A stretch of DNA of 64,000 nucleotides from a virus (taxonomy: Duplodnaviria > Heunggongvirae > Uroviricota > Caudoviricetes). The DNA is taken from IMG/VR virus record IMGVR_UViG_2639762987_000002; one strand, given 5' to 3'. This document shows positions 1 through 64,000 of the stretch, piece after piece; the stretch's first letter is position 1, and every line of letters begins with the position of its first letter. The notes under the pieces are model-generated. The model saw only the letters and a program-made list of their open reading frames with translations, did not search any database and was not told where the DNA came from. Made by a program: the position numbers and the translations under genes.

Positions 1-1
1 G

Positions 2-1579
2 GATCAATACGGCGATAACTGTGAAGTCTGCGGCGCGACATACAGCCCGACGGAACTGATCGAGCCGAAATCGGTAGTTTCTGGCGCTACGCCGGTAATG
101 CGTGATTCCGAACACTTCTTCTTTGATCTGCCTTCTTTCAGCGAAATGTTGCAGGCATGGACCCGCAGCGGTGCGTTGCAGGAGCAGGTGGCAAACAAAA
201 TGCAGGAGTGGTTTGAATCTGGCCTGCAACAGTGGGATATCTCCCGTGACGCACCTTACTTCGGTTTTGAAATTCCGAACGCACCGGGCAAATACTTCTA
301 CGTCTGGCTGGACGCGCCGATTGGCTACATGGGTTCCTTCAAGAATCTGTGCGACAAACGCGGCGACACTACCAGCTTCGACGAATACTGGAAGAAAGAC
401 TCCACCGCCGAGCTGTACCACTTCATCGGCAAAGATATCGTTTACTTCCACAGCCTGTTCTGGCCTGCCATGCTAGAAGGCAGCAACTTCCGCAAGCCGA
501 CCAACCTGTTTGTTCATGGCTATGTGACGGTGAACGGTGCGAAGATGTCCAAGTCTCGCGGCACCTTTATTAAAGCCAGCACCTGGCTGAATCATTTTGA
601 CGCTGACAGCCTGCGTTACTACTACACTGCGAAACTCTCTTCGCGCATTGATGATATCGATCTCAACCTGGAGGATTTCGTTCAGCGCGTGAATGCCGAT
701 ATCGTGAACAAAGTGGTGAATCTGGCGTCCCGTAACGCGGGCTTTATCAATAAGCGTTTTGACGGTGTGCTGGCAGGCGAACTGGCTGACCCGCAACTGT
801 ACAAAACCTTTACTGATGCCGCTGAAGTGATTGGCGAAGCATGGGAAAGCCGCGAATTTGGTAAAGCTATCCGTGAAATCATGGCACTGGCTGACCTGGC
901 TAACCGCTATGTCGATGAACAGGCTCCGTGGGTGGTGGCGAAGCAGGAAGGTCGCGATGCCGATCTGCAGGCGATTTGCTCTATGGGCATTAACCTGTTC
1001 CGCGTGCTGATGACGTACCTGAAACCGGTACTGCCAAAACTGACTGAACGTGCAGAGGCATTCCTCAATACGGAACTGACCTGGGATGGTATCCAGCAAC
1101 CGCTGTTGGGCCATAAAGTGAATCCGTTCAAAGCTCTGTATAACCGTATCGATATGAAGCAGGTTGAAGCACTGGTGGAAGCGTCTAAAGAAGAAGTCAA
1201 AGCCGCTGCCGCACCGGTAACTGGCCCGCTGGCAGACGATCCGATTCAGGAAACCATCACCTTTGACGACTTCGCCAAAGTTGACCTGCGCGTGGTACTG
1301 ATTGAAAACGCGGAGTTTGTCGAAGGTTCTGACAAACTGCTGCGCCTGACACTGGATCTCGGCGGAGAAAAACGTAATGTCTTCTCAGGCATTCGTTCCG
1401 CTTATCCAGATCCACAGGCACTGATTGGTCGTCACACCATTATGGTGGCTAACCTGGCACCGCGTAAAATGCGCTTCGGTATCTCCGAAGGCATGGTGAT
1501 GGCTGCTGGCCCTGGCGGAAAAGATATCTTCCTGTTAAGCCCGGATGCTGGTGCTAAACCAGGCCACCAAGTTAAGTAA
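2..1579 (+). CDS. metG: methionyl-tRNA synthetase, C-terminal ~526 codons (5'-truncated by window edge)
   Basis: Frame is open from the window start and in frame with the listed ORF 98..1579; translation [18 protein letters not shown]...KMSKSRGTF...GAKPGHQVK matches the class I MetRS zinc-knuckle, KMSKS motif and C-terminal tRNA-binding domain. Confidence 0.95.
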
Positions 1580-1601
1580 CTAAACAACCATTTTTCACAA
1601 T

Positions 1602-1626
1602 GCCCGGCAACACGCTGGGCATTTTC
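1602..1626 (+). terminator. Rho-independent terminator of metG
   Basis: Hairpin gcccggcaacacgctgggc followed by atttt, 23 nt after the metG stop. Confidence 0.6.
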
Positions 1627-1740
1627 ATATAGACACAATCCCTCCTGATTTACACAAGCCCTAAAACAATTTGTTTTCTACCTTTTGTTGATTGAGATAA
1701 TAAGCCACATAAGAAAACAACTTGTTTTGGAGTAGTTGAA

Positions 1741-2040
1741 ATGTTGAACATTACCCAAGCCTACCAGGTGGCATTGATCAGTTCATCTCATACATCAGAG
1801 GAAGATGCTCGCCGATTCATGATCGCAAGCAATGAGCTGGATTGGGTTTCACAAATTGATGGCGGTTGTATTGTTCACGCCGGGTTACAGAATGATGTCT
1901 GGAAAGACGACTTGCGTCGATATGGTATATCCGAAGGCGCGATTGCTAACATTCAGAAAGTACTTGATGTAGGCTTTGACTCTGTACATTTTGATTGTGG
2001 TGCGCCGGTCGTTGAAGGGCTTGAGTGCTGGAACTGGTAA
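1741..2040 (+). CDS. hypothetical early protein (99 aa)
   Basis: ORF with GGAG-type RBS; motif-1 palindrome 13 nt upstream. Confidence 0.55.
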   Translation: MLNITQAYQVALISSSHTSEEDARRFMIASNELDWVSQIDGGCIVHAGLQNDVWKDDLRRYGISEGAIANIQKVLDVGFDSVHFDCGAPVVEGLECWNW

Positions 2041-2085
2041 CAGATATTAAAGCATTGGTAGTTTGTTTTTAGGATTATCAAAGAA

Positions 2086-2820
2086 ATGAAAAAGTTGAAA
2101 AGTTTAGAAATCCCTGGGACTGGTTATAAATTCTTTATGGACAACGCGGAGTGTGCGCCTAACGCGTTGGAAAAAATACAAAGTCTTATCAACAGCCTTA
2201 CTGAAGAAGCGAAAGAACTGAAGAGCGAGGCGACAAAGGACAATACAGCTAAAATCCAATGCTTAAATCTCGTTTCTTATTGTTTATATCAAGTGTCCAA
2301 GACACTGATTAAAGGCAATATCTATTACGACGATGAAGACACCTCGACACCTGAAGAAAAAGATAGCGATGAAGAACTCTATGAAGATATCTCTACCAGT
2401 GCGGGTCATGCTGCCTTCGATGCTATGGGTGAATCGTCAGGCATCAGATCGTTTGTTGAACAGAACAATTCGACAATAATGATTGAGTACTGTGAACAAA
2501 CAAGCTCCAAGGCCATACATGTTCTTCACGATGTTGCTGCAGGGGTTCGCTGTGAGGCTGAAGCGGTCAGAAAAGATGTATTTGGTGCAGACAGTAATAC
2601 CGTGAAAGCGTTCATCAACAGTGCTCTGCTAAATTCTTACTCAAACCTTATCGTCAATGCGGCACTATGCGCGAATTCAGGTGAAGAACACATTGTCATA
2701 ACTGAAACCAAACATGAGCATCAACAGTCACCAACCATAGAAGAGGTAACTGCATTGGCTATCAAACAGGCGAGTGAAATTAGTGATGAAATTCTCTCTC
2801 TGCTAAACAAAACTATGTAA
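2086..2820 (+). CDS. hypothetical acidic early protein (244 aa)
   Basis: ORF; Asp/Glu-rich stretch (YYDDEDTSTPEEKDSDEELYED). Confidence 0.55.
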   Translation: MKKLKSLEIPGTGYKFFMDNAECAPNALEKIQSLINSLTEEAKELKSEATKDNTAKIQCLNLVSYCLYQVSKTLIKGNIYYDDEDTSTPEEKDSDEELYEDISTSAGHAAFDAMGESSGIRSFVEQNNSTIMIEYCEQTSSKAIHVLHDVAAGVRCEAEAVRKDVFGADSNTVKAFINSALLNSYSNLIVNAALCANSGEEHIVITETKHEHQQSPTIEEVTALAIKQASEISDEILSLLNKTM

Positions 2821-2930
2821 AACATTGATAATGGCGGTCACAATTTGATTCTTTTCTATAAGAATCCGTTGATCGCCACTACTCCCCTTCCATAGCTGCA
2901 ATCATATCTTTAAATATCAATAGGTTATGG

Positions 2931-3700
2931 TTGTTTATACAAATAAGAAAACAACTAAATAACAGATCAACGAAACGTCAACGCTTTCACCCGATTTGGT
3001 CTAAAAAATTGACGTTTTCACACATCACTTCTTATACCCGTAACTCTACGCAGCAGACAGCGCCACAGCGTCCAATTTTCACCACAGACGACCCAACACA
3101 CTACCAACAAAAACACACGCTCAAAATCGCTCCCGTTGCGTTACACAACCATATAAACAACTTATTTTCAGGCATAACAAAACAACTAAATAACACACAT
3201 GCCATTCCCAAAAACAACCAACCTCTTTATGGCAGGCTACCGAAAAGACCCACCTCTTCTCCCCAGGCTACCGGACAACCAACCTAACTTTCACAGGCAA
3301 TCCGAAAACATTCATACGCGCGATACCCACGACACGCCATTCCCCAAACAGCGAAGAAACACCAGAATCACTGAAACCCCAACGAAGCCTGTAACCGCAA
3401 GGATTCTCTCAATCCCAAAAGACACGAAACATAACAATCACGGGAAATGCCATTACCCAATACACGAATAACTACAAAAGCCTTTCACACACTCCAGACA
3501 AACAACTCAAACACAATAACGAAAGGAATCGCCCACCTGCCATTACTCCATACACGGAGAAGAACAATCACCAAAACGACGAGAACACCCCATAGAAGAA
3601 CCACCGCAAAACGAACGAAACCACATACACCGACAGAGAAAACAACACACCCAATTCACCAACAGAAATAGTCGCCGTATAGAACATTCTGGAAGGAGTG
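2931..3700. repeat. Non-coding CA-rich, G- and T-depleted region with four GCCATTMCC-type direct repeats
   Basis: Top strand roughly 40% A, 40% C, 10% G, 10% T by hand count of one 60-nt line; only low-complexity ORFs; repeats near 3200, 3337, 3448, 3539. Confidence 0.6.
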
Positions 3701-3870
3701 AGCATTAACGCCTATAGAGAGGTTGAGACAGATAAAACACAACATGTATAGCGAAGAAGCCAGGTATGTATAAGTGGGGAGGGAAGGAGGGGTGTCGCCT
3801 CCTTTTTCGTATTTATTCAACTCCTGATTTTATCCCCCCGTAACACCCCTACGGTCAGCCTTCGGTCCAT

Positions 3871-4012
3871 ACAGGGAAAAGGCTGCATCCCGCTACAGAA
3901 ACGGCTGGGTTGCCTTCGGGGAACGGCTGGAGGTTTTCAGGGAAACGGTCGAGTTACCTGTGTGGATTTCGGGAAAAGGCTCGATGCCGGTTCAGGAACG
4001 GTGGCGTACCGG
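3871..4012. repeat. Six tandem iteron-like direct repeats, ~22 bp period, core GGGAAA(A/C)GG(C/T)
   Basis: acagggaaaaggctg / acagaaacggctgg / ttcggggaacggctgg / ttcagggaaacggtcg / tttcgggaaaaggctcg / ttcaggaacggtggcg read directly. Confidence 0.6.
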
Positions 4013-4363
4013 TATAGCGAGAGGAAGAGTTGCGGCTACCCACCTGTAATGTGCGGGAAGAAGAGAGGCGCTCACGTAGGCGGACTTGCTTACCGCTGGA
4101 TTCCCTCTGAATGCCCAGCTACAGCGTAATTGTGCCAGACAGCCAACGGGTCACAATCGATTTCAGTAGGTTTTCGGGGAGAGGATTATTCTGCCCACCA
4201 GCCACTTTCGGCCACTAAATCAGAATAATGTAAAAAGTGTACTCGGTGCTGAACCTGAAAACTCACTGCCAAAACCACATTCACCGGAATAAAATCCTTT
4301 TTCGCCTGTGTGTTATTGCGATAATAACACCATCAAGAAAACATGTTGTTTAAGGATTGCTTT

Positions 4364-4693
4364 ATGTTTGCAAATATCGACATCAACCAAATCAAGAAAA
4401 TGACTCAAAAAGAGTTTGACCAGTTTTATGAGCTGGAAGGTTGGTCTTCCACTCTGATTAATTCAAGATGGGTGCTGGAACTGATGACTCGTGATGACGC
4501 ACCTGCTTTGATGATCAGCGACCTGGGTGAAGATGCTGACTTTATGGATATGAGCGAATTTTGTGTGGACACATACAACCGCAGCCAGAAGTACTACTTC
4601 ACATGCGATAGCGAAAATGACGTGATTTCTAAGGTCTATCTTCACCTCGTCCAGCATTGGGACGTTCAGGAGTTTCTTGAAGTATTCGAGTAA
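4364..4693 (+). CDS. hypothetical early protein (109 aa)
   Basis: ORF; start moved to ATG 4364 after RBS aaggat; the listed 4343 start lies inside the motif-1 palindrome. Confidence 0.55.
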   Translation: MFANIDINQIKKMTQKEFDQFYELEGWSSTLINSRWVLELMTRDDAPALMISDLGEDADFMDMSEFCVDTYNRSQKYYFTCDSENDVISKVYLHLVQHWDVQEFLEVFE

Positions 4694-4846
4694 CCCCAAC
4701 CAAAGCCAGCATTGCTGGCTTAATTTCTCTATAGCCGCAGGGAAGAACCTGCATATAGCTCATGCACCTGATCAATATGCTTTGTAGCCGTTTTCTTACT
4801 GGTATTATTTACGCCATTGAGAAAACAAGTTGTTTACGGAGTTGTG

Positions 4847-5158
4847 ATGAAAAAATCATTGGTTCTTGGTCTGGACAAAGACCAGAAGAGAAAAGAGAAG
4901 CCTGCGCTGGTTGCTCAATTAACTTTGCTGGACATCGTTGCCAATGGAACCTCTATTCGTCTGTTCCGTGAAACAGCGGTGTCTTTCGATAAAAACACCT
5001 TTACTCGTTATGTAATGAATGTTCGTCGCCAGCGTGGAAAAGGCTGGATGGCATATCAAAGAATGTGGCCGGAACATCAGCTCGAACTGGCTTTGATGGA
5101 AGTTAACCGCGTGGCCCAGCAAGAAATTCAGAGAGCATCAGTGATGGCAATAGCCTGA
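4847..5158 (+). CDS. hypothetical early protein (103 aa)
   Basis: ORF; ATG 4847 follows motif-1 and RBS acggag. Confidence 0.55.
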   Translation: MKKSLVLGLDKDQKRKEKPALVAQLTLLDIVANGTSIRLFRETAVSFDKNTFTRYVMNVRRQRGKGWMAYQRMWPEHQLELALMEVNRVAQQEIQRASVMAIA

Positions 5159-5194
5159 TAATGTGCAAGTGGTAATTAGTCGACAGTACGACAG

Positions 5195-5221
5195 CCCCGC
5201 CATCCTTACGGGGTTTTTTTG
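5195..5221 (+). terminator. Rho-independent terminator
   Basis: Hairpin ccccgccatccttacgggg followed by a run of T. Confidence 0.7.
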
Positions 5222-5284
5222 TATTGTAAGTACATACTTATGATCATAGAATATCAAAATAACCAATACACTATGGAGGGTGAA

Positions 5285-5680
5285 ATGACCGTTAAACGCG
5301 AAAAACTGACAGTTGATGTTTACTATGCCTCTGAAACTGCCGAAGGTAAGAATGTGGCAAAAATCACCGTTGTTACGTACAACACCGAAACTGGTGCCGA
5401 AGTCCAGGCCAGTACGATCGTGCGTAAAGGTGATGCCTCCGGCGGCGAGTACGCGACTCAATACCAGTCTATTCTCGATGCAACTGACCCGCTGCTGCTG
5501 AAAATCGAGAACTACTTCCGCCAGGTTGATGAAGAGGTGTTTGAAACCATGATGAGTATGGTTAATTCCGTATTCGCCTCCAGCCTGAACACCAGCACCA
5601 CCTGGATTGGCCAGTATGGTCTGCGCATTACCTCCGGCATTCCTGCTGACACCTTAATCCCTGAAAGCGTATTCGCTTAA
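5285..5680 (+). CDS. hypothetical protein (131 aa)
   Basis: ORF; ATG 5285 preceded by RBS ggaggg; motif-2 palindrome taagtacatactta at 5228-5241. Confidence 0.6.
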   Translation: MTVKREKLTVDVYYASETAEGKNVAKITVVTYNTETGAEVQASTIVRKGDASGGEYATQYQSILDATDPLLLKIENYFRQVDEEVFETMMSMVNSVFASSLNTSTTWIGQYGLRITSGIPADTLIPESVFA

Positions 5681-5691
5681 TCCTCTTTAAA

Positions 5692-5717
5692 TGGCGCGTA
5701 AACCGCGCCATTTTCTT
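5692..5717 (+). terminator. Rho-independent terminator
   Basis: Hairpin tggcgcgtaaaccgcgcca followed by ttttctt. Confidence 0.7.
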
Positions 5718-5797
5718 ATACCCGATAACAATTTGTTTTCTGCCTTATCTGATTTGTGAAAATGATTTCACTGAAGCAAGTTAATAAGGAAACCATC

Positions 5798-6172
5798 ATG
5801 GGACTTGATATCTATATCGAGACACAGCCTAAAAACGATCTGAATAACGAGGCATCCAGAAAGCAGGTTGCTTACTTCCGTAAGTTCAATGCGCTCGTTG
5901 GGTGGATGGAGCGCAACGTAGGTGAAGTCGAAAATTGTGAGCTTTTAGAATTAACGATGAATGACATTTGTTTTCTGAAGGCTCATTTGATGCACATAAA
6001 CGAAAGTAATTGCGAAGAGTACTTGCCTACCCGGGAAGGTTTTTTCTTCGGCAGTCAGGAGTACGATGAAGGTTACTGGCATGATGTGGGGGAGTTGAAA
6101 GAGCTTGTGGAAGATCTGATTAAGAACCACGACTTTCACAATAACAGACTGACCTTCTGCGCCTGGTGGTAA
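5798..6172 (+). CDS. hypothetical protein (124 aa; alternative start GTG 5756)
   Basis: ORF; ATG 5798 has RBS aagga at 7-nt spacing; motif-1 at 5725-5740. Confidence 0.5.
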   Translation: MGLDIYIETQPKNDLNNEASRKQVAYFRKFNALVGWMERNVGEVENCELLELTMNDICFLKAHLMHINESNCEEYLPTREGFFFGSQEYDEGYWHDVGELKELVEDLIKNHDFHNNRLTFCAWW

Positions 6173-6174
6173 AT

Positions 6175-6318
6175 ATGGGCGATTTCAAGAAAACCCTGAA
6201 GGAAAGAGCCGAGATGGTCAGAAAGCAAAACGCCTCTTCTGTCATCAGATACGCAAGGCAGTTTAGTCGCAACAACAAATCAGTTGAGGAAAAGATCCTT
6301 AGCGTAATCGGTCGATAA
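6175..6318 (+). CDS. small hypothetical protein (47 aa)
   Basis: Short ORF hand-translated MGDFKKTLKERAEMVRKQNAS...; starts 2 nt after previous stop with ggtgg upstream; below the ORF-track cutoff. Confidence 0.3.
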   Translation: MGDFKKTLKERAEMVRKQNASSVIRYARQFSRNNKSVEEKILSVIGR

Positions 6319-6522
6319 TTATTAAGGCCATCAGCATTGGTGGCCTTAAATGACCATCCTGTTTCCCGTAGGCTAAAAACACCAACCTCTTACCTCCAGG
6401 CAACCGACAAACCCACCTGTTCCCGTCCGGCTACCGCAACTTTCCACTTTGACGCCTTATTCGTACAACGATAATTAACACCAACAAGAAAACAATTTGT
6501 TATTTACGATAAGGAATTAATC

Positions 6523-7005
6523 ATGAATTTTATCGCTACTGTAAACGCACCCGCACATGGCAATATCGCTGTAACGTTCTCTGACATTGAAAAACGAGTA
6601 CTTGGTGCATGGCGCGACAATGAGACGGTAGAACTGTCAGCACAAGAAAAATGCATTATTGCACGCGACATCATTGGCAATCGTCGTTACTCGCGGGTAT
6701 TTGAGAAAGCGTATGTGGTAAATTCTGGATTCGGAACGTTCGTCTTTCCGGTGCGCTCCGGGCGATTCTGCCAGTCCAAGCTGATTGAGTTCGCTACGCA
6801 GATTTCTGTCTGGATTAAAACTCAATCGTCGTTCAAATTTTCCGACGATGAAGCAGTATCGCAGGGGATGCGGATCGCCAACAATGCAATTAAATGCAAA
6901 AACATTACGTATACCGCTGGCGTTGATACATGGAAACTGTTTTGCGCTAACTTTATGCTGAATGTATACGCAAGCAACCGCATCCACATCCTTGATGGCG
7001 TGTAA
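6523..7005 (+). CDS. hypothetical protein (160 aa)
   Basis: ORF with RBS aaggaa; motif-1 at 6485-6502. Confidence 0.6.
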   Translation: MNFIATVNAPAHGNIAVTFSDIEKRVLGAWRDNETVELSAQEKCIIARDIIGNRRYSRVFEKAYVVNSGFGTFVFPVRSGRFCQSKLIEFATQISVWIKTQSSFKFSDDEAVSQGMRIANNAIKCKNITYTAGVDTWKLFCANFMLNVYASNRIHILDGV

Positions 7006-7012
7006 CTGAGAA

Positions 7013-7036
7013 GAGGGCCAGAAACGGCCCTTTCTC
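7013..7036 (+). terminator. Rho-independent terminator
   Basis: Hairpin agggccagaaacggccct followed by ttctct. Confidence 0.55.
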
Positions 7037-7050
7037 TATAGCCACCAGCT

Positions 7051-7141
7051 GCCGCAGGGAAATTTTCAGAAACGGCAAGGAACGCATTCATGAGCCGATG
7101 GGAAACGGCCAGGATTTTTTCGGGAAACGGCTGCATTCGCC
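7051..7141. repeat. Second array of GGGAAACGGC-type direct repeats (3-4 copies)
   Basis: gcagggaaatttt / cagaaacggcaagg / gatgggaaacggccagg / ttcgggaaacggctgc; same family as 3871-4012. Confidence 0.55.
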
Positions 7142-7259
7142 TTTATGTAGAAAAAACATCGGGAAGCTGGTGGAATCCAACCAGCGGTTGTCGGACAGGT
7201 GAGCGGGGAAAATCATGATGACTTTCGTCGCCTGAGACATCCAGATTTCTTTCGTAGCG

Positions 7260-7315
7260 TAATCACATATGTGATTAAGTGGTGTGATTATGTGAAAAAT
7301 CACGCGCACATAATA
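7260..7315. promoter_or_regulatory. Operator-like nested palindromes, including a perfect 18-bp palindrome
   Basis: taatcacatatgtgatta (7260-7277) is its own reverse complement; followed by gtgattatgtg...cacataat inverted repeats. Confidence 0.5.
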
Positions 7316-7620
7316 CGCGAGCGGATACGGAACAAAACAAAATGCCGATCCGCGCCGACAAATAAACGCGGATCATAAAGCAAGACTAAAAGCCAATGAT
7401 TAACCATACTCTATAGCGCAATATAACGCGTTTTAAGCGCGTTAATGTGTTAAGTAATGGGTATGTACTGGCAAGGATATAAAAGCGCGTCTATGGCGTT
7501 ATTTTGGCGCTTATTTTTATGTTGTTGGAGTGAGTTAAAGACAATAAAAACGCGCCATCATTGGCGCGTTATGGTAGGTGTATTGGAAACGAAAAAAGCG
7601 CCCATAGTGGGCGCTCGATT

Positions 7621-7851
7621 TTATTTGTGTAAACTGATTTTAAATCCCATTTCTACAAACGCTTTTAACATTAAAAATATATCAGCGTCGTTCACGTCTG
7701 CTTTTTTTCGCTCCTGGTCGCTCAATAAGTCAATTTTGCGCGTCGTTTCATCTATAAGCTCGACTGCGCGCCCAGCGTAACCAGCGATCCCAGCGATGCG
7801 ATTAACATAATATTCATTATGGACGTTAACGCCAGCGATAAGAACAAACAT
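7621..7851 (-). CDS. hypothetical protein (76 aa)
   Basis: ORF in AT-rich minus-strand block; two tandem hairpin plus T-run terminators downstream on the minus strand (7548-7576, 7594-7622). Confidence 0.45.
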   Translation of the reverse strand: MFVLIAGVNVHNEYYVNRIAGIAGYAGRAVELIDETTRKIDLLSDQERKKADVNDADIFLMLKAFVEMGFKISLHK

Positions 7852-7872
7852 GATTAAGCTCCTTAAAAAAAA

Positions 7873-8121
7873 TTAAATAGAATTTTGAAGTTTTCCGATT
7901 AATGCGCTTAAACGTAAGTATTCACGTTTGCGCTTGCAATCTCGCTTGCTGTTAAGCAAATCAGAAAACGTAAAATTTAATTGGTCGCGTTGCGCGATCA
8001 AATCATCGATTAATTCCAGTTTATAAGCGCGATACTTTGCGCGATACTTTGCGCGGATCTTGTCATAGCTGACCATTTTTAAAGCTCCTTTAAAGCGCCC
8101 ATAGTGGGCGCTTGATTCCAT
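7873..8121 (-). CDS. hypothetical protein (82 aa; alternative internal start)
   Basis: ORF; contains a tandem 12-nt duplication encoding AKYRAKYRA. Confidence 0.4.
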   Translation of the reverse strand: MESSAHYGRFKGALKMVSYDKIRAKYRAKYRAYKLELIDDLIAQRDQLNFTFSDLLNSKRDCKRKREYLRLSALIGKLQNSI

Positions 8122-8124
8122 TAA

Positions 8125-8775
8125 TTACGCTTTAAAAGCATCAGCTAAATAATTGTAGAAATCATTCTTGATAAAGCGATATTGCTGTGTACCAGCTTTT
8201 GCGCTTCCCATTCCTTTGACTTTCTCAACAAGTCCAAGACGTTCGCAAAGATTGATCAACTGGTTGGCTTGAGTATAGCCAGCGTCCAATTTAATTTCGC
8301 ACGCTTTTTTAGCTTCATTCATTAAATCGAAAACAGCGCCATTGGTGAACGTGTCGATCTCGTCGTTAATCATATCGATTAAAGCGAATACACGAGATCC
8401 TGACATATCAGCGACGGAATAAACGCATTTACCAGCTTTAATGGATTTAACCAGATAAACCAGTTTTTCCAGTGAATAACTATTAGTCATAGCATCACGG
8501 AAAAATACTTCTGGCGCTTGTTTGCTTGCTTTAATCGCATAGTAGAAAACAGAGCATAATTTTTCGTCTTCTACTGCGTTTACGACGTTGTTGATGAAGT
8601 AAGCAAGTTTAGTGGTCGCAGCTTGCATATTTGCTTTGTCTGCTTTAGTGTGCGTACCATTTTTATAATGTTCGTTGTATGTTTGAGTTGCCAGATCTGC
8701 TTTTTCGCGCAGTTCATCGGATACAATGGAAGCAGCTTCAACGATGGATTTTTTAGAAATGATAATGTTAGCCAT
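8125..8775 (-). CDS. hypothetical protein (216 aa)
   Basis: ORF; no motif recognised. Confidence 0.55.
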   Translation of the reverse strand: MANIIISKKSIVEAASIVSDELREKADLATQTYNEHYKNGTHTKADKANMQAATTKLAYFINNVVNAVEDEKLCSVFYYAIKASKQAPEVFFRDAMTNSYSLEKLVYLVKSIKAGKCVYSVADMSGSRVFALIDMINDEIDTFTNGAVFDLMNEAKKACEIKLDAGYTQANQLINLCERLGLVEKVKGMGSAKAGTQQYRFIKNDFYNYLADAFKA

Positions 8776-9058
8776 GATGATTTTTCCTTATGTAAATTTA
8801 AAATTTATTGTCGTTAGCGTCTTCGCTTTCGACGAGTTCAATTATCGATACGCGAAAAAAGATTGCAAGTGTTTTTTTAAAATTTTTTGCAGGGATGAAA
8901 GTCCTAGAAATAAAAGCGAGATCGTCGAAGGTGTTCCCTAAATAAATAATCGATTCCGGCTTTCGACCTTATATATATTTAGGTTATTTGATTTATAGAT
9001 ATAAAGAAGTGATGTGAAAAATAATAACCGGACTTAGCCGGTTATTAACCTTATAGAT

Positions 9059-9367
9059 TTATTGAACAGACTCTACAGCCTTACGATTGGTGTCAAATAG
9101 CGCATCAACGAACTGTGCCGATGACTCGCTAGATTCGCAATCCAACATTGCCCGTTCTTCATTTGCCACTTTCTTACACAGTTCCACATTCTCGCCTATC
9201 GCTTTTCCTGCTTTTACGGCTGCCGAAAATTGATACATGCAAACTGATACATTCTGAGACGTTGAGCACACGTCATTCATCAGCGACTGAATGACAGGCT
9301 TATAGTCCATTGCATTTGCCGCAACTGAGCAAAGTAAAAATAATGGTGGTAACAATATCGATTTCAT
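9059..9367 (-). CDS. secreted Cys-rich protein with signal peptide (102 aa)
   Basis: N-terminus MKSILLPPLFLLCSVAANA is a classical Sec signal; six Cys in the mature part; terminator hairpin downstream on the minus strand (9029-9052). Confidence 0.6.
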   Translation of the reverse strand: MKSILLPPLFLLCSVAANAMDYKPVIQSLMNDVCSTSQNVSVCMYQFSAAVKAGKAIGENVELCKKVANEERAMLDCESSESSAQFVDALFDTNRKAVESVQ

Positions 9368-9370
9368 AAC

Positions 9371-9895
9371 TCAAAAAGGCAAAATTCGTTCAACCCAATC
9401 GAACAAAACAACTATTTTTCTACCGTTCTCGACACGTAGTGTAACCTGACAAGCATCTGCGCCTGCTGACACCCCCTCAATTTCACGGCCATCCGCCATG
9501 TACACCCTTATAGATTTGTTTGCTTTGTAGGCTTGGTTGCAAATTGCAAAAAAATCGCGGCGTGATGGCCGATTATCGACATAATCAGGGTGAACTGTTA
9601 GTCGACCTTTGAAATCGTGAGCGATACTGTCAACCACACCTGATTCAATTGTACTAATGCGTTCAAGTGGGAGCCTTATACGATTTTCTTTGTCAAAAGG
9701 GGCTGGGCAAAGGTCAACTTTGTTACGAGATGGCATGAGGCCATAAACGTACATGCAAAACGCCTGGCCATCTTCGAGAGTGACCCTTACAGGAATTTGT
9801 TCTCTGCGCCAGAACATCAGTAGTTTTTCAACGTTAGTGTAATCTCGCGGCCAGAGTTCAGCTTGGATACCGTAGGTAATATCTTTGGTTGTCAT
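9371..9895 (-). CDS. hypothetical protein (174 aa; the listed ORF extends to 9973)
   Basis: ORF; start at internal Met (MTTKDITYG) avoids a 74-nt overlap with the upstream gene. Confidence 0.5.
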   Translation of the reverse strand: MTTKDITYGIQAELWPRDYTNVEKLLMFWRREQIPVRVTLEDGQAFCMYVYGLMPSRNKVDLCPAPFDKENRIRLPLERISTIESGVVDSIAHDFKGRLTVHPDYVDNRPSRRDFFAICNQAYKANKSIRVYMADGREIEGVSAGADACQVTLRVENGRKIVVLFDWVERILPF

Positions 9896-9899
9896 GTCA

Positions 9900-10364
9900 T
9901 CACAGAGTTGTTGGCAGAATGTCGATGTCACCAGAATTGCTGGTGAACACCCTGAACGCTTTTGTGTCTCCATTCTTCAGAGTCGTTTCTCGCTCTTGAC
10001 GAGCGTGGTTTAGAGCACATAAACCTGCACCTTCAAGAGATGCACCCACAATTAATTCTCCGGCATTTAAATGGAAAGTCGCTTTTTCGCCTGTAGCCAG
10101 TTTTGCGACAGTTTCGCCGTTGATGAAAATGGAAGCATCACATCCAGCTCCTACAAAACCTGTGTCTCTCATTACCACCAACGTAGCTGGCGCTGCGCTT
10201 TGATACTTGAACACTTTGGCCTGCGGTGCTGGTTTGGCGTCATGGATTGATATTGGGCGTGATTGGCACGCGGTAAGCATCAACACTGGTAACGTTAGTA
10301 GAGGGAGAAGCGAGTATTTCATGATAGTTTTAGAACAGAAAGTGAACAGTATGGGAGACTTCAT
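9900..10364 (-). CDS. lipoprotein (154 aa)
   Basis: Lipobox LTAC after hydrophobic stretch LLPLLTLPVLM; strong RBS agggag before ATG at 10364. Confidence 0.6.
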   Translation of the reverse strand: MKSPILFTFCSKTIMKYSLLPLLTLPVLMLTACQSRPISIHDAKPAPQAKVFKYQSAAPATLVVMRDTGFVGAGCDASIFINGETVAKLATGEKATFHLNAGELIVGASLEGAGLCALNHARQERETTLKNGDTKAFRVFTSNSGDIDILPTTL

Positions 10365-10390
10365 CTTTGTCTCCCTAATTGATAGCGTGA

Positions 10391-10669
10391 TTATTTTAAT
10401 CTGCTTAATAGCGTTTCGAGATCTTCCTTTGTCATATTAGAGTTCTCATAGATACGCATGATTTTCTCACGAGTCTTAGCGGAAGCCCCGACAGAAGATA
10501 TAACCTTGTCAAAGTCGGCCATTGTCAATTGTTCCAGAATGGTATTTATGACTTCAGCCTTAGACATTTTGATATTTTTTTCTTTTAGTTTCACTTGAAA
10601 CTTTCCAAGTTTGTCATTGGCCTTATCAGACAATGCTACCTGACAATAAGTTGTTTTCTTTTCGCTCAT
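10391..10669 (-). CDS. hypothetical protein (92 aa)
   Basis: ORF directly downstream of the helicase gene. Confidence 0.5.
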   Translation of the reverse strand: MSEKKTTYCQVALSDKANDKLGKFQVKLKEKNIKMSKAEVINTILEQLTMADFDKVISSVGASAKTREKIMRIYENSNMTKEDLETLLSRLK

Positions 10670-10671
10670 AA

Positions 10672-12231
10672 CTAATCTCGTTTCAGAACTCCAAAATCGA
10701 ATGCTCCATCAATAGGCAATACACCTTCTGCAAAGCCAGGTGTGGTGTCGATGATGTGTTTTCGCTCATAAGAGTGAGACAACAGGTATTTGTTGCTAAT
10801 GTCAATGAAATCAGTGATAAAACACACGTTTGCCTGATTTTTTTTGGCTCGTAAGCCACGACCGACACGCTGCCTCATTTCAACTTCTGCTTTCCCACCA
10901 CCAGCAAGAATGACCGCACCAACGCTTGGCACATCAACACCGACATCCAGAATAGTCGAGCCTATTAAAACATCTATTTCTCCAGACGCTAAACTGTTCA
11001 GCTTTGCTTGCCTTGTCGCCTGGTTAGATTCCCCATAGATGAAGTCAACTCTAAGGCCGGACTCTTTCATCATTTCCATCAGGATTTGCCCGTGGCGTTT
11101 AAGACGAACCAGAGTCATACAATTGAGAGAATGTTGCTTATAGAGCAATGCTTCGCGAACAATGGCCTCGTTACGTCCCAAATTATACACGATCCCCAAC
11201 TGATAAGCCTTTTGGTAGGCGGTGCTCATACCAACTCTAAAATTGAGGTGTTTGTTGGCAAGTTCGGCCTTGATTCTGGCCTCGTCTGGCTTGTAGGCAA
11301 CTTTATGATAAAGAAAGTACGGCTTTGCCAGAATGCCTCGATCAATCAGGTACTTTTCTGTGACTTTAATTTCAATTCGCCCGGCCACCGCCATCAGGCG
11401 CATGTTGGCTTCCGTCGAATCCTTCATGAACGGCGTGGCTGTAAGCGCCAGACGATAGTCTGCGTTCACACATAATCTGGCGATGTCATAGAAATTTGAG
11501 CCTGAAGACTCATGCGCCTCTTCCAGAATAAGAAGAGAGACACTTGAAAGGAAGCGTTTCACCAACTCCCGACGTTTGAGGTGGTAGCTTTTCTTATCTG
11601 GTGTTGCATCGCGTGGTGGTTCTTCGAGGAAACTTGCAAGAGTTTGAACTGTAGCGACGTTGATATGTCGTGATACCTGGAACTCACCCGAGCCAATGAC
11701 TCCAACCTTTTGGTCTTTTAACCACGGTTCGCCATTTTCGGCGCGGTAGTCGATGGATCTCTGGAAGTTTTCGGCCATTTGAAACATCAGAACAGAGCGG
11801 GTTGTTAAAAATAATGTCATTCGACCGATACGTGCAGCTGCTTTGCAGGCAACGTTAGATTTCCCGCCACCAGTAGCGATCTGCGCAATCATCATTCCCT
11901 CTCGAACCAGTGTTTCCACAGTCTGATCCTGATACGCATAATCAGGATTGTATGGGAATGGGTTAACCGCAGGATTTGGTTTACCAAGCGCCGGGGCTTT
12001 GTCTTTGCGGATATGAACACATTTGATGCCCGCCTTGTTCAAGTTCGCCGCTACAGGCTTGGCAAAGCCAGCAGGGAACGAGTTTTTACTCCAGTTGAAC
12101 ATCGTGCTTGTGCCCTTCCAGTCGCCAGTCTCGACTTCGTAGCTCAACATCTGTTGCACCATTTGCTTTACCTTGTCATCTGCGCCAGAAATAAGCGCAT
12201 TAACTGCGTTAGATACAATCCGAACAGTCAT
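10672..12231 (-). CDS. superfamily 2 DNA helicase (519 aa)
   Basis: Walker A TGGGKSN, motif II LILEEAHE (DEAH-like), C-terminal helicase region QRVGRGLR. Confidence 0.8.
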   Translation of the reverse strand: MTVRIVSNAVNALISGADDKVKQMVQQMLSYEVETGDWKGTSTMFNWSKNSFPAGFAKPVAANLNKAGIKCVHIRKDKAPALGKPNPAVNPFPYNPDYAYQDQTVETLVREGMMIAQIATGGGKSNVACKAAARIGRMTLFLTTRSVLMFQMAENFQRSIDYRAENGEPWLKDQKVGVIGSGEFQVSRHINVATVQTLASFLEEPPRDATPDKKSYHLKRRELVKRFLSSVSLLILEEAHESSGSNFYDIARLCVNADYRLALTATPFMKDSTEANMRLMAVAGRIEIKVTEKYLIDRGILAKPYFLYHKVAYKPDEARIKAELANKHLNFRVGMSTAYQKAYQLGIVYNLGRNEAIVREALLYKQHSLNCMTLVRLKRHGQILMEMMKESGLRVDFIYGESNQATRQAKLNSLASGEIDVLIGSTILDVGVDVPSVGAVILAGGGKAEVEMRQRVGRGLRAKKNQANVCFITDFIDISNKYLLSHSYERKHIIDTTPGFAEGVLPIDGAFDFGVLKRD

Positions 12232-12313
12232 AAACCTCTTTCCTTAGTGCCTTTTGTATGTTATTTGGCTATTATAATAAGTAAGTGATTACTTAGTGGA
12301 TTGTAGCAATAAA

Positions 12314-12994
12314 ATGGATGTAAAAATCACGATTTTGCAGGTTGATGTTGCCAACCTTCGCCCGAATACCTGGAACACCAATTCGGTTGGTGCGCAGAAT
12401 TTTGAAAAACTGAAAGGTTCTATCGAAAAATTGGGCTTTTTTAAGCCAATTTTGGCTCGTGAACTTGAAGATGGATTTTTTGAAATCCTCGGCGGCGAAC
12501 ATCGCTGGCGTGCTGCTATTGAGCAAGGAATTTCAACGGTTCCGGTGCTTTCTGTGGGCAAAATTAGCGATGTCGTAGCTAAACAGATGTCACTGGTGGA
12601 CAACGAGCGATACGGTGAAGACGACCAAATCGCATTGCAACGCTTCATTGAAGAAATTCAGTCAGAACTTGACTATCAACTGTCTGAAATCGCCCCGTAT
12701 GACGACGAAATCTCGATGGTTTTAGCAAAAGAGGCGGCAATCGACCTTGAAGCACTGGAGGCGTTGTCTCGTGGTAGTGATGAGCCTGTCGATACCGACA
12801 AACGAGAGAAAACCGAACGTGTGGGTGCGGAACATCAGACCATGCGCTTCAAAGTAACTTTCGATGCGTCAGATCGTGTTGCAGAAACCATAAAAAACAT
12901 CATCAAAGAGCAGGCTATTAACACCGGTAATGAAATGGAGAACGCTGGTGAGGCTCTGGTGTGGCTGGTCGACTACTACAAGGAGCGTATGTAA
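12314..12994 (+). CDS. ParB-like nuclease-domain protein (226 aa)
   Basis: ILGGEHRWRAA matches the ParB/Srx-fold GxxR box; motif-2 palindrome at 12279-12296. Confidence 0.65.
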   Translation: MDVKITILQVDVANLRPNTWNTNSVGAQNFEKLKGSIEKLGFFKPILARELEDGFFEILGGEHRWRAAIEQGISTVPVLSVGKISDVVAKQMSLVDNERYGEDDQIALQRFIEEIQSELDYQLSEIAPYDDEISMVLAKEAAIDLEALEALSRGSDEPVDTDKREKTERVGAEHQTMRFKVTFDASDRVAETIKNIIKEQAINTGNEMENAGEALVWLVDYYKERM

Positions 12995-13662
12995 TGACCA
13001 AAAAGTTTGAAATCGTATATCGCGACCCGGCAGATCTTATTCCCTATGAGATGAATGCCAAAAAGCATGATGAACAGCAGATCCGAGATCTGGCCGCAGC
13101 CATTAAAAAGCGCGGATTTGACCAGCCAATTACGGTCGATAAGAACGACGTAATTATTACTGGCCACGGCCGCCGTGAGGCTGCAATTTTTGCTGGACTT
13201 GAGCGCGTACCGGTTATTGTTCGCGATGATCTCAGTGATGACGAGGTTCGTGCGAAGCGCCTTGAAGATAACCGACTTGCCAGCATTGATTACGATGCAA
13301 TTAAGCTACAGAAAGAGCTTGAGTCGCTCGTTCTGGACGATATCGAGGTTTTCGGCTTTGAAGAGCGTGAGTTGAATGTTCTCGTTGGCAGTATGACAGA
13401 AGAAATGGACACCGACTCGCTAGTTATCGATCTTGGCGAAGAAACTAAACGACAGAAGGATGAACACACCGAGATCAGTCGTGAAGTTGCAGCGGAAGAA
13501 GTACGTGTTGTCGACGTATTGGGCTTTAAAACGCTCCCTGCTGGCTCTGCCATTGTTGTTGGTGATTTGCTTGCCCACATGGAAGAAATGACGGGAGAAA
13601 GCGGGGTAGACGCATTTGTGGCATATGCGGAGAAGATCTCTTCCGGGGAGATGGCTGCATGA
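12994..13662 (+). CDS. ParB-like nuclease-domain protein, second copy (222 aa)
   Basis: ITGHGRREAAIFAG motif; start overlaps the previous stop (TAATG). Confidence 0.65.
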   Translation: MTKKFEIVYRDPADLIPYEMNAKKHDEQQIRDLAAAIKKRGFDQPITVDKNDVIITGHGRREAAIFAGLERVPVIVRDDLSDDEVRAKRLEDNRLASIDYDAIKLQKELESLVLDDIEVFGFEERELNVLVGSMTEEMDTDSLVIDLGEETKRQKDEHTEISREVAAEEVRVVDVLGFKTLPAGSAIVVGDLLAHMEEMTGESGVDAFVAYAEKISSGEMAA

Positions 13663-14324
13663 GCAAATACATCATCAACGTATCGTTTCAGACACGCGTA
13701 AATAAAACCACGCGCACGTTGGAAATCGCTGAGTCGTTCGGGCTTGGCCTGGACGAAAAAGAGTGGACGCTTTACGACAATCTGGAGCTGGAAGTGAAGC
13801 AGGGCGATGTGGTGTACATCACCGGCCAATCCGGTTCCGGCAAATCCGTTGTGCTGCGCGAGTTGCAACGACAGATGAAGGATGAAGGGCTGTCTGTAGC
13901 CTCCATCGATGATTTTACCTTCGATAATGAGGTTAACGTCATCGATCAGTTGGGCAAAACGACCAGTGATGCGCTTGGGTTGTTATCTATGGCTGGTCTG
14001 AACGATGCATATCTGTTTGTTCGCAAGCCTTCTGAAATGTCAGACGGCCAGAAATATCGTCTCAAGATTGCCAAACTGATTGAGTCAGGCGCTAAAGTGT
14101 GGGCTGCTGACGAGTTCGGCGCTGTTCTCGACCGTGTAACCGCTCAGGTTGTGGCGTCTAACCTCCAGCGTGCCGCGCGAAAGGTTGGTGCGACGGTAAT
14201 GGTGGCGACGACTCACGAAGACCTGAAGAACGCGCTGCGCCCGGATATGCAGATCACCAAGCACTACAAAGAACGCGTGAAGGTGGAATATCACAATGGT
14301 AGTCATGATGAGGTCCATTCATGA
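13659..14324 (+). CDS. ABC-type P-loop ATPase (221 aa)
   Basis: Walker A GQSGSGKS, signature-like SDGQKYRL, Walker B VWAADEF, H-loop ATTHED. Confidence 0.7.
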   Translation: MSKYIINVSFQTRVNKTTRTLEIAESFGLGLDEKEWTLYDNLELEVKQGDVVYITGQSGSGKSVVLRELQRQMKDEGLSVASIDDFTFDNEVNVIDQLGKTTSDALGLLSMAGLNDAYLFVRKPSEMSDGQKYRLKIAKLIESGAKVWAADEFGAVLDRVTAQVVASNLQRAARKVGATVMVATTHEDLKNALRPDMQITKHYKERVKVEYHNGSHDEVHS

Positions 14325-15211
14325 CGGACATCATCATTAAACGCTACCGCCCTGAAGAGTTTCCGCGTCATCTGGACTTTCTGGAGCGAATGACTGTTAC
14401 AAAGGGAACTGTAGAGGACTGGCACGCTCTTAAGTCGCTTCACTACAAAACAGACGGCAAACCTTTCGCGCCAACTTACTATCGCTGCGAACTTGATGAC
14501 CGTCTGGTGGGCGTCGTGGTTATGGCTTACCCGAAACTACTGTTGGCACCTCGCCACCGCATGTTTCCTAAGTTGAAACCAACCACTAATACCACCGTGG
14601 CTAACCAGTACTGGGGTCGGTACGTGAATAACAACTTTGCGGTGATCAGTCGCTCAGTTGTGGATACTCAGTATCGTGGCGTAGGCGTCTCTTATCGAAT
14701 GATTAACCTGGTTAGCAGGATGCATGACCGGCCAATCATTGAGATCCAGTCCTCGATGAGCAAATACAATCCCTTCGCCATGAAAGCAGGGTTTAAGTTC
14801 ATCCGCCCTGAGCGACCGAAGAGCTATGAAAGTGCACTGCGTGTATTCCAGCGCCATTTCCGTTCCGACCCGGGTGATAACGAGGCGATCGTCAAAGAGT
14901 TGTTCGCAATGAGCGAGTCTCGTCGTCGCCGTGCACTGCGTGATCTGGTGGCGGACTACCACAAGAACAGTTCCCTGGCAAAAGCTGGGCGGAATCGTGG
15001 CACGACGATTCAGGACATTGCCGACAGTCTGGTGGACGAGGCCAGCATTGTGAAGCTGCTCAAGGACATTCACAACCTGAGCTTTACGTCTCCGTTGTAT
15101 GGTGTGTACCGAAACCCTGACTTTGGCCGTCGACTGCCTGACACGCTGCCACTGCTGGCATTCGACAAACAACCTTTGGATAAACCGTTAGAAATTGCTT
15201 TACCGGCATAA
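14321..15211 (+). CDS. hypothetical protein with GNAT-like acetyltransferase motif (296 aa)
   Basis: RSVVDTQYRGVGVSYRMINLV resembles GNAT motif A; 4-nt overlap with the upstream ATPase gene. Confidence 0.45.
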   Translation: MTDIIIKRYRPEEFPRHLDFLERMTVTKGTVEDWHALKSLHYKTDGKPFAPTYYRCELDDRLVGVVVMAYPKLLLAPRHRMFPKLKPTTNTTVANQYWGRYVNNNFAVISRSVVDTQYRGVGVSYRMINLVSRMHDRPIIEIQSSMSKYNPFAMKAGFKFIRPERPKSYESALRVFQRHFRSDPGDNEAIVKELFAMSESRRRRALRDLVADYHKNSSLAKAGRNRGTTIQDIADSLVDEASIVKLLKDIHNLSFTSPLYGVYRNPDFGRRLPDTLPLLAFDKQPLDKPLEIALPA

Positions 15212-15220
15212 GGATTTGCC

Positions 15221-15487
15221 ATGACGTTAACCGACAAACAAAAGGACATCATCAAAACGCTCAATCTCGGTTATGAGCGAGGTCATCTACTTGATCTGGA
15301 CGAATTGCTTGAAGTTTTGCCGTACAAGACAACCAAGCAAAGTATCCAGTTCTCAATTCGCGCTCTGATAAAAAAGGGGCTGGTGGAGAAAGGGCATACG
15401 CGCCAACGCAGTGACAATCGCTATCACCGCCGGACTCTTGGGTTAACCACTTTAGGTCGAGCCAAAGCGAAGTTACTGGTGATGTAA
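15221..15487 (+). CDS. small basic putative DNA-binding protein (88 aa)
   Basis: ORF with RBS aagga; basic C-terminus. Confidence 0.5.
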   Translation: MTLTDKQKDIIKTLNLGYERGHLLDLDELLEVLPYKTTKQSIQFSIRALIKKGLVEKGHTRQRSDNRYHRRTLGLTTLGRAKAKLLVM

Positions 15488-15511
15488 TCGGTCTGGGAGC
15501 TTATTTAAAGA

Positions 15512-15567
15512 CCTGCTTCTGTATATATAAATAATAAGTAACTTATTAAATATATACGGAAGCAGGC
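15512..15567. repeat. 56-bp near-perfect palindrome, copy A
   Basis: cctgcttctgtatatataaataataagtaacttattaaatatatacggaagcagg; a second copy differing at one position lies at 47759-47813. Confidence 0.85.
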
Positions 15568-15682
15568 TTAGTAAGACATGCCAGACCTAATTAAACACCC
15601 CAGAAAACAAGTTGGTTAGCAGATGCAGTAAACAAGTTGTTTTAGAGCGCATGGACGCGCTCTGTGTGTTTTAGAGGGATCT

Positions 15683-16315
15683 ATGACGGTCGAAAAAGAC
15701 GAGGTAAAAACTCGCCTGACACCAGCGGAGTGGGCCGAAGCTGAAGCCAAATGGACGTCAGGCGAATATACACTCTCAAAGCTGGAGGAAGAGTACGGCA
15801 TTCGTCGTGAAACACTCTCCAGACATTTCAAAAAGCGAGGATTAGAGAAAGGCGCGGACTCTGTTGGGAAGATGGTTCGTGAGTCTCTTAAATCTGACGC
15901 AGAGCTTCGCGCTAAAGCCCGTGCGGAAAAGATAGAAGAACGTCGTACACGTTATGACGGCTGGGCGTATGCGTTGGGGCAGATGGTGATGGTCGAAGTC
16001 ACTACGGCCAAACGTGAGGGTAAGCCTTTAGGGGCGATTGAGGATTCTCTCAAGAGCTTACAGAGAGCCAGTAATACCCTTGCAAAATGCTTTGAAGTTT
16101 CGTCCAAAGCATTGGGCATGGATCATGCGGAAAATGACGAGGAAGAAATTCCGAACCTGGTATTTGGTGAGCTTACGCCTTCCCAGGTGGCGAAATTACG
16201 TCAGGAAGACGACGAGCCTGAAATCATCGATGACGAATTGCTTGAGACGTTGGAAGAAGAAGCTCTAAGCGAATTTGATGCGACAGATGATGGAAGTGAA
16301 GGGGAGGACGAATAA
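15683..16315 (+). CDS. terminase small subunit (210 aa)
   Basis: N-terminal HTH-like EYGIRRETLSRHFKKRG, acidic C-terminus, immediately upstream of the large terminase. Confidence 0.6.
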   Translation: MTVEKDEVKTRLTPAEWAEAEAKWTSGEYTLSKLEEEYGIRRETLSRHFKKRGLEKGADSVGKMVRESLKSDAELRAKARAEKIEERRTRYDGWAYALGQMVMVEVTTAKREGKPLGAIEDSLKSLQRASNTLAKCFEVSSKALGMDHAENDEEEIPNLVFGELTPSQVAKLRQEDDEPEIIDDELLETLEEEALSEFDATDDGSEGEDE

Positions 16316-17571
16316 TGGCAATCCCGTCCTCGCTCAGTCTTGTGCAACTGCATTCTGGACAGATGAAAGTCTTCCAGTCTCCGCATCGATTTAAAGTTGT
16401 TTGTGCTGGTCGACGCTGGGGAAAATCCCGGTTGTCGATCTCCACTATTATTCGTGCGGCGGCAAAGGAAAAAAAGCAAAGGGTCTGGTATGTCGCTCCT
16501 ACTTACCAGATGGCTCGCCAGATTTTGTGGGACGATCTACAGGAAGTTCTGCCTCGTAAGTGGGTTAGGAAAAAGAACGACACCACGATGACAATCGTGT
16601 TGAAGAACGGTTCGGAGATCGCCCTCAAAGGTGCTGATAAGCCTGACACTCTGCGCGGCGTAGCGTTGCATTTTGTAGTGCTTGATGAATTTCAGGATAT
16701 GAAGGCTGACACCTGGTACAAGGTGTTACGACCTACTCTTTCATCGACACGCGGCGGTGCACTGATCATTGGTACGCCAAAAGGCTTCTCGGAATTTCAC
16801 AAACTGTGGACTATAGGCCAGAACGTAGAGCTGCAAAGAAAGGGACAGTGGAAGAGCTGGCAGTTTGTAACTGCCGATTCTCCGTTTGTGCCTACGGCGG
16901 AAATTGAAGCTGCTAAGAACGATATGGACCCGAAATCGTTCGCTCAGGAGTACCTGGCGAGCTTTGAGAACATGTCCGGGCGCGTTTACTACCCGTTCGA
17001 TCGTAACGTGCATGTAAAACCGCTTCAGTTCAACCCTCGGTTGCCTATATGGGTAGGGCAGGACTTCAACATTGACCCGATGTCTTCAGTAATTTTGCAA
17101 CCTCAGCCAAATGGTGAGCTATGGGCAATTGATGAATTGGTGCTCTTTTCCTCTAACACGGCAGAGGTTTGTGATGAGCTTGAGAGACGCTTCTGGCGCT
17201 GGAAATCACAGATAACGGTATTTCCAGATCCGGCAGGTGCTTATCGCCAACATGCTCGCGGGGAGTCTGACGTCGACATATTCAAAGAGAAGGGATTCTT
17301 ACGTGTCGATTATTCGAAAAAGCACCCGCCAATTGCGGATCGTGTTAATGCTGTTAACCGAATGCTGATGACCGCATCTGGAGATATCCGGTTGTATATC
17401 GATCCGAAGTGCAAGCATTTGATTGATTCACTGGAAAAAGTCATCTACAAGCCTGGAACACGAGATATGGATAAGACAGGTGGCATTGAGCATAGTGCAG
17501 ACGCATTGGGCTATCCAGTACATCGTAGGTATCCAGTCAAAAACCGTGTTATTCTTGGTGGTTCTCGATAG
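16315..17571 (+). CDS. terminase large subunit (418 aa)
   Basis: Walker A-like VVCAGRRWGKS and Walker B VVLDEF; position before portal. Confidence 0.75.
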   Translation: MAIPSSLSLVQLHSGQMKVFQSPHRFKVVCAGRRWGKSRLSISTIIRAAAKEKKQRVWYVAPTYQMARQILWDDLQEVLPRKWVRKKNDTTMTIVLKNGSEIALKGADKPDTLRGVALHFVVLDEFQDMKADTWYKVLRPTLSSTRGGALIIGTPKGFSEFHKLWTIGQNVELQRKGQWKSWQFVTADSPFVPTAEIEAAKNDMDPKSFAQEYLASFENMSGRVYYPFDRNVHVKPLQFNPRLPIWVGQDFNIDPMSSVILQPQPNGELWAIDELVLFSSNTAEVCDELERRFWRWKSQITVFPDPAGAYRQHARGESDVDIFKEKGFLRVDYSKKHPPIADRVNAVNRMLMTASGDIRLYIDPKCKHLIDSLEKVIYKPGTRDMDKTGGIEHSADALGYPVHRRYPVKNRVILGGSR

Positions 17572-17597
17572 GTAAGTAATTATCTAAGGTTATTCAA

Positions 17598-19172
17598 ATG
17601 GAATTGAACGACAAACAAATTAAGGATCTGGTGGCGCGACGCCACCCGGAATACGAAAAGAAAAAAGAACATTGGGACTTCCTCGCCAGCACTTACGCTG
17701 GCGGGCGTGGTTGGTTTACAGACAATATCTTTCGTTACTTTAAAGAGGGAGATCAGGAGTTTAAGGAGCGAGTTGAGCGTGCTTATCGCTTCAACCACAC
17801 TCGTGAGGTGGTAAACCTCATCAACAAATATCTCTTTAAAGAAGACATTCATAGAAATATCGAAGAGGCACCAGAGCAGATCCGCAATTTCTGGAAACGT
17901 GCGACTCGCCAGAATGCCTCTATTGACTCATTTATGGCCGCTATTGATTTGCAGTCGTCTATTTACGGTCGCATATGGGTTGTTGTCGATAGCACGATGA
18001 GTGGTGATGTTGAGTCAGTAGCTGACGAGAAAAAGAAAGATGCTCGCGCCTACGCCTACTGGATTTCACCTCAGCAAATGCTGGATGTGGCATGGGACGA
18101 CGACGGGAATATGTTGTGGGCGTTAATTGTGGAAGTCGCTCGTGATGACGCAGATCCTTTTACTTCTACAGGTCAGGAATACCAACGTTATCGTCTGTGG
18201 ACACAAAACGAGTGGTATCTGTTCCGTGAGGAAGTGAAGAAGGGCGCTGGTGGAGCAGGTCGCCGTCAGGCTAAAGTTATTTTAGAGGATAGCGGTGAGC
18301 ATAATCTCGGCGTAGTTCCTGTGTTTCCTGTTGATTGTATTGGAGAAAGTGAATCACCGTATTTCAGCCCATCGTTGATCGATGATATCGCTTATCTTGA
18401 TCGTGCGGTTGCAAACTATCTGTCAAACCTTGATGCCATTATTCAGGATCAGACATTTAGCCAGTTGGCTATACCGGTACAGTCGCTTTTACCTGGTGAT
18501 GAAAACCACACTAAAGTGCTTGAAATGGGCACAAAGCGAGTCTTCACCTACGATTCTGAAGGTGGAAACCAGCCGTTTTATCTGTCACCAGACCCGAAAC
18601 AAGCTCAGATGATCATCACTACGATTAAGACGGTGATTAACGAAATCTACCATTCAGTTGGTGTAGCTGGTGAGCGAACGAAGCAGGACAACGCACAGGG
18701 AATCGATAATTCATCTGGTGCCGCAAAAATGTATGACTTCCAGCGTGTAAATAGCTTGCTTGTCACAAAAGCAGAGCGTCTGGAAAGGGCTGAACGCCAA
18801 ATCATGCTACTGGTTGCGAAATGGATGGGGGCAGATCTGGACGAAGACCACTCTTTAATTGCGTATCCAGAAAGTTTCGATATTCGTGGCCTTACTGATG
18901 AATTTTCTGTTGCCGAGAAACTGTCATTACTTCAGGCACCGGACTCTGTACGTCGTCACCAGATGGAAATGCTTATTGAGAAGATTTTCCCGAACATTAC
19001 TGAGGCGATGAAAAAGGAATTTGATAAAGATCTCTTGAATTTTCCTCCAAAAAATGATCTAAATACCCTTGAAAATAAGTCAGTACTTACTTATGATCGT
19101 GGTGCAGCCCAAGAAAGCGGGCAAGATCAACCCCGAGGGAATGGGGACTCATCTACTCAAGAGAACGAGTGA
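17598..19172 (+). CDS. portal protein (524 aa)
   Basis: Size and position between terminase and scaffold; motif-2 upstream. Confidence 0.65.
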   Translation: MELNDKQIKDLVARRHPEYEKKKEHWDFLASTYAGGRGWFTDNIFRYFKEGDQEFKERVERAYRFNHTREVVNLINKYLFKEDIHRNIEEAPEQIRNFWKRATRQNASIDSFMAAIDLQSSIYGRIWVVVDSTMSGDVESVADEKKKDARAYAYWISPQQMLDVAWDDDGNMLWALIVEVARDDADPFTSTGQEYQRYRLWTQNEWYLFREEVKKGAGGAGRRQAKVILEDSGEHNLGVVPVFPVDCIGESESPYFSPSLIDDIAYLDRAVANYLSNLDAIIQDQTFSQLAIPVQSLLPGDENHTKVLEMGTKRVFTYDSEGGNQPFYLSPDPKQAQMIITTIKTVINEIYHSVGVAGERTKQDNAQGIDNSSGAAKMYDFQRVNSLLVTKAERLERAERQIMLLVAKWMGADLDEDHSLIAYPESFDIRGLTDEFSVAEKLSLLQAPDSVRRHQMEMLIEKIFPNITEAMKKEFDKDLLNFPPKNDLNTLENKSVLTYDRGAAQESGQDQPRGNGDSSTQENE

Positions 19173-19193
19173 TAAGTAACAAAAGGAATTTTT

Positions 19194-20081
19194 ATGAATC
19201 TGTGGCAAATGCTTTTGGCCCGTCGTGGTCTGATGGATGTCGCTGAAGCGCATGAGCGTGGAGGCGCTGGCGGTGTAGCTGCTGATAATGAGCAGAGTAC
19301 ACAAGATCCTGACAAACAGGGTGAACAAAAAGAGCAGCCGAAGGGCGATGACGAATACGCTGGCATGACTCAGGAAGAGTTACTGGCCGAACTTCGTAAA
19401 ACCAAGAAAGCTGGTGCTGAACTGCTGAAGGAGAACATGAAGCGCAAAGAGAAAGAGCGCACATTGGCCGATCAGCTTGCTCAGTACGGTGATATCGATC
19501 CGGCTCGTGCTCGCCAGCTTTTAGAAGCTGAACAGGCCGCAGAAAACGCACGTCGTGAGGCGGAGCAAGCTGAACTGGAGCGTCGTGGTGAGTTCGATGC
19601 TGTTAAAAAACAGATGATCGAAGCACACCAGGCAGAGCTGGCACAGCGTGACGAACGTTATGCAGCACTGGAAAGTGAAAACGCATCACTGAAATCTCAA
19701 TTAGTCGAGATGACCGTGGGCGCTTCCTTCAGTAACTCTCTCTTCCTACGTGACAAAGTTCTGATGACCCCGGCAAAAGCCCGCGTGATCTACGGTTCTC
19801 ATTTTGAAGTGGGTGAAGACGGTAGCGTAGTGGGTTATGACAAACCGGCAGGTCATAAAGAACGAGCTGTTCTGGTTGACGGTGAAGGTAAGCCGTTGCC
19901 GTTTGAATCCGCGATTGAACGCATTGTGCGGGCAGATCCGGAAGCTGACGCATTGATGCGTAGCGAAGCCAAGCAGGGTGTAGGCTCACATTCCAAATCG
20001 ACCTACACAATATCCCAACCGAAGAACAAGTCGACTATGGATAAGTTGGCCTCCGGTCTGGGGAAAATTGGACTTAAGTAA
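19194..20081 (+). CDS. scaffolding protein (295 aa)
   Basis: Highly charged, predicted coiled-coil, directly upstream of the capsid gene. Confidence 0.6.
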   Translation: MNLWQMLLARRGLMDVAEAHERGGAGGVAADNEQSTQDPDKQGEQKEQPKGDDEYAGMTQEELLAELRKTKKAGAELLKENMKRKEKERTLADQLAQYGDIDPARARQLLEAEQAAENARREAEQAELERRGEFDAVKKQMIEAHQAELAQRDERYAALESENASLKSQLVEMTVGASFSNSLFLRDKVLMTPAKARVIYGSHFEVGEDGSVVGYDKPAGHKERAVLVDGEGKPLPFESAIERIVRADPEADALMRSEAKQGVGSHSKSTYTISQPKNKSTMDKLASGLGKIGLK

Positions 20082-20106
20082 CATCTAAATCAAAGGGAAT
20101 TGATAG

Positions 20107-20982
20107 ATGCCATTACTGCGTGAAGAAGCTGAAAAGCTGTCTAACAACGAACTTGAACAGGGTGTGATCGAAACTATCATCGATCGCGATGACCTGTTTG
20201 CCATCCTGCCTTTTATGAAAATTAATTCAAAGGCATATCTGTACAACCGTGAAAAAACGCTGAGTGAAGCTACCTTCATCGACGTTAACGACACCATCCC
20301 TGAAGGTGCAGCAACCTTCGAAGAATGCGTTGCGAAACTGCGTATTCTGGCTGGTGACGTAGACGTTGATAAATTCCTGGCGACCACTATGGCCGACACC
20401 AACAACCAGTTGGCTATTCAGGTTCGTCAGAAAGTTAAAGGTCTGGCTCGTGCGTTCCGTCGCAACCTGATTTTGGGTGACTCCAGCTCCAACAACAAGG
20501 CGTTTGACGGCATTCCACGCCTGATGCACGCAGATCAGAAGATCGATATCGCCGGTGCATCTATGACTTTCTCTATGTTCGACGAACTGGTCGATGCGGT
20601 GAAAGATCTTGGTGCTGACTGCATCATGATGCGTTCAGAGCACCTGCGTGCTTACCGTGCGCTGCTGCGTACAGTAAACGTAGGTCCGTCTGAAATCATG
20701 ATGGAGAACTTCGGTCGTCCGATGCTGTGTCATAACGGCGTTCCGTTCATCATCAACGACTTCATCCCGACCGATTCTGGCAAAGCAAGCATCTACTGCC
20801 TGCATCTGTCAGAAGAGAACGGCGTTACTGGTCTGTATGGCGGCGACAACGCAGGTATCGTTGTTGAAAACATTGGTACTGTACAGAACAAAGACGCAGT
20901 ACGTACCCGTGTGAAGTGGTACTGCTCTCTGGCGAATAAGCACGATAAGGCTATCGCTGCACTGACCAATGTAAAAATTTAA
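20107..20982 (+). CDS. major capsid protein (291 aa)
   Basis: Position after scaffold, typical size, strong terminator downstream. Confidence 0.65.
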   Translation: MPLLREEAEKLSNNELEQGVIETIIDRDDLFAILPFMKINSKAYLYNREKTLSEATFIDVNDTIPEGAATFEECVAKLRILAGDVDVDKFLATTMADTNNQLAIQVRQKVKGLARAFRRNLILGDSSSNNKAFDGIPRLMHADQKIDIAGASMTFSMFDELVDAVKDLGADCIMMRSEHLRAYRALLRTVNVGPSEIMMENFGRPMLCHNGVPFIINDFIPTDSGKASIYCLHLSEENGVTGLYGGDNAGIVVENIGTVQNKDAVRTRVKWYCSLANKHDKAIAALTNVKI

Positions 20983-21016
20983 TCAGTGTAGTAGATAAGT
21001 AGTTATCTATGTTAAA

Positions 21017-21043
21017 GGGTGGGCTATACGCCCACCCTTTTTG
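21017..21043 (+). terminator. Rho-independent terminator
   Basis: Hairpin gggtgggctatacgcccaccc followed by ttttt. Confidence 0.8.
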
Positions 21044-21055
21044 TAGGAGCGAGAA

Positions 21056-21976
21056 ATGCCAGAACAAAAGATGAAGATTACGGAAGAGGCATTTTCGGAT
21101 TTTACGGGGCATATGTGCCGTGCCGGATTTACCAATTCTATCTCCGATGAACCTTTAACCGAGCGGCAACAAAGTCAGCTATCTGCTTGTTTGCAGGCGG
21201 TTCCCCTCTCCCAATCCGTAAACATAACCCCGGCTTCACCGTCAGTTTTGGTTGGGAAAACTGTTCAACTTAGTGCAGGTATTAGTATGGGTAAGAGTGC
21301 CAGTTCATTCACCTGGAAGTCAGCCAATGACCAAATTGCAACCGTTAACGGCACTGGATTAGTAACTGGCGTAGCCCCAGGCAAAGTAAAAATTACTGCA
21401 ACTGATCAGGAAACCCAGCTTTCCGCTTCAGTGGAAGTCACCGTAAATCCGGTAGCCGTTCAATCCGTAACGGTAACGCCAGACTCAACCTCTGTTGAGA
21501 AAGGAAAATCAGTCAGTCTGAAAGCGAATGTTCAGCCGTCAAATGCGACGAATAAGGCTGTTACCTGGTCTTCCAAAAATGAAGATAAGGCAACGGTAGA
21601 CCAGAGCGGGAACGTAACTGGTGTAGAAGTTGGCACTGCGACGATTGAGATCGTTTCCCAAGATGGTAGCAAAAAGGCAACTGCAACGGTGGAAGTAACT
21701 GCGCCTGTTGTGGCTGTTACCGGCGTCGAAATCGGCCCAAATAGCACAACCGTTGAGGCAAACAAAACTGTTCAGCTGACAGCAAATGTCGAGCCGGCAG
21801 GAGCCACAAATAAAACCGTTACTTGGGAATCTAAAAATACCGAGTTTGCAACGGTTGACAGCGAAACCGGTGTTGTAACTGGTGTTGCGGCTGGTACTGC
21901 CACAATCGAGGTTACTACCCAAGATGGTAGCCACAAAGCGACAGCGACCGTACAAGTCACTGCTGCACAGGAATAA
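21056..21976 (+). CDS. Ig-like (Big_2-type) repeat protein, likely head decoration (306 aa)
   Basis: Three repeats of the pattern KAVTWSSKN...ATV...GTATIEIVSQDGSKKATATVEVTA. Confidence 0.6.
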   Translation: MPEQKMKITEEAFSDFTGHMCRAGFTNSISDEPLTERQQSQLSACLQAVPLSQSVNITPASPSVLVGKTVQLSAGISMGKSASSFTWKSANDQIATVNGTGLVTGVAPGKVKITATDQETQLSASVEVTVNPVAVQSVTVTPDSTSVEKGKSVSLKANVQPSNATNKAVTWSSKNEDKATVDQSGNVTGVEVGTATIEIVSQDGSKKATATVEVTAPVVAVTGVEIGPNSTTVEANKTVQLTANVEPAGATNKTVTWESKNTEFATVDSETGVVTGVAAGTATIEVTTQDGSHKATATVQVTAAQE

Positions 21977-22020
21977 TCAATATTGGGCGGCGAAAGCCGC
22001 CCATGTAGAGAGAATGCGTT

Positions 22021-22455
22021 ATGAAACCAGCAAAAATTGTTTTATTAGAACCGCAATTTTCCGGTTATTCGGGAATGTTGTGCGGCGTTCAGTTCGAGAA
22101 CGGGGTGTCCGTAGCGGAGTTGCCTTTTATCGATCAGCAAAGGATTTGTGCCTCAATGCGAGCATCAACAGTCGAGGGCAAAAATGTTTCTCCGTCTGCC
22201 GCATACAGTGATCGTGGCGAGTTGACCGCAGACCTGATTACCGAGCCAGCAGCACCTGACATTGTGCCAATGAAACGTGGGACACCAGATGAACCGGCCA
22301 AACAGATCCAGACTTTCACACGAGAAGAGTTGGAGTCAATTGCAGACAATGAAGGCATTGCCGGTCTACGTGTGATTGGTAATCAGGTTGGTGTCAAAGC
22401 GAAAGGAATTGTCGAGATGATTGAAGGCATCCTGAAAGCACAAGGCGGTGAGTAA
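22021..22455 (+). CDS. hypothetical head-tail module protein (144 aa)
   Basis: ORF in structural operon. Confidence 0.5.
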   Translation: MKPAKIVLLEPQFSGYSGMLCGVQFENGVSVAELPFIDQQRICASMRASTVEGKNVSPSAAYSDRGELTADLITEPAAPDIVPMKRGTPDEPAKQIQTFTREELESIADNEGIAGLRVIGNQVGVKAKGIVEMIEGILKAQGGE

Positions 22456-23288
22456 TGGCGCAGATCGACTCGTATCGCAGCGGTGAAGCTGTTTCCCTTT
22501 CATTTGCCTTCAACGTGCTGGATATCGAATCTGCTACCTACACAGTAAAGGACAGCACCGGGGCTATTCTCGTTGATGGCGAGCCGCTAGAAATTACCAG
22601 CGGTCAAATGTCGATTCCGGTTGTCGTGTCGGCTGAATATAACCAGCTCTCTGAGAAAGAGCGAGATCTGCGGTACGTCATTGTGAAGGCTGTTGCATCG
22701 GGTCTGACGCATGAAGAGCGGCAAATGTATGTTCTGCTGAATAGTTTTGAACTGTCGATACCAGAACAGTCGTTTGCAACTGTCGCTGATGCTCAAATGC
22801 AGGCGATCGATATGCTGAATGGGGACACTTTGCTGTCGGATGGTGAAGGCTTAATGCGCAAGCGTCTCATTGAGGCTACCAGACGAATTAAAACTTTACC
22901 GTTCTCAATCCGCAAAATTCTACGTATCGACTTTGACCGATACGATCGCCCTCAAAATATGCTGAATGTGTATGACATTCCGTGGGGAGCAGATGGAGCG
23001 TACCGGCATGATTTAGTCGATTGGGAAAAGATGACGCAGGAGAAGTTTGAAGAGTTCCCTGACCACTTCAAAGAAGCGTTGATGCTTGCCGTTGTCAACG
23101 AAGCGTGTGAGATCGCAAATGGCAATGATGTAGCCGCAGCACGAGAGGATGGCATTTTGTCAGAGTCCATCGGTGAAACAACCAACATGTACCGTACCGG
23201 TAAAGCTGCAAACGTGCATGTGGCTCGTAGTACCTGGCGCTTGCTGGTCAGTTACATCAACAACCGTATGATTGTTCGCCGTGCGTAA
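22455..23288 (+). CDS. hypothetical head-tail module protein (277 aa)
   Basis: ORF; start overlaps previous stop. Confidence 0.5.
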   Translation: MAQIDSYRSGEAVSLSFAFNVLDIESATYTVKDSTGAILVDGEPLEITSGQMSIPVVVSAEYNQLSEKERDLRYVIVKAVASGLTHEERQMYVLLNSFELSIPEQSFATVADAQMQAIDMLNGDTLLSDGEGLMRKRLIEATRRIKTLPFSIRKILRIDFDRYDRPQNMLNVYDIPWGADGAYRHDLVDWEKMTQEKFEEFPDHFKEALMLAVVNEACEIANGNDVAAAREDGILSESIGETTNMYRTGKAANVHVARSTWRLLVSYINNRMIVRRA

Positions 23289-23367
23289 CGCCAGTCGCAT
23301 TATTTACTTTTGGTCTAAAGGGTTTTTGGCCAGTAATGAGAGCGACCGACAACAACAGGGAGAGAGC

Positions 23368-23712
23368 ATGAATATTTCATGGCAAACAGAAATTGCGATC
23401 TACCGCTTTGGCGCAAAGAACGTTTACGGTGAGGCGCAATTACAATTCGTCAGGAAGACGAATGTCGGCGTGGTTAAGTTCGAACAGAGTAATGAGAAAT
23501 CGTCAGTTCGTGCTGATAGCTCTGGTAGTCGTGGTAAGGCGAGTCTGGAGCTGTTTGATGCTGTGTTAGTTGTCCCTTTAGAAGCGGCTGTACAACTTGA
23601 TGATGTACTGATCCTTGAAGGTCAAAAATTAAAGGTGTCCAGTGTTCATCGCCGCTGGGGGCTACGAGGAAGACCTGGGCATCTTGAAGTAGGGGCGAAT
23701 ATATGGGTCTGA
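23368..23712 (+). CDS. hypothetical head-tail joining protein (114 aa)
   Basis: ORF; ATG 23368 after RBS gggagagag (the listed ORF starts at 23272). Confidence 0.5.
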   Translation: MNISWQTEIAIYRFGAKNVYGEAQLQFVRKTNVGVVKFEQSNEKSSVRADSSGSRGKASLELFDAVLVVPLEAAVQLDDVLILEGQKLKVSSVHRRWGLRGRPGHLEVGANIWV

Positions 23713-24176
23713 AATACGATGCGCATCAGTTCAAACGTGCGGGGAATAGACTCAATAACAGCCAGAAAGCATTTAAGCGATATCTTATTCGGGACATGGA
23801 AAAGCTGGCGCGTTTGGTTGAGCGTCTCAGCCGTGCAATGGCCCCGCTGGAAACCGGATCTCTGGAGACAGCCATCTTTGCCAGGGTGATTAAAGAAGGT
23901 TATTCAGGGCTGCGCATTGAGCTTTCTGTGTCTGGAGCAAAACCACGTCAGGGGCATCCGGGCGTAGAAGTCGGTGACTATGCTAAGTACATGGAGCTGG
24001 GTAAATACCGACTCGGTTATCTTTCTCGAATGAAGAACGTGACAAACCCACCAATTGCCGGTGTTAAACCCCGTGTTGGGCCACACTTTCTGGAAAGAGC
24101 GGTGGAAATTAGCGAGAAGCAGTTCTCAGAAGCGATTCTTGAGGCTGCCAGAAAAGCCGGATTTACGAGAGGTTAA
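23703..24176 (+). CDS. hypothetical head-tail module protein (157 aa)
   Basis: ORF. Confidence 0.5.
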   Translation: MGLKYDAHQFKRAGNRLNNSQKAFKRYLIRDMEKLARLVERLSRAMAPLETGSLETAIFARVIKEGYSGLRIELSVSGAKPRQGHPGVEVGDYAKYMELGKYRLGYLSRMKNVTNPPIAGVKPRVGPHFLERAVEISEKQFSEAILEAARKAGFTRG

Positions 24177-24177
24177 T

Positions 24178-24561
24178 GTGTTTATTGAAGCGTTTGCAAG
24201 TTTGATGCAGAAGGCAAAGATTGGCACGGTCGGGACTGACATTTTCTGTCACTACTTGCCTGCCAATGTGAAATCTGGCGTCCTGCTTATTAACCCAAAT
24301 ACCGGTATCAGCATCGATCATGAGCTACAGGGCTTTTATCACGAATCATTCACAATCATTGTGCGTGGTTCGTCAATTACTACGACGGTTGAGAAAGCCA
24401 ATAAAATCATTGAGATGTTTCCAGTAGAGGAAACGGAATCTGGTGGTGTTTATTTTCGACTTGTACGACCGATGGCGATGCCAATCATTTATCCCAAAAA
24501 TGATGGAGCATTAATAGAAGCAGGCATTCCTGTTGAATTTGCTGGCTATTTATTGAATTAG
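24178..24561 (+). CDS. hypothetical tail completion-like protein (127 aa)
   Basis: GTG 24178 after RBS agagg; the listed 24055 start would overlap the upstream gene by 120 nt. Confidence 0.45.
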   Translation: MFIEAFASLMQKAKIGTVGTDIFCHYLPANVKSGVLLINPNTGISIDHELQGFYHESFTIIVRGSSITTTVEKANKIIEMFPVEETESGGVYFRLVRPMAMPIIYPKNDGALIEAGIPVEFAGYLLN

Positions 24562-24635
24562 GTTAATCGGTAAGTATATACTTACTGTTAGCGCAATGAA
24601 TGCGTAGAATTAACGGAAAAAGGAGTTTTCCATCA

Positions 24636-25382
24636 ATGTCTAATACCCATGTAAAAAACATCAAACTTGGTGCCTGTAAGGTGTCGTTTGGTGGTGTGGA
24701 TTTGGGTTACACCAAAGGTGGTGTTCAGGTTGAAGTAGCCACTGAAACGCTGAAAGTCACCGTCGATCAGTTGGGGCAGACCGTAATTTCCGAATTAGTT
24801 CAGGGGCGCAACATTACCATCACCGCGCCTCTGGCTGAGTCTGTACTCCAAAACATGGTTGACCTGATGCCTGGTTCTACTCTGAGCGAAGATGACAGCT
24901 CTGTCACGATCACATCTGCACAGGGCGTTAACCTGATTGATGTGGCGAAGGAGCTGGTTCTGACTCCGCAGGACACCACCGACTATGTGTTGACCATCCC
25001 GAAAGCGGCAACCGCGGGCAACTTCACTATGACCTACCAGTCTGATGATGTTCGTGTGTTCTCTGTTCAGTTCAGCGCATACCCGGATGATGAAGGCGTT
25101 CTGGGCAAAATGAGCGGTCCTAAACCGGTAAAAACCGTGTCGATCAAACCGGAATCTCCAACTGTAAAAGCAGGGGAGACTGTGCAACTGACAGCCGAAA
25201 TCACTCCAGCTGATGCCGCAGACAAAACCGGTGTTTGGGAATCCGAAGACCAGGAAAAGGCCACGGTAGATCAAACTGGTCTGGTACGTGGTGTGGCGCA
25301 GGGTTCTACAAATATCTCCTTCACCAGCAATAGCGGTGGTAAGAAGGCTACTAAGTCAGTAACGATTAACTCCGCAGGTTAA
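24636..25382 (+). CDS. major tail protein with C-terminal Ig-like domain (248 aa)
   Basis: C-terminal Big_2-like segment as in lambda gpV; position before the chaperone pair and tape measure; perfect 16-bp palindrome gtaagtatatacttac upstream. Confidence 0.65.
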   Translation: MSNTHVKNIKLGACKVSFGGVDLGYTKGGVQVEVATETLKVTVDQLGQTVISELVQGRNITITAPLAESVLQNMVDLMPGSTLSEDDSSVTITSAQGVNLIDVAKELVLTPQDTTDYVLTIPKAATAGNFTMTYQSDDVRVFSVQFSAYPDDEGVLGKMSGPKPVKTVSIKPESPTVKAGETVQLTAEITPADAADKTGVWESEDQEKATVDQTGLVRGVAQGSTNISFTSNSGGKKATKSVTINSAG

Positions 25383-25395
25383 TCAGTAATTAAGC

Positions 25396-25421
25396 AGAGG
25401 CTCAGGATGAGCCTCTCTTTT
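25396..25421 (+). terminator. Rho-independent terminator or attenuator
   Basis: Hairpin agaggctcaggatgagcctct followed by ctttt. Confidence 0.6.
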
Positions 25422-25437
25422 AAAAGGATTTTAACCA

Positions 25438-25755
25438 ATGACCAAATTACTCGATCTCGATTCCATTCTGCCTCCGAAGAAAAGCATCAAATTTGGCGGT
25501 CAGGAATATCCCATCGTTGAAATGACGGTAGGTCTGTTCGTTTCCATCAAGCAGATGGAAGGCAAAGATCTCATGAACATGTCTCCTGTTGAGCAAGTGA
25601 CAGCTTATGCAGATCTGGTTCGTAAGGTTATCCCTTCAGTACCTGACGAAGTTCTTGAAAAACTGACTGTTCCGCAACTCCAGCAGATCTTCACCTTCGC
25701 TATGGAAGTGATTGATGAAGAAAACGAAAAAGCGGCTGGCGAAGGGGCAAAGTAA
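25438..25755 (+). CDS. tail assembly chaperone (G-like, 105 aa)
   Basis: Acidic small protein immediately upstream of the tape measure gene. Confidence 0.6.
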   Translation: MTKLLDLDSILPPKKSIKFGGQEYPIVEMTVGLFVSIKQMEGKDLMNMSPVEQVTAYADLVRKVIPSVPDEVLEKLTVPQLQQIFTFAMEVIDEENEKAAGEGAK

Positions 25756-26105
25756 TTTCCCGCGATGAATCCGGGACAAGGACCGTCTCAATAGATCTCG
25801 GATTCTATTTCAGTCGTGTAGTTGCTCACTACGCCGTGTCGCCATTAGAGCTACTGAACGTTCCTCTCACGATGTTCTGGATGCTCAGTCGCAATATAGA
25901 CCGTCTGCGTGCGGAAGAGGATGTCCGCAACTTACAAGTCGCTCGTGCGTCCCAGGCGGATGGCGAGGCTGTGAAGGCGTTCATGGAGGGTTTGCAACTC
26001 AGGATTGGAAGACCAGTCGTAACAGATAAAGTCTACGATCCAAGCCAGGATAAGGCAGACCCTGACGCCAAAGAGCAACTGATGCAAATATTTGGCAGAG
26101 GATGA
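25719..26105 (+). CDS. tail assembly chaperone extension (GT-like), putatively reached by -1 frameshift
   Basis: The -1 frame is open from 25719 and overlaps the last ~35 nt of the upstream gene; the listed ORF 25836 starts with GTG and has no RBS. Confidence 0.45.
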   Translation, partial: RKRKSGWRRGKVISRDESGTRTVSIDLGFYFSRVVAHYAVSPLELLNVPLTMFWMLSRNIDRLRAEEDVRNLQVARASQADGEAVKAFMEGLQLRIGRPVVTDKVYDPSQDKADPDAKEQLMQIFGRG

Positions 26106-29100
26106 CAAGGGAATGTCACAAAACGTAGAGTTTATCCTGTCGCTGGAAGACAAACAGTTTACAGCGTCAATCGATCGTGCGGGGAAACTGCTTACTCGAT
26201 TTGGTGAGCAGGTAACAAAGCCTGCTCAAAAAATCCAAACCTTTGAACGCTCTTTGGGTTCGGTCGCCCGTATCATTGGCGTTCTGGAAAGCAAGCTCGA
26301 TTCTACGGCAGATAAACTACAGGATGTAGCTGCCGGTTTTGAGCTTGCTTCAGATGCTACGCGTAAAATGCGTGGCAACATCACCAGCCTCAATTCTGGT
26401 CTTAAAGCCCTGATTGAGCGCGTCGATACGACAACTTCTTCAGTAGATAAACTCACCGCGTCATTACGTAAAGTGCAATCAGAGCTAAATGATTTCTCTG
26501 ATTGGGCGACCTATGCAAGCAAAAGCGCAAGCCGCTTTGGTACGGAGGTCAAAGAAGCCTCTGCGTCCGTGAGTGGCATGAATACGCGCCTTAATACCAC
26601 GACGAAGCGACTCAGTAATTGGGGTGTCACAACGAGTCAGGCTGCCGAGGGACTGAAAAAGGTTCGTGAGCAGATGGACGAAGTTATCGGACGTCAGCAA
26701 CTGATTAGCAAGCCGGTACGCGTTCGTACATCTGGAAGTGGTGATGGTGGTAGCGGGCGGCGTAGCGGCGCTTCTGGCCATAGCGGTAAAAGTAACGAAG
26801 GAGGTATGTTCTCTGGCCTGCGTGGCAACATTTTCCTGCTTGGCGAGATCGGAGATGCAGCCAGAACGGTTACTGACATCATGTTTGGGTGGCAGAAGCC
26901 TATTGTTGAAGCTGCGGCCGAAATGGAACGTATGCGGGTGATGCTTCGAGGGTTGAATAAGGAGAAGTCCAACCCGGGCCAGGCTGCCGCTGATGATATG
27001 AAGTACATCGTAGACATGGCTCAAAATGCGCCGTTCGCGATGCAGGCGTTAACAGACTCCTTCGTGAAGTTTCGTTCTGCTGGCTTAGATCCAACCGATG
27101 GTTCTCTGAAGGCGCTGGTGGACTCCGTTGCTCGTTTTGGTGGTGATAGTGAGCTGTTGAAACGTGCGGCTGTGGCCGTTCAGCAGATGTCCGGTAAGGG
27201 CGTCGTGTCAATGGAAGAGCTACGTCAGCAATTAGGTGAAGCCGTTCCTAACGCGATGCAGGCAATGGCAGACGCCGCAGGCATCACTATGGGGGAACTG
27301 ACTAAAGCCGTTGCCAGCGGTACGGTTGAGGCAAAGCAGGCGTTGTCTCTGATGTTTGTTGGTCTGCGTGCGGAGAACGAGAACGCAGCGAAAGACATGA
27401 TGCAAACCTACACAGGTGCGCTGGCGCAACTTCAGACGTCATTCACGTTATTTGCTGATCGGGTTGGTCAGGCCGGATATCTGGATTCTCTATCGAAGGG
27501 GATGAAAGAACTGGCTTCAATCATGAATAGCGCCGAAGGGATTTCGTTTGCCAATTCTTTAGGTTCGGGGTTAACAACGGCAATCGATGGGTTGCGTCAG
27601 CTTGCTCAATGGTTAGCAAAGAACCAAGAGTTGGTAATTAATCTCGGTAAGGTCGTGGCCGCGATGGTTGCGTTCAAACTGATGCGAGCAGGGATCATGG
27701 GGGTAGTTGGCGCTGGGAGCCAGATGGTTAGCACCTTTGCCACGATGGCGACCGCCATACAGACTCCATTTAACCTCGGCGCTACAGCAGTAACTCGATT
27801 CAATCGTGCGGCACGTATGGGGCTGGCTCCGATCCCCTCTCTTATTTTCGCCATCCGTGGGGCGATTACGGGGCTTAAAGGCGCTTTTGCTGGATTAACG
27901 GCGTTCATTGCAGCAAACCCTATAGGGGCAGCATTTACAGTTGCCACTGTAGCTGTTGCTGGCCTAATCACGTACATGACCATGCTCCGCAGCGAAACTT
28001 CAAAGGTCGTTGACGAGATTAGGAAAATACCAGAAGCGATGACAGCGGCCAAACGTGCACAAATGGCCGACCGCGCAGAAAAGCTCGAAAAGCAGATTCT
28101 TGCTGATCAACGAGCATTAAAAACTGGTGAGGGTGTTAATTACGTATCTAACTCTGCCGGTGTTATTACTCACAAAGAGTCGAAGGCTGACATCGAAGCA
28201 CGCCTGAAAAAAAATCAGGAAGAGTATCAAAAGATAACCGGCACGATAGCTCTTGGTGACGGCGCTGTAGCAAAGCGTTTGGCTAAAGAGGCTGCCGAAT
28301 CTCAGATTGAGAAAATTCGAGCGGAAAACCAGATTTTCGCGGCAACATTCGTGAAAGCCCGGCAGGAGGCTCTGGATAAGATCCAGAAAATCAATGATGA
28401 CGGTTCACTTTCAGATGACGAAAAGAACAAGCTATTGGCACCGTTACGTGAAACGGTAAACAAAAGCTATCTGGAGCCTGCGCAAAAACTGGTTGATTCA
28501 CTTTCTTCTCGTAAGAATGCGACCGAGAAGCAAATCGCGACTCTTAATGATCAGCTTGAAAAAGCCAAAAAGGATGGCAATACCGAGCAAATCCAGAAAC
28601 TGCAAGGCAGTATTCGTGGTTATCAGGAGCATTTGGAAGCCGTTGCTCAGGAGCTGACTCAGGCAGAGTTCGAGAGAGATAACGCGGCCAAAACTGGTAA
28701 GGGCGTAATGTCAAACCAGGGGACTGTTCTTGGGTTAGGTACAACTGATAAAGCTGCTCAGAAGGCGCTGGCGCAATATATGCGAAACCAGATGGATTCT
28801 GCGACTTATCAACGTACTTTGCCTGACGGCACTCCGATGATGGACTTCGAAGGTAAGCCGATTATTGGGCCTAAACAACTCAAGACGCAGCTTAATTTGC
28901 AGAAAGCATCCAGCGCCAGCTCTCTAGAGAAAATGAGCGATGAAGAGCGTGCCGCAGCCATTGCTGCACTGACTAAAGCTCGTGAACAGGATGCAGCAGC
29001 TGCCGAGAAAGCAGCCCAACGATCAGCTAACGCCTCGCAGCGTGCGGCCAAGAAGGAACAGGCAGCGCAACAGAAACTGGCAGCCGGATACCAGAAGGCT

Positions 29101-30684
29101 CTGGACAAAGCCGATCAGCTTATGGGGCAAATGGGTGAAAGCTCTAAGGCTACGGTATCGTTTGATCAGTCTCTTCGCGATACAACGAAATCGCTGACAG
29201 ATTTGGCTAATGCGGTACCTAACGAGTTCATCACTCAAGAGATGATCGACAAGGCGAAAAAACGTCTTGAAGACCTCAAAAATGCGACACCTGAATATCG
29301 CGAGATGTTTAATCGCCGCAATGTTGAGCAGATGATCTCCACTTGGGCACCGGAGGCGGATTCCATTATTAGTGCTGGCTATACGCCGTCTCGCGAAGAG
29401 AAAGTTGCTGATTTCGAAGACACCTACAACCGCAATCTCAAAGCGTTGATAGAACTTCGTGATAAGGCGTCTGATCCTAAAGTTGTGGCGTTTTATACAA
29501 AGAAAATCAATCAACTGATTGCTGCTGGCAATACCGCGCTTATTAAAGAGACGGGGACTGCGACGCAGAAGTTGGCACTGGAATACGAAAACCTGGCAGA
29601 GCAGATCGAAAGCACTTGGACTGATTTGTTTAGTGGCTTAACTGATGTCCTGACTGATTTCGTTATTAACGGGAAGATGAGCTTCTCCAGCCTATCTCAG
29701 TCCATTTTGAAAGATATCACCAATATGGTCGTGAAGTCGCAGATCACGCTGCCTCTAATGAACATGTTGGGGATGGGAACCACCGCTGCTGGTAGTTCAC
29801 AGAGTGGTAATTTGCTGACCGGGGTTGCTTCCGCCGTTGCCAATCAAGGGGTACGAATGGGCAACACTGTTAACGGCGACAAGTCTGTAGGAGAAGCCAC
29901 GAAGGAGACGTCCAGTTCGGTAACTGGATTGGGGCAAACAACACAGCAGACCACCAGCGCAATTGGCACAGCAACAAATGCGATTGGTAGCTGGGTATCG
30001 GGGCTATTTGATAGCACCGAAGCCAAAGATGCTGAGACAAAAGCAGTGAAGGACTCCATCTTCTCGATGCAGAACCTCAGCTCTGTTACCGGCGCGCTGT
30101 CTGCCGCGTTTGCAATGCTTGGAGCTAATGCTTCCGGCTCTGGTAATAAGTGGTTGAGTTTTGGAGCAACGGTTGCATCTGGTCTTGTTTCAGCTTGGGC
30201 TGGCGGTGGATTCGATGGATTGATGTCCGGTTCTTCTGGCTCAACTTCCGGGTTCAACAATCTGACCAGTTCTGCTGCCGATGGCACGAATGGTATTCCT
30301 GCAATTCCGAAGTTTGCAAATGGTGGCATATTCGGAAAAGACGGCGTGATCCCGCTCCGGGCATACCAGAAAGGCGGTATCGCCAACTCACCTCAATTGG
30401 CGTTGTTTGGGGAAGGCGATATGAATGAGGCGTATGTTCCATTGCCTGATGGCCGAACAATCCCTGTAACGCTCAGTACCGATGGTATGAGTGGAGGCGG
30501 AAATGTTCTTTCTCCTGTATCAATTGAGATCAACGTCCATAGTGACGGTAGCACGACAGAATCCGGCGATACAGAAAGCATATGGAACAATGCCGCTCAA
30601 CGGATGAAAGCAATCGCGCTTGAGACTATCGCTCAAGAGAAACGCCCTGGCGGATCACTCAACCCAAACACTCAACGTAACTAA
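26092..30684 (+). CDS. tail tape measure protein (1530 aa)
   Basis: Very long, coiled-coil and Gly/Ala/Ser-rich hydrophobic segments, position after the chaperone pair. Confidence 0.85.
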   Translation: MAEDDKGMSQNVEFILSLEDKQFTASIDRAGKLLTRFGEQVTKPAQKIQTFERSLGSVARIIGVLESKLDSTADKLQDVAAGFELASDATRKMRGNITSLNSGLKALIERVDTTTSSVDKLTASLRKVQSELNDFSDWATYASKSASRFGTEVKEASASVSGMNTRLNTTTKRLSNWGVTTSQAAEGLKKVREQMDEVIGRQQLISKPVRVRTSGSGDGGSGRRSGASGHSGKSNEGGMFSGLRGNIFLLGEIGDAARTVTDIMFGWQKPIVEAAAEMERMRVMLRGLNKEKSNPGQAAADDMKYIVDMAQNAPFAMQALTDSFVKFRSAGLDPTDGSLKALVDSVARFGGDSELLKRAAVAVQQMSGKGVVSMEELRQQLGEAVPNAMQAMADAAGITMGELTKAVASGTVEAKQALSLMFVGLRAENENAAKDMMQTYTGALAQLQTSFTLFADRVGQAGYLDSLSKGMKELASIMNSAEGISFANSLGSGLTTAIDGLRQLAQWLAKNQELVINLGKVVAAMVAFKLMRAGIMGVVGAGSQMVSTFATMATAIQTPFNLGATAVTRFNRAARMGLAPIPSLIFAIRGAITGLKGAFAGLTAFIAANPIGAAFTVATVAVAGLITYMTMLRSETSKVVDEIRKIPEAMTAAKRAQMADRAEKLEKQILADQRALKTGEGVNYVSNSAGVITHKESKADIEARLKKNQEEYQKITGTIALGDGAVAKRLAKEAAESQIEKIRAENQIFAATFVKARQEALDKIQKINDDGSLSDDEKNKLLAPLRETVNKSYLEPAQKLVDSLSSRKNATEKQIATLNDQLEKAKKDGNTEQIQKLQGSIRGYQEHLEAVAQELTQAEFERDNAAKTGKGVMSNQGTVLGLGTTDKAAQKALAQYMRNQMDSATYQRTLPDGTPMMDFEGKPIIGPKQLKTQLNLQKASSASSLEKMSDEERAAAIAALTKAREQDAAAAEKAAQRSANASQRAAKKEQAAQQKLAAGYQKALDKADQLMGQMGESSKATVSFDQSLRDTTKSLTDLANAVPNEFITQEMIDKAKKRLEDLKNATPEYREMFNRRNVEQMISTWAPEADSIISAGYTPSREEKVADFEDTYNRNLKALIELRDKASDPKVVAFYTKKINQLIAAGNTALIKETGTATQKLALEYENLAEQIESTWTDLFSGLTDVLTDFVINGKMSFSSLSQSILKDITNMVVKSQITLPLMNMLGMGTTAAGSSQSGNLLTGVASAVANQGVRMGNTVNGDKSVGEATKETSSSVTGLGQTTQQTTSAIGTATNAIGSWVSGLFDSTEAKDAETKAVKDSIFSMQNLSSVTGALSAAFAMLGANASGSGNKWLSFGATVASGLVSAWAGGGFDGLMSGSSGSTSGFNNLTSSAADGTNGIPAIPKFANGGIFGKDGVIPLRAYQKGGIANSPQLALFGEGDMNEAYVPLPDGRTIPVTLSTDGMSGGGNVLSPVSIEINVHSDGSTTESGDTESIWNNAAQRMKAIALETIAQEKRPGGSLNPNTQRN

Positions 30685-30726
30685 CTATCGACTGCCCCGA
30701 CCGGGGCAGTCTCACAAGGATGTGAG

Positions 30727-31062
30727 ATGGAAAGACAAACGTTTAATTGGTATCCAGATTACGAATCTGAAAAGAGCGTAAAACCGAATGTAACGGTACT
30801 TAATTTTGGTGATGACTACGAGCAGCGACAGGCTCAAGGTCTTAATCGTATTAAAGAAGAATGGTCGTTAACCTTTACCAGATCATACAACGAAATTAAT
30901 GCAATCGATGATTTCCTGACTGAGCGATCAGGTGTTGAATCGTTCTATTGGGTTAATCCAAGAGGCAAGCAGATTGTAGTTGTATGTGACAGTCATACGG
31001 TCAAGCGATATCAGGGGTACTGTGTCTTAACTGCTACATTCAGACAAGTATTTGAGGCTTAA
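30727..31062 (+). CDS. minor tail protein, lambda M-like (111 aa)
   Basis: Size and position in the H-M-L-K-I-J order. Confidence 0.6.
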   Translation: MERQTFNWYPDYESEKSVKPNVTVLNFGDDYEQRQAQGLNRIKEEWSLTFTRSYNEINAIDDFLTERSGVESFYWVNPRGKQIVVVCDSHTVKRYQGYCVLTATFRQVFEA

Positions 31063-31144
31063 GCATCTGGATAAGTAAGTACTAATTTACTATCATTGTG
31101 GCGCTGACAGGATGTTAGCGCCTACTTATTTCAAGGATGAAACA

Positions 31145-31843
31145 ATGGGAATTAAAGCTGATATTCAGAGCTTATCTCCCTCTGCACTCATTGAGTTGTT
31201 CGTACTGGATATGTCGAACACAACTTCAGGGGGGAAGCTATTCTTCCACGCCGGAACAAACGAACTGATGCAACCGGTCGTCTGGCAAGGAGTAACATAC
31301 GAGCCGTGGCCAATCAAAGCATCAGGCTTTGACAAAACTGGCCAGGGAACGTTGCCACGTCCAAAAATTCAGGTATCGAACTTTGCCGGAACCGTCTCTG
31401 CGGAAGTTCAGGCGAACGACGATCTTGTTGGCTGCCGCATTATTCGCAAGATGACGCTGGCTCGCTTCCTCGATGCCGTTAATTTTAAAGACGGTAATCC
31501 AACAGCAGATCCAAACCAACATTTCCCGGATGAAATGTGGTTTATCGAACAGAAAACGCTCGAAACTCATCAGGTTGTCGAGTTTGAGTTGTCCAGTGTG
31601 TTCGATTTGATGGGGGTGCAACTGCCGTATCGTCAGATCATTAAAAACACCTGCCCGTGGAAATACCGAGGGCCAGAATGCGGCTATACCGGTCCATATT
31701 TCGACAAAAATAACCAGCAGACGTCTATGTCTGGTGCTGATTACTGCACAAAACGTTATGACGCCTGTAATGCGCGTCGGAATTATTTTGCCAACGGAGT
31801 GATCCATTTTGGCGGGTTTATTGGAGCTACGCGATATGGGTAA
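31145..31843 (+). CDS. minor tail protein, lambda L-like (232 aa)
   Basis: ARFLDAVNF and Cys cluster CPWKYRGPECGYTG as recalled for lambda gpL; ATG 31145 after RBS aagga. Confidence 0.75.
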   Translation: MGIKADIQSLSPSALIELFVLDMSNTTSGGKLFFHAGTNELMQPVVWQGVTYEPWPIKASGFDKTGQGTLPRPKIQVSNFAGTVSAEVQANDDLVGCRIIRKMTLARFLDAVNFKDGNPTADPNQHFPDEMWFIEQKTLETHQVVEFELSSVFDLMGVQLPYRQIIKNTCPWKYRGPECGYTGPYFDKNNQQTSMSGADYCTKRYDACNARRNYFANGVIHFGGFIGATRYG

Positions 31844-32633
31844 TAAAGCAATCCCTGAGCTTGGCTCTGATGTTATGCAGCAAATCTATCTCTGCGCCAT
31901 AAATCGCTACCCTAATGAAGCGTGTGGCTTTCTGGTGAGAACTAATGGCGACAAATATCGCTTTATGGAAGCGCGGAATGTTTCGGAGAACCCGCAGAAC
32001 ACTTTTGTAATGCACGTTGACGACATTATGGCGGCAGAGGATGCGGGTGATGTTATCGCAATCTGGCATTCACATACTGATGAATCAGCAGAAGCATCTG
32101 ATGCCGATCGTGCAGGCTGTGAAGCGACGGAAGTTCCGTGGATGATTCTGGCTATTCGCAAGAATGTTGAGGGAGATGCCCCTTTCCATTTTAGCGAGAT
32201 GAATGTGATCACACCTGATGGTTTCGAAATGCCATACCTGGGTAGACCGTATGTATTTGGCGTATTCGATTGCTGGATGTTGTGTCGGGACTATTTGAAG
32301 CGTGAGTTTAACGTCGAACTAAACCCGAACGCACACCTGCATATTCCATCGTGGTACACCGGCGATAACGACATTCTCGATCAGAACTACCGTAACGAGG
32401 GATTGGTGCGTCTTGCGCCCGGAACAGAGCCTCAACGTGGGGACGTATTCTTTATCCAATACGGGAAAATGCCTGACCACTGCGCGGTTTATATCGGCGA
32501 TGGAATGATTCTTCATCACCAGATCGACCGCCTAAGTTGTCGTGCTTATTACGGCGGAATGTATCAGAAACATACGACGCATCACTTGCGTCACAGAGAC
32601 TTGCTCAAGGGAGATGAGACGTGTCTGAGTTAG
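31836..32633 (+). CDS. tail protein, lambda K-like with JAMM/MPN motif (265 aa)
   Basis: IWHSHTDESAEASDAD fits the JAMM HxHx7Sx2D motif; start overlaps the L stop. Confidence 0.75.
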   Translation: MGNKAIPELGSDVMQQIYLCAINRYPNEACGFLVRTNGDKYRFMEARNVSENPQNTFVMHVDDIMAAEDAGDVIAIWHSHTDESAEASDADRAGCEATEVPWMILAIRKNVEGDAPFHFSEMNVITPDGFEMPYLGRPYVFGVFDCWMLCRDYLKREFNVELNPNAHLHIPSWYTGDNDILDQNYRNEGLVRLAPGTEPQRGDVFFIQYGKMPDHCAVYIGDGMILHHQIDRLSCRAYYGGMYQKHTTHHLRHRDLLKGDETCLS

Positions 32634-33211
32634 TTCATGTGCAGCTTGGCGGCCCTATGGCCAAACATTTTGGCCGCCACTGGCATCTAAAGGTGCGTAA
32701 TACAAAACAGGCTCTGGATTTAATTGAGGCCAACAAGCCTGGGTTTAAAGCATGGATGAAGCGCAATATCAAAACCTATGACAGATACCACATCCAGATC
32801 ACCAATAAACAGGGCCACAAGTGGTCTGTGGACGAGAGTGAATATCAGATGATGGGGCAGTCTGACAATATTGCAAAAATCCGCATTACACCTGTTCCGC
32901 GAGGAAGCGGTGGATCTGCTTTTGGATGGTTTCAGACGGTTGTTGGAGCAGTATTAATGGTTGCCTCGATATGGGTGCCCGCTCTTGCGCCTCTCGGTTT
33001 GTCACTGATGATGGGCGGTATAGCGCAAATCATATCTCCGCAAGCCACTAACGAAAGTGTGAGGCAGGCGGATAACTCGAACTCTTATTACTTTGATGGA
33101 CCTCAAAACACAACAAACCAGGGGAACCCTGTACAGCTTATCTATGGCGAGGAAATTTTAGTTGGCTCACAGGTCGTGAGTTCTTCTATCACCATCGACC
33201 AGCTTATGTAA
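32621..33211 (+). CDS. tail assembly protein, lambda I-like (196 aa)
   Basis: Position; hydrophobic segment VVGAVLMVASIWVPALAPLGLSLMMGG. Confidence 0.65.
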   Translation: MSELVHVQLGGPMAKHFGRHWHLKVRNTKQALDLIEANKPGFKAWMKRNIKTYDRYHIQITNKQGHKWSVDESEYQMMGQSDNIAKIRITPVPRGSGGSAFGWFQTVVGAVLMVASIWVPALAPLGLSLMMGGIAQIISPQATNESVRQADNSNSYYFDGPQNTTNQGNPVQLIYGEEILVGSQVVSSSITIDQLM

Positions 33212-33222
33212 TCAAGGATTTT

Positions 33223-36200
33223 TTGGACATGGAACAGTTCAAGAAGAAAAAATTACCGCTTCTTATTGCCGGTGCTGGTGGCAAGAAAAGTAAAAGCTCC
33301 AGCCGTACCCCGGTTGAAGCTGATGATACTGTCAATTCTCGTGCTATGGCAGCCATCCTCGACCTTCTTGGCGAGGGGGTTATCGGTGGCCTGGTAAATG
33401 GCGCAAAGTCGATCTTCATCGACGATTTACCGATCTTGAATGAAGATGGCTCTTCCAACTTCAGCGGTATTACATGGGATTTTCGTGACGGCTCACAAGA
33501 CCAGACGCCAATGGCTGGTTTTGATTTTGTTGAAACGCCTAAGTCCGTAAATATTCAGCTTAAAAAAACACACGACGTTACGGTTTCAATCGATAACGAT
33601 GAAGCTGATCGCGTTCGTGTCATCATGAAATTCCCCTCTTTACGTAGCGTTGATAAAAGCTCTGGCGATACAAATGGCACTACGGTGAAGTACAAATTCC
33701 AGATCGCCAACGCAGACGCAACATTTTCTGATGTAGTGGCAGAAGGTGAGAAAAGCGTTGATATCACGCTAACGGCAAAGAAAACAGGCGTGTATTACCG
33801 TAGCTATGAGCTGAAACTACCTAAGCCTGGTCGTGCATACAAGGTTAGGGTGATTCGTCTTACGGATGATAACAGTAGCCAGTACCTCTACAACGATACC
33901 TGGGTTGATTCCATCGGTGAGATTGTAGATACCCCCATGAACTACCCTAACTCTGCACTTGTTGGCTTAAAGGTCAATTCAGAGCAGTTTGGTAGCACAA
34001 TGCCTTCCCGTTCGTATTTGGTGCGCGGTATCAAAATTCGAGTGCCGTCAAACTACAACGAATACACCAATACTTATGTCGGCGTATGGGACGGTACTTT
34101 TAAGCTGTTGTCTTCTTCAAACCCTGCGTGGATTCTCTACGATTTGCTTACCAATACTCGGTATGGTCTTGGGCAATTTGTGTCGGAGTCCATGATTGAC
34201 CTCGGCCAGCTCTACCAGATTGGTCGATATTGTGACGAAGAGGTCGATGATGGCTTTGGGGGTAAAGAGAAACGCTTTGCAATCAATACGCAGATCACCA
34301 GTCGACAGGACGCATACCGATTAATTCAGGATATTGCCGGTGCATTCCGCGGCATGGTGTTTTGGGCTGGTGGCATGGTTAACATCATGCAGGATAGCCC
34401 ATCAGATCCGGTAATGATGTTTACCAACTCCAACGTCAAAGATGGACTGTTTACCTATAAAGGTTCTGCGCGTAAAGATCGCCCATCCGTTGCGCTCGTG
34501 ACCTACAACAACAAGGAGGACGGTTATAAGCAAAACATCGAGTACGTTGAAGATCAGGACGCAATGCGCCGTTATGGTGAGCGTAAAACAGAAGTCGTAG
34601 CATTTGGATGTACAAGCCGAGGCCAGGCCCACCGAGTTGGTTTGTGGCTTTTGTATACCGCCAGAATGGAGTCGGATGTAATTACATTTACTGCCGGCTT
34701 AGACGCCTCATTTCTGATGCCCGGTGAAACCGTTCTGATTCAGAACAAATATCGTGCAGGTAAACGTAACTCCGGTCGAATTGTGGAGTTTACCAAAAAC
34801 AGCATCACTCTCGATGCGCCTGTGTCGTTAGCTAAAAGCGGCAGCTTTATTCGGATATTGAATCAGGAAGGCAAAATCGTTGAACGCGATGTTCTTGAAA
34901 CTGGCGAAAACATAACAAAGGTTACGTTTTCAAAAGCCCTGTCGTCAGCGGAAACGCCTGTTTTGAACGGTGTCTGGACAATTACAGAACCAGATCTTGA
35001 ACCTATGCGCGTTCGCATCGTTAACATCGCGCAGGGGGAAACGCCGGGTAGCTTTGACATCACCGCTGTTGAGAACAATCCGTCTAAATATGAGGCAATC
35101 GACAATGGTGCAACGCTTATCCCGCAGAATACGACGGTATTGGACCCGACTTACTCCAAGCCGTCTAATTTGCAAATCACTGAAGGGACTTACCTCTCAA
35201 GCCCGGGCAACCTGTCAGTAAAACTGACTGCAACATGGGAAGGGAAATCTCCAGAGTATTGGATCAGTTGGCGACGTTCTGATGAAAACAATGTATCGAA
35301 CTGGCAATCGGCGCGTGTAACCGAAGAACAATACGAAATCGTTAATGTCGCGGAGAATGGACGCTACGACTTCCAACTGTATGCGGTTTCATTCAACGGT
35401 AAAAAAACAGAAATTATCAGTACCGTTTATCAGGTGCTGGGAACAATGACACCGCCGGATGCACCAACGTCATTAACGGCCGTTGGAGACTATCGTAATG
35501 TGATACTGAATTGGGTTAATCCAGATTCGGTAGACCTTGATCACATTAATGTTTACGCATCCCAGACCAACAATCTGGATACGGCGAAACTGATCGCAGA
35601 GTCTGCAAGCACCACCTTTACACATGCTGGTCTTGGGGATAGCGAAACGTGGTATTACTGGGTTCGAGCATCGAACAAGCGAGGTATGTTAAGCCCTCCG
35701 AACTCAAACTTGGGTACAGAGGCGACAACTCGCGATGTACTGTCGTTCCTGGCTGGCAAAATTACATCTTCCGAGCTTGGTCAGGCTCTGCTTGAGGACA
35801 TCAACAGCAAAGCCTCTCAAGAAGCAGTTGACGAGTTAAATGAGCATATCAACCAGAGCGTCGAATCTTTGGAGGGGTCGGTAAACGACGTTAAGGAAGA
35901 TATAGCTGAATTAGATAAGCAGTTCAGCGATAACCTCGCGGGTTTTGAAATAAAATTCAACGAGCGTAGCGATGCTTTGGAGAACGCACAAACCGAGCTT
36001 AAAGGTGAGGTTTCGGCAACGATCGACAAGGTCAATGAAGCGTTTGAAAAAATTGATGCTACTGATGCTGCAATTGTTGAAATCGAAAACACCGTATCTG
36101 AACACGATAAAGCTCTCGCTAATACAGTCGAGGCAATAAAGGCTGCAAGAGACGAAGCGGCGGCTCTTATTGCTAAGGAAAGCGAGGCTCGTGTTGAAGG

Positions 36201-37953
36201 TGATGCCGCAAACGCTAAACAACTGGAAGTGTTGCAGTCGACGGTAGAGGAAAGTTCCGCAGCCGTTGAAGAAATGAAAAAGACGGTTGCAGAGGTCGAT
36301 CGTGCCAGTGCAGAACTGACTACGAACATTGAGGCGTTAGCTAAAACAAATATTGACCTGGCTCTTCGTCAAGATGAAGACCAGCACAAGCAGATGGTCA
36401 ATAACGCGAAGATCGCAACAACACAGAAAACCTTTGCTGATGATATGTCTGCAATGGCCACGAAGGTTGAGGAAATTCGCGTAGAAATTGGCGAAGACAT
36501 TAAGGCCAGTATTCTGGAAGAGTCCACCGCTCGTGCCGATGGCGATGAAGCGTTGGCAAAGCGTGTCACTCAGCTGCAATCTAAGTTTGAAGGAGATATC
36601 AGCGCGGCGATTAGTACAGAACAGGAGGCTCGTACATCTGCCGATGAAGCTTTGACGAAACAAATAACTCAGCTTGAGTCGAAAGTAAGCAACGATATTG
36701 TCGCAGCCATTAAGGAAGAGCAAGAAGCCCGAGCAACGGAAGATTCGGCTCTGGCAAGCCAGATCACCCAACTTCAGGCAAAAGTTGATGATGATATTTC
36801 TGCTGCAATACGCAGTGAGCAGGAGGCGCGTGCGAGCGGAGACTCTGCGTTAGCTAAACAAATAAACCAGCTTCAAGCAAAGGTTGACGGTGATATATCC
36901 GCTGCCATCACTCAGGAGCAGGAGGCCAGAGCAAGTGCTGACCAGGCGCTCTCACGAGAAATTAACAGCCTGCGAGCACAAACCGGAACTGATATTGCCG
37001 CAGCGGTTGCTGTAGAGACAAAGGCAAGGACTGATGCCGATAGTGCATTGTCCACTCAGATTTCGTCTCTTACAGCAAAAGCTAATGATCTCGAGGCATC
37101 TCTTGCCAGAGAAACAACGGCTCGTGCTGATGGTGATACCGCTTTAACAAAAGAGGTTTCAAGTTTAAAAGCACAGACAGCGAAAGATATTAGTGCGGCC
37201 GTTGCAGTTGAAACGCAGGCTCGAACTGATGCTGACTCGGCGTTGTCGTCTCAGATCACCAAGCTGACCTCTCAATACAAAGAGGATATTAAAGCGGCTG
37301 TAGCAACCGAAACGAAAACGCGTACAGAGCAAGATGCTGCATTGGCGACTCAAATCACAAACTTAGAGTCTCAAACGGCAGCCAACATTTCCGCGGCGGT
37401 AACAACTGAAACGACAGCGAGAACGCAGGCAGATAATGCTCTGAGTGGGCGAATCGATACTCTGAAAGCAGAGGTGGATGGAAATACCGCGACAATTCAA
37501 CAGCAGGCAACAGCTATTGCTAATACCAACAAAAAAGTGTCAACCGCGTGGACGTTGAAAATGGAAACTTCAACGAGCGGAGGGCAGAAGTATGTTGCTG
37601 GTATTGCGCTTGGTATCGACACCACTGGCCTTTCTCAGTTTTTGGTGCAGGCTGACAGGTTTGGTTTGGTCAACTCTGTTAACGGGAAGATCACCACGCC
37701 ATTTGTTATCGAAAACAGTATCGCCTATATGAATGGTGCGTATATCAAGGATGGCACAATCACCAATGCAAAAGTAGGCGATCTGCAATCTACCAATTTT
37801 GTTAGCGGTAGATCTGGATGGCGGTTCGGCAAAAATGGAACGCTTGAGATCAACGGTAATAGCGGGGGTAATGGGCGACTGGTCATAAATGGTCAGCGGA
37901 TTGACGTTTATGACGATAACAACGTCTTACGAGTAAGAATTGGCCTTCTGTGA
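33223..37953 (+). CDS. central tail fibre / host specificity protein, lambda J-like (1576 aa)
   Basis: Blocks AFGCTSRGQAHRVGLWL, NPAWILYDLLTNTRYG and KYVAGIALGIDTTGLSQFLV match lambda J from memory; contains ~10 tandem 33-aa coiled-coil repeats. Confidence 0.85.
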   Translation: MDMEQFKKKKLPLLIAGAGGKKSKSSSRTPVEADDTVNSRAMAAILDLLGEGVIGGLVNGAKSIFIDDLPILNEDGSSNFSGITWDFRDGSQDQTPMAGFDFVETPKSVNIQLKKTHDVTVSIDNDEADRVRVIMKFPSLRSVDKSSGDTNGTTVKYKFQIANADATFSDVVAEGEKSVDITLTAKKTGVYYRSYELKLPKPGRAYKVRVIRLTDDNSSQYLYNDTWVDSIGEIVDTPMNYPNSALVGLKVNSEQFGSTMPSRSYLVRGIKIRVPSNYNEYTNTYVGVWDGTFKLLSSSNPAWILYDLLTNTRYGLGQFVSESMIDLGQLYQIGRYCDEEVDDGFGGKEKRFAINTQITSRQDAYRLIQDIAGAFRGMVFWAGGMVNIMQDSPSDPVMMFTNSNVKDGLFTYKGSARKDRPSVALVTYNNKEDGYKQNIEYVEDQDAMRRYGERKTEVVAFGCTSRGQAHRVGLWLLYTARMESDVITFTAGLDASFLMPGETVLIQNKYRAGKRNSGRIVEFTKNSITLDAPVSLAKSGSFIRILNQEGKIVERDVLETGENITKVTFSKALSSAETPVLNGVWTITEPDLEPMRVRIVNIAQGETPGSFDITAVENNPSKYEAIDNGATLIPQNTTVLDPTYSKPSNLQITEGTYLSSPGNLSVKLTATWEGKSPEYWISWRRSDENNVSNWQSARVTEEQYEIVNVAENGRYDFQLYAVSFNGKKTEIISTVYQVLGTMTPPDAPTSLTAVGDYRNVILNWVNPDSVDLDHINVYASQTNNLDTAKLIAESASTTFTHAGLGDSETWYYWVRASNKRGMLSPPNSNLGTEATTRDVLSFLAGKITSSELGQALLEDINSKASQEAVDELNEHINQSVESLEGSVNDVKEDIAELDKQFSDNLAGFEIKFNERSDALENAQTELKGEVSATIDKVNEAFEKIDATDAAIVEIENTVSEHDKALANTVEAIKAARDEAAALIAKESEARVEGDAANAKQLEVLQSTVEESSAAVEEMKKTVAEVDRASAELTTNIEALAKTNIDLALRQDEDQHKQMVNNAKIATTQKTFADDMSAMATKVEEIRVEIGEDIKASILEESTARADGDEALAKRVTQLQSKFEGDISAAISTEQEARTSADEALTKQITQLESKVSNDIVAAIKEEQEARATEDSALASQITQLQAKVDDDISAAIRSEQEARASGDSALAKQINQLQAKVDGDISAAITQEQEARASADQALSREINSLRAQTGTDIAAAVAVETKARTDADSALSTQISSLTAKANDLEASLARETTARADGDTALTKEVSSLKAQTAKDISAAVAVETQARTDADSALSSQITKLTSQYKEDIKAAVATETKTRTEQDAALATQITNLESQTAANISAAVTTETTARTQADNALSGRIDTLKAEVDGNTATIQQQATAIANTNKKVSTAWTLKMETSTSGGQKYVAGIALGIDTTGLSQFLVQADRFGLVNSVNGKITTPFVIENSIAYMNGAYIKDGTITNAKVGDLQSTNFVSGRSGWRFGKNGTLEINGNSGGNGRLVINGQRIDVYDDNNVLRVRIGLL

Positions 37954-38046
37954 TGGTAGAAAAAAATATTTATATCGGTAAAAATAAGTAGGTACTTACT
38001 TAATGGTGGGCAAGGATAGCCCACCAAATCAAGGAGCATATTCAAC

Positions 38047-41000
38047 ATGTGGTACAGGGAAGGTACTATCACATTTACACAGGGCAGCAATACTCTGGTT
38101 GGGGCAGGTACAGCCTGGAACGTAACAGCTAATGGTGTGTTGCCGGGGATGATCGTCATTGGCCCCGACAATAAGCTGTATGAGATCAAGCGCGTAACCA
38201 GTGATACGAACATTGTTCTCTCAGAACCTTATACCGGCGAAACTCAGTCTGAAGTTCCGTGCCGAATCATTACGACCTATGAAGGCGACTTAACACAGTT
38301 TAGCGCGCGCTTTACAGCACTAATGTCGCGTATGTCGGCTGATTCCAAGTCCATGCGCAGTTGGTTGACTGCTCTGGATGAGGTGACAATCGAGCGTGAA
38401 GACGGTACAGAAGTGACCGTTAAGCCGCTAATGCAGATCGTCAACGAGCACAACGAAAACGTTGAGTGGTATAAAAATAACACTGACGCGATTGATGCTG
38501 CTGGCGACAAAGCTCGTGAGGCGGCGGCCAGTGCTGCCGCAGCAGCAAAAAGCGCCAATGCCGCTGGAGAAAAAGCCTCTCAAGCGTCTCAAAGTGCATC
38601 CGCTGCGGCATCCTCACAAAGTGCCGCAAGTGCGAGTGCAACTGCTGCGAAAAAATCTGAAACGAATGCTGCAGCGTCACAAAAATCTGCAGCCACTTCT
38701 GCATCCACCGCGACCACGAAGGCGTCAGAAGCTGCCACCTCAGCCCGGGATGCGGCGGCCTCAAAAGAGGCAGCAAAATCATCAGAAACGAGCGCAGCCT
38801 CGAGCGCCAGTAATGCCGCTTCCTCGGCAACGGCGGCTGGAAATTCCGCGAAGGCGGCAAAAACGTCCGAGACGAACGCCAGGTCTTCTGAAACGGCAGC
38901 GGGACAGAGCGCCTCGGCTGCGGCAGGCTCAAAAACAGCGGCTGCGTCGTCTGCCAGTGCCGCGTCAACAAGTGCCGGGCAGGCCTCAGCCAGTGCCACC
39001 GCCGCCGGAAAATCGGCAGAAAGTGCCGCATCGTCTGCTTCAACGGCCACAACGAAGGCTGGCGAAGCCACTGAACAGGCCAGCGCAGCAGCGAGGTCTG
39101 CTTCCGCAGCGAAGACATCCGAAACGAACGCGAAAGCGTCGGAAACCCGTGCAGAATCCTCAAAAACGGCAGCCGCATCGTCCGCCAGTTCGGCAGCGTC
39201 ATCGGCATCATCTGCGTCTGCTTCAAAAGATGAGGCGACCAGACAGGCGTCAGCAGCGAAGGGCAGCGCCACGACGGCATCCACGAAAGCAACAGAGGCG
39301 GCAGGCAGTGCGACGGCTGCATCTCAGAGCAAAACTGCTGCCGAATCTGCTGCGACTCGTGCAGAAGCTGCCGCTGATCGTGCTGAAGAGATTGCCGGTG
39401 CAGTTGCGATGGAAGACGCAAGCCTTACAACTAAAGGTGTTGTGAAACTTAGCAGTGCTGTCGATAGCACCAGTGAATCGCTGGCTGCAACGCCAAAGGC
39501 AGTTAAAACTGTTAAAGATAGTTCAGTTCAAAAAACTGGCGACACAATGGGAGGGCAGTTAAAAATCGGCACGATAAATGCTCTTCGAATATTCAACCAA
39601 GCCTTTGGCCTTATTTTTAGGCGTTCCGAAGATTATATTCATCTTATCCCGACTAATGAAGGGGAGGGAGAAAATGGAGACATCGGTTCATTAAGACCAT
39701 TCTCTATAAACTTAAGATCAGGGTTGGTGTCCATCGGTAATGGACTAAAAGTTGGTGGTAGTGTTACTGGTAATTTGACCGGAAACGCAGATACTGCGAC
39801 CAAGATCAAGACAGCACGTAAGATTGGGGGCGTGGCATTTGATGGATCGGCAGATATCAACTTGCCTGGAGTCAACGCTACCGGTAATCAAAACACTACA
39901 GGTAATGCTGCGACCGCCACGAAACTTCAGGCAGCCAGAACGATTAACGGTGTGTCATTTGATGGTAGTGCAAATATCACATTGACCCCTTCAAATATTG
40001 GGGCGTTGGCATTAACTGGAGGGACTCTTTCAGGTGGTTTAACTGCTGCTGGTGAGATTATTTCAAAGTCAGCAAATGGTCTGCGTATTGCCTATGGCAA
40101 CTATGGATTCTTTATCCGAAATGATGGCTCAAATACATATTTTATGTTGACAGATTCGGGTAACAGTCTTGGTACGTACAATAGCTTAAGGCCGTTTATA
40201 ATTAGTAACTCTACTGGCAATGTTACAATTGCAACTAAATTAAACGCGAGTAGTGGTATCACTGGATCTTTATCGGGTAATGCAAGCACAGCAACCAAAT
40301 TGCAGACAGCAAGAACCATCGGTGGTGTTAGCTTCGATGGCACTGCGAATATTAATTTGCCTGGTGTTAATGCTGCCGGTAATCAGAACACTACCGGTAA
40401 CGCGGCCACAGCGACCAAGTTGCAAACAGCTAGAACTATTAACGGGGTGTCGTTTAACGGCTCTGCGAATATTTCAATACCAACAATTACGTCCAGAGGG
40501 CGCGTTACTGCGCTCACCGGTACAACACAAGGTGCTGCGACTGGATTGCAGATGTACGAGGCATATAACAATGGCTACCCTTCGTCTTACGGGAATGTGC
40601 TTCATCTTAAGGGCGCAACGGCCGTTGGTGAAGGTGAGTTGTTCATAGGTTGGAGCGGTACAAGTGGTGCTCATGCACCTGTACATGTACGTTCGCGACG
40701 AGATACGGATACATCCAGTTGGTCTGAATGGGCGCAAGTTTATACGTCCAAAGACTCAATTCCAGGTGTCAATGCCACCGGTAATCAGAACACTACTGGC
40801 AACGCAGCCTCTGCAACGAAGTTGCAGACAGCCAGAACAATTGGAGGTGTGTCGTTTAATGGCACCGCCAATATTAACTTGCCGGGTGTTAATATAGCGG
40901 GTAATCAGAATACGACTGGTAACGCAGCTTCAGCCACGAAGTTACAAACGGCTCGTACTATCGGTGGTGTTAGTTTTAACGGCACAGCCAATATTAACTT

Positions 41001-41571
41001 ACCTGGTGTGAATACGACCGGTAATCAGAACACTACTGGTAATGCTGCAACCGCCACAAAATTGCAGACAGCAAGGAAAATTGCTGGTGTGGCGTTTGAT
41101 GGCTCTGCCGATATAACTTTGACTGCGGCTAACCTTAATGCTTATACGAAAACAGAGGTAACAAACCTTCTCAGTTCCTATGTGAAGAGTAGTTCTCTTC
41201 CAAGCATGACTGTGCGAACTTCCTCTGTTTCTGGTGGGGATATGGGCATGAGTTTGTCCACATTCATTAGCCACCTTAAATCAAATGGGGCATTTAGCAA
41301 AAGTTATTGGATTGGCTTTGGCGATGCTATGGGATTCAATGCTGGCAGTATCAACAATATAACGGGATTTGGTGCTGTAGAATTAGCAGAATCTATAATC
41401 GAAGTTTTTAATCTACCTAACGGTGATTATACAATTCGTTTAACAACGTCACATAAAGCTGACTACGGTGGAGTGACAAACGCAATCCTCGTTTATCACT
41501 ACCGTAGTAATAGAAGTCCGTCAGGTCAATGGCTGAAATTTGCCGGTACTGTTGGGGCAACAAGCAACTGA
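38047..41571 (+). CDS. side tail fibre protein (1174 aa)
   Basis: Ala/Ser-rich low-complexity segment with KTSETNA repeats, then ~7 copies of GNQNTTGNAATATKLQTARTIGGVSFDG phage tail-fibre repeats. Confidence 0.8.
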   Translation: MWYREGTITFTQGSNTLVGAGTAWNVTANGVLPGMIVIGPDNKLYEIKRVTSDTNIVLSEPYTGETQSEVPCRIITTYEGDLTQFSARFTALMSRMSADSKSMRSWLTALDEVTIEREDGTEVTVKPLMQIVNEHNENVEWYKNNTDAIDAAGDKAREAAASAAAAAKSANAAGEKASQASQSASAAASSQSAASASATAAKKSETNAAASQKSAATSASTATTKASEAATSARDAAASKEAAKSSETSAASSASNAASSATAAGNSAKAAKTSETNARSSETAAGQSASAAAGSKTAAASSASAASTSAGQASASATAAGKSAESAASSASTATTKAGEATEQASAAARSASAAKTSETNAKASETRAESSKTAAASSASSAASSASSASASKDEATRQASAAKGSATTASTKATEAAGSATAASQSKTAAESAATRAEAAADRAEEIAGAVAMEDASLTTKGVVKLSSAVDSTSESLAATPKAVKTVKDSSVQKTGDTMGGQLKIGTINALRIFNQAFGLIFRRSEDYIHLIPTNEGEGENGDIGSLRPFSINLRSGLVSIGNGLKVGGSVTGNLTGNADTATKIKTARKIGGVAFDGSADINLPGVNATGNQNTTGNAATATKLQAARTINGVSFDGSANITLTPSNIGALALTGGTLSGGLTAAGEIISKSANGLRIAYGNYGFFIRNDGSNTYFMLTDSGNSLGTYNSLRPFIISNSTGNVTIATKLNASSGITGSLSGNASTATKLQTARTIGGVSFDGTANINLPGVNAAGNQNTTGNAATATKLQTARTINGVSFNGSANISIPTITSRGRVTALTGTTQGAATGLQMYEAYNNGYPSSYGNVLHLKGATAVGEGELFIGWSGTSGAHAPVHVRSRRDTDTSSWSEWAQVYTSKDSIPGVNATGNQNTTGNAASATKLQTARTIGGVSFNGTANINLPGVNIAGNQNTTGNAASATKLQTARTIGGVSFNGTANINLPGVNTTGNQNTTGNAATATKLQTARKIAGVAFDGSADITLTAANLNAYTKTEVTNLLSSYVKSSSLPSMTVRTSSVSGGDMGMSLSTFISHLKSNGAFSKSYWIGFGDAMGFNAGSINNITGFGAVELAESIIEVFNLPNGDYTIRLTTSHKADYGGVTNAILVYHYRSNRSPSGQWLKFAGTVGATSN

Positions 41572-41661
41572 TTTAGACATTATTTCTAATAAGGATAATT
41601 TATAAGATGGTTGTGAGGTCGATAAATATGGCCTCACAACCGCAGTTATAAGGATATATTT

Positions 41662-41916
41662 ATGAGCTATGGTGCACAGGTTTGGTCGCCATCAAGACAG
41701 GAGATGGTCGATGCGTTGGCCCCTGTTTATTACCTCGATTATTTTACTCCCTCTGGTTCAGGAAGTAGAACATATGAGGTTGAGGCGGGATTGGGAATCG
41801 ACTATTACATAATGGACGTAACCAATGGAAAATACACAAGTCTTACGGTTTCTGGAAATACCATTTCGTGGTCTGGAGCTAGTGGCAATTTAAACATATT
41901 GGTTTTTCAAAAATAA
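41662..41916 (+). CDS. hypothetical protein (84 aa)
   Basis: ORF downstream of tail fibre. Confidence 0.45.
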   Translation: MSYGAQVWSPSRQEMVDALAPVYYLDYFTPSGSGSRTYEVEAGLGIDYYIMDVTNGKYTSLTVSGNTISWSGASGNLNILVFQK

Positions 41917-42524
41917 TGTACGGAAGCAAGATATATCGATCTGACGGGAAGGTCTGGATGTCTCCTTCTTTGTCTCCTATCGTTTTTCAGAGAAAGCAGG
42001 TTGTTTCTTTGTCTGGCGGGACAGAGTTTAACACCCAAATATCTCCAGATCGTTCACCGATGATTTTTGTTGCCTATTCGAAAGCTGTTTCATTAATAGC
42101 CAACAGAATAGTGCGTAATAACCAGGTGATTTACAGTTTCGGAGGTCAGGGTAGCGACTCTAGTGCCACGATATACGTATTTTCGAAAGGTATAGCCAAA
42201 AAAGAAACTTGGGGCATGAGTTTTTTCAATGCGCGAGGAGAGGAGATCTATAATACGGCAAATATCCCACTTTCATTTACCTTTCTTAATAATACGGAGT
42301 GGAACAGTTCTGGAGGGCATGTTTTTGATTACCCGCCAGCGATAATCCCAACATATGCAAATGTGTTCGCGGTTCCAGTACCGGGCGGGGCCATGACAAT
42401 GGTTTATGGATATGCGGCATATGGAAATACTGTTAGTTCCATATTCGTAAACCAACTTAATGGCGGCCATAGTTTTAGCGTAAATGGCAGAGTACCGGTA
42501 ATAAATAGAAATCTGTATAACTGA
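41916..42524 (+). CDS. hypothetical protein, possible tail-fibre accessory (202 aa)
   Basis: ORF; no similarity to lambda Tfa recognised. Confidence 0.45.
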   Translation: MYGSKIYRSDGKVWMSPSLSPIVFQRKQVVSLSGGTEFNTQISPDRSPMIFVAYSKAVSLIANRIVRNNQVIYSFGGQGSDSSATIYVFSKGIAKKETWGMSFFNARGEEIYNTANIPLSFTFLNNTEWNSSGGHVFDYPPAIIPTYANVFAVPVPGGAMTMVYGYAAYGNTVSSIFVNQLNGGHSFSVNGRVPVINRNLYN

Positions 42525-42534
42525 TGAGTAAACG

Positions 42535-42765
42535 ATGAAAAGATTATTTCTAACAATAGCTGTTGTTCTCTCTCTTACTGGCTGTCAGAAATTGCCGACA
42601 CCCATATGTTATGGTGAGGCTATCATTGGTGGACAGGAGACAGTCATACCTATATATGCTGTTAAAAAGGTTAACGGCTATACCTTATACAAAGCGGGTA
42701 GCATCTATAACTGGCGATGGGTTGGAGTAGGTGCTTTCTCATCAGTGCGTTGCAATGCTGAATGA
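42535..42765 (+). CDS. small lipoprotein (76 aa)
   Basis: Signal MKRLFLTIAVVLSLTGC with lipobox LTGC. Confidence 0.6.
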   Translation: MKRLFLTIAVVLSLTGCQKLPTPICYGEAIIGGQETVIPIYAVKKVNGYTLYKAGSIYNWRWVGVGAFSSVRCNAE

Positions 42766-42846
42766 TAAGTAAGTACACACCTACAACAAAAGGGTGAAAT
42801 GTGATATAAATCCGCCATCCCGATTTGACTTTTCATGGAGGAAAAC

Positions 42847-43170
42847 ATGTCGAACGAGATGGCGGGCGTTACAACAGAGCAAGTTGAGCGTATTGCCGCG
42901 ATCGTTGCTAGGGAGGTTGTTGGCAAATTAGGTAAAGAGCTACGTGAAGAAATTGGCCAGGAGGTCAATAATCAGCTGAAAACCTACTTTGGTGATATGA
43001 CCCCGGCGCAACATAGTATTCAACACTCCAATCTGGACAAACTCCTTAACCGGTTAGATTCCATCTCCAGTGGGTTCTTTGGCGGCATTGTTTCTAAAAT
43101 AACGTCGTTCATTATTACTGCACTGCTTTTGGGGTTAGCCGCGTATGGCGTAAAAAATGGACTGCAATAA
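42847..43170 (+). CDS. membrane protein, possible holin (107 aa)
   Basis: Single C-terminal TM helix ITSFIITALLLGLAAYGV; ATG 42847 after RBS ggagg; first gene of putative lysis cassette. Confidence 0.4.
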   Translation: MSNEMAGVTTEQVERIAAIVAREVVGKLGKELREEIGQEVNNQLKTYFGDMTPAQHSIQHSNLDKLLNRLDSISSGFFGGIVSKITSFIITALLLGLAAYGVKNGLQ

Positions 43171-43183
43171 CAGGAGATCAAGG

Positions 43184-43876
43184 ATGAAGACTCCGAGAGG
43201 CATTCGTAATAATAACCCCGGTAATCTTGATAAAGGATCACCGTGGCAAGGTCTGGTTGCGAATCCAGGCGAACCGCGCTTTTGCACGTTTAAAGACCCT
43301 GTTTGGGGAATTCGTGCGCTGGCGGTGACTCTAATTACCTACCACGACAAACGTCGCGCAAAAGACGGCTCAAGTATCGATACCATTCGTGAAGTTATTG
43401 AACGTTGGGCACCGCCGAATGAAAACAATACTGACGCCTACATTAATGAGGTGTCTAAAGCCGTTGGTGTAACCGCAGACATGATCATCGATCTGCATGA
43501 TTACGACATCCTTCGACCTTTGGTTGAGGCAATCATTCGCCACGAGAATGGCCGAGGCCCGCTAAAAACGCTGAACACCTGGTATGCGGCAGAAGTAATT
43601 GAGGAAGGTCTGCGTCGAGCTGGCGTTGTTAAGCCGGTGAAAACCGTGAAGGCTGTTCCTGTAACTAAAGAAACCGCAGGCGCAACTGTTACAGCAGGTA
43701 TTGGTCTGGCGCAGCTGGCCGATGTTATGCCGCAGGTTTCCGCTGCTATGGATAAAGCACAAGGTCATATCTCTAGCGGGGATACAGTACGCATCATCTT
43801 CGGTATTGCCACTATTGTTGTGGCAGGATTCATTGCCTGGTCGCAGGTAAGAAAACACCAGAAAGGGATGGTCTAA
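43184..43876 (+). CDS. putative endolysin / cell-wall hydrolase with C-terminal membrane anchor (230 aa)
   Basis: Position between holin-like and spanin-like genes; conserved-looking RNNNPGNL motif; C-terminal hydrophobic helix; family not assigned. Confidence 0.4.
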   Translation: MKTPRGIRNNNPGNLDKGSPWQGLVANPGEPRFCTFKDPVWGIRALAVTLITYHDKRRAKDGSSIDTIREVIERWAPPNENNTDAYINEVSKAVGVTADMIIDLHDYDILRPLVEAIIRHENGRGPLKTLNTWYAAEVIEEGLRRAGVVKPVKTVKAVPVTKETAGATVTAGIGLAQLADVMPQVSAAMDKAQGHISSGDTVRIIFGIATIVVAGFIAWSQVRKHQKGMV

Positions 43877-43877
43877 T

Positions 43878-44129
43878 ATGCTAGGCAGCCTGATGACAAA
43901 GCTAAAAGTTGCTTTGATTACGCTGGCTGCCGTTCTTTTCGTTCTTGTCGGCGCTTACACGATGGGCGGGAATGCGGCGCGACGAGCAATGGAAGAGAAG
44001 GCAAAACAGGAAGACAGAAAACGACTTCAAAGCACAGTGGATGTCAAAAATGAAACGGTTAATGAAGTGCGGCAAAAAGATGCCTCTGGTGTTCATCGCG
44101 AGCTGTTTGATAAATGGGTGCGTGATTAA
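43878..44129 (+). CDS. i-spanin, Rz-like (83 aa)
   Basis: N-terminal TM helix then charged coiled-coil periplasmic domain. Confidence 0.55.
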   Translation: MLGSLMTKLKVALITLAAVLFVLVGAYTMGGNAARRAMEEKAKQEDRKRLQSTVDVKNETVNEVRQKDASGVHRELFDKWVRD

Positions 44130-44286
44130 GACGCAGGCTCCAGGCGTGCTATTCTGCGATGCTGCAAATCCTATTTATGTGAGTAGAGAGGATTTTATGA
44201 CTGAGGAAACGGAGCGACAGTTGCTTATCCACAATACGATAGGTGAAAGGCTGTGTGAGTGGGGGGCACCTGAACTGAGTCGATGA
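44041..44286 (+). CDS. putative o-spanin, Rz1-like lipoprotein, overlapping Rz in another frame
   Basis: Within the listed ORF 43945..44286: KRLMKCGKKMPLVFIASC gives a lipobox (IASC); start codon uncertain (44041, 44050 or 44062). Confidence 0.4.
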   Translation: MSKMKRLMKCGKKMPLVFIASCLINGCVIKTQAPGVLFCDAANPIYVSREDFMTEETERQLLIHNTIGERLCEWGAPELSR

Positions 44287-44502
44287 TTGATGAGTGGTCT
44301 CAGTTTACCTTTTATCCTAAAGATGGCATCTTCACTCATATACACGCCTGTTCACTCAAGCTCATGTTGAATCATTTAGTAATTTGATGTAGATTTATTA
44401 GGCATCCACGTAAGTGGGCACATACAGGCTACGCATCCTCGTAGCCTTCAACCCCGAGAGGGGTGCCGCAATGACACTTGTGTTAACGGCTAAGGTGGAC
44501 AC

Positions 44503-44886
44503 ATGCTGAACGAGAAACGTTCTATACAAACTATTCGCGATTGCACGAGTATTATCGAGACTCATGTGCTGAATCAGCACAAGCTTGAAGTACGTAAGCT
44601 CAATAATGACGCTATTGAACCGGAAGACTCACGCTTCATCGTTACCTTCAAAGACGATGTTGAGCGCGCTGGTGCAAGCGTGAAGCCATTAGCTGAAGCA
44701 ATTTACCTGAATGGTCGTGTTCGTTTTGTAGTCAAGCCAGCTAAACAGTACCCTGAGCTGTCTCGTTTTATCGAGGCTTTTTCGGAGGTTATTGAACATT
44801 CTATTCGCCGCTTCTTACGCAATCATGGTAGCATTGTCAGCACGGTTAAGGCTGATGATTCTGCTACAAAATGGCTCCTACACTAG
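44503..44886 (+). CDS. hypothetical protein (127 aa)
   Basis: ORF with RBS aaggtgg. Confidence 0.55.
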   Translation: MLNEKRSIQTIRDCTSIIETHVLNQHKLEVRKLNNDAIEPEDSRFIVTFKDDVERAGASVKPLAEAIYLNGRVRFVVKPAKQYPELSRFIEAFSEVIEHSIRRFLRNHGSIVSTVKADDSATKWLLH

Positions 44887-45623
44887 ATAGCGCATATTCA
44901 AAAGATCTAAGCGAGTTTCCTCATAAAGGGGAGACTCGTGTTGTTCGTTTTGGCTTTCTTATCAATGAAGCCTCCCTCTATAAAATCTCAGAAATTGAAA
45001 TCATTGAACCAGAAGATGACATTTGCCTGTATGTCTCTATGGAACTTGTAGGTGCGCGCGACCAAGGCGACCTGAGCGAATTCATCTTAGATCGAGCGGA
45101 TGAAGATGCCCCTGAAGAAGAGATTATCAAAGAGGTGCTCCAGTCCGGGCTTCTGGACGAAAACAAAAATACGATCGCTGGTAGGATAGCTCTGCGTGAA
45201 TATAGTTTTGTTGAAGACGGTAATGAGATCGAATGTTACCAGGTAGCCGGTGTCGAAACTGTCAGAGAGCGTCGTCAGCGAGGATTGTGTCACCGTACCT
45301 ATCTCTTTCTTCTTCATTGGTATGAGCATTTAGTCTGCGACGATACACAAACCATTCCTGGTGCTAAGATCTGGGCAGGGCCTCTCATGCGAACCGGCGA
45401 TGTGCGTATATACAATGCCAAAACAGAAACGTTCGAGGATGTGTTAGGTGAGTACGGGATGGGGAAAGAAACCGGATTTTTGCCGTGGAACAGAGGATTG
45501 TTGCTTGATGCAGAGTTAAGCTCTTGGCTCCCAAACAAAGTGCAAGTTAACGTTCAGAAATTTATCGTACTTATCATCTCCCGCAAAACAAGAACTCCAG
45601 TAGGTTTATACCTAAAAGATTAA
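44871..45623 (+). CDS. hypothetical protein (250 aa)
   Basis: ORF overlapping the upstream gene by 16 nt. Confidence 0.55.
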   Translation: MAPTLDSAYSKDLSEFPHKGETRVVRFGFLINEASLYKISEIEIIEPEDDICLYVSMELVGARDQGDLSEFILDRADEDAPEEEIIKEVLQSGLLDENKNTIAGRIALREYSFVEDGNEIECYQVAGVETVRERRQRGLCHRTYLFLLHWYEHLVCDDTQTIPGAKIWAGPLMRTGDVRIYNAKTETFEDVLGEYGMGKETGFLPWNRGLLLDAELSSWLPNKVQVNVQKFIVLIISRKTRTPVGLYLKD

Positions 45624-45628
45624 AAATC

Positions 45629-45652
45629 AGGCGACTTTGGTCGCCTTTTTTG
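45629..45652 (+). terminator. Rho-independent terminator
   Basis: Hairpin ggcgactttggtcgcc followed by tttttt. Confidence 0.8.
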
Positions 45653-45799
45653 TTAACAGCCATTGATTCTCGCCTAAAAATTCTAAGGCAGCACCTACCA
45701 TTTAACCTTTACACCACAGCCGTAGGCATTTAGGCTATATCACATATAAGAAAACAAGTTGTTTCAGACGATAATTATATACGCAAAGGGAACTCTCCA

Positions 45800-46468
45800 A
45801 TGACCAAGATCTTTGTGGTTGGCGGCACAAAGGGCGGGCCTGGCAAATCCACCGTTGCCCAGCAAATTGCCGTTTGCCTGAAAGTCAAAAAGAAGAAGAA
45901 GGTTTATATCACTGATATAGATATTCAGCGCACGACAACAAGCTGGTGTGAAGACCGTCGACAGAACGAAGACCTTGAGCTGATTCCTTTTGCATACGTT
46001 CAGGATGACATCATTAAGCACCTAAAATCGCTTCAGGGTAGAGCTGAGTTTGTAGTGGTAGATGCTGGTGGCTTCGACTCCGAAATTCAGCGACAAGCGA
46101 TGCTGATGGCTGACGTTATCATTATCCCGCTGCGTCCTAAGCGTCGTGATTTGAAATCTTTACGTGACATCGATCCTATTATCGACAATGTTCGCAATGT
46201 AAACGATAAAGTGAAGGTCCGCGCGGTCATGAACCAGTGCCCGGCTTTGCCATCACAAGTGTCTCGCATTCTGGCGGCTAAAGAGATTGTTGAGACGTTT
46301 GGCATCGAGTCTGCGCCAGTCAATCTATATAACCGCAACGTCTATGATGATGCGGAAGAGTCTGGTCGTTCTATCTTTGAAATGACCGGTAGCGAGCGCG
46401 ACAAAAAGGCGGAAGCCGAGTTTGAAGAATTTGTAGATTATCTGTTGAGTCTGGAGGAAGAAGAATAA
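45800..46468 (+). CDS. parA: ParA/ParF-type partition ATPase (222 aa)
   Basis: Deviant Walker A GGTKGGPGKST; followed by a small RHH protein; motif-1 upstream. Confidence 0.8.
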   Translation: MTKIFVVGGTKGGPGKSTVAQQIAVCLKVKKKKKVYITDIDIQRTTTSWCEDRRQNEDLELIPFAYVQDDIIKHLKSLQGRAEFVVVDAGGFDSEIQRQAMLMADVIIIPLRPKRRDLKSLRDIDPIIDNVRNVNDKVKVRAVMNQCPALPSQVSRILAAKEIVETFGIESAPVNLYNRNVYDDAEESGRSIFEMTGSERDKKAEAEFEEFVDYLLSLEEEE

Positions 46469-46827
46469 TGTCCATGAAAATGGGTGACCTAGCAAAGCGC
46501 AAAGAGCCTGATGCACCGGCTAAGAACACAACTCCTTTGCGCCAACCAGTCAGACCACAGGGACGCCCGACTCGTGGCAAAGAGAAAATTAAAAGCCGCA
46601 CAATGTCACTGGAGGACGAATACTTCGAACTGCTGGAGATGATGAAGTTCATCCCTCGCTTCGAGAAGTTCACTCGTTCTGACGTGATTCGAGCAGCCAT
46701 TTTCCATCTGGCAGAGAAGTCACCGCAGGAAATCGAGGACATCGTGAAATTGAATGAGGCGATCACCGCTGCCGATGTCACGATGCGTACCGATGAAATT
46801 AAACGAGAGTTGATGAAGAAAGGTTAA
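46468..46827 (+). CDS. ParG-like ribbon-helix-helix centromere-binding protein (119 aa)
   Basis: C-terminal RHH-like segment, basic disordered N-terminus, start overlaps parA stop. Confidence 0.65.
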   Translation: MSMKMGDLAKRKEPDAPAKNTTPLRQPVRPQGRPTRGKEKIKSRTMSLEDEYFELLEMMKFIPRFEKFTRSDVIRAAIFHLAEKSPQEIEDIVKLNEAITAADVTMRTDEIKRELMKKG

Positions 46828-46828
46828 A

Positions 46829-46868
46829 AGTTATGCATTGGCGCAATGTACGCGCCAATGCATAACTA
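46829..46868. terminator. Perfect 15-bp-arm inverted repeat, probable bidirectional terminator
   Basis: gttatgcattggcgc aatgtac gcgccaatgcataac between convergent genes. Confidence 0.55.
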
Positions 46869-46879
46869 CAGTGTCAGCT

Positions 46880-47647
46880 TTATGCCGCGCTAACACTATG
46901 TTCAGTCCTAACCACCCCAACCTTCACAAAAGGGCTACCGTAGCTTGGTGGCTTCTTGATTAATTTGCCTACATACAGTTTTCTAATATGCTCATCGGCT
47001 ATTCTGCCAACAAATTCATAACGTTTTGTGTCGGGGCCAAGAGCTATATCCCTTGTAAAGTACTGCTGAGAACCGGCTTTGACCCAGCATTCAATCTGAT
47101 AAACTTCCATTATCAGCCCACCATATGTAGCGTAGGCATATTTGAGATTCTCGTCTCTTGGAACCTTTGCCCATACGCCACGCGTAGCTTCATATAATGC
47201 CAGAGCGGACATTCCTGACTTGTAGGTGCTGTTTAGCAGGAAGGCAAGACCGGCGTGCTCAGGAGCAATTTCAGTTTCCTCTTGCAGCACTAAGTGATGG
47301 TAGGCGTCCAGTGATATTCTGCCCATCATGGAACCACTTCCTCGTACCTTATTCGTAAGCTCTCCGACCCCCATAAGGTCGATGCATGTCGCCTCAACAA
47401 GTTTGGCTGTGGTTTCATCCATACCATGACGAAGTATATCTATGCCTAATTTTTTATTAGCCAAAAGTTCTTTGATCCGCATGGATTTGGGAGAGTCATC
47501 GGGATACTTGATGTGATCGAGACAACGAGTCGATTTGCCTTTTCCTATGTAAAACGGTCTTTTCATCTTGTCTTCTGTATCATAGAGACAGTAAACATAG
47601 TATTTAGCCTTATCCAATGATCTCGCGTATACCGATAAATCGTCCAT
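46880..47647 (-). CDS. GIY-YIG domain protein, free-standing endonuclease-like (255 aa)
   Basis: N-terminal YVYCLYD...(11 aa)...FYIGKGK fits the GIY-(x9-11)-YIG motif; lone minus-strand gene between large palindromes. Confidence 0.6.
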   Translation of the reverse strand: MDDLSVYARSLDKAKYYVYCLYDTEDKMKRPFYIGKGKSTRCLDHIKYPDDSPKSMRIKELLANKKLGIDILRHGMDETTAKLVEATCIDLMGVGELTNKVRGSGSMMGRISLDAYHHLVLQEETEIAPEHAGLAFLLNSTYKSGMSALALYEATRGVWAKVPRDENLKYAYATYGGLIMEVYQIECWVKAGSQQYFTRDIALGPDTKRYEFVGRIADEHIRKLYVGKLIKKPPSYGSPFVKVGVVRTEHSVSAA

Positions 47648-47758
47648 TATTGCATCTCTTTGCTACTGACTAATGCGTTCTATTTTACACATAAGTTTTT
47701 AATCAATTTAACAGGCTCAAAGTGTAGAGCTTCTGGGCGTCTAAGACGACAAGTTATG

Positions 47759-47813
47759 CCTGTTTCTGTATATATAAATAATAAGTAACTTATTAAATAT
47801 ATACGGAAGCAGG
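47759..47813. repeat. 55-bp near-perfect palindrome, copy B
   Basis: cctgtttctgtatatataaataataagtaacttattaaatatatacggaagcagg; one difference from copy A. Confidence 0.85.
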
Positions 47814-47920
47814 TCTTTTAAAAGACACCACCAGAACAACTCCCTTCCGTTTCCACTTCCAAAAACTGCCACCAGTCGCTATCATCCGCTCATTGTGATA
47901 AGTAAGTAACTACCTACCAG

Positions 47921-48670
47921 GTGAGCCACATGAGCCAAATCTTTTTCGATACCATCGACAACGACCAGTACGACTTCATGACAGAGTGGAATACCGCTGT
48001 TATGGACAAGTGGGTCGCTGAAAACATTGGTTTGTCGCGCTGTAAAGACGAGGCTGAACTCTTCGAGACGAAGTGGTTTGATTACCGCGACATGCATCCT
48101 CTCATGGCCACCTGTCTTTTTACGGAGGCATACAAACGTCAGTACTCAAATATCATGCTGACGCACGGTCGCGAACACTTTGAAACAGCTCCGTTCACCA
48201 CCGGGTTAAAACGCCTGCCTTATCAGGAGTTGTCGACTGCCAATAAAACGTCGCTATGGAAAGCACGCCAGTTTGCGGATCGCTATTGCTGCTCATACGA
48301 CTACTTTATCTCCACCGTTCTTTCCGCAGCTGCACGACGGCTGTGGGACAAGCTGCCGCGCCCACAGCATTTGTGGCAGCCAGAACTGATTGAGATATTT
48401 GAAGAGAAATTAGCCAGACGCGCAACAACCCGTCTGGATGACTCTCTGGTTAGCTTTAAGCATATGGGAGACATGCAGTTCAACCCGATTCAGGAAAGCT
48501 ATTTTGAGTGGATTCTGGAGCGTTTGCGCACCATCCCTCGCAGCAAGCGCATACGCGCAATTTTCTCCGCTATCTGGCTAATGGAAATCGTTCCAGAGCG
48601 CCTTATTTCCGCCCACTTTCCAGAAGAACTGGAAGAAGCACGGCGGTTTATTGATCCCCTATCTAATTAA
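47921..48670 (+). CDS. hypothetical protein, first gene of replication module (249 aa)
   Basis: ORF; motif-2 upstream. Confidence 0.55.
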   Translation: MSHMSQIFFDTIDNDQYDFMTEWNTAVMDKWVAENIGLSRCKDEAELFETKWFDYRDMHPLMATCLFTEAYKRQYSNIMLTHGREHFETAPFTTGLKRLPYQELSTANKTSLWKARQFADRYCCSYDYFISTVLSAAARRLWDKLPRPQHLWQPELIEIFEEKLARRATTRLDDSLVSFKHMGDMQFNPIQESYFEWILERLRTIPRSKRIRAIFSAIWLMEIVPERLISAHFPEELEEARRFIDPLSN

Positions 48671-48713
48671 CTAATACTAGAAAACAATTTGTTTAAAAAA
48701 CAAAGGAAAGCAC

Positions 48714-50054
48714 ATGACCGAACTTTGCCATACAGGACGCGGGCTGTCCGAAGAGTTTGATGAAGATTTCCAGAACAGACTGACGGCATATTTTTGTCGT
48801 GATCACGAGTTTCTTACTCGTGCGGGAGATCTGGTTGTGCCTAGCCAGTTTGCCAATGCGGCCAATGCCATATTGGTTAATATGGTTTCGGGCTATTACC
48901 GTATGTACAAGAGCGCGCCCTCTTCATCTGCAATTCTGGATATGCTTAAGCGTGCGAAACGCGATAAGACTATCCGTGAGGAACTATTCGCCGATGTTGT
49001 TGCTGCGTTTAAGCGCATTCTTGCAGAAAAATTGTCCGATACCTCGTACATGGTTGACCAGGTATCAACCTTCGCAAAAAGTGTAGCGTTTGATGATGCT
49101 CTGATTAAGGCTGCTGAACTGAAAGAGAAAGGCGACTTTCAGGGGGCGATGGCAATCATGGCCAAGGTTCAGCAGATTGGATCGAACGAAGCGACCGGAA
49201 TCTATGACTACTACACCTCCGCAAGTGAGCGATTGAAAGCGCGTGAATATGAGGCTTCAGAGGAGTATGTACCAAACAGTATTACAACTGGACTCCCTCT
49301 TCTCGATAGGTTGCTGTACCAAAAAGGCTGGGCAAAGCGCGAAATGGTGCTCTTCATGGGGTTCGCTAAATCCGGTAAATCGACCGCAATGGGTGAGTTT
49401 TCCATAAACGCAACGCTTGCTGGCTACAATGTTCTGTATCTCTCGCTGGAGGTTCACACCACCATTTTATCCGACCGTTTTGATGCAAGATTGTCGGAGA
49501 CAGAAATGTCCAAGCTGGTGGAACGGCGCGATGAGGTTCATCGTAAGTTGGCAGAGTTGGGAGCCACGAAGGGGATTGGTAGTTTGTGGGTGGTTGAGCG
49601 TCCGTCAGGAAGTATGTCACCGGCAGATCTGGACCGTATGCTTAACAGCATGAAAGCCAACGGCATGGTACCTGACATGGTTGTTGTCGACTACGCAGAT
49701 TTGATGCGTGCCAGTTATGACCTTCGTGATGATCGCGCCAACATTCGTAGTATCTACACCGATTTACGTGCTCTTTATGACAAGCATAACGTTGCTGGGA
49801 TCACGGCATCGCAGACAAACCGTGAAGGTGGCGCGTCAGAAGTTGCCACAATGATGCACGCTGCCGACAACATCGAAAAAGTACGTATTGCTGACCTGGT
49901 AATAACGATCAACAAAACCGAAGAAGAAGAAGCGAAAGGAGAGGCTCGTCTCTACTTTGCCGGTTCACGTAACCAGCAGGGAGGGATCAGCATTCGCGTT
50001 AAACAAAACCTCGAACAAATGCGCTTCATTGAGCGAATCTTAGACGTTACCTAA
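48714..50054 (+). CDS. DnaB-like replicative helicase (446 aa)
   Basis: C-terminal RecA-like core: Walker A GFAKSGKST, Walker B MVVVDYADLM; motif-1 18 nt upstream. Confidence 0.75.
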   Translation: MTELCHTGRGLSEEFDEDFQNRLTAYFCRDHEFLTRAGDLVVPSQFANAANAILVNMVSGYYRMYKSAPSSSAILDMLKRAKRDKTIREELFADVVAAFKRILAEKLSDTSYMVDQVSTFAKSVAFDDALIKAAELKEKGDFQGAMAIMAKVQQIGSNEATGIYDYYTSASERLKAREYEASEEYVPNSITTGLPLLDRLLYQKGWAKREMVLFMGFAKSGKSTAMGEFSINATLAGYNVLYLSLEVHTTILSDRFDARLSETEMSKLVERRDEVHRKLAELGATKGIGSLWVVERPSGSMSPADLDRMLNSMKANGMVPDMVVVDYADLMRASYDLRDDRANIRSIYTDLRALYDKHNVAGITASQTNREGGASEVATMMHAADNIEKVRIADLVITINKTEEEEAKGEARLYFAGSRNQQGGISIRVKQNLEQMRFIERILDVT

Positions 50055-50060
50055 AAAATA

Positions 50061-50083
50061 AGCGTGGAGAACACCTCCACGCT
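50061..50083 (+). terminator. stem-loop, weak terminator or attenuator
   Basis: 8-bp stem gcgtggag/ctccacgc; no clean T-run. Confidence 0.35.
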
Positions 50084-50135
50084 TGATTCATTGGTGAAAC
50101 AACTTTTCTTTTGCCAAACCACAAAAGAAAAACAC

Positions 50136-51317
50136 ATGAGCCTTTATGTTATATCAACATTTAGGTTGGTCACAATATTGCCTGTTAAAAGTGGAATTAT
50201 CGTGAGCGAGCTGAAAGAGCTAATTACCGAATTAGATTTTGAACAATGGTTGGATACTGAAGGTATCGTTTATCGACGTGGAGGCGTGAGTACTCGCGGT
50301 CGTGAAGTGAATATCAAGGAGTGTCCGGTATGCGGCAGCTCCAACTGGAAGGTATATTTCAATCTGACCAGTGGCGTCGGTAAATGCTTCGCTGGTGATC
50401 ATCCCGAAGAGATTCAGTTCAATAAGCTGGTCTTCCTCAAGCACTACAGCGGCAAATCACGACGACAGTTCGAGGAATATGTGCAGAACGCCCTTCTTTC
50501 CCAGGGGTGGGCACCAAAGAAAGAAGAGCTAGTGCTTGCAAGCACAGTCGAGTTAGAGGAGCCAGTTGCACTCCCTCGTCATTACGAGCTTCCTATAGAT
50601 GGCCGTCTTCCAGACTATCTGGTTGAACGAAACATATCGCCTGAAATGGCAAAGTATTTTGACCTACGATACTGCGTCGAAGGCAAGCACGCCTATGTAG
50701 ATCCGTATACAGATCAGGTTAAAGGACAGATATTCGATATGCGAATACTGATACCGGTTTACGATCTGGATGGGGTAATGAAGACATTTCAGGGACGAGA
50801 CATTACCGGTACAGCAGAACGCCGCTACCTCTTTCCTATGCAACTTCCAGCTTCAGGTAAGTTTCTCTACAACGGCCATAATGCAGTCGGCAAACAGACT
50901 GTAGTTGTCTGTGAGGGGGCGTTCGATGTTATGGGGGTTAAACGAGCTATTTTTGACGAAGAAACATTACGTGATTACGTGGAACCAATAGGAACGTTCG
51001 GGATGCATCTATCTGGTAACACCACTCAGGATGCAGAAGATCAGTTAGGCGCGTTCCTGACGCTCAAGGCGCGTGGATTACGTAATGTGATCATGATGTG
51101 GGATAGTGAAAAGCAAGCTATACGCAACACGATGGCCGCAGCCAGGCGACTGACCAGTATCGGTCTTAATGTCAAAGTTGCGTGTTTGGGTGAGGAAGGA
51201 CTCGACCCGGGCGGTGCAACGCCAGAACAAATTATCAAAGCCTATTATCGGGCAAAACCGTATACCAAACAGTTGGAGTTGCAAAGCAAGGTTTTGGGCA
51301 TTAAGGCTCTATCATAA
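50136..51317 (+). CDS. DNA primase, zinc-binding plus TOPRIM (393 aa)
   Basis: CPVCGSSNWKVYFNLTSGVGKCFAGDH zinc-ribbon and TOPRIM VVVCEGAFDVMG; start moved to ATG 50136 because the listed 50064 start lies in the upstream hairpin. Confidence 0.75.
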   Translation: MSLYVISTFRLVTILPVKSGIIVSELKELITELDFEQWLDTEGIVYRRGGVSTRGREVNIKECPVCGSSNWKVYFNLTSGVGKCFAGDHPEEIQFNKLVFLKHYSGKSRRQFEEYVQNALLSQGWAPKKEELVLASTVELEEPVALPRHYELPIDGRLPDYLVERNISPEMAKYFDLRYCVEGKHAYVDPYTDQVKGQIFDMRILIPVYDLDGVMKTFQGRDITGTAERRYLFPMQLPASGKFLYNGHNAVGKQTVVVCEGAFDVMGVKRAIFDEETLRDYVEPIGTFGMHLSGNTTQDAEDQLGAFLTLKARGLRNVIMMWDSEKQAIRNTMAAARRLTSIGLNVKVACLGEEGLDPGGATPEQIIKAYYRAKPYTKQLELQSKVLGIKALS

Positions 51318-51392
51318 CAATCACCTTTAAAATAAGTAGATGATTACTTATCTTTCTGTGAGAATACTTTCATCTGTTAGCTAGGAGTTGGT

Positions 51393-52169
51393 ATGAAAGA
51401 CGAAATTCAGAAATTAGCCTGCGACATCATTGATAAAACTGGTTTAGAAATCAGCGAGAGCAATCGACTAGACATCATTGAAAAAGCGGTAAAAACAGCA
51501 ATGGATCATATCGCCACTCGTTTGGTCGAGATCCCGCTACCGGGGCTACCTTATCTGAAGGTTAAGTTACACGTATGGGGTGAACCTTCTTGTGCACGAC
51601 GTTCTGCATTAGTTGTTTTTATTAGCAAAGAAAACCCGCTCAGTCTTAAAGTGCAGGTTGGAGCATGGCTTGATGGCAGAGTGATCTACACAAATACCGT
51701 TTTTTGTCTTTCAAACGATGAAACTATTGAAGCGGCCATTCAAGAAGCAGTTCTAGCAATGCGCAGCAGCGGTTTGATGAAGAATAACTACGAAGAGTAC
51801 TTGCGTTCGATAAGTGGTGAAAAGACATTATCTCTGAAAGCAGATTTCGTTACCCCGAAAAATCTGTTGGAAGTCTTGCTTAATAAAGGGGCTAATGATG
51901 CCGTAAATGTAATCAGAGAGAGTGAGTATGCGTCTCTTTGCGACATGTGCAAAAGCCAGTTGGATCTGGTGCATATCGTTATTGATGCTGGGAAGGCATG
52001 TGATGGCGTAATGGCGGAATTTGCTTGGAAGGTGGTCAGGATTGCTAACGAATTACCGATGATAGAGCAAGAGGCTAAATCATACGCCACCAATCATGTC
52101 ACAGAGCTTCTTGCCCCCTATCGCTTAGAAAGCAATCAGCGCAAGATGATTAGCTGGGGAAGTTGGTAA
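51393..52169 (+). CDS. hypothetical protein (258 aa)
   Basis: ORF; motif-2 palindrome upstream. Confidence 0.55.
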   Translation: MKDEIQKLACDIIDKTGLEISESNRLDIIEKAVKTAMDHIATRLVEIPLPGLPYLKVKLHVWGEPSCARRSALVVFISKENPLSLKVQVGAWLDGRVIYTNTVFCLSNDETIEAAIQEAVLAMRSSGLMKNNYEEYLRSISGEKTLSLKADFVTPKNLLEVLLNKGANDAVNVIRESEYASLCDMCKSQLDLVHIVIDAGKACDGVMAEFAWKVVRIANELPMIEQEAKSYATNHVTELLAPYRLESNQRKMISWGSW

Positions 52170-52224
52170 TCTCTCCGCGCGTCGTTTTTTACGCAAATAA
52201 CGATAGGTAAGTACAAGATTATTT

Positions 52225-52707
52225 ATGGCGGTAGTTGTGAAAGCTGACTTGTCAAAAATCCCCTCTATTTCAGGAAATAATGGTTATTCACTTCGTTGTG
52301 AGGAAGTAAAGATAAACGGTGAGTCGGCATATTGCAGCTACTCCGTTTGCCAGCACACCATTCTTGCCTTCAAAGAAAACCGTCTTCCTCGAACTTCATT
52401 CCAGTCGTGCGCAACCGCTATCAAAGCAGGCAAATGCAAGGCGTTAAAAATGATGGTTGAAGAGATTCGTAAAGGAGAATCTCTGTATTTCGAAGATATG
52501 ACCGTGCTCATTAAGGAGGTTGAAGAACGGAATAAACAAGCCAGAACTTTAAAACGAAAACGTGACAGTGTAACGATTAATGGCATGGTTAAGAAGAGCA
52601 CCACATCACAAACAGCGATCACTGACGTGTATGCGGCGTTGCTTGAAGAAACAACAAAAGAAACACATGAGCAAATCGATCAACATATGGAGGTAAAACA
52701 ACAATGA
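52225..52707 (+). CDS. hypothetical Cys-rich protein (160 aa)
   Basis: ORF. Confidence 0.5.
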   Translation: MAVVVKADLSKIPSISGNNGYSLRCEEVKINGESAYCSYSVCQHTILAFKENRLPRTSFQSCATAIKAGKCKALKMMVEEIRKGESLYFEDMTVLIKEVEERNKQARTLKRKRDSVTINGMVKKSTTSQTAITDVYAALLEETTKETHEQIDQHMEVKQQ

Positions 52708-54026
52708 AAAAGTTGATCGCACTTAAGCATAAGCTGGACGAAATGAAAGCTATGGGAACCAATGCAAAAAAAGAGGCATTGGCCAACATGGATGACTTCG
52801 AGCAAAGCATGGTTTCATTGATGCTCAACCCTTTCATCCGTTTTGGGGTAAAGAAATACAAAGTGGCAGAGCCGCTTAGTGAGTCCATCCCAAGTGACGA
52901 AAAAGCCATTGATGTACTGAATAAGCTGGCCTCTCGCGAGCTAACGGGGAACGCAGCAATAGCAGCTGTTGAGTCTATCGTGGCGTCAATGTGCGCCGAT
53001 GGGCAGGACGTGTTCCGTCGTTTCCTCTTAAAAGACCCGAAAGCAGGTGTTGGGATTAGCCTATGCAACAAGGTTTTTGAAAATCCCATTCCGAAATTCG
53101 AGGTGCAGCTGGCGTCACCGTATAAAGAAAAAGGCGACAAATACCCCTTCAAGCCAAATCCTAAAGCAAAATGGCCGATGATTGGCAGTCTTAAGCTCGA
53201 TGGTTTGCGAGTAATTTGCGAGGTTATTGTTGACGAGGAAGAGGTTAACTTCCTTTCTCGTACTGGTAATCCAATCACGTCTCTCGATCACCTAAAGCCA
53301 GCAATGCTCGAATTAGGCAAACTTTCAGGCCACAAACACATCTTCTTCGATGGTGAAGGAACTGCCGGTTCATTTAACCAGTCCGTATCTGCATTGCGCA
53401 AAAAGAACGTGCAGGCAATTGGCGCTATTTATCATGTTTTCGACTTCTTCCTACCGGAATGGCGAGCACAGGCTAAATCCAAAGAGTATGCAAAGACAGG
53501 TATGAAGCTGAAAGAGCGCCTGGCTATGCTGGTGGCGTTGTTCAAAAACGATCGCAGTGAAGGCTACACACAAGACATTCACCTGCATCCGTTCTATATC
53601 ATCCATAGCCACGAAGACTTCATCGAACGCTTCATGAAACGCCTGGACGATAACGAAGAAGGGGAGATGGGCAAAGATCCGAACTCTGTTTACGAGTTTA
53701 AACGTACCCGCAGCTGGTGGAAGTTAAAAGACGAAGATTCAGAAGATGGTGAAATTATCGACTTTGAGCCGGGCGACCCGGACTCTGGTTTTGCCAACAC
53801 ACTTGGAAAAATTGTTATTCGTCTTGAAAACGGCGTCATCGTTCGTGCGAGCGGCATTAAGCATAAATATCTGGATGAGTTCTGGAACAACAAAGAGAAG
53901 TACCGTGGTCGTATTGTCGAGGTTCATTGTCACGAGAAAACACCGGACGGCAGCTTACGCCACCCACGACTGAAATGGCCGCGTTGCTTACGCGATACAG
54001 AAGATCGAATCGGAGATAAAGAATGA
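52704..54026 (+). CDS. ATP-dependent DNA ligase (440 aa)
   Basis: Adenylation motif I KLDG in IGSLKLDGLRVI. Confidence 0.75.
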   Translation: MKKLIALKHKLDEMKAMGTNAKKEALANMDDFEQSMVSLMLNPFIRFGVKKYKVAEPLSESIPSDEKAIDVLNKLASRELTGNAAIAAVESIVASMCADGQDVFRRFLLKDPKAGVGISLCNKVFENPIPKFEVQLASPYKEKGDKYPFKPNPKAKWPMIGSLKLDGLRVICEVIVDEEEVNFLSRTGNPITSLDHLKPAMLELGKLSGHKHIFFDGEGTAGSFNQSVSALRKKNVQAIGAIYHVFDFFLPEWRAQAKSKEYAKTGMKLKERLAMLVALFKNDRSEGYTQDIHLHPFYIIHSHEDFIERFMKRLDDNEEGEMGKDPNSVYEFKRTRSWWKLKDEDSEDGEIIDFEPGDPDSGFANTLGKIVIRLENGVIVRASGIKHKYLDEFWNNKEKYRGRIVEVHCHEKTPDGSLRHPRLKWPRCLRDTEDRIGDKE

Positions 54027-54202
54027 TGCTCGGCTGGATGATTGCATTTTTAGCAGTTGGTTTTTTCATAGGTATTGTGGTGATGTCCAGTTGCATCAAT
54101 GACTACATTAAAAGCGGTGTTATAGAAAGACGCGGTCGTATTTATCGCATTGTAGAAATAACCAACACCCTGAAGGAGATTAAGGATGATCGTATTAAGT
54201 AA
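54023..54202 (+). CDS. small membrane protein (59 aa)
   Basis: Hand-translated MMLGWMIAFLAVGFFIGIVVMSSCINDYIKSGVIERRGRIYRIVEITN...; paralogous to 54398..54550. Confidence 0.4.
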   Translation: MMLGWMIAFLAVGFFIGIVVMSSCINDYIKSGVIERRGRIYRIVEITNTLKEIKDDRIK

Positions 54203-54401
54203 ACGGGAGAAGGAAACGCTTCATGAAATCAGTAAGTGGCCGGAGTTCCCTGAGTACTGGAAGCCTAAAACGCGAGCTAAGTTAGAGCGTTTAGGGTTGG
54301 TTGCAAACGTTTCTGAAACGTGGTGTTCGGCCAACTACCAGTTAACTGATAAAGGGAAAGTATTGCTACAGCAATTAGTAGAATCAGGAGTGTTAAAATG
54401 A
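54186..54401 (+). CDS. hypothetical protein (71 aa)
   Basis: ORF with RBS ggagat. Confidence 0.45.
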   Translation: MIVLSKREKETLHEISKWPEFPEYWKPKTRAKLERLGLVANVSETWCSANYQLTDKGKVLLQQLVESGVLK

Positions 54402-54550
54402 TTCCATACATCTCATTAGCTTTTATGGGTGGCTTCCTTATCGGCTTCGGCATCTGTCGTGATTTAATTAAGCAGGAACTTAAAACCAAAACACTGTGCA
54501 TCGGAAAGCGTGTGTATCGGGTAGTTCATGAAACAAAGGTGAAAAAATGA
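54398..54550 (+). CDS. small membrane protein, paralogue of 54023..54202 (50 aa)
   Basis: Hand-translated MIPYISLAFMGGFLIGFGICRDLIKQELKTKTLCIGKRVYRVVHETKVKK. Confidence 0.4.
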   Translation: MIPYISLAFMGGFLIGFGICRDLIKQELKTKTLCIGKRVYRVVHETKVKK

Positions 54551-54837
54551 GCAATTTAACTTCTTGGGAATGGTGGTTGGCCACCTATTTCTTAGCGGCC
54601 GGAGTCGCATTCGCCTTTTACGTAGGTCAGTTAGTCGTAAAACTGTTGCTGATTAAATTTGCTAGTCATAAACGTATCGATGATGGTCTGTGGCGTCTTG
54701 GCACCCTAGTGGAAACTCGCTACGGGCAACTTAAGGAGAACGAAACCATTACTATCCAAGCGAAACGATTCACTGCCACCATTACAAGAACACCTAGTCG
54801 TAGAGTGGCCTTGATCAAAAAAGTCACAACCGAATAA
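54547..54837 (+). CDS. membrane protein (96 aa)
   Basis: N-terminal TM helix WWLATYFLAAGVAFAFYVGQLVV. Confidence 0.5.
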   Translation: MSNLTSWEWWLATYFLAAGVAFAFYVGQLVVKLLLIKFASHKRIDDGLWRLGTLVETRYGQLKENETITIQAKRFTATITRTPSRRVALIKKVTTE

Positions 54838-55615
54838 AAACATATTGATAAGTATTTACTTACTTATCTTTTGTGTATAAGATGACTTTGTTTTCGTTGA
54901 GACGCGACTGTTTGAACTTAAATACAAGTGCAAACGAAGAAGTCTATCTGGCAGTAGCCTAATAAGCCAAACACCAGCGAGGTCAGTTTCCAGCCTCGTT
55001 ACCGAAATGGGACACACTGAGCGAGTGTGATTGCAGAACGCAGGAGGGAACATTCATGTTCCCTCCGATGAAGTAACAGAATGGGCGGTTGGTATATTTT
55101 CAACTCCATATGACTCCCGGATTCTTAGCCACTGACCGCCCATCCTGTTACGTCATTTTGTTCAATTATGTCGTTTATACTGGGTTAAAAAGCGGCGACG
55201 TAGCCCGGCTGGTATGGTTAGCCAGCACACAACGTTGAGGCCATTACATTTTTATCAATTCTAAGGTTCTATTCACAGAGATACCGGCGAGCGTTGATAT
55301 GTAACATGTTGGGCAAACATTCAATCGGAGTAGTGGCCTCAACGTTGTGAAGACGGGATTGTTGTGTAGGTTTAACCACTGTTGCCATTGGTGCCTGTTT
55401 TCACAACAAATGATTCCATACATCACATTGTATAAATTACAAAGTAGGTGCTGTCCTCAGAAACATCATCTACTTAAAGATTTTGCCTTCTACTATTGAG
55501 CGAAGTCGAAAGCGTCTGGCACTAACGAAAAGTGCAAGTAGCGGTGCGTTTCCTGGCAGAAACTAAACCGTCGCGATTGGCACTGTTGAGTAATAAATAC
55601 TGGCAGTGCTGAATT

Positions 55616-55690
55616 GATGGTGTAGCTCAGCGGTAGAGCAGTTGGCTGTTAACCAACTGGTCGGTGGTTCGAATCCACCCACCATCGCCA
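55616..55690 (+). tRNA. tRNA-Asn (anticodon GTT)
   Basis: Hand-folded cloverleaf: acceptor gatggtg/caccatc, anticodon loop ctGTTaa, T-loop ttcgaat, encoded CCA. Confidence 0.85.
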
Positions 55691-55695
55691 ATTTA

Positions 55696-55782
55696 GGGGA
55701 GTTAGTCCGTAGAGGTAGCGGTGTAGACTGTAAATCTACTGTCATGGCGACTCGGGTGGTTCGACTCCATCACTCCCCACCA
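55696..55782 (+). tRNA. tRNA-Tyr (anticodon GTA), long variable arm
   Basis: Acceptor ggggagt/actcccc, anticodon stem-loop gtaga-ctGTAaa-tctac, 87 nt, encoded CCA. Confidence 0.8.
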
Positions 55783-55786
55783 AATT

Positions 55787-55862
55787 GCCGGTTTAGCTCA
55801 GTTGGTAGAGCGCCTGCCTTGTAAGCAGGATGTCAGCGGTTCGAGTCCGTTAACCGGCACCA
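55787..55862 (+). tRNA. tRNA-Thr (anticodon TGT)
   Basis: Acceptor gccggtt/aaccggc, D-arm gctcagttggtagagc, anticodon loop ctTGTaa, encoded CCA. Confidence 0.85.
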
Positions 55863-56079
55863 ACACAACAGGAAAGAGCATTGAAAACCGCCGAGACTGC
55901 CCTGTTTTAAGCGTAAGTCCGTGCAAACGTCATACAGTGCTCTTTTCGTTGTGGTTGATGCGCAGACTGATGCGCGGAAAGAAATGCCCCAGCGACACAC
56001 GAGGCGAGTTCACACACTGCAATGCAGTCAGTAGCCGGGGTCGCTAAGCCGGAGATCAGTACCGGTAACCACAACAATT

Positions 56080-56166
56080 GGAGAGTAGGGAGCATGGTGC
56101 TCAAGCGGTCTTGAAAACCGTCCCATTGTGCAAACGATGATGGTTCGATTCCATTACTCTCCGCCA
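56080..56166 (+). tRNA. tRNA-Ser (anticodon TGA), long variable arm
   Basis: Acceptor ggagagt/actctcc, anticodon loop ctTGAaa, 87 nt, encoded CCA. Confidence 0.8.
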
Positions 56167-56278
56167 GACACAGCGTTGAGCGGTTTGGCCTTTTAATCAA
56201 CTCGATTAAGACTCCGCTAACATAAACCAGACCGCTCAACGCTGTGATAGATAATTACGGCAGACGTTCTTAACCATA

Positions 56279-56346
56279 GCTTGCTAACATCCTAGCAACA
56301 CTTTTTTCAGCGCAAAATTCAAAGGGGCTTCGGCCCCTTTTTTGTT
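56279..56346 (+). terminator. Two tandem Rho-independent terminators after the tRNA cluster
   Basis: ttgctaacatcctagcaa plus cactttttt, then ggggcttcggcccc plus ttttttt. Confidence 0.8.
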
Positions 56347-56358
56347 GAACAGTGCAAT

Positions 56359-57621
56359 TTACTTTGCATAGTCGCCCAATTTTAATATTTCGCGCTTATA
56401 TTCATTAACCATGCTACTGGATTCAGTATAAATTCGATTTAAAAGATTATCGTTATCTTTATTTTCATTTATCTTAATTAGTGCTAATTTATATTCATAG
56501 TCATCAAATGCCACAATTAAATGGTGGCCTGGGATTATATCTTCGTCACTCTTAAAGTATATATCTTCAAGTATGTAATCTAGTTGATTAGATTTTCTTT
56601 TCTCGATGTAATCTTCAGCCATAGCTATTACATCATTCCTGTCATTTAACCTGTTTTTTTCGGAAGGCACATCTTCGTAATGTTGCACGATTGAACAACC
56701 AATAAGGCGTGGGATGTAAACGTCAAAATGAGTAACTCTATCATTCGCGGTTTTAAGTAGTTCCTCAAAGTAGTTTCTTACATGTAAAGGCAACTTCTCA
56801 AAGTAATCATTAATTATAGGAGAACAAGGAGTTTTATAATTCATAAGAACCGACGGTACGAGCTTTGGGTGTCGAAACATCCAGTCCCTTTTAACGTCCG
56901 ATGGAACATAATAACTTTTAATGATATTATCAAAATAATTTATCATTCGAGATTTGAATATTTTGTTGAATCTAAGGTTTATGAATGTATCCAGATAAGG
57001 CATATTTGAATAAGCATCATCAAAAAATATTTCTTCATTGAAGAAATCATATTTATTTAATAAATAAAACAGTTTTTCCGAATTAATATGTTCACAATAA
57101 TCGATTTTTAATCCAAAGATAGCAATGATCAACTTCATCTGAGGTGGGATTTTAAAAATTAATTGTGACACATACGCTCTTTTTTCCTTGAGACATTCCC
57201 CATCAATATAAAATGAACCATCCACATACTCAAATATATTAATAATATGCTTCACATACTGTATTACCTCATGCTGTCTTACCAATGGATAATATAGTCT
57301 ATGTAACTCATCGCTGTTTAAATTAATTTTGTGTTTATCGATAATTTGTTTTGCAAGAAGACATAACTCATCATGTTGATTTAATAAGGAATCAAACCAT
57401 TGTTTAAATGCACTCTTTCGCATTTCGAACAATGATTCAGTTGTTAATTGAAGGGCTGAAAAAGCCGCTTTTGCACTTTTTCTCGCTTCGTAGGCATTCC
57501 ATGCTGTTGCTATAAAAGCAAATGCTGTAGCCAATGTTCCAACAGTTTGACCATTTAAAACAACCCAATCCCAAAAAATGACGGTGAGCAGTAGTATAAT
57601 AATGAAAATTAAAAAAGGCAT
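56359..57621 (-). CDS. AT-rich membrane-anchored protein of unknown function (420 aa)
   Basis: Visibly AT-rich versus neighbours; N-terminal hydrophobic helices (FLIFIIILLLTVIFWDWVV, TLATAFAFIATAW); no catalytic motif recognised. Confidence 0.7.
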   Translation of the reverse strand: MPFLIFIIILLLTVIFWDWVVLNGQTVGTLATAFAFIATAWNAYEARKSAKAAFSALQLTTESLFEMRKSAFKQWFDSLLNQHDELCLLAKQIIDKHKINLNSDELHRLYYPLVRQHEVIQYVKHIINIFEYVDGSFYIDGECLKEKRAYVSQLIFKIPPQMKLIIAIFGLKIDYCEHINSEKLFYLLNKYDFFNEEIFFDDAYSNMPYLDTFINLRFNKIFKSRMINYFDNIIKSYYVPSDVKRDWMFRHPKLVPSVLMNYKTPCSPIINDYFEKLPLHVRNYFEELLKTANDRVTHFDVYIPRLIGCSIVQHYEDVPSEKNRLNDRNDVIAMAEDYIEKRKSNQLDYILEDIYFKSDEDIIPGHHLIVAFDDYEYKLALIKINENKDNDNLLNRIYTESSSMVNEYKREILKLGDYAK

Positions 57622-57729
57622 GTATGTATTTCACTCTACTAACTATAAAATATTAGGCTAATGTTAACCAAACAATGCCTTAATTAATAGATTGATCGAG
57701 GCTTTAATAGCTTTATAATGCAGACCGCA

Positions 57730-57755
57730 AAGATAGGTATGCACATACCTATCTT
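57730..57755. promoter_or_regulatory. 26-bp operator-like palindrome with 11-bp perfect arms
   Basis: aagataggtat gcac atacctatctt, followed by gtaagtaaagttac. Confidence 0.5.
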
Positions 57756-57795
57756 CTTTGTAAGTAAAGTTACATATCAATTCTACGAGGTCACA

Positions 57796-58041
57796 ATGAC
57801 GATCACTATCTACGGACGAGATAACTGCTCATACTGCAAACGTGCGGTCGAGCTGGCGAAGCAACTAAAGGGACATGGCTACGGTGATTATGAGTACATC
57901 GACATCACCACTGCCGGTATCGACAAGGAAAAACTAAGTGAAATTGTTGGTAAACCGGTAGAGACTATCCCCCAAGTGCTGATCGATGGCCAACCGATTG
58001 GCGGATACACAGAACTGGCTGCATACGTCAGCACCCTCTGA
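57796..58041 (+). CDS. grxA: glutaredoxin 1-like protein (81 aa)
   Basis: CSYC active site and GKPVETIPQVLIDGQPIGGYTELAAYV, closely resembling E. coli GrxA from memory. Confidence 0.8.
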   Translation: MTITIYGRDNCSYCKRAVELAKQLKGHGYGDYEYIDITTAGIDKEKLSEIVGKPVETIPQVLIDGQPIGGYTELAAYVSTL

Positions 58042-58046
58042 TTTTA

Positions 58047-58070
58047 ACGGCTCACAGGAGCCGTTTTTAT
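58047..58070 (+). terminator. Rho-independent terminator
   Basis: Hairpin acggctcacaggagccgt followed by ttttt. Confidence 0.75.
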
Positions 58071-58251
58071 TCCCACCAAACTCACTCCCGTTTCCCTTAA
58101 AATTCAAAAAACAACGTCAAAATGATTCCATACCTACTATGTATGGAATCATTGCTGAAAATGAGTTACTTTTACTCTTGATCCTATAAGAATCTATGCC
58201 TAATATACTGTTTACTTATACAGTGCATCGGCGTAACTCGGTGATTGTCAT

Positions 58252-59355
58252 ATGAAAAATAGCTTTGACAGAGCACGCGCTGCGGAGAACACCTCAAAAG
58301 AGGCGATAGAGTATCTCGAAAGAGCATCTCAAATGCAGGCCGTTATGATCTCGCAGGTTAGCAATGACATGAGATTCTCGGACGCATTCATGTTATTCAC
58401 TCGCTTATCTCTGCTGATAACCAGACGTCGGCCAGAGATCGCTGTTCATTGTATTTTGATACATGTTTTGCCGCACATTGCCGATGTAAAAGTAAGTGAC
58501 ATTAATAGGTTCATGGTGAACCAACTGGTCAACCCACTAATACTGGATGGCAAAATTGTTATGGGCCGCCGCGTTTTCTCTCTGATGAAGCAGTTCCTTA
58601 GCTGGTGCGCCTTCCAGGGGATGATAGACGTGTCACCGTTAAACGATATGTCACTAAACAAAGTTGCCGGTGGCGCAAAGCCCACACCTCGCGAGCGGAA
58701 GCTGACCGACGCAGAGGTATGGGTGTTCTGGAATATATGGGACTACTTCAATGTGTGCGCTGGTACAAAATGGGCGGCCAGGCTGTGTCTTGTATCCGCA
58801 AGACGACCTGACGAAGTACTGCGGGCTAAAAAAAGTGAGTTCAATCTTAAGCGTGGGGTTTGGAATCAAGGCAAGAGGAACAAATCTGCCCGTGAGCATT
58901 CGCTGCCTTTAAGCACATTAATGCGCACATGTATTGAAGAGTTGTTCGAATACGGTAAAGGCAGCCAGTGGCTCGTGCCTTCGAATAAAAAAATCGGGAA
59001 AGACCTTCCTATGTCTAAAGTGGCAATAGCCCAGGCATTACGTCGTATCCTGGAACGACCAGAACTGATGGAGCTTGAGCCATTTACACCCCGAGACTTG
59101 CGCCGTACTGCGCGTAGTTACTTCCCAGCATTAGGCATAAGCCAGGAGGTATCACGTAAAATCATGAACCACAGTCTTGAGGGGATAGATCGAGTCTACG
59201 ACCGGCACGATTATATGGACGAGATGCGAGACGCCTTAGAAAGTTTCTCGACGTACATCGCATCAATCGTAGAGCAACCGGATTTAGACGAAATTGACCA
59301 CAAATTTAAGGGAGATCGTCTATCAACAGAGCTTATTCGTGTAAATTTTTCATAG
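58252..59355 (+). CDS. int: tyrosine recombinase / integrase (367 aa)
   Basis: C-terminal catalytic region with conserved R (PRDLRRTARS), HxxR-like and Y (VYDRHDY) residues. Confidence 0.8.
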   Translation: MKNSFDRARAAENTSKEAIEYLERASQMQAVMISQVSNDMRFSDAFMLFTRLSLLITRRRPEIAVHCILIHVLPHIADVKVSDINRFMVNQLVNPLILDGKIVMGRRVFSLMKQFLSWCAFQGMIDVSPLNDMSLNKVAGGAKPTPRERKLTDAEVWVFWNIWDYFNVCAGTKWAARLCLVSARRPDEVLRAKKSEFNLKRGVWNQGKRNKSAREHSLPLSTLMRTCIEELFEYGKGSQWLVPSNKKIGKDLPMSKVAIAQALRRILERPELMELEPFTPRDLRRTARSYFPALGISQEVSRKIMNHSLEGIDRVYDRHDYMDEMRDALESFSTYIASIVEQPDLDEIDHKFKGDRLSTELIRVNFS

Positions 59356-59736
59356 AGACTTTATGGCCTCAACAACCTTTTGTGATGCGCCTTTCTCTTT
59401 ACCGAATCGCTCGTTATATGCAGCAAGAACCTGTTTTTCGTCCTCGTTAAGAGGAGCAGTGCCTTCTTTGTATAAAAATGCTGCGAGTTCGGGTTGGCGT
59501 TCTTCCAGCACCATCATCATAAGACGACTTGGCTCAATACCCAGTGCCAGCGCCAGCGGACGAACCTTATCGATAGGCAAAGGAATTTTGCCGCTTTTAA
59601 TTAAAGAAAGGTTGTTGGCGTTTTTATACCCAATTGTTTTGGCTATCTGGGCCTGGCTCATAGGTGAGGATTCAATCAACCCTGCGATAAAAGCAGCGTA
59701 GCGACTTTCTATAAATTCAATCTTGTTATCAGACAT
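59350..59736 (-). CDS. XRE-family HTH transcriptional regulator, repressor-like (128 aa)
   Basis: HTH SQAQIAKTIGYKNANNLSLIKSGK; divergent from the downstream + strand genes. Confidence 0.7.
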   Translation of the reverse strand: MSDNKIEFIESRYAAFIAGLIESSPMSQAQIAKTIGYKNANNLSLIKSGKIPLPIDKVRPLALALGIEPSRLMMMVLEERQPELAAFLYKEGTAPLNEDEKQVLAAYNERFGKEKGASQKVVEAIKSL

Positions 59737-59987
59737 GGTTACAACCTTTGCGCGTTCAATTCTCTCTGGTAAGTGCTTACCGATATTACATCAAAGGTTA
59801 GGGTTGTAAAGCTATTATCATTTTTTTCGATAGGCACTTAAAAGACCGGTTAAAGGCCATTGCACGGAGAAAAATTAGCCCAAAATAGGTAAGAAAATTA
59901 ACTTGCATATGATATGAATGTATTCAGTATTGATACAAATTTTAGTAGTATTCCTTACCATAGTATAAGTTAGAATGGATTGATTGA

Positions 59988-60200
59988 ATGAACACCACTA
60001 TTTCCAGCCTAATCGCTCTTGAGATCGGACACGTACAGAAATTAGCTGATGAGTGTGTAGCTGACATCCTCACCGATCTACCGAATGAGCAGATTCAGGT
60101 TGGTGTGAATGACACAACTGGCTTTATATTCGAACTTAACAACAAACGCTTCACGCTTCTCAATACCGGCTCCGAGTCTTTAGCCGTCAGAATCTGTTAA
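59988..60200 (+). CDS. hypothetical protein (70 aa)
   Basis: ORF. Confidence 0.4.
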   Translation: MNTTISSLIALEIGHVQKLADECVADILTDLPNEQIQVGVNDTTGFIFELNNKRFTLLNTGSESLAVRIC

Positions 60201-60298
60201 CCCCTCTTCTCCCTGCGCGAATGGCTTAGTTCCCTGTTCGCGCAGTGCTACATTAAACACACTAGTAAATAATTTGTTTTCATAACAAAGGATTAGCC

Positions 60299-62407
60299 AT
60301 GTCTAAAAAACGTTCCATCAAAGAGGTTCAGGACTTCCGTGACAGTGTAAAACGAGTAGTCGCTCTCCTTTCAGGTAAAAACATCCCTGTTGCAGAACGA
60401 GGAGACGACGCTTATGTACGCTATAACGATGATGGAGAGCCAATTCTCGTAAACATCCCATCAATCCCGGATAACGCAACACCGGCATTGATGAATGCTG
60501 TGCGCGGATTTCTCGATCATGAGGTTGCTCACATTTTGTTTACCGATATTCGTGTGTCCAACAAAATGAGAGAAAAAGAACGCGTTCCTTCTTGGTCGCT
60601 ATGGAATGCCTTAGAAGACGTGTTCATCGAGCGAAAAATGGGGCAGGTCTTTAACGGAACAAGACGTAATCTGATGGCAACTCAGCGCCTTATAATCGAA
60701 AAAGTCTTTAAACCAAAGGCTTCAGAGGCTATTGCTTATTGTGGCAAAGATCAGCGCGCGCTTTTTCTAAACTTCTTTCTCTGTCCGGTTGTAAGAGCCT
60801 GGGATGGCCAAGCACCGTTCGTAGATTTCATGGATGAATACTGGCCTGTCATTGAGAAACCAATTTCATTATTAAAAGAACATGGTATCGATGTGGCCGT
60901 GCGTAACATGTCTTGCACCGAGGATTGTGTAAAGGTGGCTGCGACCATAGCTAAGATCCTCAAAGACACTGAAAGTGAAAGCAAAGGTAAGGAGTCAGCT
61001 CCGGGAAAAACTTCCGATCCTTCAGACGCTGACCAGACGGATGCCTCTGGAGAAAACAGTGAAGACAACGAAGATCATGAGACACCCTCAGCGTTAGATA
61101 ATCACAAATCTATCAAATCAGAATCACATAGTAGGTACAAACATGATAATAACGACAGTGATGATTCAGATAATTCTGAATCATCAGAAACAATATTCGA
61201 TGATACAGAAAATGATAAAGAGGTATCAGATTCTGATGCTTCTGATAACGCGGCGTCAGAATCATTAACCGCTGACCACGAAAAAAGAAAAACGACAGAA
61301 GACGGCTCTTCAGATATCCCAACTCCGTCAAAAATGAGTCTGGAAGAGGCTTTAGAGGAGTTGGATAGCATGGAAGATGAAGTCGGAGGCATGACAGAAG
61401 ATGCGCTATCCGAAACGATTAAAAGCGAGTTAACAGAAAGCTCGAAAAGCGAATACAGGCCATACAATCGCTCATACGACTTCATCGGCTCGATTGATCA
61501 GGCAGAAGCCCATATCAAACGGCTTATTAAAACATTCTCCGATATTGATTTGGGAGGATATCCAATCAGCCGCTATCGCATCGTTCCTGAAGGCAACCAG
61601 CTCTTCGACAAATATATTGAAAAGCACCTTTCGTCAGGTGTTTCGTCGACGCTGGCAAAAGACCTGGAACGTGCAATAGCAAGCAGAAACAGAGTTCAGT
61701 TTATACCTGGCCAGCGTCGGGGGCGCATTCATGGTTCAAGTATCTACAGATTAACAATGAATGATGATCGCGTGTTTCGTAAAAAAGAAGAATCTAAAGC
61801 CGTTAACGCCTGTGTTCAACAAGTGATTGATTTATCGGGTTCAATGAGTGGCGAAACGATAAAACTAGCTCTTGCAAGTGCATATACCATCGCCGATGCA
61901 CTTGATCGAATAAATGTTCCCAACATTATCACCGGCTTCACTACATTTGGCAGTCATATGGCAGCAGGAGAACTTAAGGCTATCAAATATGAGTTCTCTC
62001 GCTTTGAATCTTTAATGCTACCTATCATCAAAAATTGGAATGAAAAAGCAAATTCTCGCGAAGTTCGCTCACGTATGGGGTGCGTAGGCTACACATTCCC
62101 ACTTCTTAATAACGTGGATGGTGAAAGCATAGCCAGCCTTGCATCGTTATTTTCCGGTCGCATGGAGGACAGGAAGATCATGCTTGTTCTGAGTGATGGC
62201 GCGCCGTGGGCTGTTGGGAGAGGTTTTGACGCTCATTTGCGTTCAGTTGCGAAGCAAATTGAAACGCAGACTGATATTGATTTGATGGCAATTGGCATCA
62301 TGACTGACGCACCGGAGAGATTTTACTCAAATCATGCCCTGGTAACGAGCGTTGATAGTCTTGGTTCATCTGTAGTTACTGAACTATCTCGTATCATTTT
62401 AAAGTGA
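60299..62407 (+). CDS. vWA-domain protein, CobT-like (702 aa)
   Basis: C-terminal MIDAS motif VIDLSGSMSG; central Asp/Ser/Glu-rich low-complexity linker; motif-1 upstream. Confidence 0.7.
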   Translation: MSKKRSIKEVQDFRDSVKRVVALLSGKNIPVAERGDDAYVRYNDDGEPILVNIPSIPDNATPALMNAVRGFLDHEVAHILFTDIRVSNKMREKERVPSWSLWNALEDVFIERKMGQVFNGTRRNLMATQRLIIEKVFKPKASEAIAYCGKDQRALFLNFFLCPVVRAWDGQAPFVDFMDEYWPVIEKPISLLKEHGIDVAVRNMSCTEDCVKVAATIAKILKDTESESKGKESAPGKTSDPSDADQTDASGENSEDNEDHETPSALDNHKSIKSESHSRYKHDNNDSDDSDNSESSETIFDDTENDKEVSDSDASDNAASESLTADHEKRKTTEDGSSDIPTPSKMSLEEALEELDSMEDEVGGMTEDALSETIKSELTESSKSEYRPYNRSYDFIGSIDQAEAHIKRLIKTFSDIDLGGYPISRYRIVPEGNQLFDKYIEKHLSSGVSSTLAKDLERAIASRNRVQFIPGQRRGRIHGSSIYRLTMNDDRVFRKKEESKAVNACVQQVIDLSGSMSGETIKLALASAYTIADALDRINVPNIITGFTTFGSHMAAGELKAIKYEFSRFESLMLPIIKNWNEKANSREVRSRMGCVGYTFPLLNNVDGESIASLASLFSGRMEDRKIMLVLSDGAPWAVGRGFDAHLRSVAKQIETQTDIDLMAIGIMTDAPERFYSNHALVTSVDSLGSSVVTELSRIILK

Positions 62408-62502
62408 ACAAAACAGCCTTAACGATAAGTAACCACTTACGATAGATAATGATATATTTATATAAGAAGTTGAACGCTCATTAGAAAACAAAGGAAAAAC
62501 GC

Positions 62503-63738
62503 ATGACTACTACTGCACTGCAAAATGAAAAAAATCCTTCTGATTACCTTGTTTGCAAGTGGTGCGGAAAATCATTTCACTATTTTAAGTCCCATGTAGC
62601 CAATGGTAATTGCGAGGGCATTCCTGAGTCAGTAAAAGATGCCGATCCTGACACCGTACTGAAAATGTACACAACACAGTTTCCAGATGAGCCAACGCTA
62701 TCGAAAAAGGCACTTGATGCAATTCAAGCTAAACGTGCCGAGCAAAAAAGCGAAATGGCCAAATCATCTGGCGTGACCAGTAGCCCAGGCTACACAGGCA
62801 CAGTTGAGTACAAGACAGATCTGGTCGCAGCTCACGAACTGCTAAATGTAACGGTGAAAGAACTCGGAACAAAACGTGGGACGCCGCTCATGGTTAGCGT
62901 CAACGTCAATACGCCGTTTCCAGAGTTCGTTCCAGAAGTGAAGAAGGGATACGTATATGGCGACTTCGAACTGATCAAAGACATTTTCATGATGCTTGAA
63001 CTTGGCATACCTGGCTATTTGTGGGGTCATGCAGGAACAGGCAAATCTTCATTGCCTACACAACTATGTGCTTTGCTCAATCGTCCGTTAATCCGTGCCC
63101 AACATACAGCATCAATGGAAGAGGCTCATGTTACGGGACAAATTCTGGCGCGTGATGGCTCTACGTATTTCGAGCCTGGCTTGCTTGCGCTCGCAATGAA
63201 GCATGGCTGGGTTTACCTCGCGGATGAATACGACTTTGCGTTTCCACAGATTCTTGGCGTGTATCAGCCAGTGCTGGAAGGTGAAGCGTTGGTCATCAAA
63301 GAGGCGACTCCAGAATGGCGTCGCATTACTCCGCATGAACGGTTTGCTTTCATTGGCACTGGCAACACGAACGGATCTGGTGATGAAACCGGCTTGTACC
63401 AGGGTACAAACATCCAGAACGCCGCGAACTTTTCGCGTTTTGGCATCGTTTCGAATGTGAAATACATGAGCAAAGAGGCAGAGATCAACATGTTGATAAA
63501 TGCCGGTATCGTGGATGAATACGCAGAAAAGATGGTTAAGTTTGCCGGTATCGTTCGCGATGGATACGAAGAACACCTTATCAGTCAGCCAATTGGCCCT
63601 CGTGAACTTTTGTTGTCGGCCAAGATTGGAATGATGCGAGGCGACTTTGTGACAGGTATTGAGCGTTCTTTCATTAACAAACTCCCTTCAGCTTCTGCAC
63701 AAGCGGCTCGTGAAGTTGTTCAAAAAATATTTGGTTAA
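62503..63738 (+). CDS. AAA+ ATPase, CobS/MoxR-like (411 aa)
   Basis: Walker A GHAGTGKSS, Walker B VYLADEYD; paired with the upstream vWA protein. Confidence 0.7.
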   Translation: MTTTALQNEKNPSDYLVCKWCGKSFHYFKSHVANGNCEGIPESVKDADPDTVLKMYTTQFPDEPTLSKKALDAIQAKRAEQKSEMAKSSGVTSSPGYTGTVEYKTDLVAAHELLNVTVKELGTKRGTPLMVSVNVNTPFPEFVPEVKKGYVYGDFELIKDIFMMLELGIPGYLWGHAGTGKSSLPTQLCALLNRPLIRAQHTASMEEAHVTGQILARDGSTYFEPGLLALAMKHGWVYLADEYDFAFPQILGVYQPVLEGEALVIKEATPEWRRITPHERFAFIGTGNTNGSGDETGLYQGTNIQNAANFSRFGIVSNVKYMSKEAEINMLINAGIVDEYAEKMVKFAGIVRDGYEEHLISQPIGPRELLLSAKIGMMRGDFVTGIERSFINKLPSASAQAAREVVQKIFG

Positions 63739-63740
63739 TC

Positions 63741-63944
63741 GTGCGTAAAGGATGTTTCGGCTCTCTTATCGCTGCTTCTGAAACTGGTAAGGCTTGTCTG
63801 GTGTGTCCAGACAAGCCCGATTGTCACCAATCAGCAAAAGAAGTTGCGATTTCGATGCATGGGAAGTTCGTAGGCTTCCCCAATGACAAAATCAAAAAAA
63901 CCAGAAAGGTAAAAACACATGAAGGCACTGATGGTTCGAACTGA
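63741..63944 (+). CDS. small Cys-containing hypothetical protein (67 aa)
   Basis: ORF 2 nt after the AAA gene stop. Confidence 0.35.
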   Translation: MRKGCFGSLIAASETGKACLVCPDKPDCHQSAKEVAISMHGKFVGFPNDKIKKTRKVKTHEGTDGSN

Positions 63945-64000
63945 CTTCTCACTTGGGGAGTCGGCTCTAAAAGCAGAAAACGCGGTGAAGATTGCCAGAG

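What the first reader, a model, noticed from the sequence alone, without database searches (positions are those of the whole stretch)
1580..64000. Element combines plasmid partition, own replication genes, integrase and repressor, yet abuts chromosomal metG
The element encodes a ParA/ParG partition cassette, DnaB-like helicase, primase and ligase, which are features of phage-plasmids, and also a tyrosine integrase with divergent XRE repressor. Its left boundary is at most ~85 bp from the metG terminator. The integrase is internal rather than at a prophage end, so it may act as a resolvase or serve an integration site beyond the window.
Basis: inference. Interest (0 to 1): 0.6.

Follow-up and report, generated by a model that had tools for sequence, protein, structure and literature searches.

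The report
Phage-plasmid carrying its own metG
This window is part of an already described ~108-kb circular phage-plasmid of E. coli (SSU5/pHCM2 type); the metG at its edge is the plasmid's own cargo gene, not the chromosome, and its "integrase" most likely acts like P1's Cre on a lox-like site beside its gene.

Summary
The whole window is collinear at 97-99% identity with circular ~105-112-kb E. coli plasmids and with phage records (CMS-2020a, Cyrano). It is about 80% identical to phage SSU5. In those plasmids metG is internal: apbC, a UmuD-like gene, thyA, DHFR, nrdAB and RepB lie further left. Homology to the chromosome covers only the apbC and metG coding sequences. Phage-plasmid-borne metG is already published. 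So there is no chromosome junction, no misassembly and no att-flanked prophage.

The integrase+HTH DNA occurs 254 times in 5,426 complete E. coli genomes, always on plasmids. About 100 bp upstream of int lies a perfect 13-7-13 palindrome. Its arms are invariant and its spacer is hypervariable across about 109 relatives. It is followed by a conserved LexA box.

Recombinase homologues at 44-48% identity carry a covarying version of the same palindrome. Some are solitary genes on 437-722-kb replicons with no phage genes and no HTH.

Best reading: a Cre/loxP-like multimer-resolution or cyclisation module, SOS-controlled in this lineage. This part is inferred, not shown.

The HTH gene is convergent with int, not divergent. 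"ParG" is unsupported.

The parts
1..1579 (+). 3' 526 codons of a plasmid-borne metG (methionine-tRNA ligase). The gene runs off the left end of the window. It is cargo of the phage-plasmid.
   Evidence: Open frame. 97% identical to metG of ~108-kb plasmids versus 93.7% to MG1655. 99.6% aa identity to the plasmid allele and 98.7% to K-12. Homology to the chromosome stops at the stop codon.
1600..1627 (+). Imperfect hairpin plus T-run after metG (terminator-like).
   Evidence: Read from the sequence. The consensus terminator scan did not call it.
2950..3680 (+). About 700 bp of A+C-rich, ORF-poor DNA with degenerate direct repeats. Function unknown.
   Evidence: Skew profile, repeats, no CDS annotated here in related plasmids.
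10672..12231 (-). DEAD/DEAH (UvsW-like) helicase.
   Evidence: PGAP annotation of relatives, NCBIfam helicase hits, Cyrano annotation 'UvsW helicase'.
12296..14324 (+). Two ParB-N-terminal-domain proteins and an ABC-type ATPase, upstream of the packaging genes.
   Evidence: PHROG 723, NCBIfam parB_part, annotation of relatives.
16315..19172 (+). Terminase large subunit (16315-17571) and portal (17598-19172). This is the start of the SSU5-like virion module.
   Evidence: PGAP annotation of the collinear plasmid. 81.7% nt identity to SSU5 positions 1-10505.
26092..41571 (+). Tail module: tape measure (26092-30684), tip/host-specificity protein (33223-37953) and tail fibre (38047-41571).
   Evidence: Match to Cyrano and SSU5 tail genes, annotation, 3 x 120-bp repeat inside the fibre gene.
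42847..44129 (+). Lysis cassette: holin, endolysin, Rz.
   Evidence: Cyrano annotation of the collinear region and the ORF list.
45800..46827 (+). Small Walker-type ParA ATPase (45800-46468) plus a 119-aa partner of unknown family (46468-46827).
   Evidence: The same pair (52% and 44% aa identity) lies next to an Int homologue and a Rep_3 gene on a 34-kb Photorhabdus plasmid.
46880..47647 (-). PD-T4-3-type (GIY-YIG) anti-phage defence gene.
   Evidence: PADLOC 1.3e-23. PGAP calls it 'LEM-3-like GIY-YIG'.
48714..54026 (+). Replication genes: DnaB-like helicase (48714-50054), primase (50064-51317), ATP-dependent DNA ligase (52704-54026).
54395..54416 (+). Isolated copy of the site arm (AAAATGATTCCATACATCTCAT), overlapping the start codon of a 50-aa ORF.
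55407..55428 (+). Second isolated arm copy (AAATGATTCCATACATCACAT), in non-coding DNA about 200 bp upstream of the tRNA genes.
55616..56166 (+). tRNA cluster: Asn, Tyr, Thr, Ser.
   Evidence: ARAGORN. Rfam confirms three of them. PGAP annotates them in a relative.
56359..57621 (-). Low-GC (36%) 420-aa gene of unknown function. Variable cargo.
   Evidence: Composition, PHROG 18168 unknown, no Pfam or PADLOC hit, absent or replaced in many relatives.
57796..58041 (+). Glutaredoxin gene, followed by its terminator at 58046-58065.
   Evidence: Pfam Glutaredoxin, PGAP GrxA, terminator scan.
58121..58153 (.). Perfect 13-7-13 palindrome AATGATTCCATAC-CTACTAT-GTATGGAATCATT. Candidate core recombination site (lox-like) of the adjacent recombinase.
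   Evidence: The full palindrome occurs once in the window, 0 expected. Arms invariant and spacer variable in relatives. A homologous, covarying palindrome lies upstream of Int homologues at 44-60% identity, including solitary genes on megaplasmids. Shuffled controls never exceed 10/13.
58178..58225 (+). Putative int promoter (-35 TTGATC, 17 bp, -10 TAATAT) overlapped by a LexA box, TACTGTTTACTTATACAGTG.
   Evidence: Positions and 16/20 match to the SOS-box consensus. A box matching CTG[T/A]-N8-[T/A]CAG (canonical CTGT-N8-ACAG in 110 of 112 hits) lies 52-54 bp from the site in about 108 of 112 such hits among relatives, with a variable interior. The CTGT-N8-ACAG motif alone is not rare: 2 found versus 0.85 expected in the window.
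58252..59355 (+). Tyrosine recombinase (367 aa). Two-domain, lambda-Int-core-like fold, with no arm-binding domain.
   Evidence: R185, K211, R284, H307, Y316. AlphaFold model pLDDT 86. Foldseek best match lambda Int 75-356, TM 0.76-0.78.
59350..59736 (-). HTH regulator (128 aa), convergent with int. Probable lysogeny repressor.
   Evidence: Pfam HTH_19 (weak) and PHROG 8. Cyrano annotation 'putative repressor'.
59737..59987 (.). Divergent control region between the HTH gene and a 70-aa ORF. It holds four GGTAAG/CTTACC hexamers, including GGTAAG-TG-CTTACC at 59768-59781. Candidate operators.
   Evidence: 4 copies versus 0.12 expected. Promoter-like site on the minus strand at 59810-59783.
59988..60200 (+). 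70-aa ORF transcribed divergently from the HTH gene (Cro-like position).
   Evidence: Translation. Annotated in relatives.
60299..63738 (+). CobT-like VWA protein (60299-62407) and CobS/MoxR-like AAA ATPase (62503-63738). Conserved SSU5-group genes.
   Evidence: NCBIfam, annotation, present in SSU5.

Best explanation
The window is about 60% of an SSU5/pHCM2-type phage-plasmid: a temperate siphovirus that lives as a circular ~108-kb low-copy plasmid in E. coli and Shigella.

metG, together with apbC just beyond the left end of the window, is a 3.3-kb block of chromosomal origin that this plasmid lineage carries as cargo. It is not flanking chromosome.

The plasmid initiator (RepB), RecA, nrdAB, thyA and most of dnaE lie in the part of the circle outside the window.

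The internal tyrosine recombinase is not a chromosomal integrase. With the 13-7-13 palindrome ~100 bp upstream of its gene it forms a self-contained Cre/loxP-like module. Two recombinase monomers would bind the 13-bp arms and strands would be exchanged across the 7-bp spacer. This would convert plasmid multimers to monomers and, by analogy with P1 Cre, may circularise injected terminally redundant DNA.

In this lineage its promoter is overlapped by a LexA box, so expression should rise during the SOS response.

The convergent HTH gene with its own divergent control region is the likely lysogeny repressor.

What is shown: the identity of the element, the plasmid location of metG, the absence of chromosomal copies, and the existence, conservation and covariation of the site and the LexA box. 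What is inferred: recombinase-site binding, the resolution/cyclisation role, LexA control and the repressor role.
For: Identity of the element:
- The window is collinear on one strand with Escherichia phage CMS-2020a CP053388.1: 1580-26000 at 98.5%, 26000-39508 at 96.8%, 40039-64000 at 97.0%.
- It is also collinear with the circular plasmid NZ_CP070135.1, at 99.4% over 40000-64000.
- It is ~80% identical to SSU5.
- Cyrano, a 96-98% relative, is a plasmid at ~5.5 copies per cell, makes siphovirus virions and is induced by ciprofloxacin (PMC9928086).

metG as cargo:
- In circular plasmids metG is flanked on the far side by apbC, a UmuD-like gene, dam, rnhA, DHFR, thyA, nrdAB and RepB.
- 183 E. 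coli genomes carry the full 6-kb left end. The 15 best hits are all 105-112-kb plasmids.
- 208 PLSDB plasmids carry this metG.
- Homology to MG1655 is limited to the apbC CDS through the metG stop codon.
- The encoded MetG is 98.7% identical to K-12 MetG.
- Phage-plasmid-encoded metG in Shigella/E. coli is described by Tam et al., medRxiv 10.1101/2024.10.27.24316207, as cited in PMC12452169. The pWPMR2 clade appears in bioRxiv 10.1101/2025.09.12.675607.

Not an integrase:
- The int+HTH DNA occurs at 254 places in 252 complete genomes, 0 of them on chromosomes.
- Close relatives sit on ~108-kb contigs in Yersinia pestis and Kluyvera and on a 58-kb contig in Buttiauxella.
- IMG/VR contigs that carry it are all 114 kb or shorter.
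- The model has no beta-sheet arm-binding domain, and no excisionase was seen.

The site:
- The full palindrome occurs once in the window, with 0 expected.
- In 109 loci the inner 10 bp of each arm were fixed by the search pattern and are therefore uninformative. The informative observations are at least 10 different spacers and outer arm bases that covary, AAT/ATT versus TGT/ACA.
- Arm invariance is shown independently by the alignment of loci found through the protein.
- Homologues at 44-60% identity have the same 13-7-13 layout 17-142 bp upstream of their genes. In these the arms change from GATTCCATAC to GACTCCAGAC, mirrored on both sides.
- Four of these are solitary recombinase genes amid ordinary genes: three on 437-722-kb replicons or contigs (Rahnella, Pantoea, Erwinia) and one on a 99.6-kb Ewingella contig. 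None has a neighbouring HTH gene, which ties the site to the recombinase.
- On a 34-kb Photorhabdus plasmid the module sits between the ParA pair and a Rep_3 gene, in the plasmid's maintenance region.
- A hypervariable spacer is expected if the only recombination partner is another copy of the same site. It is not expected for an attP that must match a conserved chromosomal attB (inference).

LexA box.

The HTH protein has its own candidate operators, different from the site arms.

Phage SSU5, which was proposed as a component of biocontrol phage cocktails, lacks window 55692-60200, that is site, int, HTH and orf70.
Against: - There is no experimental evidence for recombination at the palindrome.
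- In phage-plasmids, and in the 34-kb plasmid, the HTH gene always accompanies int. An operator role for the palindrome is therefore not fully excluded there.
- Extra isolated arm copies occur at 54398 and 55410, with a further copy antisense in dnaE just past the window end and a degenerate one inside int. A simple lox model does not explain them.
- The homology break between the window and Cyrano lies ~18 bp left of the arm, not in the spacer. The variable left flank is therefore not direct evidence of crossover at the site.
- SOS control is unusual for a resolvase, and the megaplasmid homologues lack the LexA box.
- The window is a fragment, so circularity is inferred from near-identical complete records, not seen directly.
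Confidence: 0.85

Rival explanations
1. This is an integrated prophage or island whose left end abuts the chromosomal metG gene. The internal integrase would serve an att site beyond the window.
For: Sequence homologous to the chromosome ends exactly at the metG stop codon. A tyrosine recombinase and a repressor-like gene are present.
Against: - The metG allele is the plasmid one: 97% versus 93.7% identity.
- The same metG-to-phage-gene junction is present in more than 180 circular plasmids, with plasmid genes on the other side of metG/apbC.
- The int region is never chromosomal in 5,426 complete E. coli genomes.
- No direct repeats or att-like structure are needed to explain the junction.
Confidence: 0.02
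2. The contig is a misassembly that joins chromosomal metG to an episome.
For: Every E. coli genome has a 90-95% identical chromosomal metG that could confuse an assembler.
Against: The junction and the diverged plasmid-type metG allele recur in hundreds of independent complete assemblies, including long-read-closed circular plasmids. apbC-metG is embedded between plasmid genes on both sides.
Confidence: 0.01
3. The recombinase is a facultative integrase. The element is usually a plasmid but can integrate at a chromosomal or plasmid target that matches the 7-bp spacer.
For: - The fold is closest to lambda Int core domains, and the nearest phage homologues at ~25-28% identity are true integrases.
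- SOS-regulated expression would suit excision or integration switching.
- Cointegrate-size plasmids (231-252 kb) carry an int relative.
- A few relatives sit on 0.2-0.9-Mb contigs whose wider context could not be seen.
Against: - 0 of 254 copies are chromosomal.
- There is no arm-binding domain and no excisionase.
- The symmetric site has a spacer that differs between close relatives.
- Solitary homologues with the same site type lie on megaplasmids, with no mobile element around them.
Confidence: 0.07
4. The 13-7-13 palindrome and the dispersed single arms are operators of a regulator (the HTH protein, or Int acting as a repressor), analogous to P1 C1's dispersed asymmetric operators. On this view they are not a crossover site.
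For: - Single arm copies sit at conserved positions: at a start codon, upstream of the tRNAs, and antisense in dnaE. Synonymous positions are conserved in the dnaE copy.
- The palindrome lies directly upstream of the int promoter.
- HTH and int co-occur in all phage-plasmid loci examined.
Against: - The palindrome persists, with compensatory arm changes, upstream of solitary recombinase genes that have no HTH neighbour.
- The HTH control region has a different repeated hexamer.
- 13-bp arms around a 7-bp spacer is the canonical tyrosine-recombinase core geometry (established knowledge: loxP 13-8-13, FRT 13-8-13).
- Autoregulation by Int bound at its own site would be compatible with both readings.
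Confidence: 0.1

Closest known systems
SSU5 / pHCM2 / pWPMR2-type phage-plasmids (SSU5_pHCM2 group of the SSU5 supergroup; E. coli examples Cyrano/pLF82 and CMS-2020a)
   Same: Gene order and sequence are shared: 96-99% nt identity to Cyrano, CMS-2020a and ~108-kb E. coli plasmids, and ~80% to SSU5. Shared content includes the siphovirus virion module, ParA, DnaB-like helicase, primase, ligase, tRNAs and CobT/CobS-like genes. Plasmid-borne metG matches what is described for pWPMR2-like elements.
   Different: There are only strain-level differences in cargo. This copy has a 420-aa low-GC gene and a PD-T4-3 defence gene. Cyrano instead has CYRAN_41/43 and toxin-antitoxin genes. SSU5 itself lacks the 4.5-kb segment with tRNA-Tyr/Thr/Ser, grx, site, int, HTH and orf70.
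Phage P1 Cre/loxP
   Same: Both are phage-plasmids with an internal tyrosine recombinase whose simple palindromic target (13-bp arms around a 7-8-bp spacer) lies just upstream of the recombinase gene. The expected roles are also the same: multimer resolution and cyclisation of injected DNA. The layout is shown. P1 biology is from established knowledge and PMC7969092.
   Different: There is no detectable sequence relationship to Cre: phmmer against the PDB found nothing at E<0.01, and Foldseek to Cre gave only E~0.1. The spacer is 7 bp rather than 8. A LexA box sits on the promoter. Extra single arms lie kilobases away. No activity has been shown.
Lambda Int (core-binding and catalytic domains)
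   Same: It is the best structural match (TM 0.76-0.78 to residues 75-356). The catalytic R-K-(H/R)xxR-H-Y set is conserved.
   Different: There is no N-terminal arm-binding beta domain, no arm-type sites, no Xis and no chromosomal attB. Sequence identity is about 16%.
Plasmid-encoded multimer-resolution tyrosine recombinases (F ResD/rfsF, Salmonella virulence-plasmid Rsd/crs)
   Same: A solitary recombinase gene with its target site lies beside it in the maintenance region of large low-copy plasmids. That is the context of the Rahnella, Pantoea, Erwinia and Photorhabdus homologues.
   Different: Homology to ResD or Rsd was not tested here. The comparison rests on my own knowledge of those systems.
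Integron integrase IntI with attI
   Same: Both have a tyrosine-recombinase gene whose promoter carries a LexA box, a recombination site immediately upstream, and variable genes on the far side of the site (LexA control of intI: PMC3108266, listed).
   Different: There are no attC-like second sites and no cassette structure. The homology break lies ~18 bp outside the site, not within it. Only a generic fold similarity to the Vibrio integron integrase was found (PDB 2a3v, E~1e-4).

Membership tests
SSU5/pHCM2-type phage-plasmid | Nucleotide-level synteny with the SSU5 virion, replication and accessory modules. | tested here: met
   ~80-82% identity to SSU5 over the packaging, head, tail and replication regions. 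96-99% identity to Cyrano, CMS-2020a and ~108-kb E. coli plasmids over the whole window.
SSU5/pHCM2-type phage-plasmid | Extrachromosomal circular replicon of ~100-115 kb with a plasmid initiator and partition genes. | tested here: inconclusive
   The window is a fragment, so its own topology cannot be seen. Near-identical complete records are circular and 105-112 kb, and carry a RepB-family initiator outside the window. ParA lies inside the window.
SSU5/pHCM2-type phage-plasmid | Produces virions and is maintained as a plasmid. | not testable with these tools
   This has been shown for the 96-98% relative Cyrano (PMC9928086), but not for this copy.
Integrated prophage next to chromosomal metG | Chromosomal genes on the far side of metG, and an empty site in other genomes. 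| tested here: not met
   In all close relatives the far side of metG/apbC holds plasmid genes. Chromosomal metG is followed by yehF, with no homology beyond the stop codon.
Integrated prophage next to chromosomal metG | The element is found in chromosomes, flanked by att repeats, with the integrase at an end. | tested here: not met
   0 of 254 int-region copies are chromosomal. int lies internally, between the tRNA/grx genes and the CobT-like gene.
Simple (Cre/lox-type) tyrosine site-specific recombination system | Tyrosine recombinase with the catalytic Arg-Lys-His/Arg-Arg-His-Tyr set and a two-domain fold. | tested here: met
   R185, R284 and Y316 are invariant. K211 and H307 are conserved in at least 90% of 47 homologues. 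The model has pLDDT 86 and matches lambda Int, XerH, IntI and Cre folds.
Simple (Cre/lox-type) tyrosine site-specific recombination system | Target of two inverted ~11-14-bp binding arms around a 6-8-bp spacer, evolving together with the recombinase. | tested here: met
   The site at 58121-58153 is 13-7-13. The arms are conserved and the spacer is variable. Compensatory arm changes occur in homologues at 44-48% identity. Shuffled controls never exceed 10/13.
Simple (Cre/lox-type) tyrosine site-specific recombination system | Recombination between two sites without accessory arm-type sites or host-specific factors. | not testable with these tools
   This needs an in vivo or in vitro recombination assay.
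Cre family (sequence homologues of P1 Cre) | Detectable sequence homology to Cre. | tested here: not met
   phmmer against all PDB chains found no hit at E<0.01. Foldseek to Cre gave E~0.1 and 11% identity.
Type Ib ParA/ParG partition cassette | Small Walker-type ParA ATPase. | tested here: met
   222 aa, with Pfam MipZ/AAA_31/CbiA, PHROG 164 and NCBIfam ParA_partition 1.9e-33, the last below its curated cut-off.
Type Ib ParA/ParG partition cassette | ParG-type ribbon-helix-helix centromere-binding partner. | tested here: not met
   The 119-aa partner has no Pfam hit, falls in PHROG 5111 (unknown), and has no significant PDB hit. Sequence-only tests cannot exclude a remote RHH fold.
Type Ib ParA/ParG partition cassette | Repeated centromere (parS/parH) next to the operon. 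| tested here: inconclusive
   No convincing repeat array was found at 45500-48800. There is only a 16-bp perfect inverted repeat at 46829-46867 between convergent genes.
LexA (SOS) regulon | CTGT-N8-ACAG box overlapping a promoter and conserved in relatives. | tested here: met
   58206-25 matches the consensus at 16/20 and starts at the end of the -10 element. A box matching CTG[T/A]-N8-[T/A]CAG (canonical CTGT-N8-ACAG in 110 of 112 hits) is kept at a fixed distance in about 108 of 112 such hits among relatives, with interior variation. LexA binding was not tested.

The most novel reading that the evidence does not exclude
The recombinase and its 13-7-13 palindrome would be an undescribed, self-contained Cre/lox-like system. 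It is shared by SSU5-type phage-plasmids and by enterobacterial megaplasmids, with at least two natural arm specificities (GATTCCATAC and GACTCCAGAC). In the phage-plasmid lineage it would have been placed under direct LexA control. There it is also accompanied by single, inward-pointing arm copies kilobases away, whose role is unknown. Possibilities include Int-dependent regulation and long-range architecture of the lysogeny/replication region.
Probability: 0.35. Interest if true: 0.45.

Novelty: already known. Interest (0 to 1): 0.25.

Why it matters
For the scan, this removes a false lead. A housekeeping gene next to phage genes looked like a chromosome/prophage junction but is a cargo gene inside a known phage-plasmid.

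The element matters clinically. SSU5-type phage-plasmids are common in E. coli and Shigella. According to PMC12452169, their extra metG copy has been linked to antimicrobial survival in epidemic Shigella.

The one part that may be new is modest. If the recombinase and site work as proposed, they explain how these low-copy phage-plasmids avoid multimer-driven loss without integrating. They would also offer another orthogonal lox-like recombination pair, and an example of SOS-controlled plasmid resolution.

Tried and rejected
- Rfam on the whole window returned only three of the tRNAs. No known ncRNA explains the non-coding stretches.
- A sequence search of Int against the PDB returned nothing, so structure prediction and Foldseek were used instead.
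- ParG was tested for the 119-aa ParA partner with Pfam, PHROGs, NCBIfam and PDB. There was no support. No centromere repeats were found.
- I first took the hypervariable left flank of the palindrome (22 unrelated flank clusters versus 4 on the right) as a footprint of site-specific exchange. I rejected this because the window/Cyrano breakpoint lies ~18 bp outside the arm, and because grx is conserved further left with cargo inserted in between.
- I asked whether the isolated arm copies could recombine with each other, shufflon-like. The 7 bp following the arm are not shared within genomes in most lineages, so this is unlikely.
- An integron-like cassette model was rejected: there is no second full site in the window.
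- I could not read Tam et al. (medRxiv) or the 2026 heteroresistance preprint, which are not held. The metG literature claim therefore rests on the citing paper.
- The profile-based locus search in IMG/VR returned only close relatives at 82% identity or more.
- The 0.2-0.9-Mb contigs that carry the 86% Citrobacter-type homologue were not displayed. Their wider context is unknown.
- Literature searches found no paper in the held library that links SSU5, pHCM2 or phage-plasmids to a resolution site or to LexA control of int. That is not proof of novelty.

Full report
**1. What the window is**

ORF listing, composition and tRNA scans show a gene-dense, mostly plus-strand phage-like region that follows a metG fragment. 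Megablast settles the identity.

- The first 6 kb match 183 E. coli genomes over their full length at 95-99%. The 15 best hits are all on 105-112-kb plasmid records. All 5,426 genomes also have a 90-95% partial match, which is their chromosomal metG.
- Window 1580-26000 matches "Escherichia phage CMS-2020a" CP053388.1 at 98.5% over 100% of its length. It also matches Cyrano, PhiR41_1, Klebsiella phage-plasmids (~79%) and Salmonella phage SSU5 (81.7%).
- Window 26000-40000 and 40000-64000 continue on the same strand of CP053388.1, at 51092-37581 and 36041-11888.
- Window 40000-64000 matches the circular plasmid NZ_CP070135.1 at 99.4%.

The window is therefore one contiguous arc, about 60%, of an SSU5/pHCM2-type phage-plasmid. 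This group is well described (PMC7969092; bioRxiv 10.1101/2025.09.12.675607). Cyrano, the copy in E. coli LF82, is a plasmid at ~5.5 copies per cell. It makes siphovirus virions and is induced by ciprofloxacin (PMC9928086).

**2. metG is plasmid cargo, not chromosome**

- In the circular plasmids NZ_CP082122.1 and NZ_CP070135.1, metG (2,034 bp) lies next to a divergently oriented apbC. Beyond that come a UmuD/HumD-like S24 peptidase and then dam, rnhA, DHFR, thyA, nrdAB and a RepB-family initiator.
- Against MG1655, homology in the plasmid runs exactly from the apbC (mrp) coding sequence to the metG stop codon and no further. Identity is 88.2% over 3.3 kb, and window 1-1579 is 93.7% identical.
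- Along the block, metG is 89-98% identical, apbC is 69-89% and the intergenic promoter region is ~60%. MetG protein is 98.7% identical to K-12's and ApbC is 94%.
- The window's metG is 97% identical to the plasmid allele, and its reading frame is open to the window edge.
- 208 PLSDB plasmids carry this metG, and 203 of them are typed non-mobilizable.
- Phage-plasmid-encoded metG, and its link to antimicrobial survival in epidemic Shigella sonnei, has been reported by Tam et al. I could read this only through the citing paper PMC12452169.

Position ~1580 is therefore the right edge of an old 3.3-kb capture of chromosomal origin inside the plasmid. It is neither an element boundary nor a misassembly.

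**3. Check of the listed genes**

The following are confirmed by Pfam, PHROGs and NCBIfam and by the annotation of relatives:
- ParA-like ATPase (45800-46468).
- DnaB-like helicase (48714-50054).
- Primase (50064-51317).
- ATP-dependent ligase (52704-54026).
- Tyrosine recombinase (58252-59355).
- HTH regulator (59350-59736, minus strand).

Two details are wrong. First, the ParA partner (46468-46827) shows no ParG/RHH signal. Second, the HTH gene is convergent with int, with 3' ends overlapping by 6 bp. Its divergent partner is a 70-aa ORF (59988-60200) across a 251-bp control region. That region holds four GGTAAG/CTTACC hexamers against 0.12 expected.

**4. What the integrase does**

*Never chromosomal.* The 1.6-kb int+HTH segment occurs at 254 places in 252 of 5,426 complete E. 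coli genomes. All are on plasmids and none is on a chromosome. Relatives at 85-86% aa identity sit on ~108-kb contigs in Yersinia pestis and Kluyvera and on a 58-kb Buttiauxella contig. IMG/VR contigs that carry it are all 114 kb or shorter.

*A lox-like site.* Ninety-eight bp upstream of the int ATG lies a perfect palindrome, AATGATTCCATAC-CTACTAT-GTATGGAATCATT, at 58121-58153. The full palindrome occurs once in the window, with 0 expected. The evidence from relatives is as follows.
- In an alignment with Y. pestis, Kluyvera and Buttiauxella the two 13-bp arms are invariant, the 7-bp centre varies, and the sequence to the left is unrelated.
- Across 109 loci there are at least 10 different spacers. 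The outer arm bases covary, AAT/ATT versus TGT/ACA. The inner 10 bp of each arm were fixed by the search pattern and are uninformative there.
- Recombinase homologues at only 44-60% identity have the same 13-7-13 layout 17-142 bp upstream of their genes. Examples are TGTGACTCCAGAC-TTAATAG-GTCTGGAGTCACA in Ewingella and near-identical sites in Rahnella, Pantoea, Erwinia and Providencia.
- In those sites two arm positions have changed, and the change is mirrored in both arms. A Photorhabdus site is intermediate between the two arm classes.
- Shuffled controls never exceed 10/13.

*Genomic context of the distant homologues.* Four of these homologues are solitary recombinase genes among ordinary metabolic genes. 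They lie on a 722-kb Rahnella replicon, a 507-kb Pantoea replicon, a 437-kb Erwinia contig and a 99.6-kb Ewingella contig. They have no phage genes and no HTH neighbour. On a 34-kb Photorhabdus plasmid the module sits between a homologous ParA pair and a Rep_3 initiator. This ties the palindrome to the recombinase and places the module among plasmid-maintenance functions.

*The protein.* The catalytic residues are kept. The AlphaFold model (pLDDT 86) has an all-helical N-terminal half and a catalytic domain. Its best match is lambda Int residues 75-356 (TM 0.76-0.78). There is no beta-sheet arm-binding domain.

*Conclusion.* A symmetric site with a freely drifting spacer is what one expects if the partner is always another copy of the same site, as in multimer resolution or cyclisation. 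It is not expected of an attP tied to a conserved attB; this step is inference. I conclude, at roughly 60% confidence for this step, that the module works like P1 Cre/loxP.

**5. SOS control**

A sigma-70-like promoter lies between the site and int: -35 TTGATC at 58178-83, a 17-bp spacer, and -10 TAATAT at 58201-06. It is immediately overlapped by TACTGTTTACTTATACAGTG (58206-25), which matches the LexA-box consensus at 16/20.

The bare motif CTGT-N8-ACAG is not rare by itself: 2 were found in the window against 0.85 expected. However, a box matching CTG[T/A]-N8-[T/A]CAG (canonical CTGT-N8-ACAG in 110 of 112 hits) is retained 52-54 bp from the site in about 108 of 112 such hits among related loci, while its interior varies. 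The distant megaplasmid homologues lack it. LexA repression of int in the phage-plasmid lineage is therefore a reasonable but untested inference. It fits the ciprofloxacin inducibility of Cyrano.

**6. Unexplained points and caveats**

- *Isolated arm copies.* Single copies of the arm plus ATC (ATGATTCCATACATC) occur at 54398, where the copy overlaps the start codon of a 50-aa ORF, and at 55410, upstream of the tRNAs. In relatives there is also a copy antisense inside dnaE, ~6.05 kb right of the site and just beyond the window end. A degenerate copy lies inside int. All point towards the full site. They are conserved at these positions in diverged relatives, including at synonymous codon positions in dnaE. 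The 7 bp after the arm are generally not shared within a genome, so mutual recombination is unlikely. No such copies were seen within ±4 kb in the GACTCCAGAC-class phage-plasmids or within ±4-10 kb in the megaplasmid loci.
- *Variable left flank.* The flank immediately left of the site is a cargo hot spot. grx is conserved 0.08-2.5 kb away, with different inserts in between. But the window/Cyrano breakpoint is ~18 bp outside the arm, so this variability is not evidence of crossover at the site.
- *SSU5 lacks the module.* Phage SSU5 lacks window 55692-60200, which holds tRNA-Tyr/Thr/Ser, the 420-aa gene, grx, the site, int, HTH and orf70. This is consistent with a dispensable lysogeny/maintenance cassette, but the evidence is only correlative.

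**7. Verdict**

The recombinase-site-LexA module is, as far as the held literature shows, not described, but it is an ordinary kind of system. Interest is low to modest.

Noticed in passing
window 54395-54416 and 55407-55428; also L002 27317 (dnaE, antisense, just beyond the window end): Isolated copies of the 13-bp site arm, extended by ATC(T/A)CAT. They are conserved at the same positions in diverged relatives and all point towards the full palindrome. One overlaps the start codon of a 50-aa ORF. The dnaE copy keeps its synonymous positions fixed. Role unknown.
   Followed up: partly
window ~2950-3680: About 700 bp of A+C-rich DNA (GC skew down to -0.54, AT skew up to +0.62) with degenerate direct repeats. 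These include TGCCATTACCCAATACAC-like units at 3199, 3335, 3448 and 3538, and 3 x 31 nt at 3212-3303. It lies in a 1.5-kb stretch where related plasmids have no annotated gene.
   Followed up: partly
window 46880-47647 (-): A GIY-YIG protein matches the PD-T4-3 anti-phage defence family (PADLOC 1.3e-23). It sits between the ParA pair and the replication genes. This system is reported for E. coli/Shigella SSU5-like phage-plasmids in bioRxiv 10.1101/2025.09.12.675607.
   Followed up: partly
window 59737-59987: The divergent control region between the HTH gene and a 70-aa ORF holds four GGTAAG/CTTACC hexamers (0.12 expected). One pair forms the tight palindrome GGTAAG-TG-CTTACC at 59768-59781. 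These are candidate repressor operators.
   Followed up: partly
window 55692-60200, compared with SSU5 (L220 6601-6664): Phage SSU5 lacks this whole 4.5-kb segment: three tRNAs, the 420-aa gene, grx, the palindrome, int, HTH and orf70. In SSU5 tRNA-Asn is followed almost directly by the CobT-like gene.
   Followed up: yes
window 56359-57621 (-): A 420-aa gene at 36% GC with no Pfam or PADLOC match (PHROG 18168, unknown function). It lies in a slot between tRNA-Ser and grx that holds different genes in different relatives.
   Followed up: partly
window 56169-56246 and 56208-56347: A 20-nt inverted repeat lies right after tRNA-Ser. A ~140-bp non-coding block ending in a strong terminator-like hairpin is conserved at 81-99% in relatives whose flanks differ.
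   Followed up: no
window 57730-57755: A perfect 12-2-12 palindrome, AAGATAGGTATG-CA-CATACCTATCTT, lies ~40 bp upstream of the grx start. It shares the octamer CATACCTA with the inner arm and spacer of the int-proximal palindrome.
   Followed up: no
window 40765-41119: Three tandem copies of a 120-bp unit (73% matches) lie inside the tail-fibre gene.
   Followed up: no
L005 / NZ_CP070135.1 62383-66695 (outside the window): In the closest plasmid relative, the phage-plasmid's own dnaE is split by an HNH endonuclease gene. Cyrano and the Citrobacter relative have an intact 3.5-kb dnaE.
   Followed up: no
L218 (Photorhabdus asymbiotica 33.8-kb plasmid CP177137.1): A small plasmid with no phage genes in the 6-kb stretch examined carries homologues of the window's ParA (52% aa), its 119-aa partner (44%), Int (48%) and the HTH protein (50%), next to a Rep_3 initiator. 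This suggests the four genes travel together as a plasmid-maintenance set.
   Followed up: partly

What the first reader, a model, noticed from the sequence alone, without database searches (positions are those of the whole stretch)
1663..62494. Motif 1: a 17-bp palindrome GAAAACAA-N-TTGTTTTC immediately upstream of at least 12 start codons
Near-identical copies lie 8-40 nt upstream of start codons at 1663, 1712, 4336, 4819, 5725, 6485, 15601, 15630, 45748, 48678, 50096 (variant), 60268 and 62481 (half-site), always before + strand early, partition, helicase, primase or CobT/CobS-like genes. Left-arm half-sites also occur at 2945 and 3180 inside the CA-rich region. The position over the 5' leader suggests a shared operator for one regulator or an 8-bp A/U-rich hairpin in the mRNA leader, defining a regulon across the element.
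Basis: seen in the sequence. Interest (0 to 1): 0.7.

Follow-up and report, generated by a model that had tools for sequence, protein, structure and literature searches.

The report
Shared operator palindrome of a phage-plasmid
A 17-base palindrome sits just downstream of about a dozen promoters of this SSU5-like phage-plasmid and most likely serves as the common DNA binding site of one element-encoded repressor that keeps early, replication and packaging genes off while the phage lives as a plasmid; this is a known kind of circuit, though this particular one appears undescribed.

Summary
The motif is real. The window holds 13 full copies of GAAAACAA-N-TTGTTTTC (10 with ≤2 mismatches against 0.03 expected), and 12 lie in the 12% of non-coding DNA, 9-63 nt before + strand start codons. 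Two full sites were missed (3153, 10642). The window is an SSU5/pHCM2-type phage-plasmid, ~97% identical to E. coli LF82 phage Cyrano. Cyrano has 20 sites, SSU5 has 21, and Klebsiella-type relatives carry them too.

Most sites lie 11-12 nt after an extended -10 box (TGnGATAAT), so about +5 to +21. A few are inverted and overlap the -35 region, paired exactly 51 bp from a downstream site. Hairpins are unstable (0 to -1.8 kcal/mol), and 60 site variants show no compensatory change in the six inner base pairs (a few in the outer two). In published LF82 lysogen RNA-seq the downstream genes are silent, except the parA operon. I read it as a repressor operator.

The binder is unresolved. My best guess (~40%) is the small ParG-like protein encoded after parA. 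The XRE repressor more likely binds a second palindrome, TAGGTAAGTRCTTACCTA. The 88-aa protein is disfavoured.

The parts
1662..1678 (.). Motif 1 site TAAAACAATTTGTTTTC. Inverted orientation (perfect arm faces the promoter). It overlaps the -35 region of the promoter of gene 1741-2040 and lies 51 bp from site 1713.
1696..1701 (+). -10 hexamer GATAAT with TG one base upstream (extended -10), 11 nt before site 1713. The same arrangement occurs at 4320-4325 (GATAAT), 4803-4808 (TATTAT) and 6470-6475 (GATAAT).
   Evidence: read from the sequence; promoters are inferred and not mapped
1713..1729 (.). Motif 1 site GAAAACAACTTGTTTTG, about +5 to +21; 11 nt before the ATG at 1741.
3153..3169 (.). Motif 1 site ATAAACAACTTATTTTC inside the CA-rich repeat region.
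   Evidence: (PWM 18.7)
4337..4353 (.). Motif 1 site GAAAACATGTTGTTTAA, 10 nt before the ATG at 4364.
4821..4837 (.). Motif 1 site GAAAACAAGTTGTTTAC (best PWM score), 9 nt before the ATG at 4847.
5724..5740 (.). Motif 1 site GATAACAATTTGTTTTC, inverted orientation. It follows a terminator hairpin and abuts TGCCTTAT-N9-(TGt)GAAAAT; centre about -38.
6488..6504 (.). Motif 1 site GAAAACAATTTGTTATT (degenerate right arm) after TTGACG-N-GATAAT; 18 nt before the ATG at 6523.
10642..10658 (.). Motif 1 site GACAATAAGTTGTTTTC inside codons 4-9 of minus-strand gene 10391-10669 (92 aa, ribbon-helix-helix-like by sequence pattern only).
   Evidence: present in E. coli-type relatives only
15603..15619 (.). 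Motif 1 site GAAAACAAGTTGGTTAG, first of two before the small terminase gene.
15628..15644 (.). Motif 1 site GTAAACAAGTTGTTTTA, 25 bp from the first. A terminator-like hairpin follows, then terS (ATG 15683).
45750..45766 (.). Motif 1 site GAAAACAAGTTGTTTCA, 33 nt before parA. It is the only palindrome between the upstream terminator and parA.
45800..46468 (+). Small ParA-type partition ATPase (222 aa, no N-terminal DNA-binding domain).
46468..46827 (+). ParG-like small partner protein (119 aa): basic N-terminal tail plus a ribbon-helix-helix-like core. Best candidate binder of Motif 1 (inferred).
48680..48696 (.). Motif 1 site GAAAACAATTTGTTTAA, 17 nt before the DnaB-like helicase gene.
60265..60281 (.). 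Motif 1 site GTAAATAATTTGTTTTC, 17 nt before the CobT-like gene.
50095..50111 (+). Left half-site only (TGAAACAAC...), before the primase gene.
62484..62491 (+). Left half-site only (GAAAACAA), merging into the ribosome-binding site of the CobS-like gene.

Best explanation
Motif 1 is a DNA operator. A dimeric (or dimer-of-dimers) protein encoded by the element binds the 13-bp core AAACAA-N-TTGTTT. At most sites it sits at about +5 to +21 of sigma-70 promoters of the extended -10 type and blocks RNA polymerase, in the way lac O1 does. At a few promoters a second, inverted copy overlaps the -35 region exactly 51 bp upstream, which would allow cooperative binding on one face of the helix. Together the sites keep about 20 promoters off while the element is maintained as a plasmid. 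These promoters drive small early genes, helicase, nrdB, CobT and terminase.

Shown: enrichment, position, symmetry, conservation in relatives, lack of RNA-type covariation, and silence of the downstream genes in a lysogen of a near-identical element.

Inferred: the promoters and transcription starts, repression as the mode of action, and the binder. My preferred binder (about 40%) is the ParG-like small partition protein (46468-46827). It would then autoregulate parA and also act as a global silencer.
For: Enrichment and a clean score gap. 12 of 13 sites are non-coding.

A -10-like box lies 11-12 nt upstream, with TG one base before the hexamer in many sites. The distance to the start codon varies from 9 to 63 nt, so the site is tied to the promoter and not to the ribosome-binding site.

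Inverted copies lie upstream of promoters, right after terminators. Pairs are spaced exactly 51 bp in the window, in Cyrano and twice in SSU5.

There are no compensatory changes in the six inner pairs across 60 variants, and hairpins have 0 to -1.8 kcal/mol.

The same motif occurs in Cyrano (20 sites), SSU5 (21), Klebsiella-type and more distant clades. A distant relative, Pectobacterium plasmid Drgb1, lacks it; the only palindrome found at that kind of position there is TAGGTATTTAAATACCTA.

LF82/Cyrano lysogen RNA-seq (PMC9928086 S1 table) has a background median of 9.8. Genes behind Motif 1 read 5-13: terS 7.1, CobT 7.8, CYRAN_58 5.7, 101 7.5, 105 12.8, 106 12.2, 108 5.7, 110 6.7. Helicase reads 21. 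The gene behind the degenerate site 6488 (CYRAN_111) reads 25.

For the ParG-like binder: the parA operon is the only Motif 1 operon clearly on (50/89/55), as expected for negative autoregulation. Motif 1 is the only palindrome upstream of parA. It also precedes parA in SSU5, in Klebsiella-type plasmids and, as a perfect palindrome, in a more distant clade. The predicted reading head, IKSRTMS(L/I/M)EDE plus FTRSDVIRAAI, is invariant across these clades down to 48% overall identity. In TP228 the ribbon-helix-helix protein ParG binds both the centromere and the operator of its autoregulated operon (PMC3130281).
Against: There are no binding data and no mapped transcription starts. The promoters are read from consensus only, and the simple -35/-10 scan does not call them. 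The RNA-seq comes from a 97%-identical element, not from this one.

Against the ParG-like binder: its ribbon-helix-helix fold is not established. Pfam finds nothing, there is only a weak NCBIfam aCcr1 match (E 2e-4) far below cut-off, hhalign against ParG and omega is negative, and there are no PDB relatives. Only one site lies at parA, where this type of partition system usually has an array. The Drgb1 clade keeps the same reading head yet lacks the palindrome, showing only GAAAAC...GTTTTC hexamers 37 bp apart before parA in 2 of 5 loci and 15 bp apart in a third. How induction would lift such repression is unknown.
Confidence: 0.7

Rival explanations
1. The mechanism is the same (a repressor operator), but the binder is another element-encoded DNA-binding protein expressed in the lysogen. 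Candidates are the 92-aa ribbon-helix-helix-like protein (10391-10669, minus strand) and the XRE repressor (59350-59736, minus strand).
For: Both are expressed in the LF82 lysogen (114 and 96 against a median of 9.8), and both occur in essentially all ~800 SSU5-like plasmids.

The 92-aa gene carries a Motif 1 site in its own codons 4-9.

The XRE recognition helix is conserved in Motif 1 clades (KNANNLS/ENANNLS) and differs in Drgb1 (SSHNNVS). Phage SSU5 lacks the XRE and integrase genes but keeps the sites.
Against: XRE: the only perfect palindrome in its own upstream region is GGTAAGTGCTTACC (59768-59781). This is the core of a different genome-wide motif, TAGGTAAGTRCTTACCTA. No Motif 1 site lies there.

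92-aa protein: the fold is unconfirmed (AlphaFold pLDDT 55; hhalign against Mnt negative). The residues expected to face DNA vary among clades that share an invariant motif. The intragenic site is absent from SSU5- and Klebsiella-type relatives.
Confidence: 0.2
2. The motif acts in the mRNA leader. It could be a hairpin, or a sequence bound by an RNA-binding repressor such as the FljA-like protein (9371-9892, minus strand), controlling translation or mRNA decay.
Against: Hairpins have 0 to -1.8 kcal/mol. All deviations in the six inner pairs are one-sided (27 mismatches, 6 G-U, 0 compensated). The outer pairs are mismatched in about two thirds of sites. Exact dyad symmetry has no reason to exist in single-stranded RNA recognition. 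Inverted copies lie upstream of promoters at a fixed 51 bp. Downstream mRNAs are at background level rather than merely reduced. FljA-like alleles are hypervariable (33-100% identity) while the motif is invariant. The fliC leader matches the 17-mer at only 10 of 16 positions.
Confidence: 0.08
3. The palindrome is part of a specialised promoter or activator site used in lytic growth. The genes would then be silent in the lysogen only because an activator is absent, for example the 71-aa or 88-aa winged-helix proteins.
For: The sites share more than the palindrome: GCCTTWT-N9-(TGn)GATAAT-N11-palindrome. The 71-aa and 88-aa proteins are not expressed in the lysogen (6.4 and 7.8). The 71-aa protein has no homologue in Drgb1.
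Against: A centre at about +13 is a repressor position, not an activator position. Extended -10 promoters are normally active without an activator (established knowledge). Part of the shared flank is explained by paralogous duplication of promoter cassettes. The recognition helix of the 88-aa protein is identical in the clade without the motif.
Confidence: 0.07
4. The palindrome is the binding site of a host (enterobacterial) factor that the element exploits.
For: The motif is invariant across elements of Escherichia, Salmonella and Klebsiella. It is absent from the Pectobacterium element.
Against: From my own knowledge, it matches no E. coli regulator consensus that I know. The only palindrome found at such positions in Drgb1 is a different one, which fits an element-encoded regulator better.
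Confidence: 0.05

Closest known systems
Phage-plasmid P1: C1 repressor and its dispersed operators (from my own knowledge)
   Same: A plasmid prophage in which one repressor holds many scattered promoters through a common 17-bp site. In P1 this includes the promoter of a DnaB-like helicase gene (ban).
   Different: P1 operators are asymmetric and bound by a monomer. Here the site is a palindrome. No C1 homologue was seen among the annotated genes, and the sequences are unrelated.
TP228 ParG (ribbon-helix-helix) with its parH centromere and OF operator (PMC3130281); pSM19035 omega (own knowledge)
   Same: A small ParA ATPase gene is followed by a small protein with a flexible basic tail and a ribbon-helix-helix-like core. 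That protein represses its own operon from sites before parA. Omega also regulates several other operons.
   Different: In those systems the sites are arrays of 4-bp or 7-bp boxes next to the operon. Here there is a single 17-bp palindrome at parA and about 19 more at distant promoters. Homology to ParG or omega was not detectable.
Plasmid RK2: KorB and its 12 OB palindromes (own knowledge)
   Same: A partition protein that also acts as a global repressor through a short palindrome spread over the replicon.
   Different: KorB is a ParB-family helix-turn-helix protein. The two ParB_N proteins of this element (12296-13662) are silent in the lysogen and have no Motif 1 site in front of them.
Phage-plasmid N15: SopB and the four IR centromere palindromes (PMC7205306; their dispersal over the genome is from my own knowledge)
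   Same: A phage-plasmid whose partition protein recognises single palindromes rather than one tandem array.
   Different: N15 has four sites, a ParB-family binder and a different sequence. A regulatory role at about 20 promoters is not established there.
lac O1-type downstream operators (own knowledge)
   Same: A palindromic operator centred around +11 to +13, which blocks polymerase after or during open-complex formation.
   Different: lac is a single operon with a LacI-family binder.

Membership tests
Repressor operator shared by a regulon | Site far more frequent than composition predicts, and concentrated in promoter regions | tested here: met
   10 matches against 0.03 expected. 13 sites separated by a score gap. 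12 of 13 are non-coding, while non-coding DNA is 11.6% of the window.
Repressor operator shared by a regulon | Fixed position relative to core promoter elements, overlapping the polymerase footprint | tested here: met
   A -10 box lies 11-12 nt upstream at most sites. Inverted copies overlap the -35 region. Pairs are 51 bp apart. The promoters themselves are inferred.
Repressor operator shared by a regulon | Target genes are off when the regulator is present | tested here: inconclusive
   Downstream genes are at background in the LF82 lysogen of a 97%-identical element. There is no comparison without the regulator.
Repressor operator shared by a regulon | Demonstrated protein binding | not testable with these tools
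   Needs EMSA, footprinting or ChIP.
Structured RNA leader element (hairpin) | Stable stem and compensatory base changes | tested here: not met
   Hairpins have 0 to -1.8 kcal/mol. There are 0 compensated changes in the six inner pairs of 60 variants.
Partition cassette with a small ParA and a ribbon-helix-helix centromere-binding protein (ParF/ParG type) | Small ParA without an N-terminal DNA-binding domain | tested here: met
   222 aa. Pfam MipZ, AAA_31 and CbiA match. NCBIfam ParA_partition gives E 1.9e-33, below its cut-off.
Partition cassette with a small ParA and a ribbon-helix-helix centromere-binding protein (ParF/ParG type) | A small partner gene follows directly and encodes a basic flexible tail plus a ribbon-helix-helix fold | tested here: inconclusive
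   The 119-aa gene overlaps the parA stop codon. It has an invariant PQGRPTRGK tail and a strand-helix-helix sequence pattern. The only family match is weak (aCcr1, E 2e-4). hhalign against ParG and omega is negative.
Partition cassette with a small ParA and a ribbon-helix-helix centromere-binding protein (ParF/ParG type) | Array of binding boxes next to the operon, serving as centromere and operator | tested here: not met
   There is one 17-bp palindrome before parA and no other repeat. The other copies are dispersed.
P1 C1-type immunity | Asymmetric 17-bp operator and a C1-family repressor | tested here: not met
   The site is a palindrome. No protein annotated as C1-like appears in Cyrano, SSU5 or PhiR41_1. 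No dedicated homology search was done.
FljA / Flag1_repress (for gene 9371-9892) | Match to PF03614 over its full length | tested here: met
   E 2.5e-84, 282 bits against a cut-off of 24. The predicted fold is tandem Hfq/Sm. A link to Motif 1 is not supported.

The most novel reading that the evidence does not exclude
The partition protein of the element (the ParG-like 119-aa protein made from the parA operon) is also the global silencer of about 20 early, replication and packaging promoters. Plasmid segregation and the lysis-lysogeny state would then share one DNA-binding protein and one dispersed site. Because every new genome copy adds about 20 binding sites, a rise in copy number could titrate the protein and help lock in lytic development.
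Probability: 0.35. Interest if true: 0.7.

Novelty: new member of a known kind. Interest (0 to 1): 0.45.

Why it matters
SSU5/pHCM2-type phage-plasmids are very common in Escherichia, Salmonella, Klebsiella, Enterobacter and Yersinia: about 800 records in the plasmid collection searched here. I found no description of how they are regulated in the paper library. This work gives a concrete map: two palindromic operator families that between them sit before most promoters, and a short list of candidate binders with clear tests. If the partition protein is the Motif 1 binder, it would show how a phage-plasmid couples the plasmid way of life to control of the phage programme.

Tried and rejected
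1. Exact-motif scan of viral contigs. Most of the 87 loci are single chance hits; only SSU5-like contigs have several sites, and none pointed to a binder.

2. Exact-motif scan of genomes.

3. I first excluded the XRE protein because phage SSU5 lacks it. I withdrew that argument. The gene is present in about 790 plasmid-resident relatives, so SSU5 may be a deletion derivative. XRE is now disfavoured on other grounds (its own operator matches Motif 2).

4. The structure prediction of the 92-aa protein was too poor to search with (pLDDT 55). hhalign against Mnt and a PDB profile search were negative.

5. ParG-like protein: the PDB profile search, the HMMER search of 1.84 billion representatives (only 19 relatives, all of this phage-plasmid group) and hhalign against ParG and omega gave no link to a solved ribbon-helix-helix protein.

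6. Papers on the FljA mechanism are not held. The fliC leader was recovered from primer sequences only.

7. Literature searches for SSU5 regulation found nothing on this motif.

8. My own dinucleotide shuffle mixed poorly and is not used. The tool's shuffles are.

9. The simple promoter scan does not call these promoters, because they lack a -35 box.

Full report
WHAT THE WINDOW IS. Bases 1-20000 are 98.5% identical to Escherichia phage CMS-2020a and 96-97% identical to phages PhiR41_1 and Cyrano, with weaker matches to Klebsiella phage-plasmids and Salmonella phage SSU5. The window is therefore about 60% of an SSU5/pHCM2-type phage-plasmid. Cyrano (pLF82) is well annotated, is produced as virions and is induced 39-fold by ciprofloxacin (PMC9928086). 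I used it as the reference for gene names and for expression data.

THE OBSERVATION. GAAAACAANTTGTTTTC has 10 matches with at most 2 mismatches, against 0.03 expected. A symmetrised weight matrix separates 13 sites (scores 18.7-25.7) from everything else (13.1 or lower).
- The 'variant' at 50096 and the 'half-site' at 62481 are only left arms.
- The 2945/3180 'half-sites' are two copies of a 22-nt direct repeat.
- Two full sites were missed. One is 3153, in the CA-rich region. The other is 10642, inside codons 4-9 of a minus-strand gene.
- 12 of 13 sites are non-coding, and non-coding DNA is 11.6% of the window (after correcting the start of the 4364 gene). All 12 precede + strand genes; for the 11 with an assignable gene the distance to the start codon is 9-63 nt.
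- The same motif occurs 20 times in the whole Cyrano genome and 21 times in SSU5. It also occurs in Klebsiella-type plasmids before parA and the helicase gene, and as perfect palindromes before cobT and parA in a more distant clade.

ANATOMY. I aligned the sites on the palindrome. The only other conserved block is a -10-like box 11-12 nt upstream. It is often GATAAT or TATTAT with TG one base before it, which is an extended -10 promoter. This places the palindrome at roughly +5 to +21. The distance to the start codon is variable, so the site goes with the promoter and not with the ribosome-binding site.

A second class of sites (1662 and 5724 in the window; 85816 in Cyrano; several in SSU5) has the opposite orientation. 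Real sites are slightly asymmetric: GAAAACAA-N-TTGTTTAA in the first class, and its reverse complement in the second. The second class lies upstream of a promoter, abutting TnCCTTWT-N9-GAnAAT, with its centre near -38, and often directly follows a terminator hairpin. Where both classes flank one promoter, the spacing is exactly 51 bp. This holds in the window, in Cyrano and in two SSU5 promoters. The terS promoter has two sites 25 bp apart, followed by a terminator-like hairpin.

DNA OR RNA. Four observations argue against an RNA structure.
- The 21-mers fold with 0 to -1.8 kcal/mol.
- Among 60 distinct variants collected from all loci, the six inner pairs deviate 33 times: 27 mismatches, 6 G-U and no compensated change. 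The two outer pairs are mismatched in about two thirds of the variants. Selection therefore acts on the sequence AAACAA-N-TTGTTT, not on base pairing.
- Copies upstream of promoters, and the fixed 51-bp phasing, have no meaning in RNA.
- Downstream mRNAs are at background level, not merely reduced (see next section).
I conclude that the motif is read as double-stranded DNA by a symmetric protein.

DIRECTION OF CONTROL. The S1 table of PMC9928086 gives RNA-seq values for every Cyrano gene in LF82 (median 9.8).
- Genes right behind Motif 1 are at background: terS 7.1, CobT 7.8, CYRAN_58 5.7, nrdB 12.9, TciA-like 7.0, CYRAN_87 7.1, 93 6.3, 101 7.5, 105 12.8, 106 12.2, 108 5.7, 110 6.7. Helicase reads 21.
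- The gene behind the degenerate site (6488 equivalent, CYRAN_111) reads 25.
- The parA operon reads 50/89/55.
Extended -10 promoters are normally active on their own (established knowledge). Silence therefore points to repression by something made in the lysogen. A centre at about +13 is also a repressor position.

WHO BINDS. Several candidates can be weighed.

1. The 88-aa protein (15221-15487). It is a winged-helix protein by weak matches. It is not expressed in the lysogen (7.8). Its recognition helix is identical in a clade that lacks the motif. Disfavoured.

2. The XRE protein (59350-59736).
- It is expressed in the lysogen (96).
- It is absent from SSU5 but present, next to the integrase gene, in about 790 plasmids. 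SSU5 may simply have lost it.
- Its upstream region has no Motif 1 site. It holds a perfect palindrome, GGTAAGTGCTTACC.
- That palindrome is the core of a second genome-wide motif, TAGGTAAGTRCTTACCTA, which I met while studying a distant relative. It has 20 hits at <=2 mismatches of TAAGTA-N6-TACTTA against 1.7 expected, and about 30 and 38 sites in Cyrano and SSU5.
- These sites lie in short gaps before parB, portal, tail and other genes.
XRE is therefore the natural candidate for Motif 2, not for Motif 1.

3. Pectobacterium plasmid Drgb1, a distant SSU5-like element. It has no Motif 1. It carries TAGGTATTTAAATACCTA, related to Motif 2, immediately before many genes. So the architecture of a -10 box followed by a palindrome is old, and Motif 1 is an addition of the SSU5/Cyrano/Klebsiella clades.

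4. The FljA-like protein (9371-9892). It matches Flag1_repress. It is confidently predicted as two tandem Hfq/Sm domains, which fits an RNA binder. Its alleles vary from 33 to 100% identity among elements with the same motif. Unlikely.

5. The 92-aa protein (10391-10669). It is expressed in the lysogen (114) and has a site in its own coding start. However, its ribbon-helix-helix nature rests only on my reading of the sequence, and its putative DNA-facing residues vary among clades.

6. The protein after parA (46468-46827), annotated in Cyrano as RelE/ParE.
- It has the layout of a ParG-type centromere-binding protein: a basic tail with invariant PQGRPTRGK, then a strand-helix-helix pattern.
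- It gives a weak match to the ribbon-helix-helix family aCcr1.
- parA is a small ParA.
- Partition genes of this kind are autoregulated, and ParG binds both centromere and operator (PMC3130281).
- The only palindrome before parA is Motif 1.
- parA is the one Motif 1 operon that is on in the lysogen.
- The putative reading head is invariant in every Motif 1 clade, down to 48% overall identity.

I therefore favour this last protein as the binder. The link is circumstantial.
- The fold is unproven.
- There is no site array at parA.
- The Drgb1 clade keeps the reading head without the palindrome, showing only GAAAAC and GTTTTC hexamers 37 bp apart before parA in 2 of 5 loci and 15 bp apart in a third.

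COMPARISON WITH KNOWN SYSTEMS.
- The circuit works like the C1 operator network of P1: many dispersed 17-bp operators in a plasmid prophage, including one before a helicase gene. It is not a member of that family, because the site is symmetric and no C1-like gene is annotated.
- If the partition protein is the binder, the closest relatives in logic are omega of pSM19035, KorB of RK2 and the dispersed SopB sites of N15. Homology to none of them is detectable.
- I found no paper in the held library that describes this motif or SSU5-type regulation.

VERDICT. The regulon is real, strongly supported and apparently undescribed. It is best read as a repressor operator (confidence 0.7). The kind of system is well known, so novelty is modest unless the partition-protein link holds.

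Noticed in passing
window 12278-12295, 17569-17586, 19076-19093, 24567-24584, 31072-31089, 37985-38002, 42766-42783, 47899-47916, 51333-51350, 54849-54866, 57734-57751; core copy at 59768-59781: A second palindrome family, TAGGTAAGTRCTTACCTA. It gives 20 hits at <=2 mismatches of TAAGTA-N6-TACTTA against 1.7 expected. The sites lie in short gaps before parB, portal, tail and other genes that lack Motif 1. Its 14-bp core, GGTAAGTGCTTACC, sits 30 nt upstream of the XRE repressor gene, so XRE is its likely binder. A related palindrome is the only one found in the distant plasmid Drgb1.
   Followed up: partly
[not shown]
   Followed up: partly
window 58206-58225: A good LexA box (TACTGTTTACTTATACAGTG; CTGT-N8-ACAG) lies 27 nt before the integrase-like gene (58252-59355). 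That gene converges on the XRE repressor gene and overlaps its end by 6 nt. SOS-induced transcription could therefore run antisense into the repressor gene. Cyrano is induced by ciprofloxacin.
   Followed up: no
window 15510-15567 and about 47757-47814: Two nearly identical copies of a ~58-bp palindrome, CCTGYTTCTGTATATATAAATAATAAGTAACTTATTAAATATATACGGAAGCAGG. The deposited linear genomes of Cyrano and SSU5 start in the middle of the first copy, just before terS, so it may mark the packaging site or a bidirectional terminator. Drgb1-type relatives have an equivalent at the same two places.
   Followed up: partly
window 15645-15675: A terminator-like hairpin, GAGCGC-ATGGAC-GCGCTC followed by TGTGTGTTTT, lies in the leader of the small terminase gene, after the two Motif 1 sites. 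The late operon may need antitermination as well as derepression.
   Followed up: no
window 2850-4300: A CA-rich stretch of about 1.4 kb without convincing genes. It holds at least eight families of 16-31-nt direct repeats and one Motif 1 site. Its function is unknown; an origin, iterons or a long non-coding RNA are possibilities.
   Followed up: no
window 46468-46827 (+): The Cyrano homologue of this gene is annotated 'RelE/ParE putative toxin'. Its position, overlapping the stop codon of a small parA, and its sequence layout fit a ParG-type centromere-binding protein instead.
   Followed up: partly
Salmonella phage SSU5 (L092-L094) versus window 58252-60200: SSU5 lacks the integrase-like gene, the XRE repressor and the 70-aa gene next to them, while about 790 plasmid-resident relatives have them. 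The type phage may be a deletion derivative that cannot maintain lysogeny.
   Followed up: partly
window 10642-10658 within gene 10391-10669 (-): One full Motif 1 site lies inside a coding sequence, on the only minus-strand transcription unit that carries one. It is found only in E. coli-type relatives. The gene's Cyrano homologue is expressed in the lysogen (114). The purpose is unexplained; a roadblock or autoregulation is possible.
   Followed up: partly

What the first reader, a model, noticed from the sequence alone, without database searches (positions are those of the whole stretch)
2931..3700. A ~0.75-kb strongly strand-skewed CA-rich, G- and T-depleted non-coding region with internal repeats
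The top strand is roughly 40% A and 40% C with about 10% G and 10% T in the line I counted, and is dense in ACA trinucleotides. It yields only low-complexity ORFs and carries four spaced repeats of GCCATTMCCCAAWACA. A transcript from this strand would be almost unstructured, suggesting a long non-coding RNA or RNA decoy, or a protein-binding array.
Basis: seen in the sequence. Interest (0 to 1): 0.6.

Follow-up and report, generated by a model that had tools for sequence, protein, structure and literature searches.

The report
Structure-free A/C-rich non-coding RNA element
A conserved, unannotated stretch of about 0.7-1 kb in SSU5-type phage-plasmids is non-coding, its top strand cannot fold, and it most likely yields a long single-stranded regulatory RNA whose partner and role are untested.

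Summary
Window 3000-3690 is A 40%, C 33%, G 12-13%, T 14-15%. It is the most extreme A+C tract in the 64 kb (0.74 against 0.50 ± 0.03).

It lies in a 1.5-kb gene-free gap of an SSU5/pHCM2-type phage-plasmid. The element occurs in 839 plasmid records and in 246 of 5,426 complete E. coli genomes, never on a chromosome.

It is non-coding: substitutions show no codon periodicity and indels shift the frame. It is under purifying selection. Its skew and layout persist in relatives with no detectable sequence similarity in the body.

Only the + strand is structure-free (four least-folded of 850 windows). Conserved hairpins bracket it, and they are more stable on the + strand.

Three motif families repeat inside it: GCCATTAC... 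(four copies here, three to six in relatives), 31-nt C-rich units (three copies), and the A-rich half of the early-gene leader motif (three copies against 0.1 expected).

ACA, GGA, Hfq-type and GcvB-target motifs are not enriched, and Rfam has no match.

Best reading, at moderate confidence: a long single-stranded RNA platform or decoy. Rivals are a giant Rho-loading insulator and a DNA-level repeat array. No transcript has been shown.

The parts
2832..2878 (+). 5' boundary hairpin. Outer stem is TGGCGGTCA/TGATCGCCA, with an inner stem and the invariant loop TTTCTATAAG (2853-2862).
   Evidence: It folds at -13 to -20 kcal/mol in all lineages, with different arm sequences: GATTCTT/AAGAATC, GGATTT/GAGTCC, ACCTCTC/GAGAGGT. 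The + strand is more stable in 6 of 7 distinct sequences. The left arm is missing in two lineages where the cargo junction cuts into it.
2945..2964 (+). A 20-mer, AAGAAAACAACTAAATAACA, nearly invariant across the aligned lineages (19 of 20 columns). It is copy 1 of the A-rich half of the early-gene leader motif.
   Evidence: Nearly invariant across 9 aligned homologues. It is repeated at 3174-3195. RASAAAACAA occurs 3 times against 0.11 expected. In the deep relative L038 the site is a full palindrome.
2973..3037 (+). Inverted repeat AAACGTCAA (2973-2981) / TTGACGTTT (3009-3017), overlapping a promoter-like TTGACG (3009-3014)-N17-TTATAC (3032-3037).
   Evidence: The blocks are conserved in all lineages, and L038 has TTGACA-N17-TTATAC. 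It is not called by the consensus promoter scan because the -10 is weak. Promoter function is inferred.
3000..3690 (+). The A/C-rich, G/T-poor, structure-free body. This is the finding itself.
   Evidence: Non-coding. Within-clade diversity is 0.025, against 0.035-0.078 at third codon positions of neighbouring genes.
3154..3195 (+). Leader/operator-like TAAACAACTTATTTT (3154-3168), plus a second copy of the 20-mer (3174-3195).
3212..3303 (+). Three tandem 31-nt C-rich units, (A)ACCMACCTCTT..CAGGCTACCG.
   Evidence: family D3. This is the most conserved block of the body. A paralogous array lies at 6348-6453.
3201..3565 (+). Four dispersed direct copies of GCCATTMC-YYCAWAYRCGGAGAAGAAC, starting at 3201, 3336, 3449 and 3539.
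   Evidence: Every lineage has 3-6 copies, including L038. The other GCCATTMC hits in the window lie in unrelated contexts that do not share the extended motif.
3636..3645 (+). Third copy of the leader half-motif, GAGAAAACAA.
3781..3808 (+). 3' boundary hairpin: a purine-rich arm, a pyrimidine-rich arm and a T-run. In this lineage it looks like an intrinsic terminator.
   Evidence: Terminator scan. z = -3.6. A hairpin is kept in 9 lineages and is always more stable on the + strand. 86.7% of cells pair, but covariation is not decisive. It resembles the hairpin after gene 6523-7005 (read from the sequence).
3872..4012 (+). Array of six ~22-bp G-rich, iteron-like units (cagGGAAAaGGCTGG). It lies next to the finding, not inside it.
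   Evidence: There is no convincing RNA covariation. A second array lies at about 7020-7140.
4320..4363 (+). Promoter/leader module of the next gene (GATAAT, then ACACCATCAAGAAAACATGTTGTTTAAGGA, then ATG). It marks the right end of the gene-free gap.
   Evidence: The PHROG match starts at residue 8.
6348..6453 (+). Paralogous C-rich unit array, upstream of the promoter of the 160-aa gene 6523-7005.
9374..9895 (-). Candidate partner (inferred only): an FljA-family protein predicted to be two Hfq-like Sm domains in tandem.
   Evidence: PF03614 E = 2.5e-84 and a weak Hfq hit. The model has two helix-plus-five-strand repeats. The top PDB neighbours are almost all Hfq, TM 0.7-0.86. [quoted passage not shown]

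Best explanation
The tract is the body of a conserved non-coding element of SSU5/pHCM2-type phage-plasmids that works as + strand RNA. It is transcribed with the surrounding + strand early/accessory genes. Transcription comes either by read-through or from its own conserved TTGAC(G/A)-N17-TTATAC element.

The resulting RNA would be about 0.8-1 kb. Its ends are closed by conserved hairpins (2832-2878 and 3781-3808). Its 650-700-nt body has been selected to be unable to base-pair, because A and C cannot pair with each other.

On this open backbone the RNA displays repeated short motifs. They are GCCAUUAC... (four copies here, three to six in relatives), C-rich 31-nt units (three copies), and the A-rich half of the leader motif found in the 5' UTRs of the element's own early genes (three copies).

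The most likely mode of action is a single-stranded binding platform or decoy. It would titrate a factor that otherwise acts on the early-gene leaders. The best candidate is the plasmid's own tandem-Sm (Hfq-like) FljA-family translational repressor.

Shown here: non-coding status, conservation, strand-specific lack of structure, repeats and hairpins. Inferred: transcription, trans action and the identity of the ligand.
For: Family and spread. The window is an SSU5-like phage-plasmid. The element is single-copy, found only on plasmids or phages, and almost never annotated.

Non-coding. Substitutions are spread evenly over the three codon phases. Indels have lengths such as 1, 23, 1, 1, 21. No open frame is shared between lineages.

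Constraint. Within-clade diversity is 0.025, against 0.035-0.078 at third codon positions nearby. The skew is kept at variable columns (63% A+C) as well as invariant ones (74.5%). It is also kept in L038, which has no blastn similarity in the body.

Strand specificity. The + strand holds the four least stable of 850 windows (-27 to -36 kcal/mol, against -80 ± 13). The - strand is ordinary. Both flanking hairpins are more stable on the + strand, in 6 of 7 and 9 of 9 lineages. All neighbouring genes are on the + strand. The scan finds a terminator-like site on the + strand only.

Repeats beyond composition. The 21-mer occurs 3 times against 0.03 expected. RASAAAACAA occurs 3 times against 0.11 expected, P < 0.0005. 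Three of its 10 occurrences in the window lie here, and at least four others lie in early-gene leaders.

A nearby RNA-binding candidate. The FljA-family protein has Hfq-like folds. Its family represses translation of fliC mRNA.
Against: No expression data exist, and no paper on the element was found.

The candidate promoter has a weak -10 and fails the consensus scan.

The known sponge signatures are absent: GGA, ARN, AANAANAA and GcvB-target motifs are not enriched.

The C-rich units also occur upstream of a promoter, in a divergent intergenic region in SSU5. That placement suggests DNA-level sites.

The leader motif is a DNA palindrome, so it could be an ordinary operator.

Covariation in the hairpins is not statistically decisive. 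The left arm of the 5' hairpin is missing in two lineages.

The resemblance to the fliC 5' UTR is not significant.

An untranslated C-rich RNA should be cut short by Rho unless it is protected.

IS insertions in or next to the element are tolerated in some plasmids.
Confidence: 0.35

Rival explanations
1. The tract is a cis-acting transcriptional insulator or attenuator. It serves as a very long Rho-loading (rut) leader. Rho binds the untranslated, unstructured, C>G RNA and catches RNA polymerase at the G-rich pause and hairpin at 3700-3810. This stops read-through from the variable cargo genes into the iteron-like array and the separately controlled early genes. A phage antiterminator may relieve it.
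For: C/G is 212/86 over 3050-3700. The C>=2G stretch of 430 nt is the longest in the window. The RNA is untranslated and unstructured. No terminator lies between the upstream gene and the element. The variable cargo abuts the left border in every lineage. The body is followed at once by the most structured, G-rich segment and a hairpin. The layout recalls lambda nutR/tR1, a hairpin next to rut sites (my own knowledge).
Against: A rut site needs only composition and about 80 nt. That does not explain 650-900 nt of conserved length, sequence-level purifying selection or the repeated conserved motifs. U depletion is not needed for Rho binding. The total of YC dinucleotides (91 in 651 nt, 14%) is only slightly above the 12.5% expected for equal base frequencies. 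No boxA/boxB-like element could be established.
Confidence: 0.25
2. The tract is a DNA-level cis element, such as a lytic origin, an incompatibility or partition site, or a regulator sink. The repeats are binding sites for proteins on double-stranded DNA. The skew is a by-product of many asymmetric direct repeats, or reflects a need for an unstructured displaced strand.
For: Several families of direct repeats are present. They include a regular 22-bp G-rich array next door. The same two arrays flank a second locus 3.1 kb away. In SSU5 the C-units sit upstream of a promoter in a divergent intergenic region. The G-array shows no RNA covariation. The region is non-coding and conserved.
Against: Binding to double-stranded DNA does not explain a strand-specific composition that also holds between the repeats (variable columns 63% A+C). 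It also does not explain hairpins that depend on G·U pairs. There are no DnaA boxes and no AT-rich unwinding element. The plasmid replicon is about 32 kb away and has unrelated iterons, GTATGCTGTCAGCGGT. The neighbouring 160-aa protein has no DNA-binding or Rep-like fold. IS insertions are tolerated for plasmid maintenance.
Confidence: 0.2
3. The tract has no function of its own. It would be decayed copies of duplicated early promoter/leader modules, shaped by a transcription- or replication-linked mutation bias.
For: The body contains degenerate copies of the promoter/leader module in which T and G positions are replaced, for example GATAAT to GATACC and a palindrome to a half-site. Some plasmids tolerate IS insertion or truncation.
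Against: Diversity is below that of neighbouring third codon positions. Layout, length and skew are conserved across Escherichia, Salmonella, Klebsiella, Enterobacter, Citrobacter and Buttiauxella, and in a deep relative. No other part of the 64 kb shows such a bias, although most of it is transcribed in the same direction.
Confidence: 0.07

Closest known systems
Protein-sponge RNAs (CsrB/CsrC/RsmZ for CsrA; CrcZ for Hfq/Crc)
   Same: A non-coding RNA of several hundred nucleotides that presents multiple copies of a short motif to titrate an RNA-binding regulator. Here the motifs are repeated and conserved, and an Hfq-like protein is encoded about 6 kb away.
   Different: CsrB-type GGA-in-loop motifs and CrcZ-type AANAANAA motifs are not enriched. 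The motifs sit on a backbone that cannot pair, not in hairpin loops. The element is plasmid- or phage-borne. No binding has been shown.
Rho utilisation (rut) regions of Rho-dependent terminators, e.g. lambda tR1 next to nutR
   Same: Untranslated, unstructured RNA with C well above G, followed by a pause or termination zone. A hairpin sits at the upstream edge.
   Different: It is five to ten times longer than a typical rut site. It is U-depleted, constrained at the sequence level and carries conserved repeats. No boxA/boxB was found. Rho dependence is untested.
Phage-encoded anti-sRNAs and sponges of GcvB (AgvB, SroC)
   Same: Phage-borne C/A-rich RNA that could pair with G/U-rich seed regions.
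   Different: The canonical GcvB target word CACAACA occurs 0 times, against 1.0 expected. The element is ten times longer. It has no similarity to host chromosomes.
Iteron arrays of plasmid and phage origins or incompatibility loci (P1 incA, P4 ori/crr)
   Same: Direct repeats in arrays, duplicated at a second locus about 3 kb away.
   Different: This applies to the adjacent G-rich array rather than to the A/C-rich body. No initiator gene, DnaA box or AT-rich unwinding element is present.

Membership tests
Any Rfam family | Match to a curated covariance model | tested here: not met
   Scanning 1-12000 at E <= 1 gave no hit in 2800-4350.
Protein-coding gene | A reading frame conserved between homologues, with substitutions concentrated at the third codon position | tested here: not met
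   Phase counts are 69/64/76, 90/96/86 and 70/72/58, and the indels shift the frame. Open frames differ between lineages and lack start codons. PGAP annotates nothing.
Rho-dependent terminator (rut region) | C>G, G-poor stretch of at least ~80 nt of untranslated RNA | tested here: met
   C 212 and G 86 over 3050-3700. The C>=2G stretch 2996-3425 is the longest in the window.
Rho-dependent terminator (rut region) | Little secondary structure in the RNA | tested here: met
   The four least stable of 850 windows lie here.
Rho-dependent terminator (rut region) | Termination that depends on Rho (sensitive to bicyclomycin) | not testable with these tools
   Needs Term-seq or RNA-seq with and without bicyclomycin.
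CsrA sponge (CsrB/CsrC type) | Dense GGA / ANGGA motifs, about one per 17-20 nt, mostly in hairpin loops | tested here: not met
   GGA 7 against 6.0 expected. A.GGA 4 against 2.5 expected. That is about one per 90 nt.
Hfq/Crc sponge (CrcZ type) or Hfq distal-face ligand | Enriched AANAANAA or (ARN)n tracts | tested here: not met
   AANAANAA 3 against 2.4 expected. ARN runs of three or more: 4 against 4.2 expected.
GcvB sponge or target mimic (SroC/AgvB type) | C/A-rich target word complementary to GcvB R1 (CACAACA type) | tested here: not met
   CACAACA 0 against 1.0 expected. ACAACA 1 against 2.6 expected. The GcvB target word is taken from memory.
MazF (ACA) decoy | ACA enriched beyond composition | tested here: not met
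   45 observed, 42.1 ± 3.5 expected.
Iteron-type replication origin or inc locus | Regularly spaced 17-22-bp direct repeats | tested here: inconclusive
   Met by the adjacent G-rich array 3872-4012, with spacing 21-23 bp. The repeats inside the A/C-rich body are spaced irregularly, 90-135 bp apart.
Iteron-type replication origin or inc locus | Repeats match those of a cognate initiator gene; DnaA boxes or an AT-rich unwinding element nearby | tested here: not met
   The RepB iterons GTATGCTGTCAGCGGT are unrelated and about 32 kb away. No DnaA box lies in the region. GC content is 41-51%.
Intrinsic terminator (the 3' hairpin) | GC-rich hairpin followed by a U-tract | tested here: met
   In the window, 10 pairs followed by TTTTTCGTATTTATT. 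The SSU5, Enterobacter and Citrobacter lineages keep the hairpin, but their U-tail is weak.
Structured long ncRNA with long-range pairing | Folding better than shuffled sequence, or specific pairing between the C-rich units and the G-rich 3' part | tested here: not met
   z = -0.33. Duplex energies are no better than shuffles, P 0.26-0.97 in 8 lineages.

The most novel reading that the evidence does not exclude
The A/C-rich RNA is a dedicated leader-mimic decoy for the phage-plasmid's own Hfq-like protein. That protein is a tandem-Sm member of the FljA family, encoded at 9374-9895 on the - strand. In this reading the protein represses the early genes at the RNA level by binding the AAGAAAACAA-N-UUGUUUU motif in their 5' UTRs. 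The structure-free RNA carries G/U-stripped copies of that motif plus the GCCAUUAC repeats, and titrates the protein. Together they would form an RNA-protein switch controlling early gene expression, and perhaps host flagellin, in a plasmid family carried by about 4.5% of complete E. coli genomes.
Probability: 0.15. Interest if true: 0.85.

Novelty: new variant of a known kind. Interest (0 to 1): 0.62.

Why it matters
SSU5/pHCM2-type phage-plasmids are common in clinical Enterobacteriaceae. This search found them in 839 PLSDB records and in 246 of 5,426 complete E. coli genomes, and they carry resistance and accessory genes. Their regulation is essentially unstudied.

This 1.5-kb gap is their largest conserved non-coding region, and no annotation pipeline marks it. 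If the tract is a long RNA built to be structure-free, it would add a new design to bacterial regulatory RNAs: binding motifs shown on a backbone that cannot pair, rather than in hairpin loops.

With the neighbouring Hfq-like FljA-family protein, it would give a directly testable RNA-protein circuit for the choice between plasmid and phage lifestyle. If it is instead a giant Rho-loading insulator, it shows how mobile elements shield their control regions from transcription of swappable cargo.

Tried and rejected
1. Coding on either strand. Rejected: no codon periodicity, frameshifting indels, no shared ORF.

2. Known RNA families. No match.

3. MazF/ACA decoy, CsrA sponge, Hfq ARN or CrcZ-type sponge, GcvB target mimic. 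None of the motifs exceeds dinucleotide-shuffle expectation.

4. Long-range pairing, or an attenuator formed between the C-rich units and the G-rich 3' part. No better than shuffles in 8 lineages.

5. A structured RNA in the G-rich array. The consensus fold is weak and covariation is minimal.

6. The plasmid replicon or an incA-like locus. RepB and its 16 iterons are elsewhere and unrelated. There are no DnaA boxes.

7. The 160-aa neighbour as the array-binding initiator. The model is confident, but it has no PDB neighbour and no DNA-binding fold.

8. Mimicry of host sequences. No chromosomal match in 5,426 E. coli genomes.

9. Resemblance of the repeat to the fliC 5' UTR (shared ACCCAATAC). 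Not significant: local score P = 0.85, shared 8-mers P = 0.10.

10. Trans complementarity to other parts of the window. Only the paralogous array and the leader motifs were found.

11. Scan of reference genomes with the hairpin-loop pattern. Almost all hits were chance matches. Only two Kluyvera contigs look genuine, judged from the host genus alone.

12. Literature searches for the element, SSU5 or pHCM2 non-coding RNAs, and Rho or GcvB decoys. Nothing relevant. One 2026 preprint on phage-plasmid copy number could not be opened.

Full report
**What the window is.** The window is part of an SSU5/pHCM2-type phage-plasmid of E. coli. The region 2821-3830 is 99% identical to about 110-kb plasmids and 96-98% identical to Escherichia phages Cyrano, CMS-2020a and PhiR41_1. 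It is 71-74% identical to Salmonella phage SSU5 and to Klebsiella phage-plasmids. The first ORF (98-1579) is the 3' part of a plasmid-borne metG. In the RefSeq record, nothing is annotated between the 244-aa gene ending at window 2820 and the next gene. That leaves a gene-free gap of about 1.5 kb (2821-4342), and the same gap is present in every homologue examined.

**Checking the observation.** The tract is real.
- The core 3000-3650 is A 39.9%, C 33.0%, G 12.0%, T 15.1%.
- The 600-nt A+C maximum is 0.742, against a mean of 0.502 (sd 0.033). It is the only such outlier in 64 kb.
- The rest of the + strand has G above C, so the local sign of the GC skew is reversed.
- The four GCCATTMC repeats sit at 3201, 3336, 3449 and 3539. 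The extended motif is far above chance.
- ACA is frequent, but only as much as the composition predicts.
- The skewed body begins near 3000 rather than 2931.

**Non-coding but constrained.** Between lineages that are 58-74% identical over the body, mismatches fall equally on the three codon phases, and the indels shift the frame. Stop-free stretches differ between lineages and lack start codons.

The tract is nevertheless not drifting. Among 26 distinct E. coli-clade sequences its diversity is 0.025, against 0.035-0.078 at third codon positions of neighbouring genes. The A+C excess holds at variable alignment columns (63%) as well as invariant ones (74.5%).

SSU5, Klebsiella, Enterobacter, Citrobacter and Buttiauxella elements keep A+C at 0.66-0.75. 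One deep relative, L038, shares only 51% identity in a neighbouring protein and shows no blastn similarity in the body. It still has the same gap, the same order of landmarks and 59-70% A+C. So the skew itself is conserved.

**Evidence for a single-strand, + strand role.**
- A and C cannot pair, so this composition removes secondary structure as effectively as any could.
- The + strand RNA of 3050-3812 folds at only -115.7 kcal/mol, no better than shuffles.
- In a 300-nt scan of both strands of the whole window, the four least stable of 850 windows are + strand 3001-3750 (-27 to -36, against -80 ± 13). The - strand of the same DNA is ordinary.
- The body is bracketed by two conserved hairpins.
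  - The 5' hairpin (2832-2878) keeps an invariant loop, UUUCUAUAAG, while its arms differ in sequence between lineages but stay complementary.
  - The 3' hairpin (3781-3808) is terminator-like in this lineage.
  - Both are more stable on the + strand because they use G·U pairs, in 6 of 7 and 9 of 9 lineages.
  - Formal covariation in the 3' hairpin is not decisive, because a purine arm can pair with a pyrimidine arm in several registers.
- All flanking genes are on the + strand.
- A conserved TTGAC(G/A)-N17-TTATAC element at 3009-3037 is a possible promoter, but its -10 is weak and the consensus scan does not call it.

**Internal anatomy.** Three motif families recur on the open backbone.
- A roughly 27-nt motif, GCCATTAC-YYCAWAYRCGGAGAAGAAC, is present in 3-6 direct copies in every lineage, including L038. 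Outside the element the core word occurs only in unrelated contexts.
- Three tandem 31-nt C-rich units (3212-3303) form the best conserved block.
- The A-rich half of a leader motif is the third family. The sequence AAAACAA-N-TTGTTTT occurs 14 times in the window against 0.9 expected. At the early genes it lies between a GATAAT -10 box and the ribosome-binding site. Its A-rich half, RASAAAACAA, occurs three times inside the element (2945, 3176, 3636) against 0.11 expected. That is 3 of only 10 occurrences in 64 kb. In L038 these sites are full palindromes. In most lineages the G/T-containing half has been replaced.

**Neighbouring arrays.** Just after the 3' hairpin lies an array of six ~22-bp G-rich units, GGAAAaGGCTGG. 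It shows no convincing RNA covariation and looks iteron-like. Both the C-rich units and the G-rich units recur 3.1 kb downstream. There they flank a 160-aa gene whose 3' hairpin resembles the element's own. So the A/C-rich body occupies the 'payload' position of a gene-like module. The complementarity between the C-rich and G-rich parts is explained by composition alone.

**Candidate partner.** The gene at 9374-9895 (- strand) is annotated as a transcriptional regulator. It belongs to the FljA family (PF03614, E = 2.5e-84) and also gives a weak Hfq hit. Its model consists of two helix-plus-five-strand repeats. Its top PDB neighbours are almost all Hfq (probability 1.00, TM 0.7-0.86, rmsd 1.1-2 Å). 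FljA proteins block translation of fliC mRNA (PMC2652032).

From established knowledge, Hfq-like rings bind A-rich and U-rich single strands. The leader motif has exactly such halves. This makes an RNA-level circuit plausible, but nothing here shows binding. A resemblance between the repeat and the E. coli fliC leader is not significant.

**Weighing the explanations.**
- *Single-stranded RNA platform or decoy (0.35).* This accounts best for a body that cannot pair, caps at both ends, repeated conserved motifs and sequence-level constraint.
- *Very long Rho-loading insulator between swappable cargo and the control region (0.25).* The C>=2G stretch is the longest in the window and the RNA is untranslated. 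But a rut site needs neither this length, nor repeats, nor U depletion.
- *DNA-level repeat array, meaning origin, inc/par site or regulator sink (0.20).* This fits the adjacent arrays. It does not explain the strand-specific composition between repeats or the G·U-dependent hairpins. The plasmid replicon and its iterons are elsewhere and there are no DnaA boxes.
- *Decay products (0.07).* The conservation data argue against this.

**Novelty.** No Rfam family, no annotation and no paper covers the element. It does not meet the defining features of CsrB-, CrcZ- or GcvB-sponge classes. I file it as a new variant of known kinds (sponge-like or rut-like RNA elements), with function unproven.

Noticed in passing
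window 9374-9895 (- strand): The phage-plasmid's 'transcriptional regulator' belongs to the FljA family (PF03614). It is predicted to be two Hfq-like Sm domains in tandem, with no helix-turn-helix. Its top PDB neighbours are almost all Hfq. This suggests an RNA-binding translational repressor rather than a DNA-binding one.
   Followed up: partly
window 1663, 1714, 4338, 4822, 5725, 6489, 15604, 15629, 45751, 48681 and others: The motif AAAACAA-N-TTGTTTT occurs 14 times against 0.9 expected. Where its context was examined (1714, 4338, 4822, 6489, 45751), it sits between a GATAAT -10 box and the ribosome-binding site of a + strand gene. It is either a DNA operator or an RNA leader element of an early regulon.
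   Followed up: partly
window 3872-4012 and about 7020-7140: Two arrays of ~22-bp G-rich, iteron-like units (GGAAAaGGCTGG) lie 3.1 kb apart. They are conserved across Escherichia, Salmonella, Klebsiella and a deep relative. The binding protein is unknown.
   Followed up: partly
window 6348-6453: A paralogous array of the 31-nt C-rich units lies upstream of the promoter of the 160-aa gene. It is conserved in SSU5 and Klebsiella.
   Followed up: partly
window 6523-7005 (+ strand): A 160-aa protein (phrog_1641), found only on contigs consistent with SSU5-like phage-plasmids. Its structure model is confident (pLDDT 90.6), yet Foldseek finds no PDB neighbour at E <= 0.001. It may have a new fold.
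   Followed up: partly
window 98-1579, and upstream in homologous records: The plasmid carries full-length metG (methionyl-tRNA synthetase) and apbC, next to an S24 peptidase gene. This cargo is specific to the E. coli lineage. Other lineages carry different genes at the same junction, such as a GIY-YIG nuclease, DUF1380 or a 400-aa ORF.
   Followed up: no
window 4197-4204, 7043-7050, 7166-7173: Chi octamers (GCTGGTGG or its complement) lie next to both G-rich arrays. Their orientation is not conserved in L038, where the octamer is on the top strand.
   Followed up: no
L013:3799-5554 (record NZ_CP070135.1, outside the window): The RepB-family replicon has a P1/RepFIB-like layout. About five GTATGCTGTCAGCGGT iterons overlap the 5' end of the annotated repB gene (3801-5015) and eleven follow it.
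   Followed up: yes
H38/H83 (NZ_CP083480.1), L008:3563-4776, L011:~3620: Some plasmids carry IS1 inside the element, IS3 just after the 3' hairpin, or an IS-truncated copy on a large non-phage Klebsiella plasmid. The element is therefore not essential for plasmid maintenance.
   Followed up: partly
window 7542-7608: A weak, sub-threshold Rfam match to Hrs1 (24 bits, against a gathering score of 56). By eye the sequence contains GC-rich hairpins followed by T-runs. It is probably a chance match to terminator-like hairpins.
   Followed up: no
record NZ_CP070135.1, 36382-36972 and 58333-66695: The phage-plasmid encodes its own RNase HI, RecA, a 5'-3' exonuclease and a split DnaE interrupted by an HNH endonuclease gene.
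   Followed up: no
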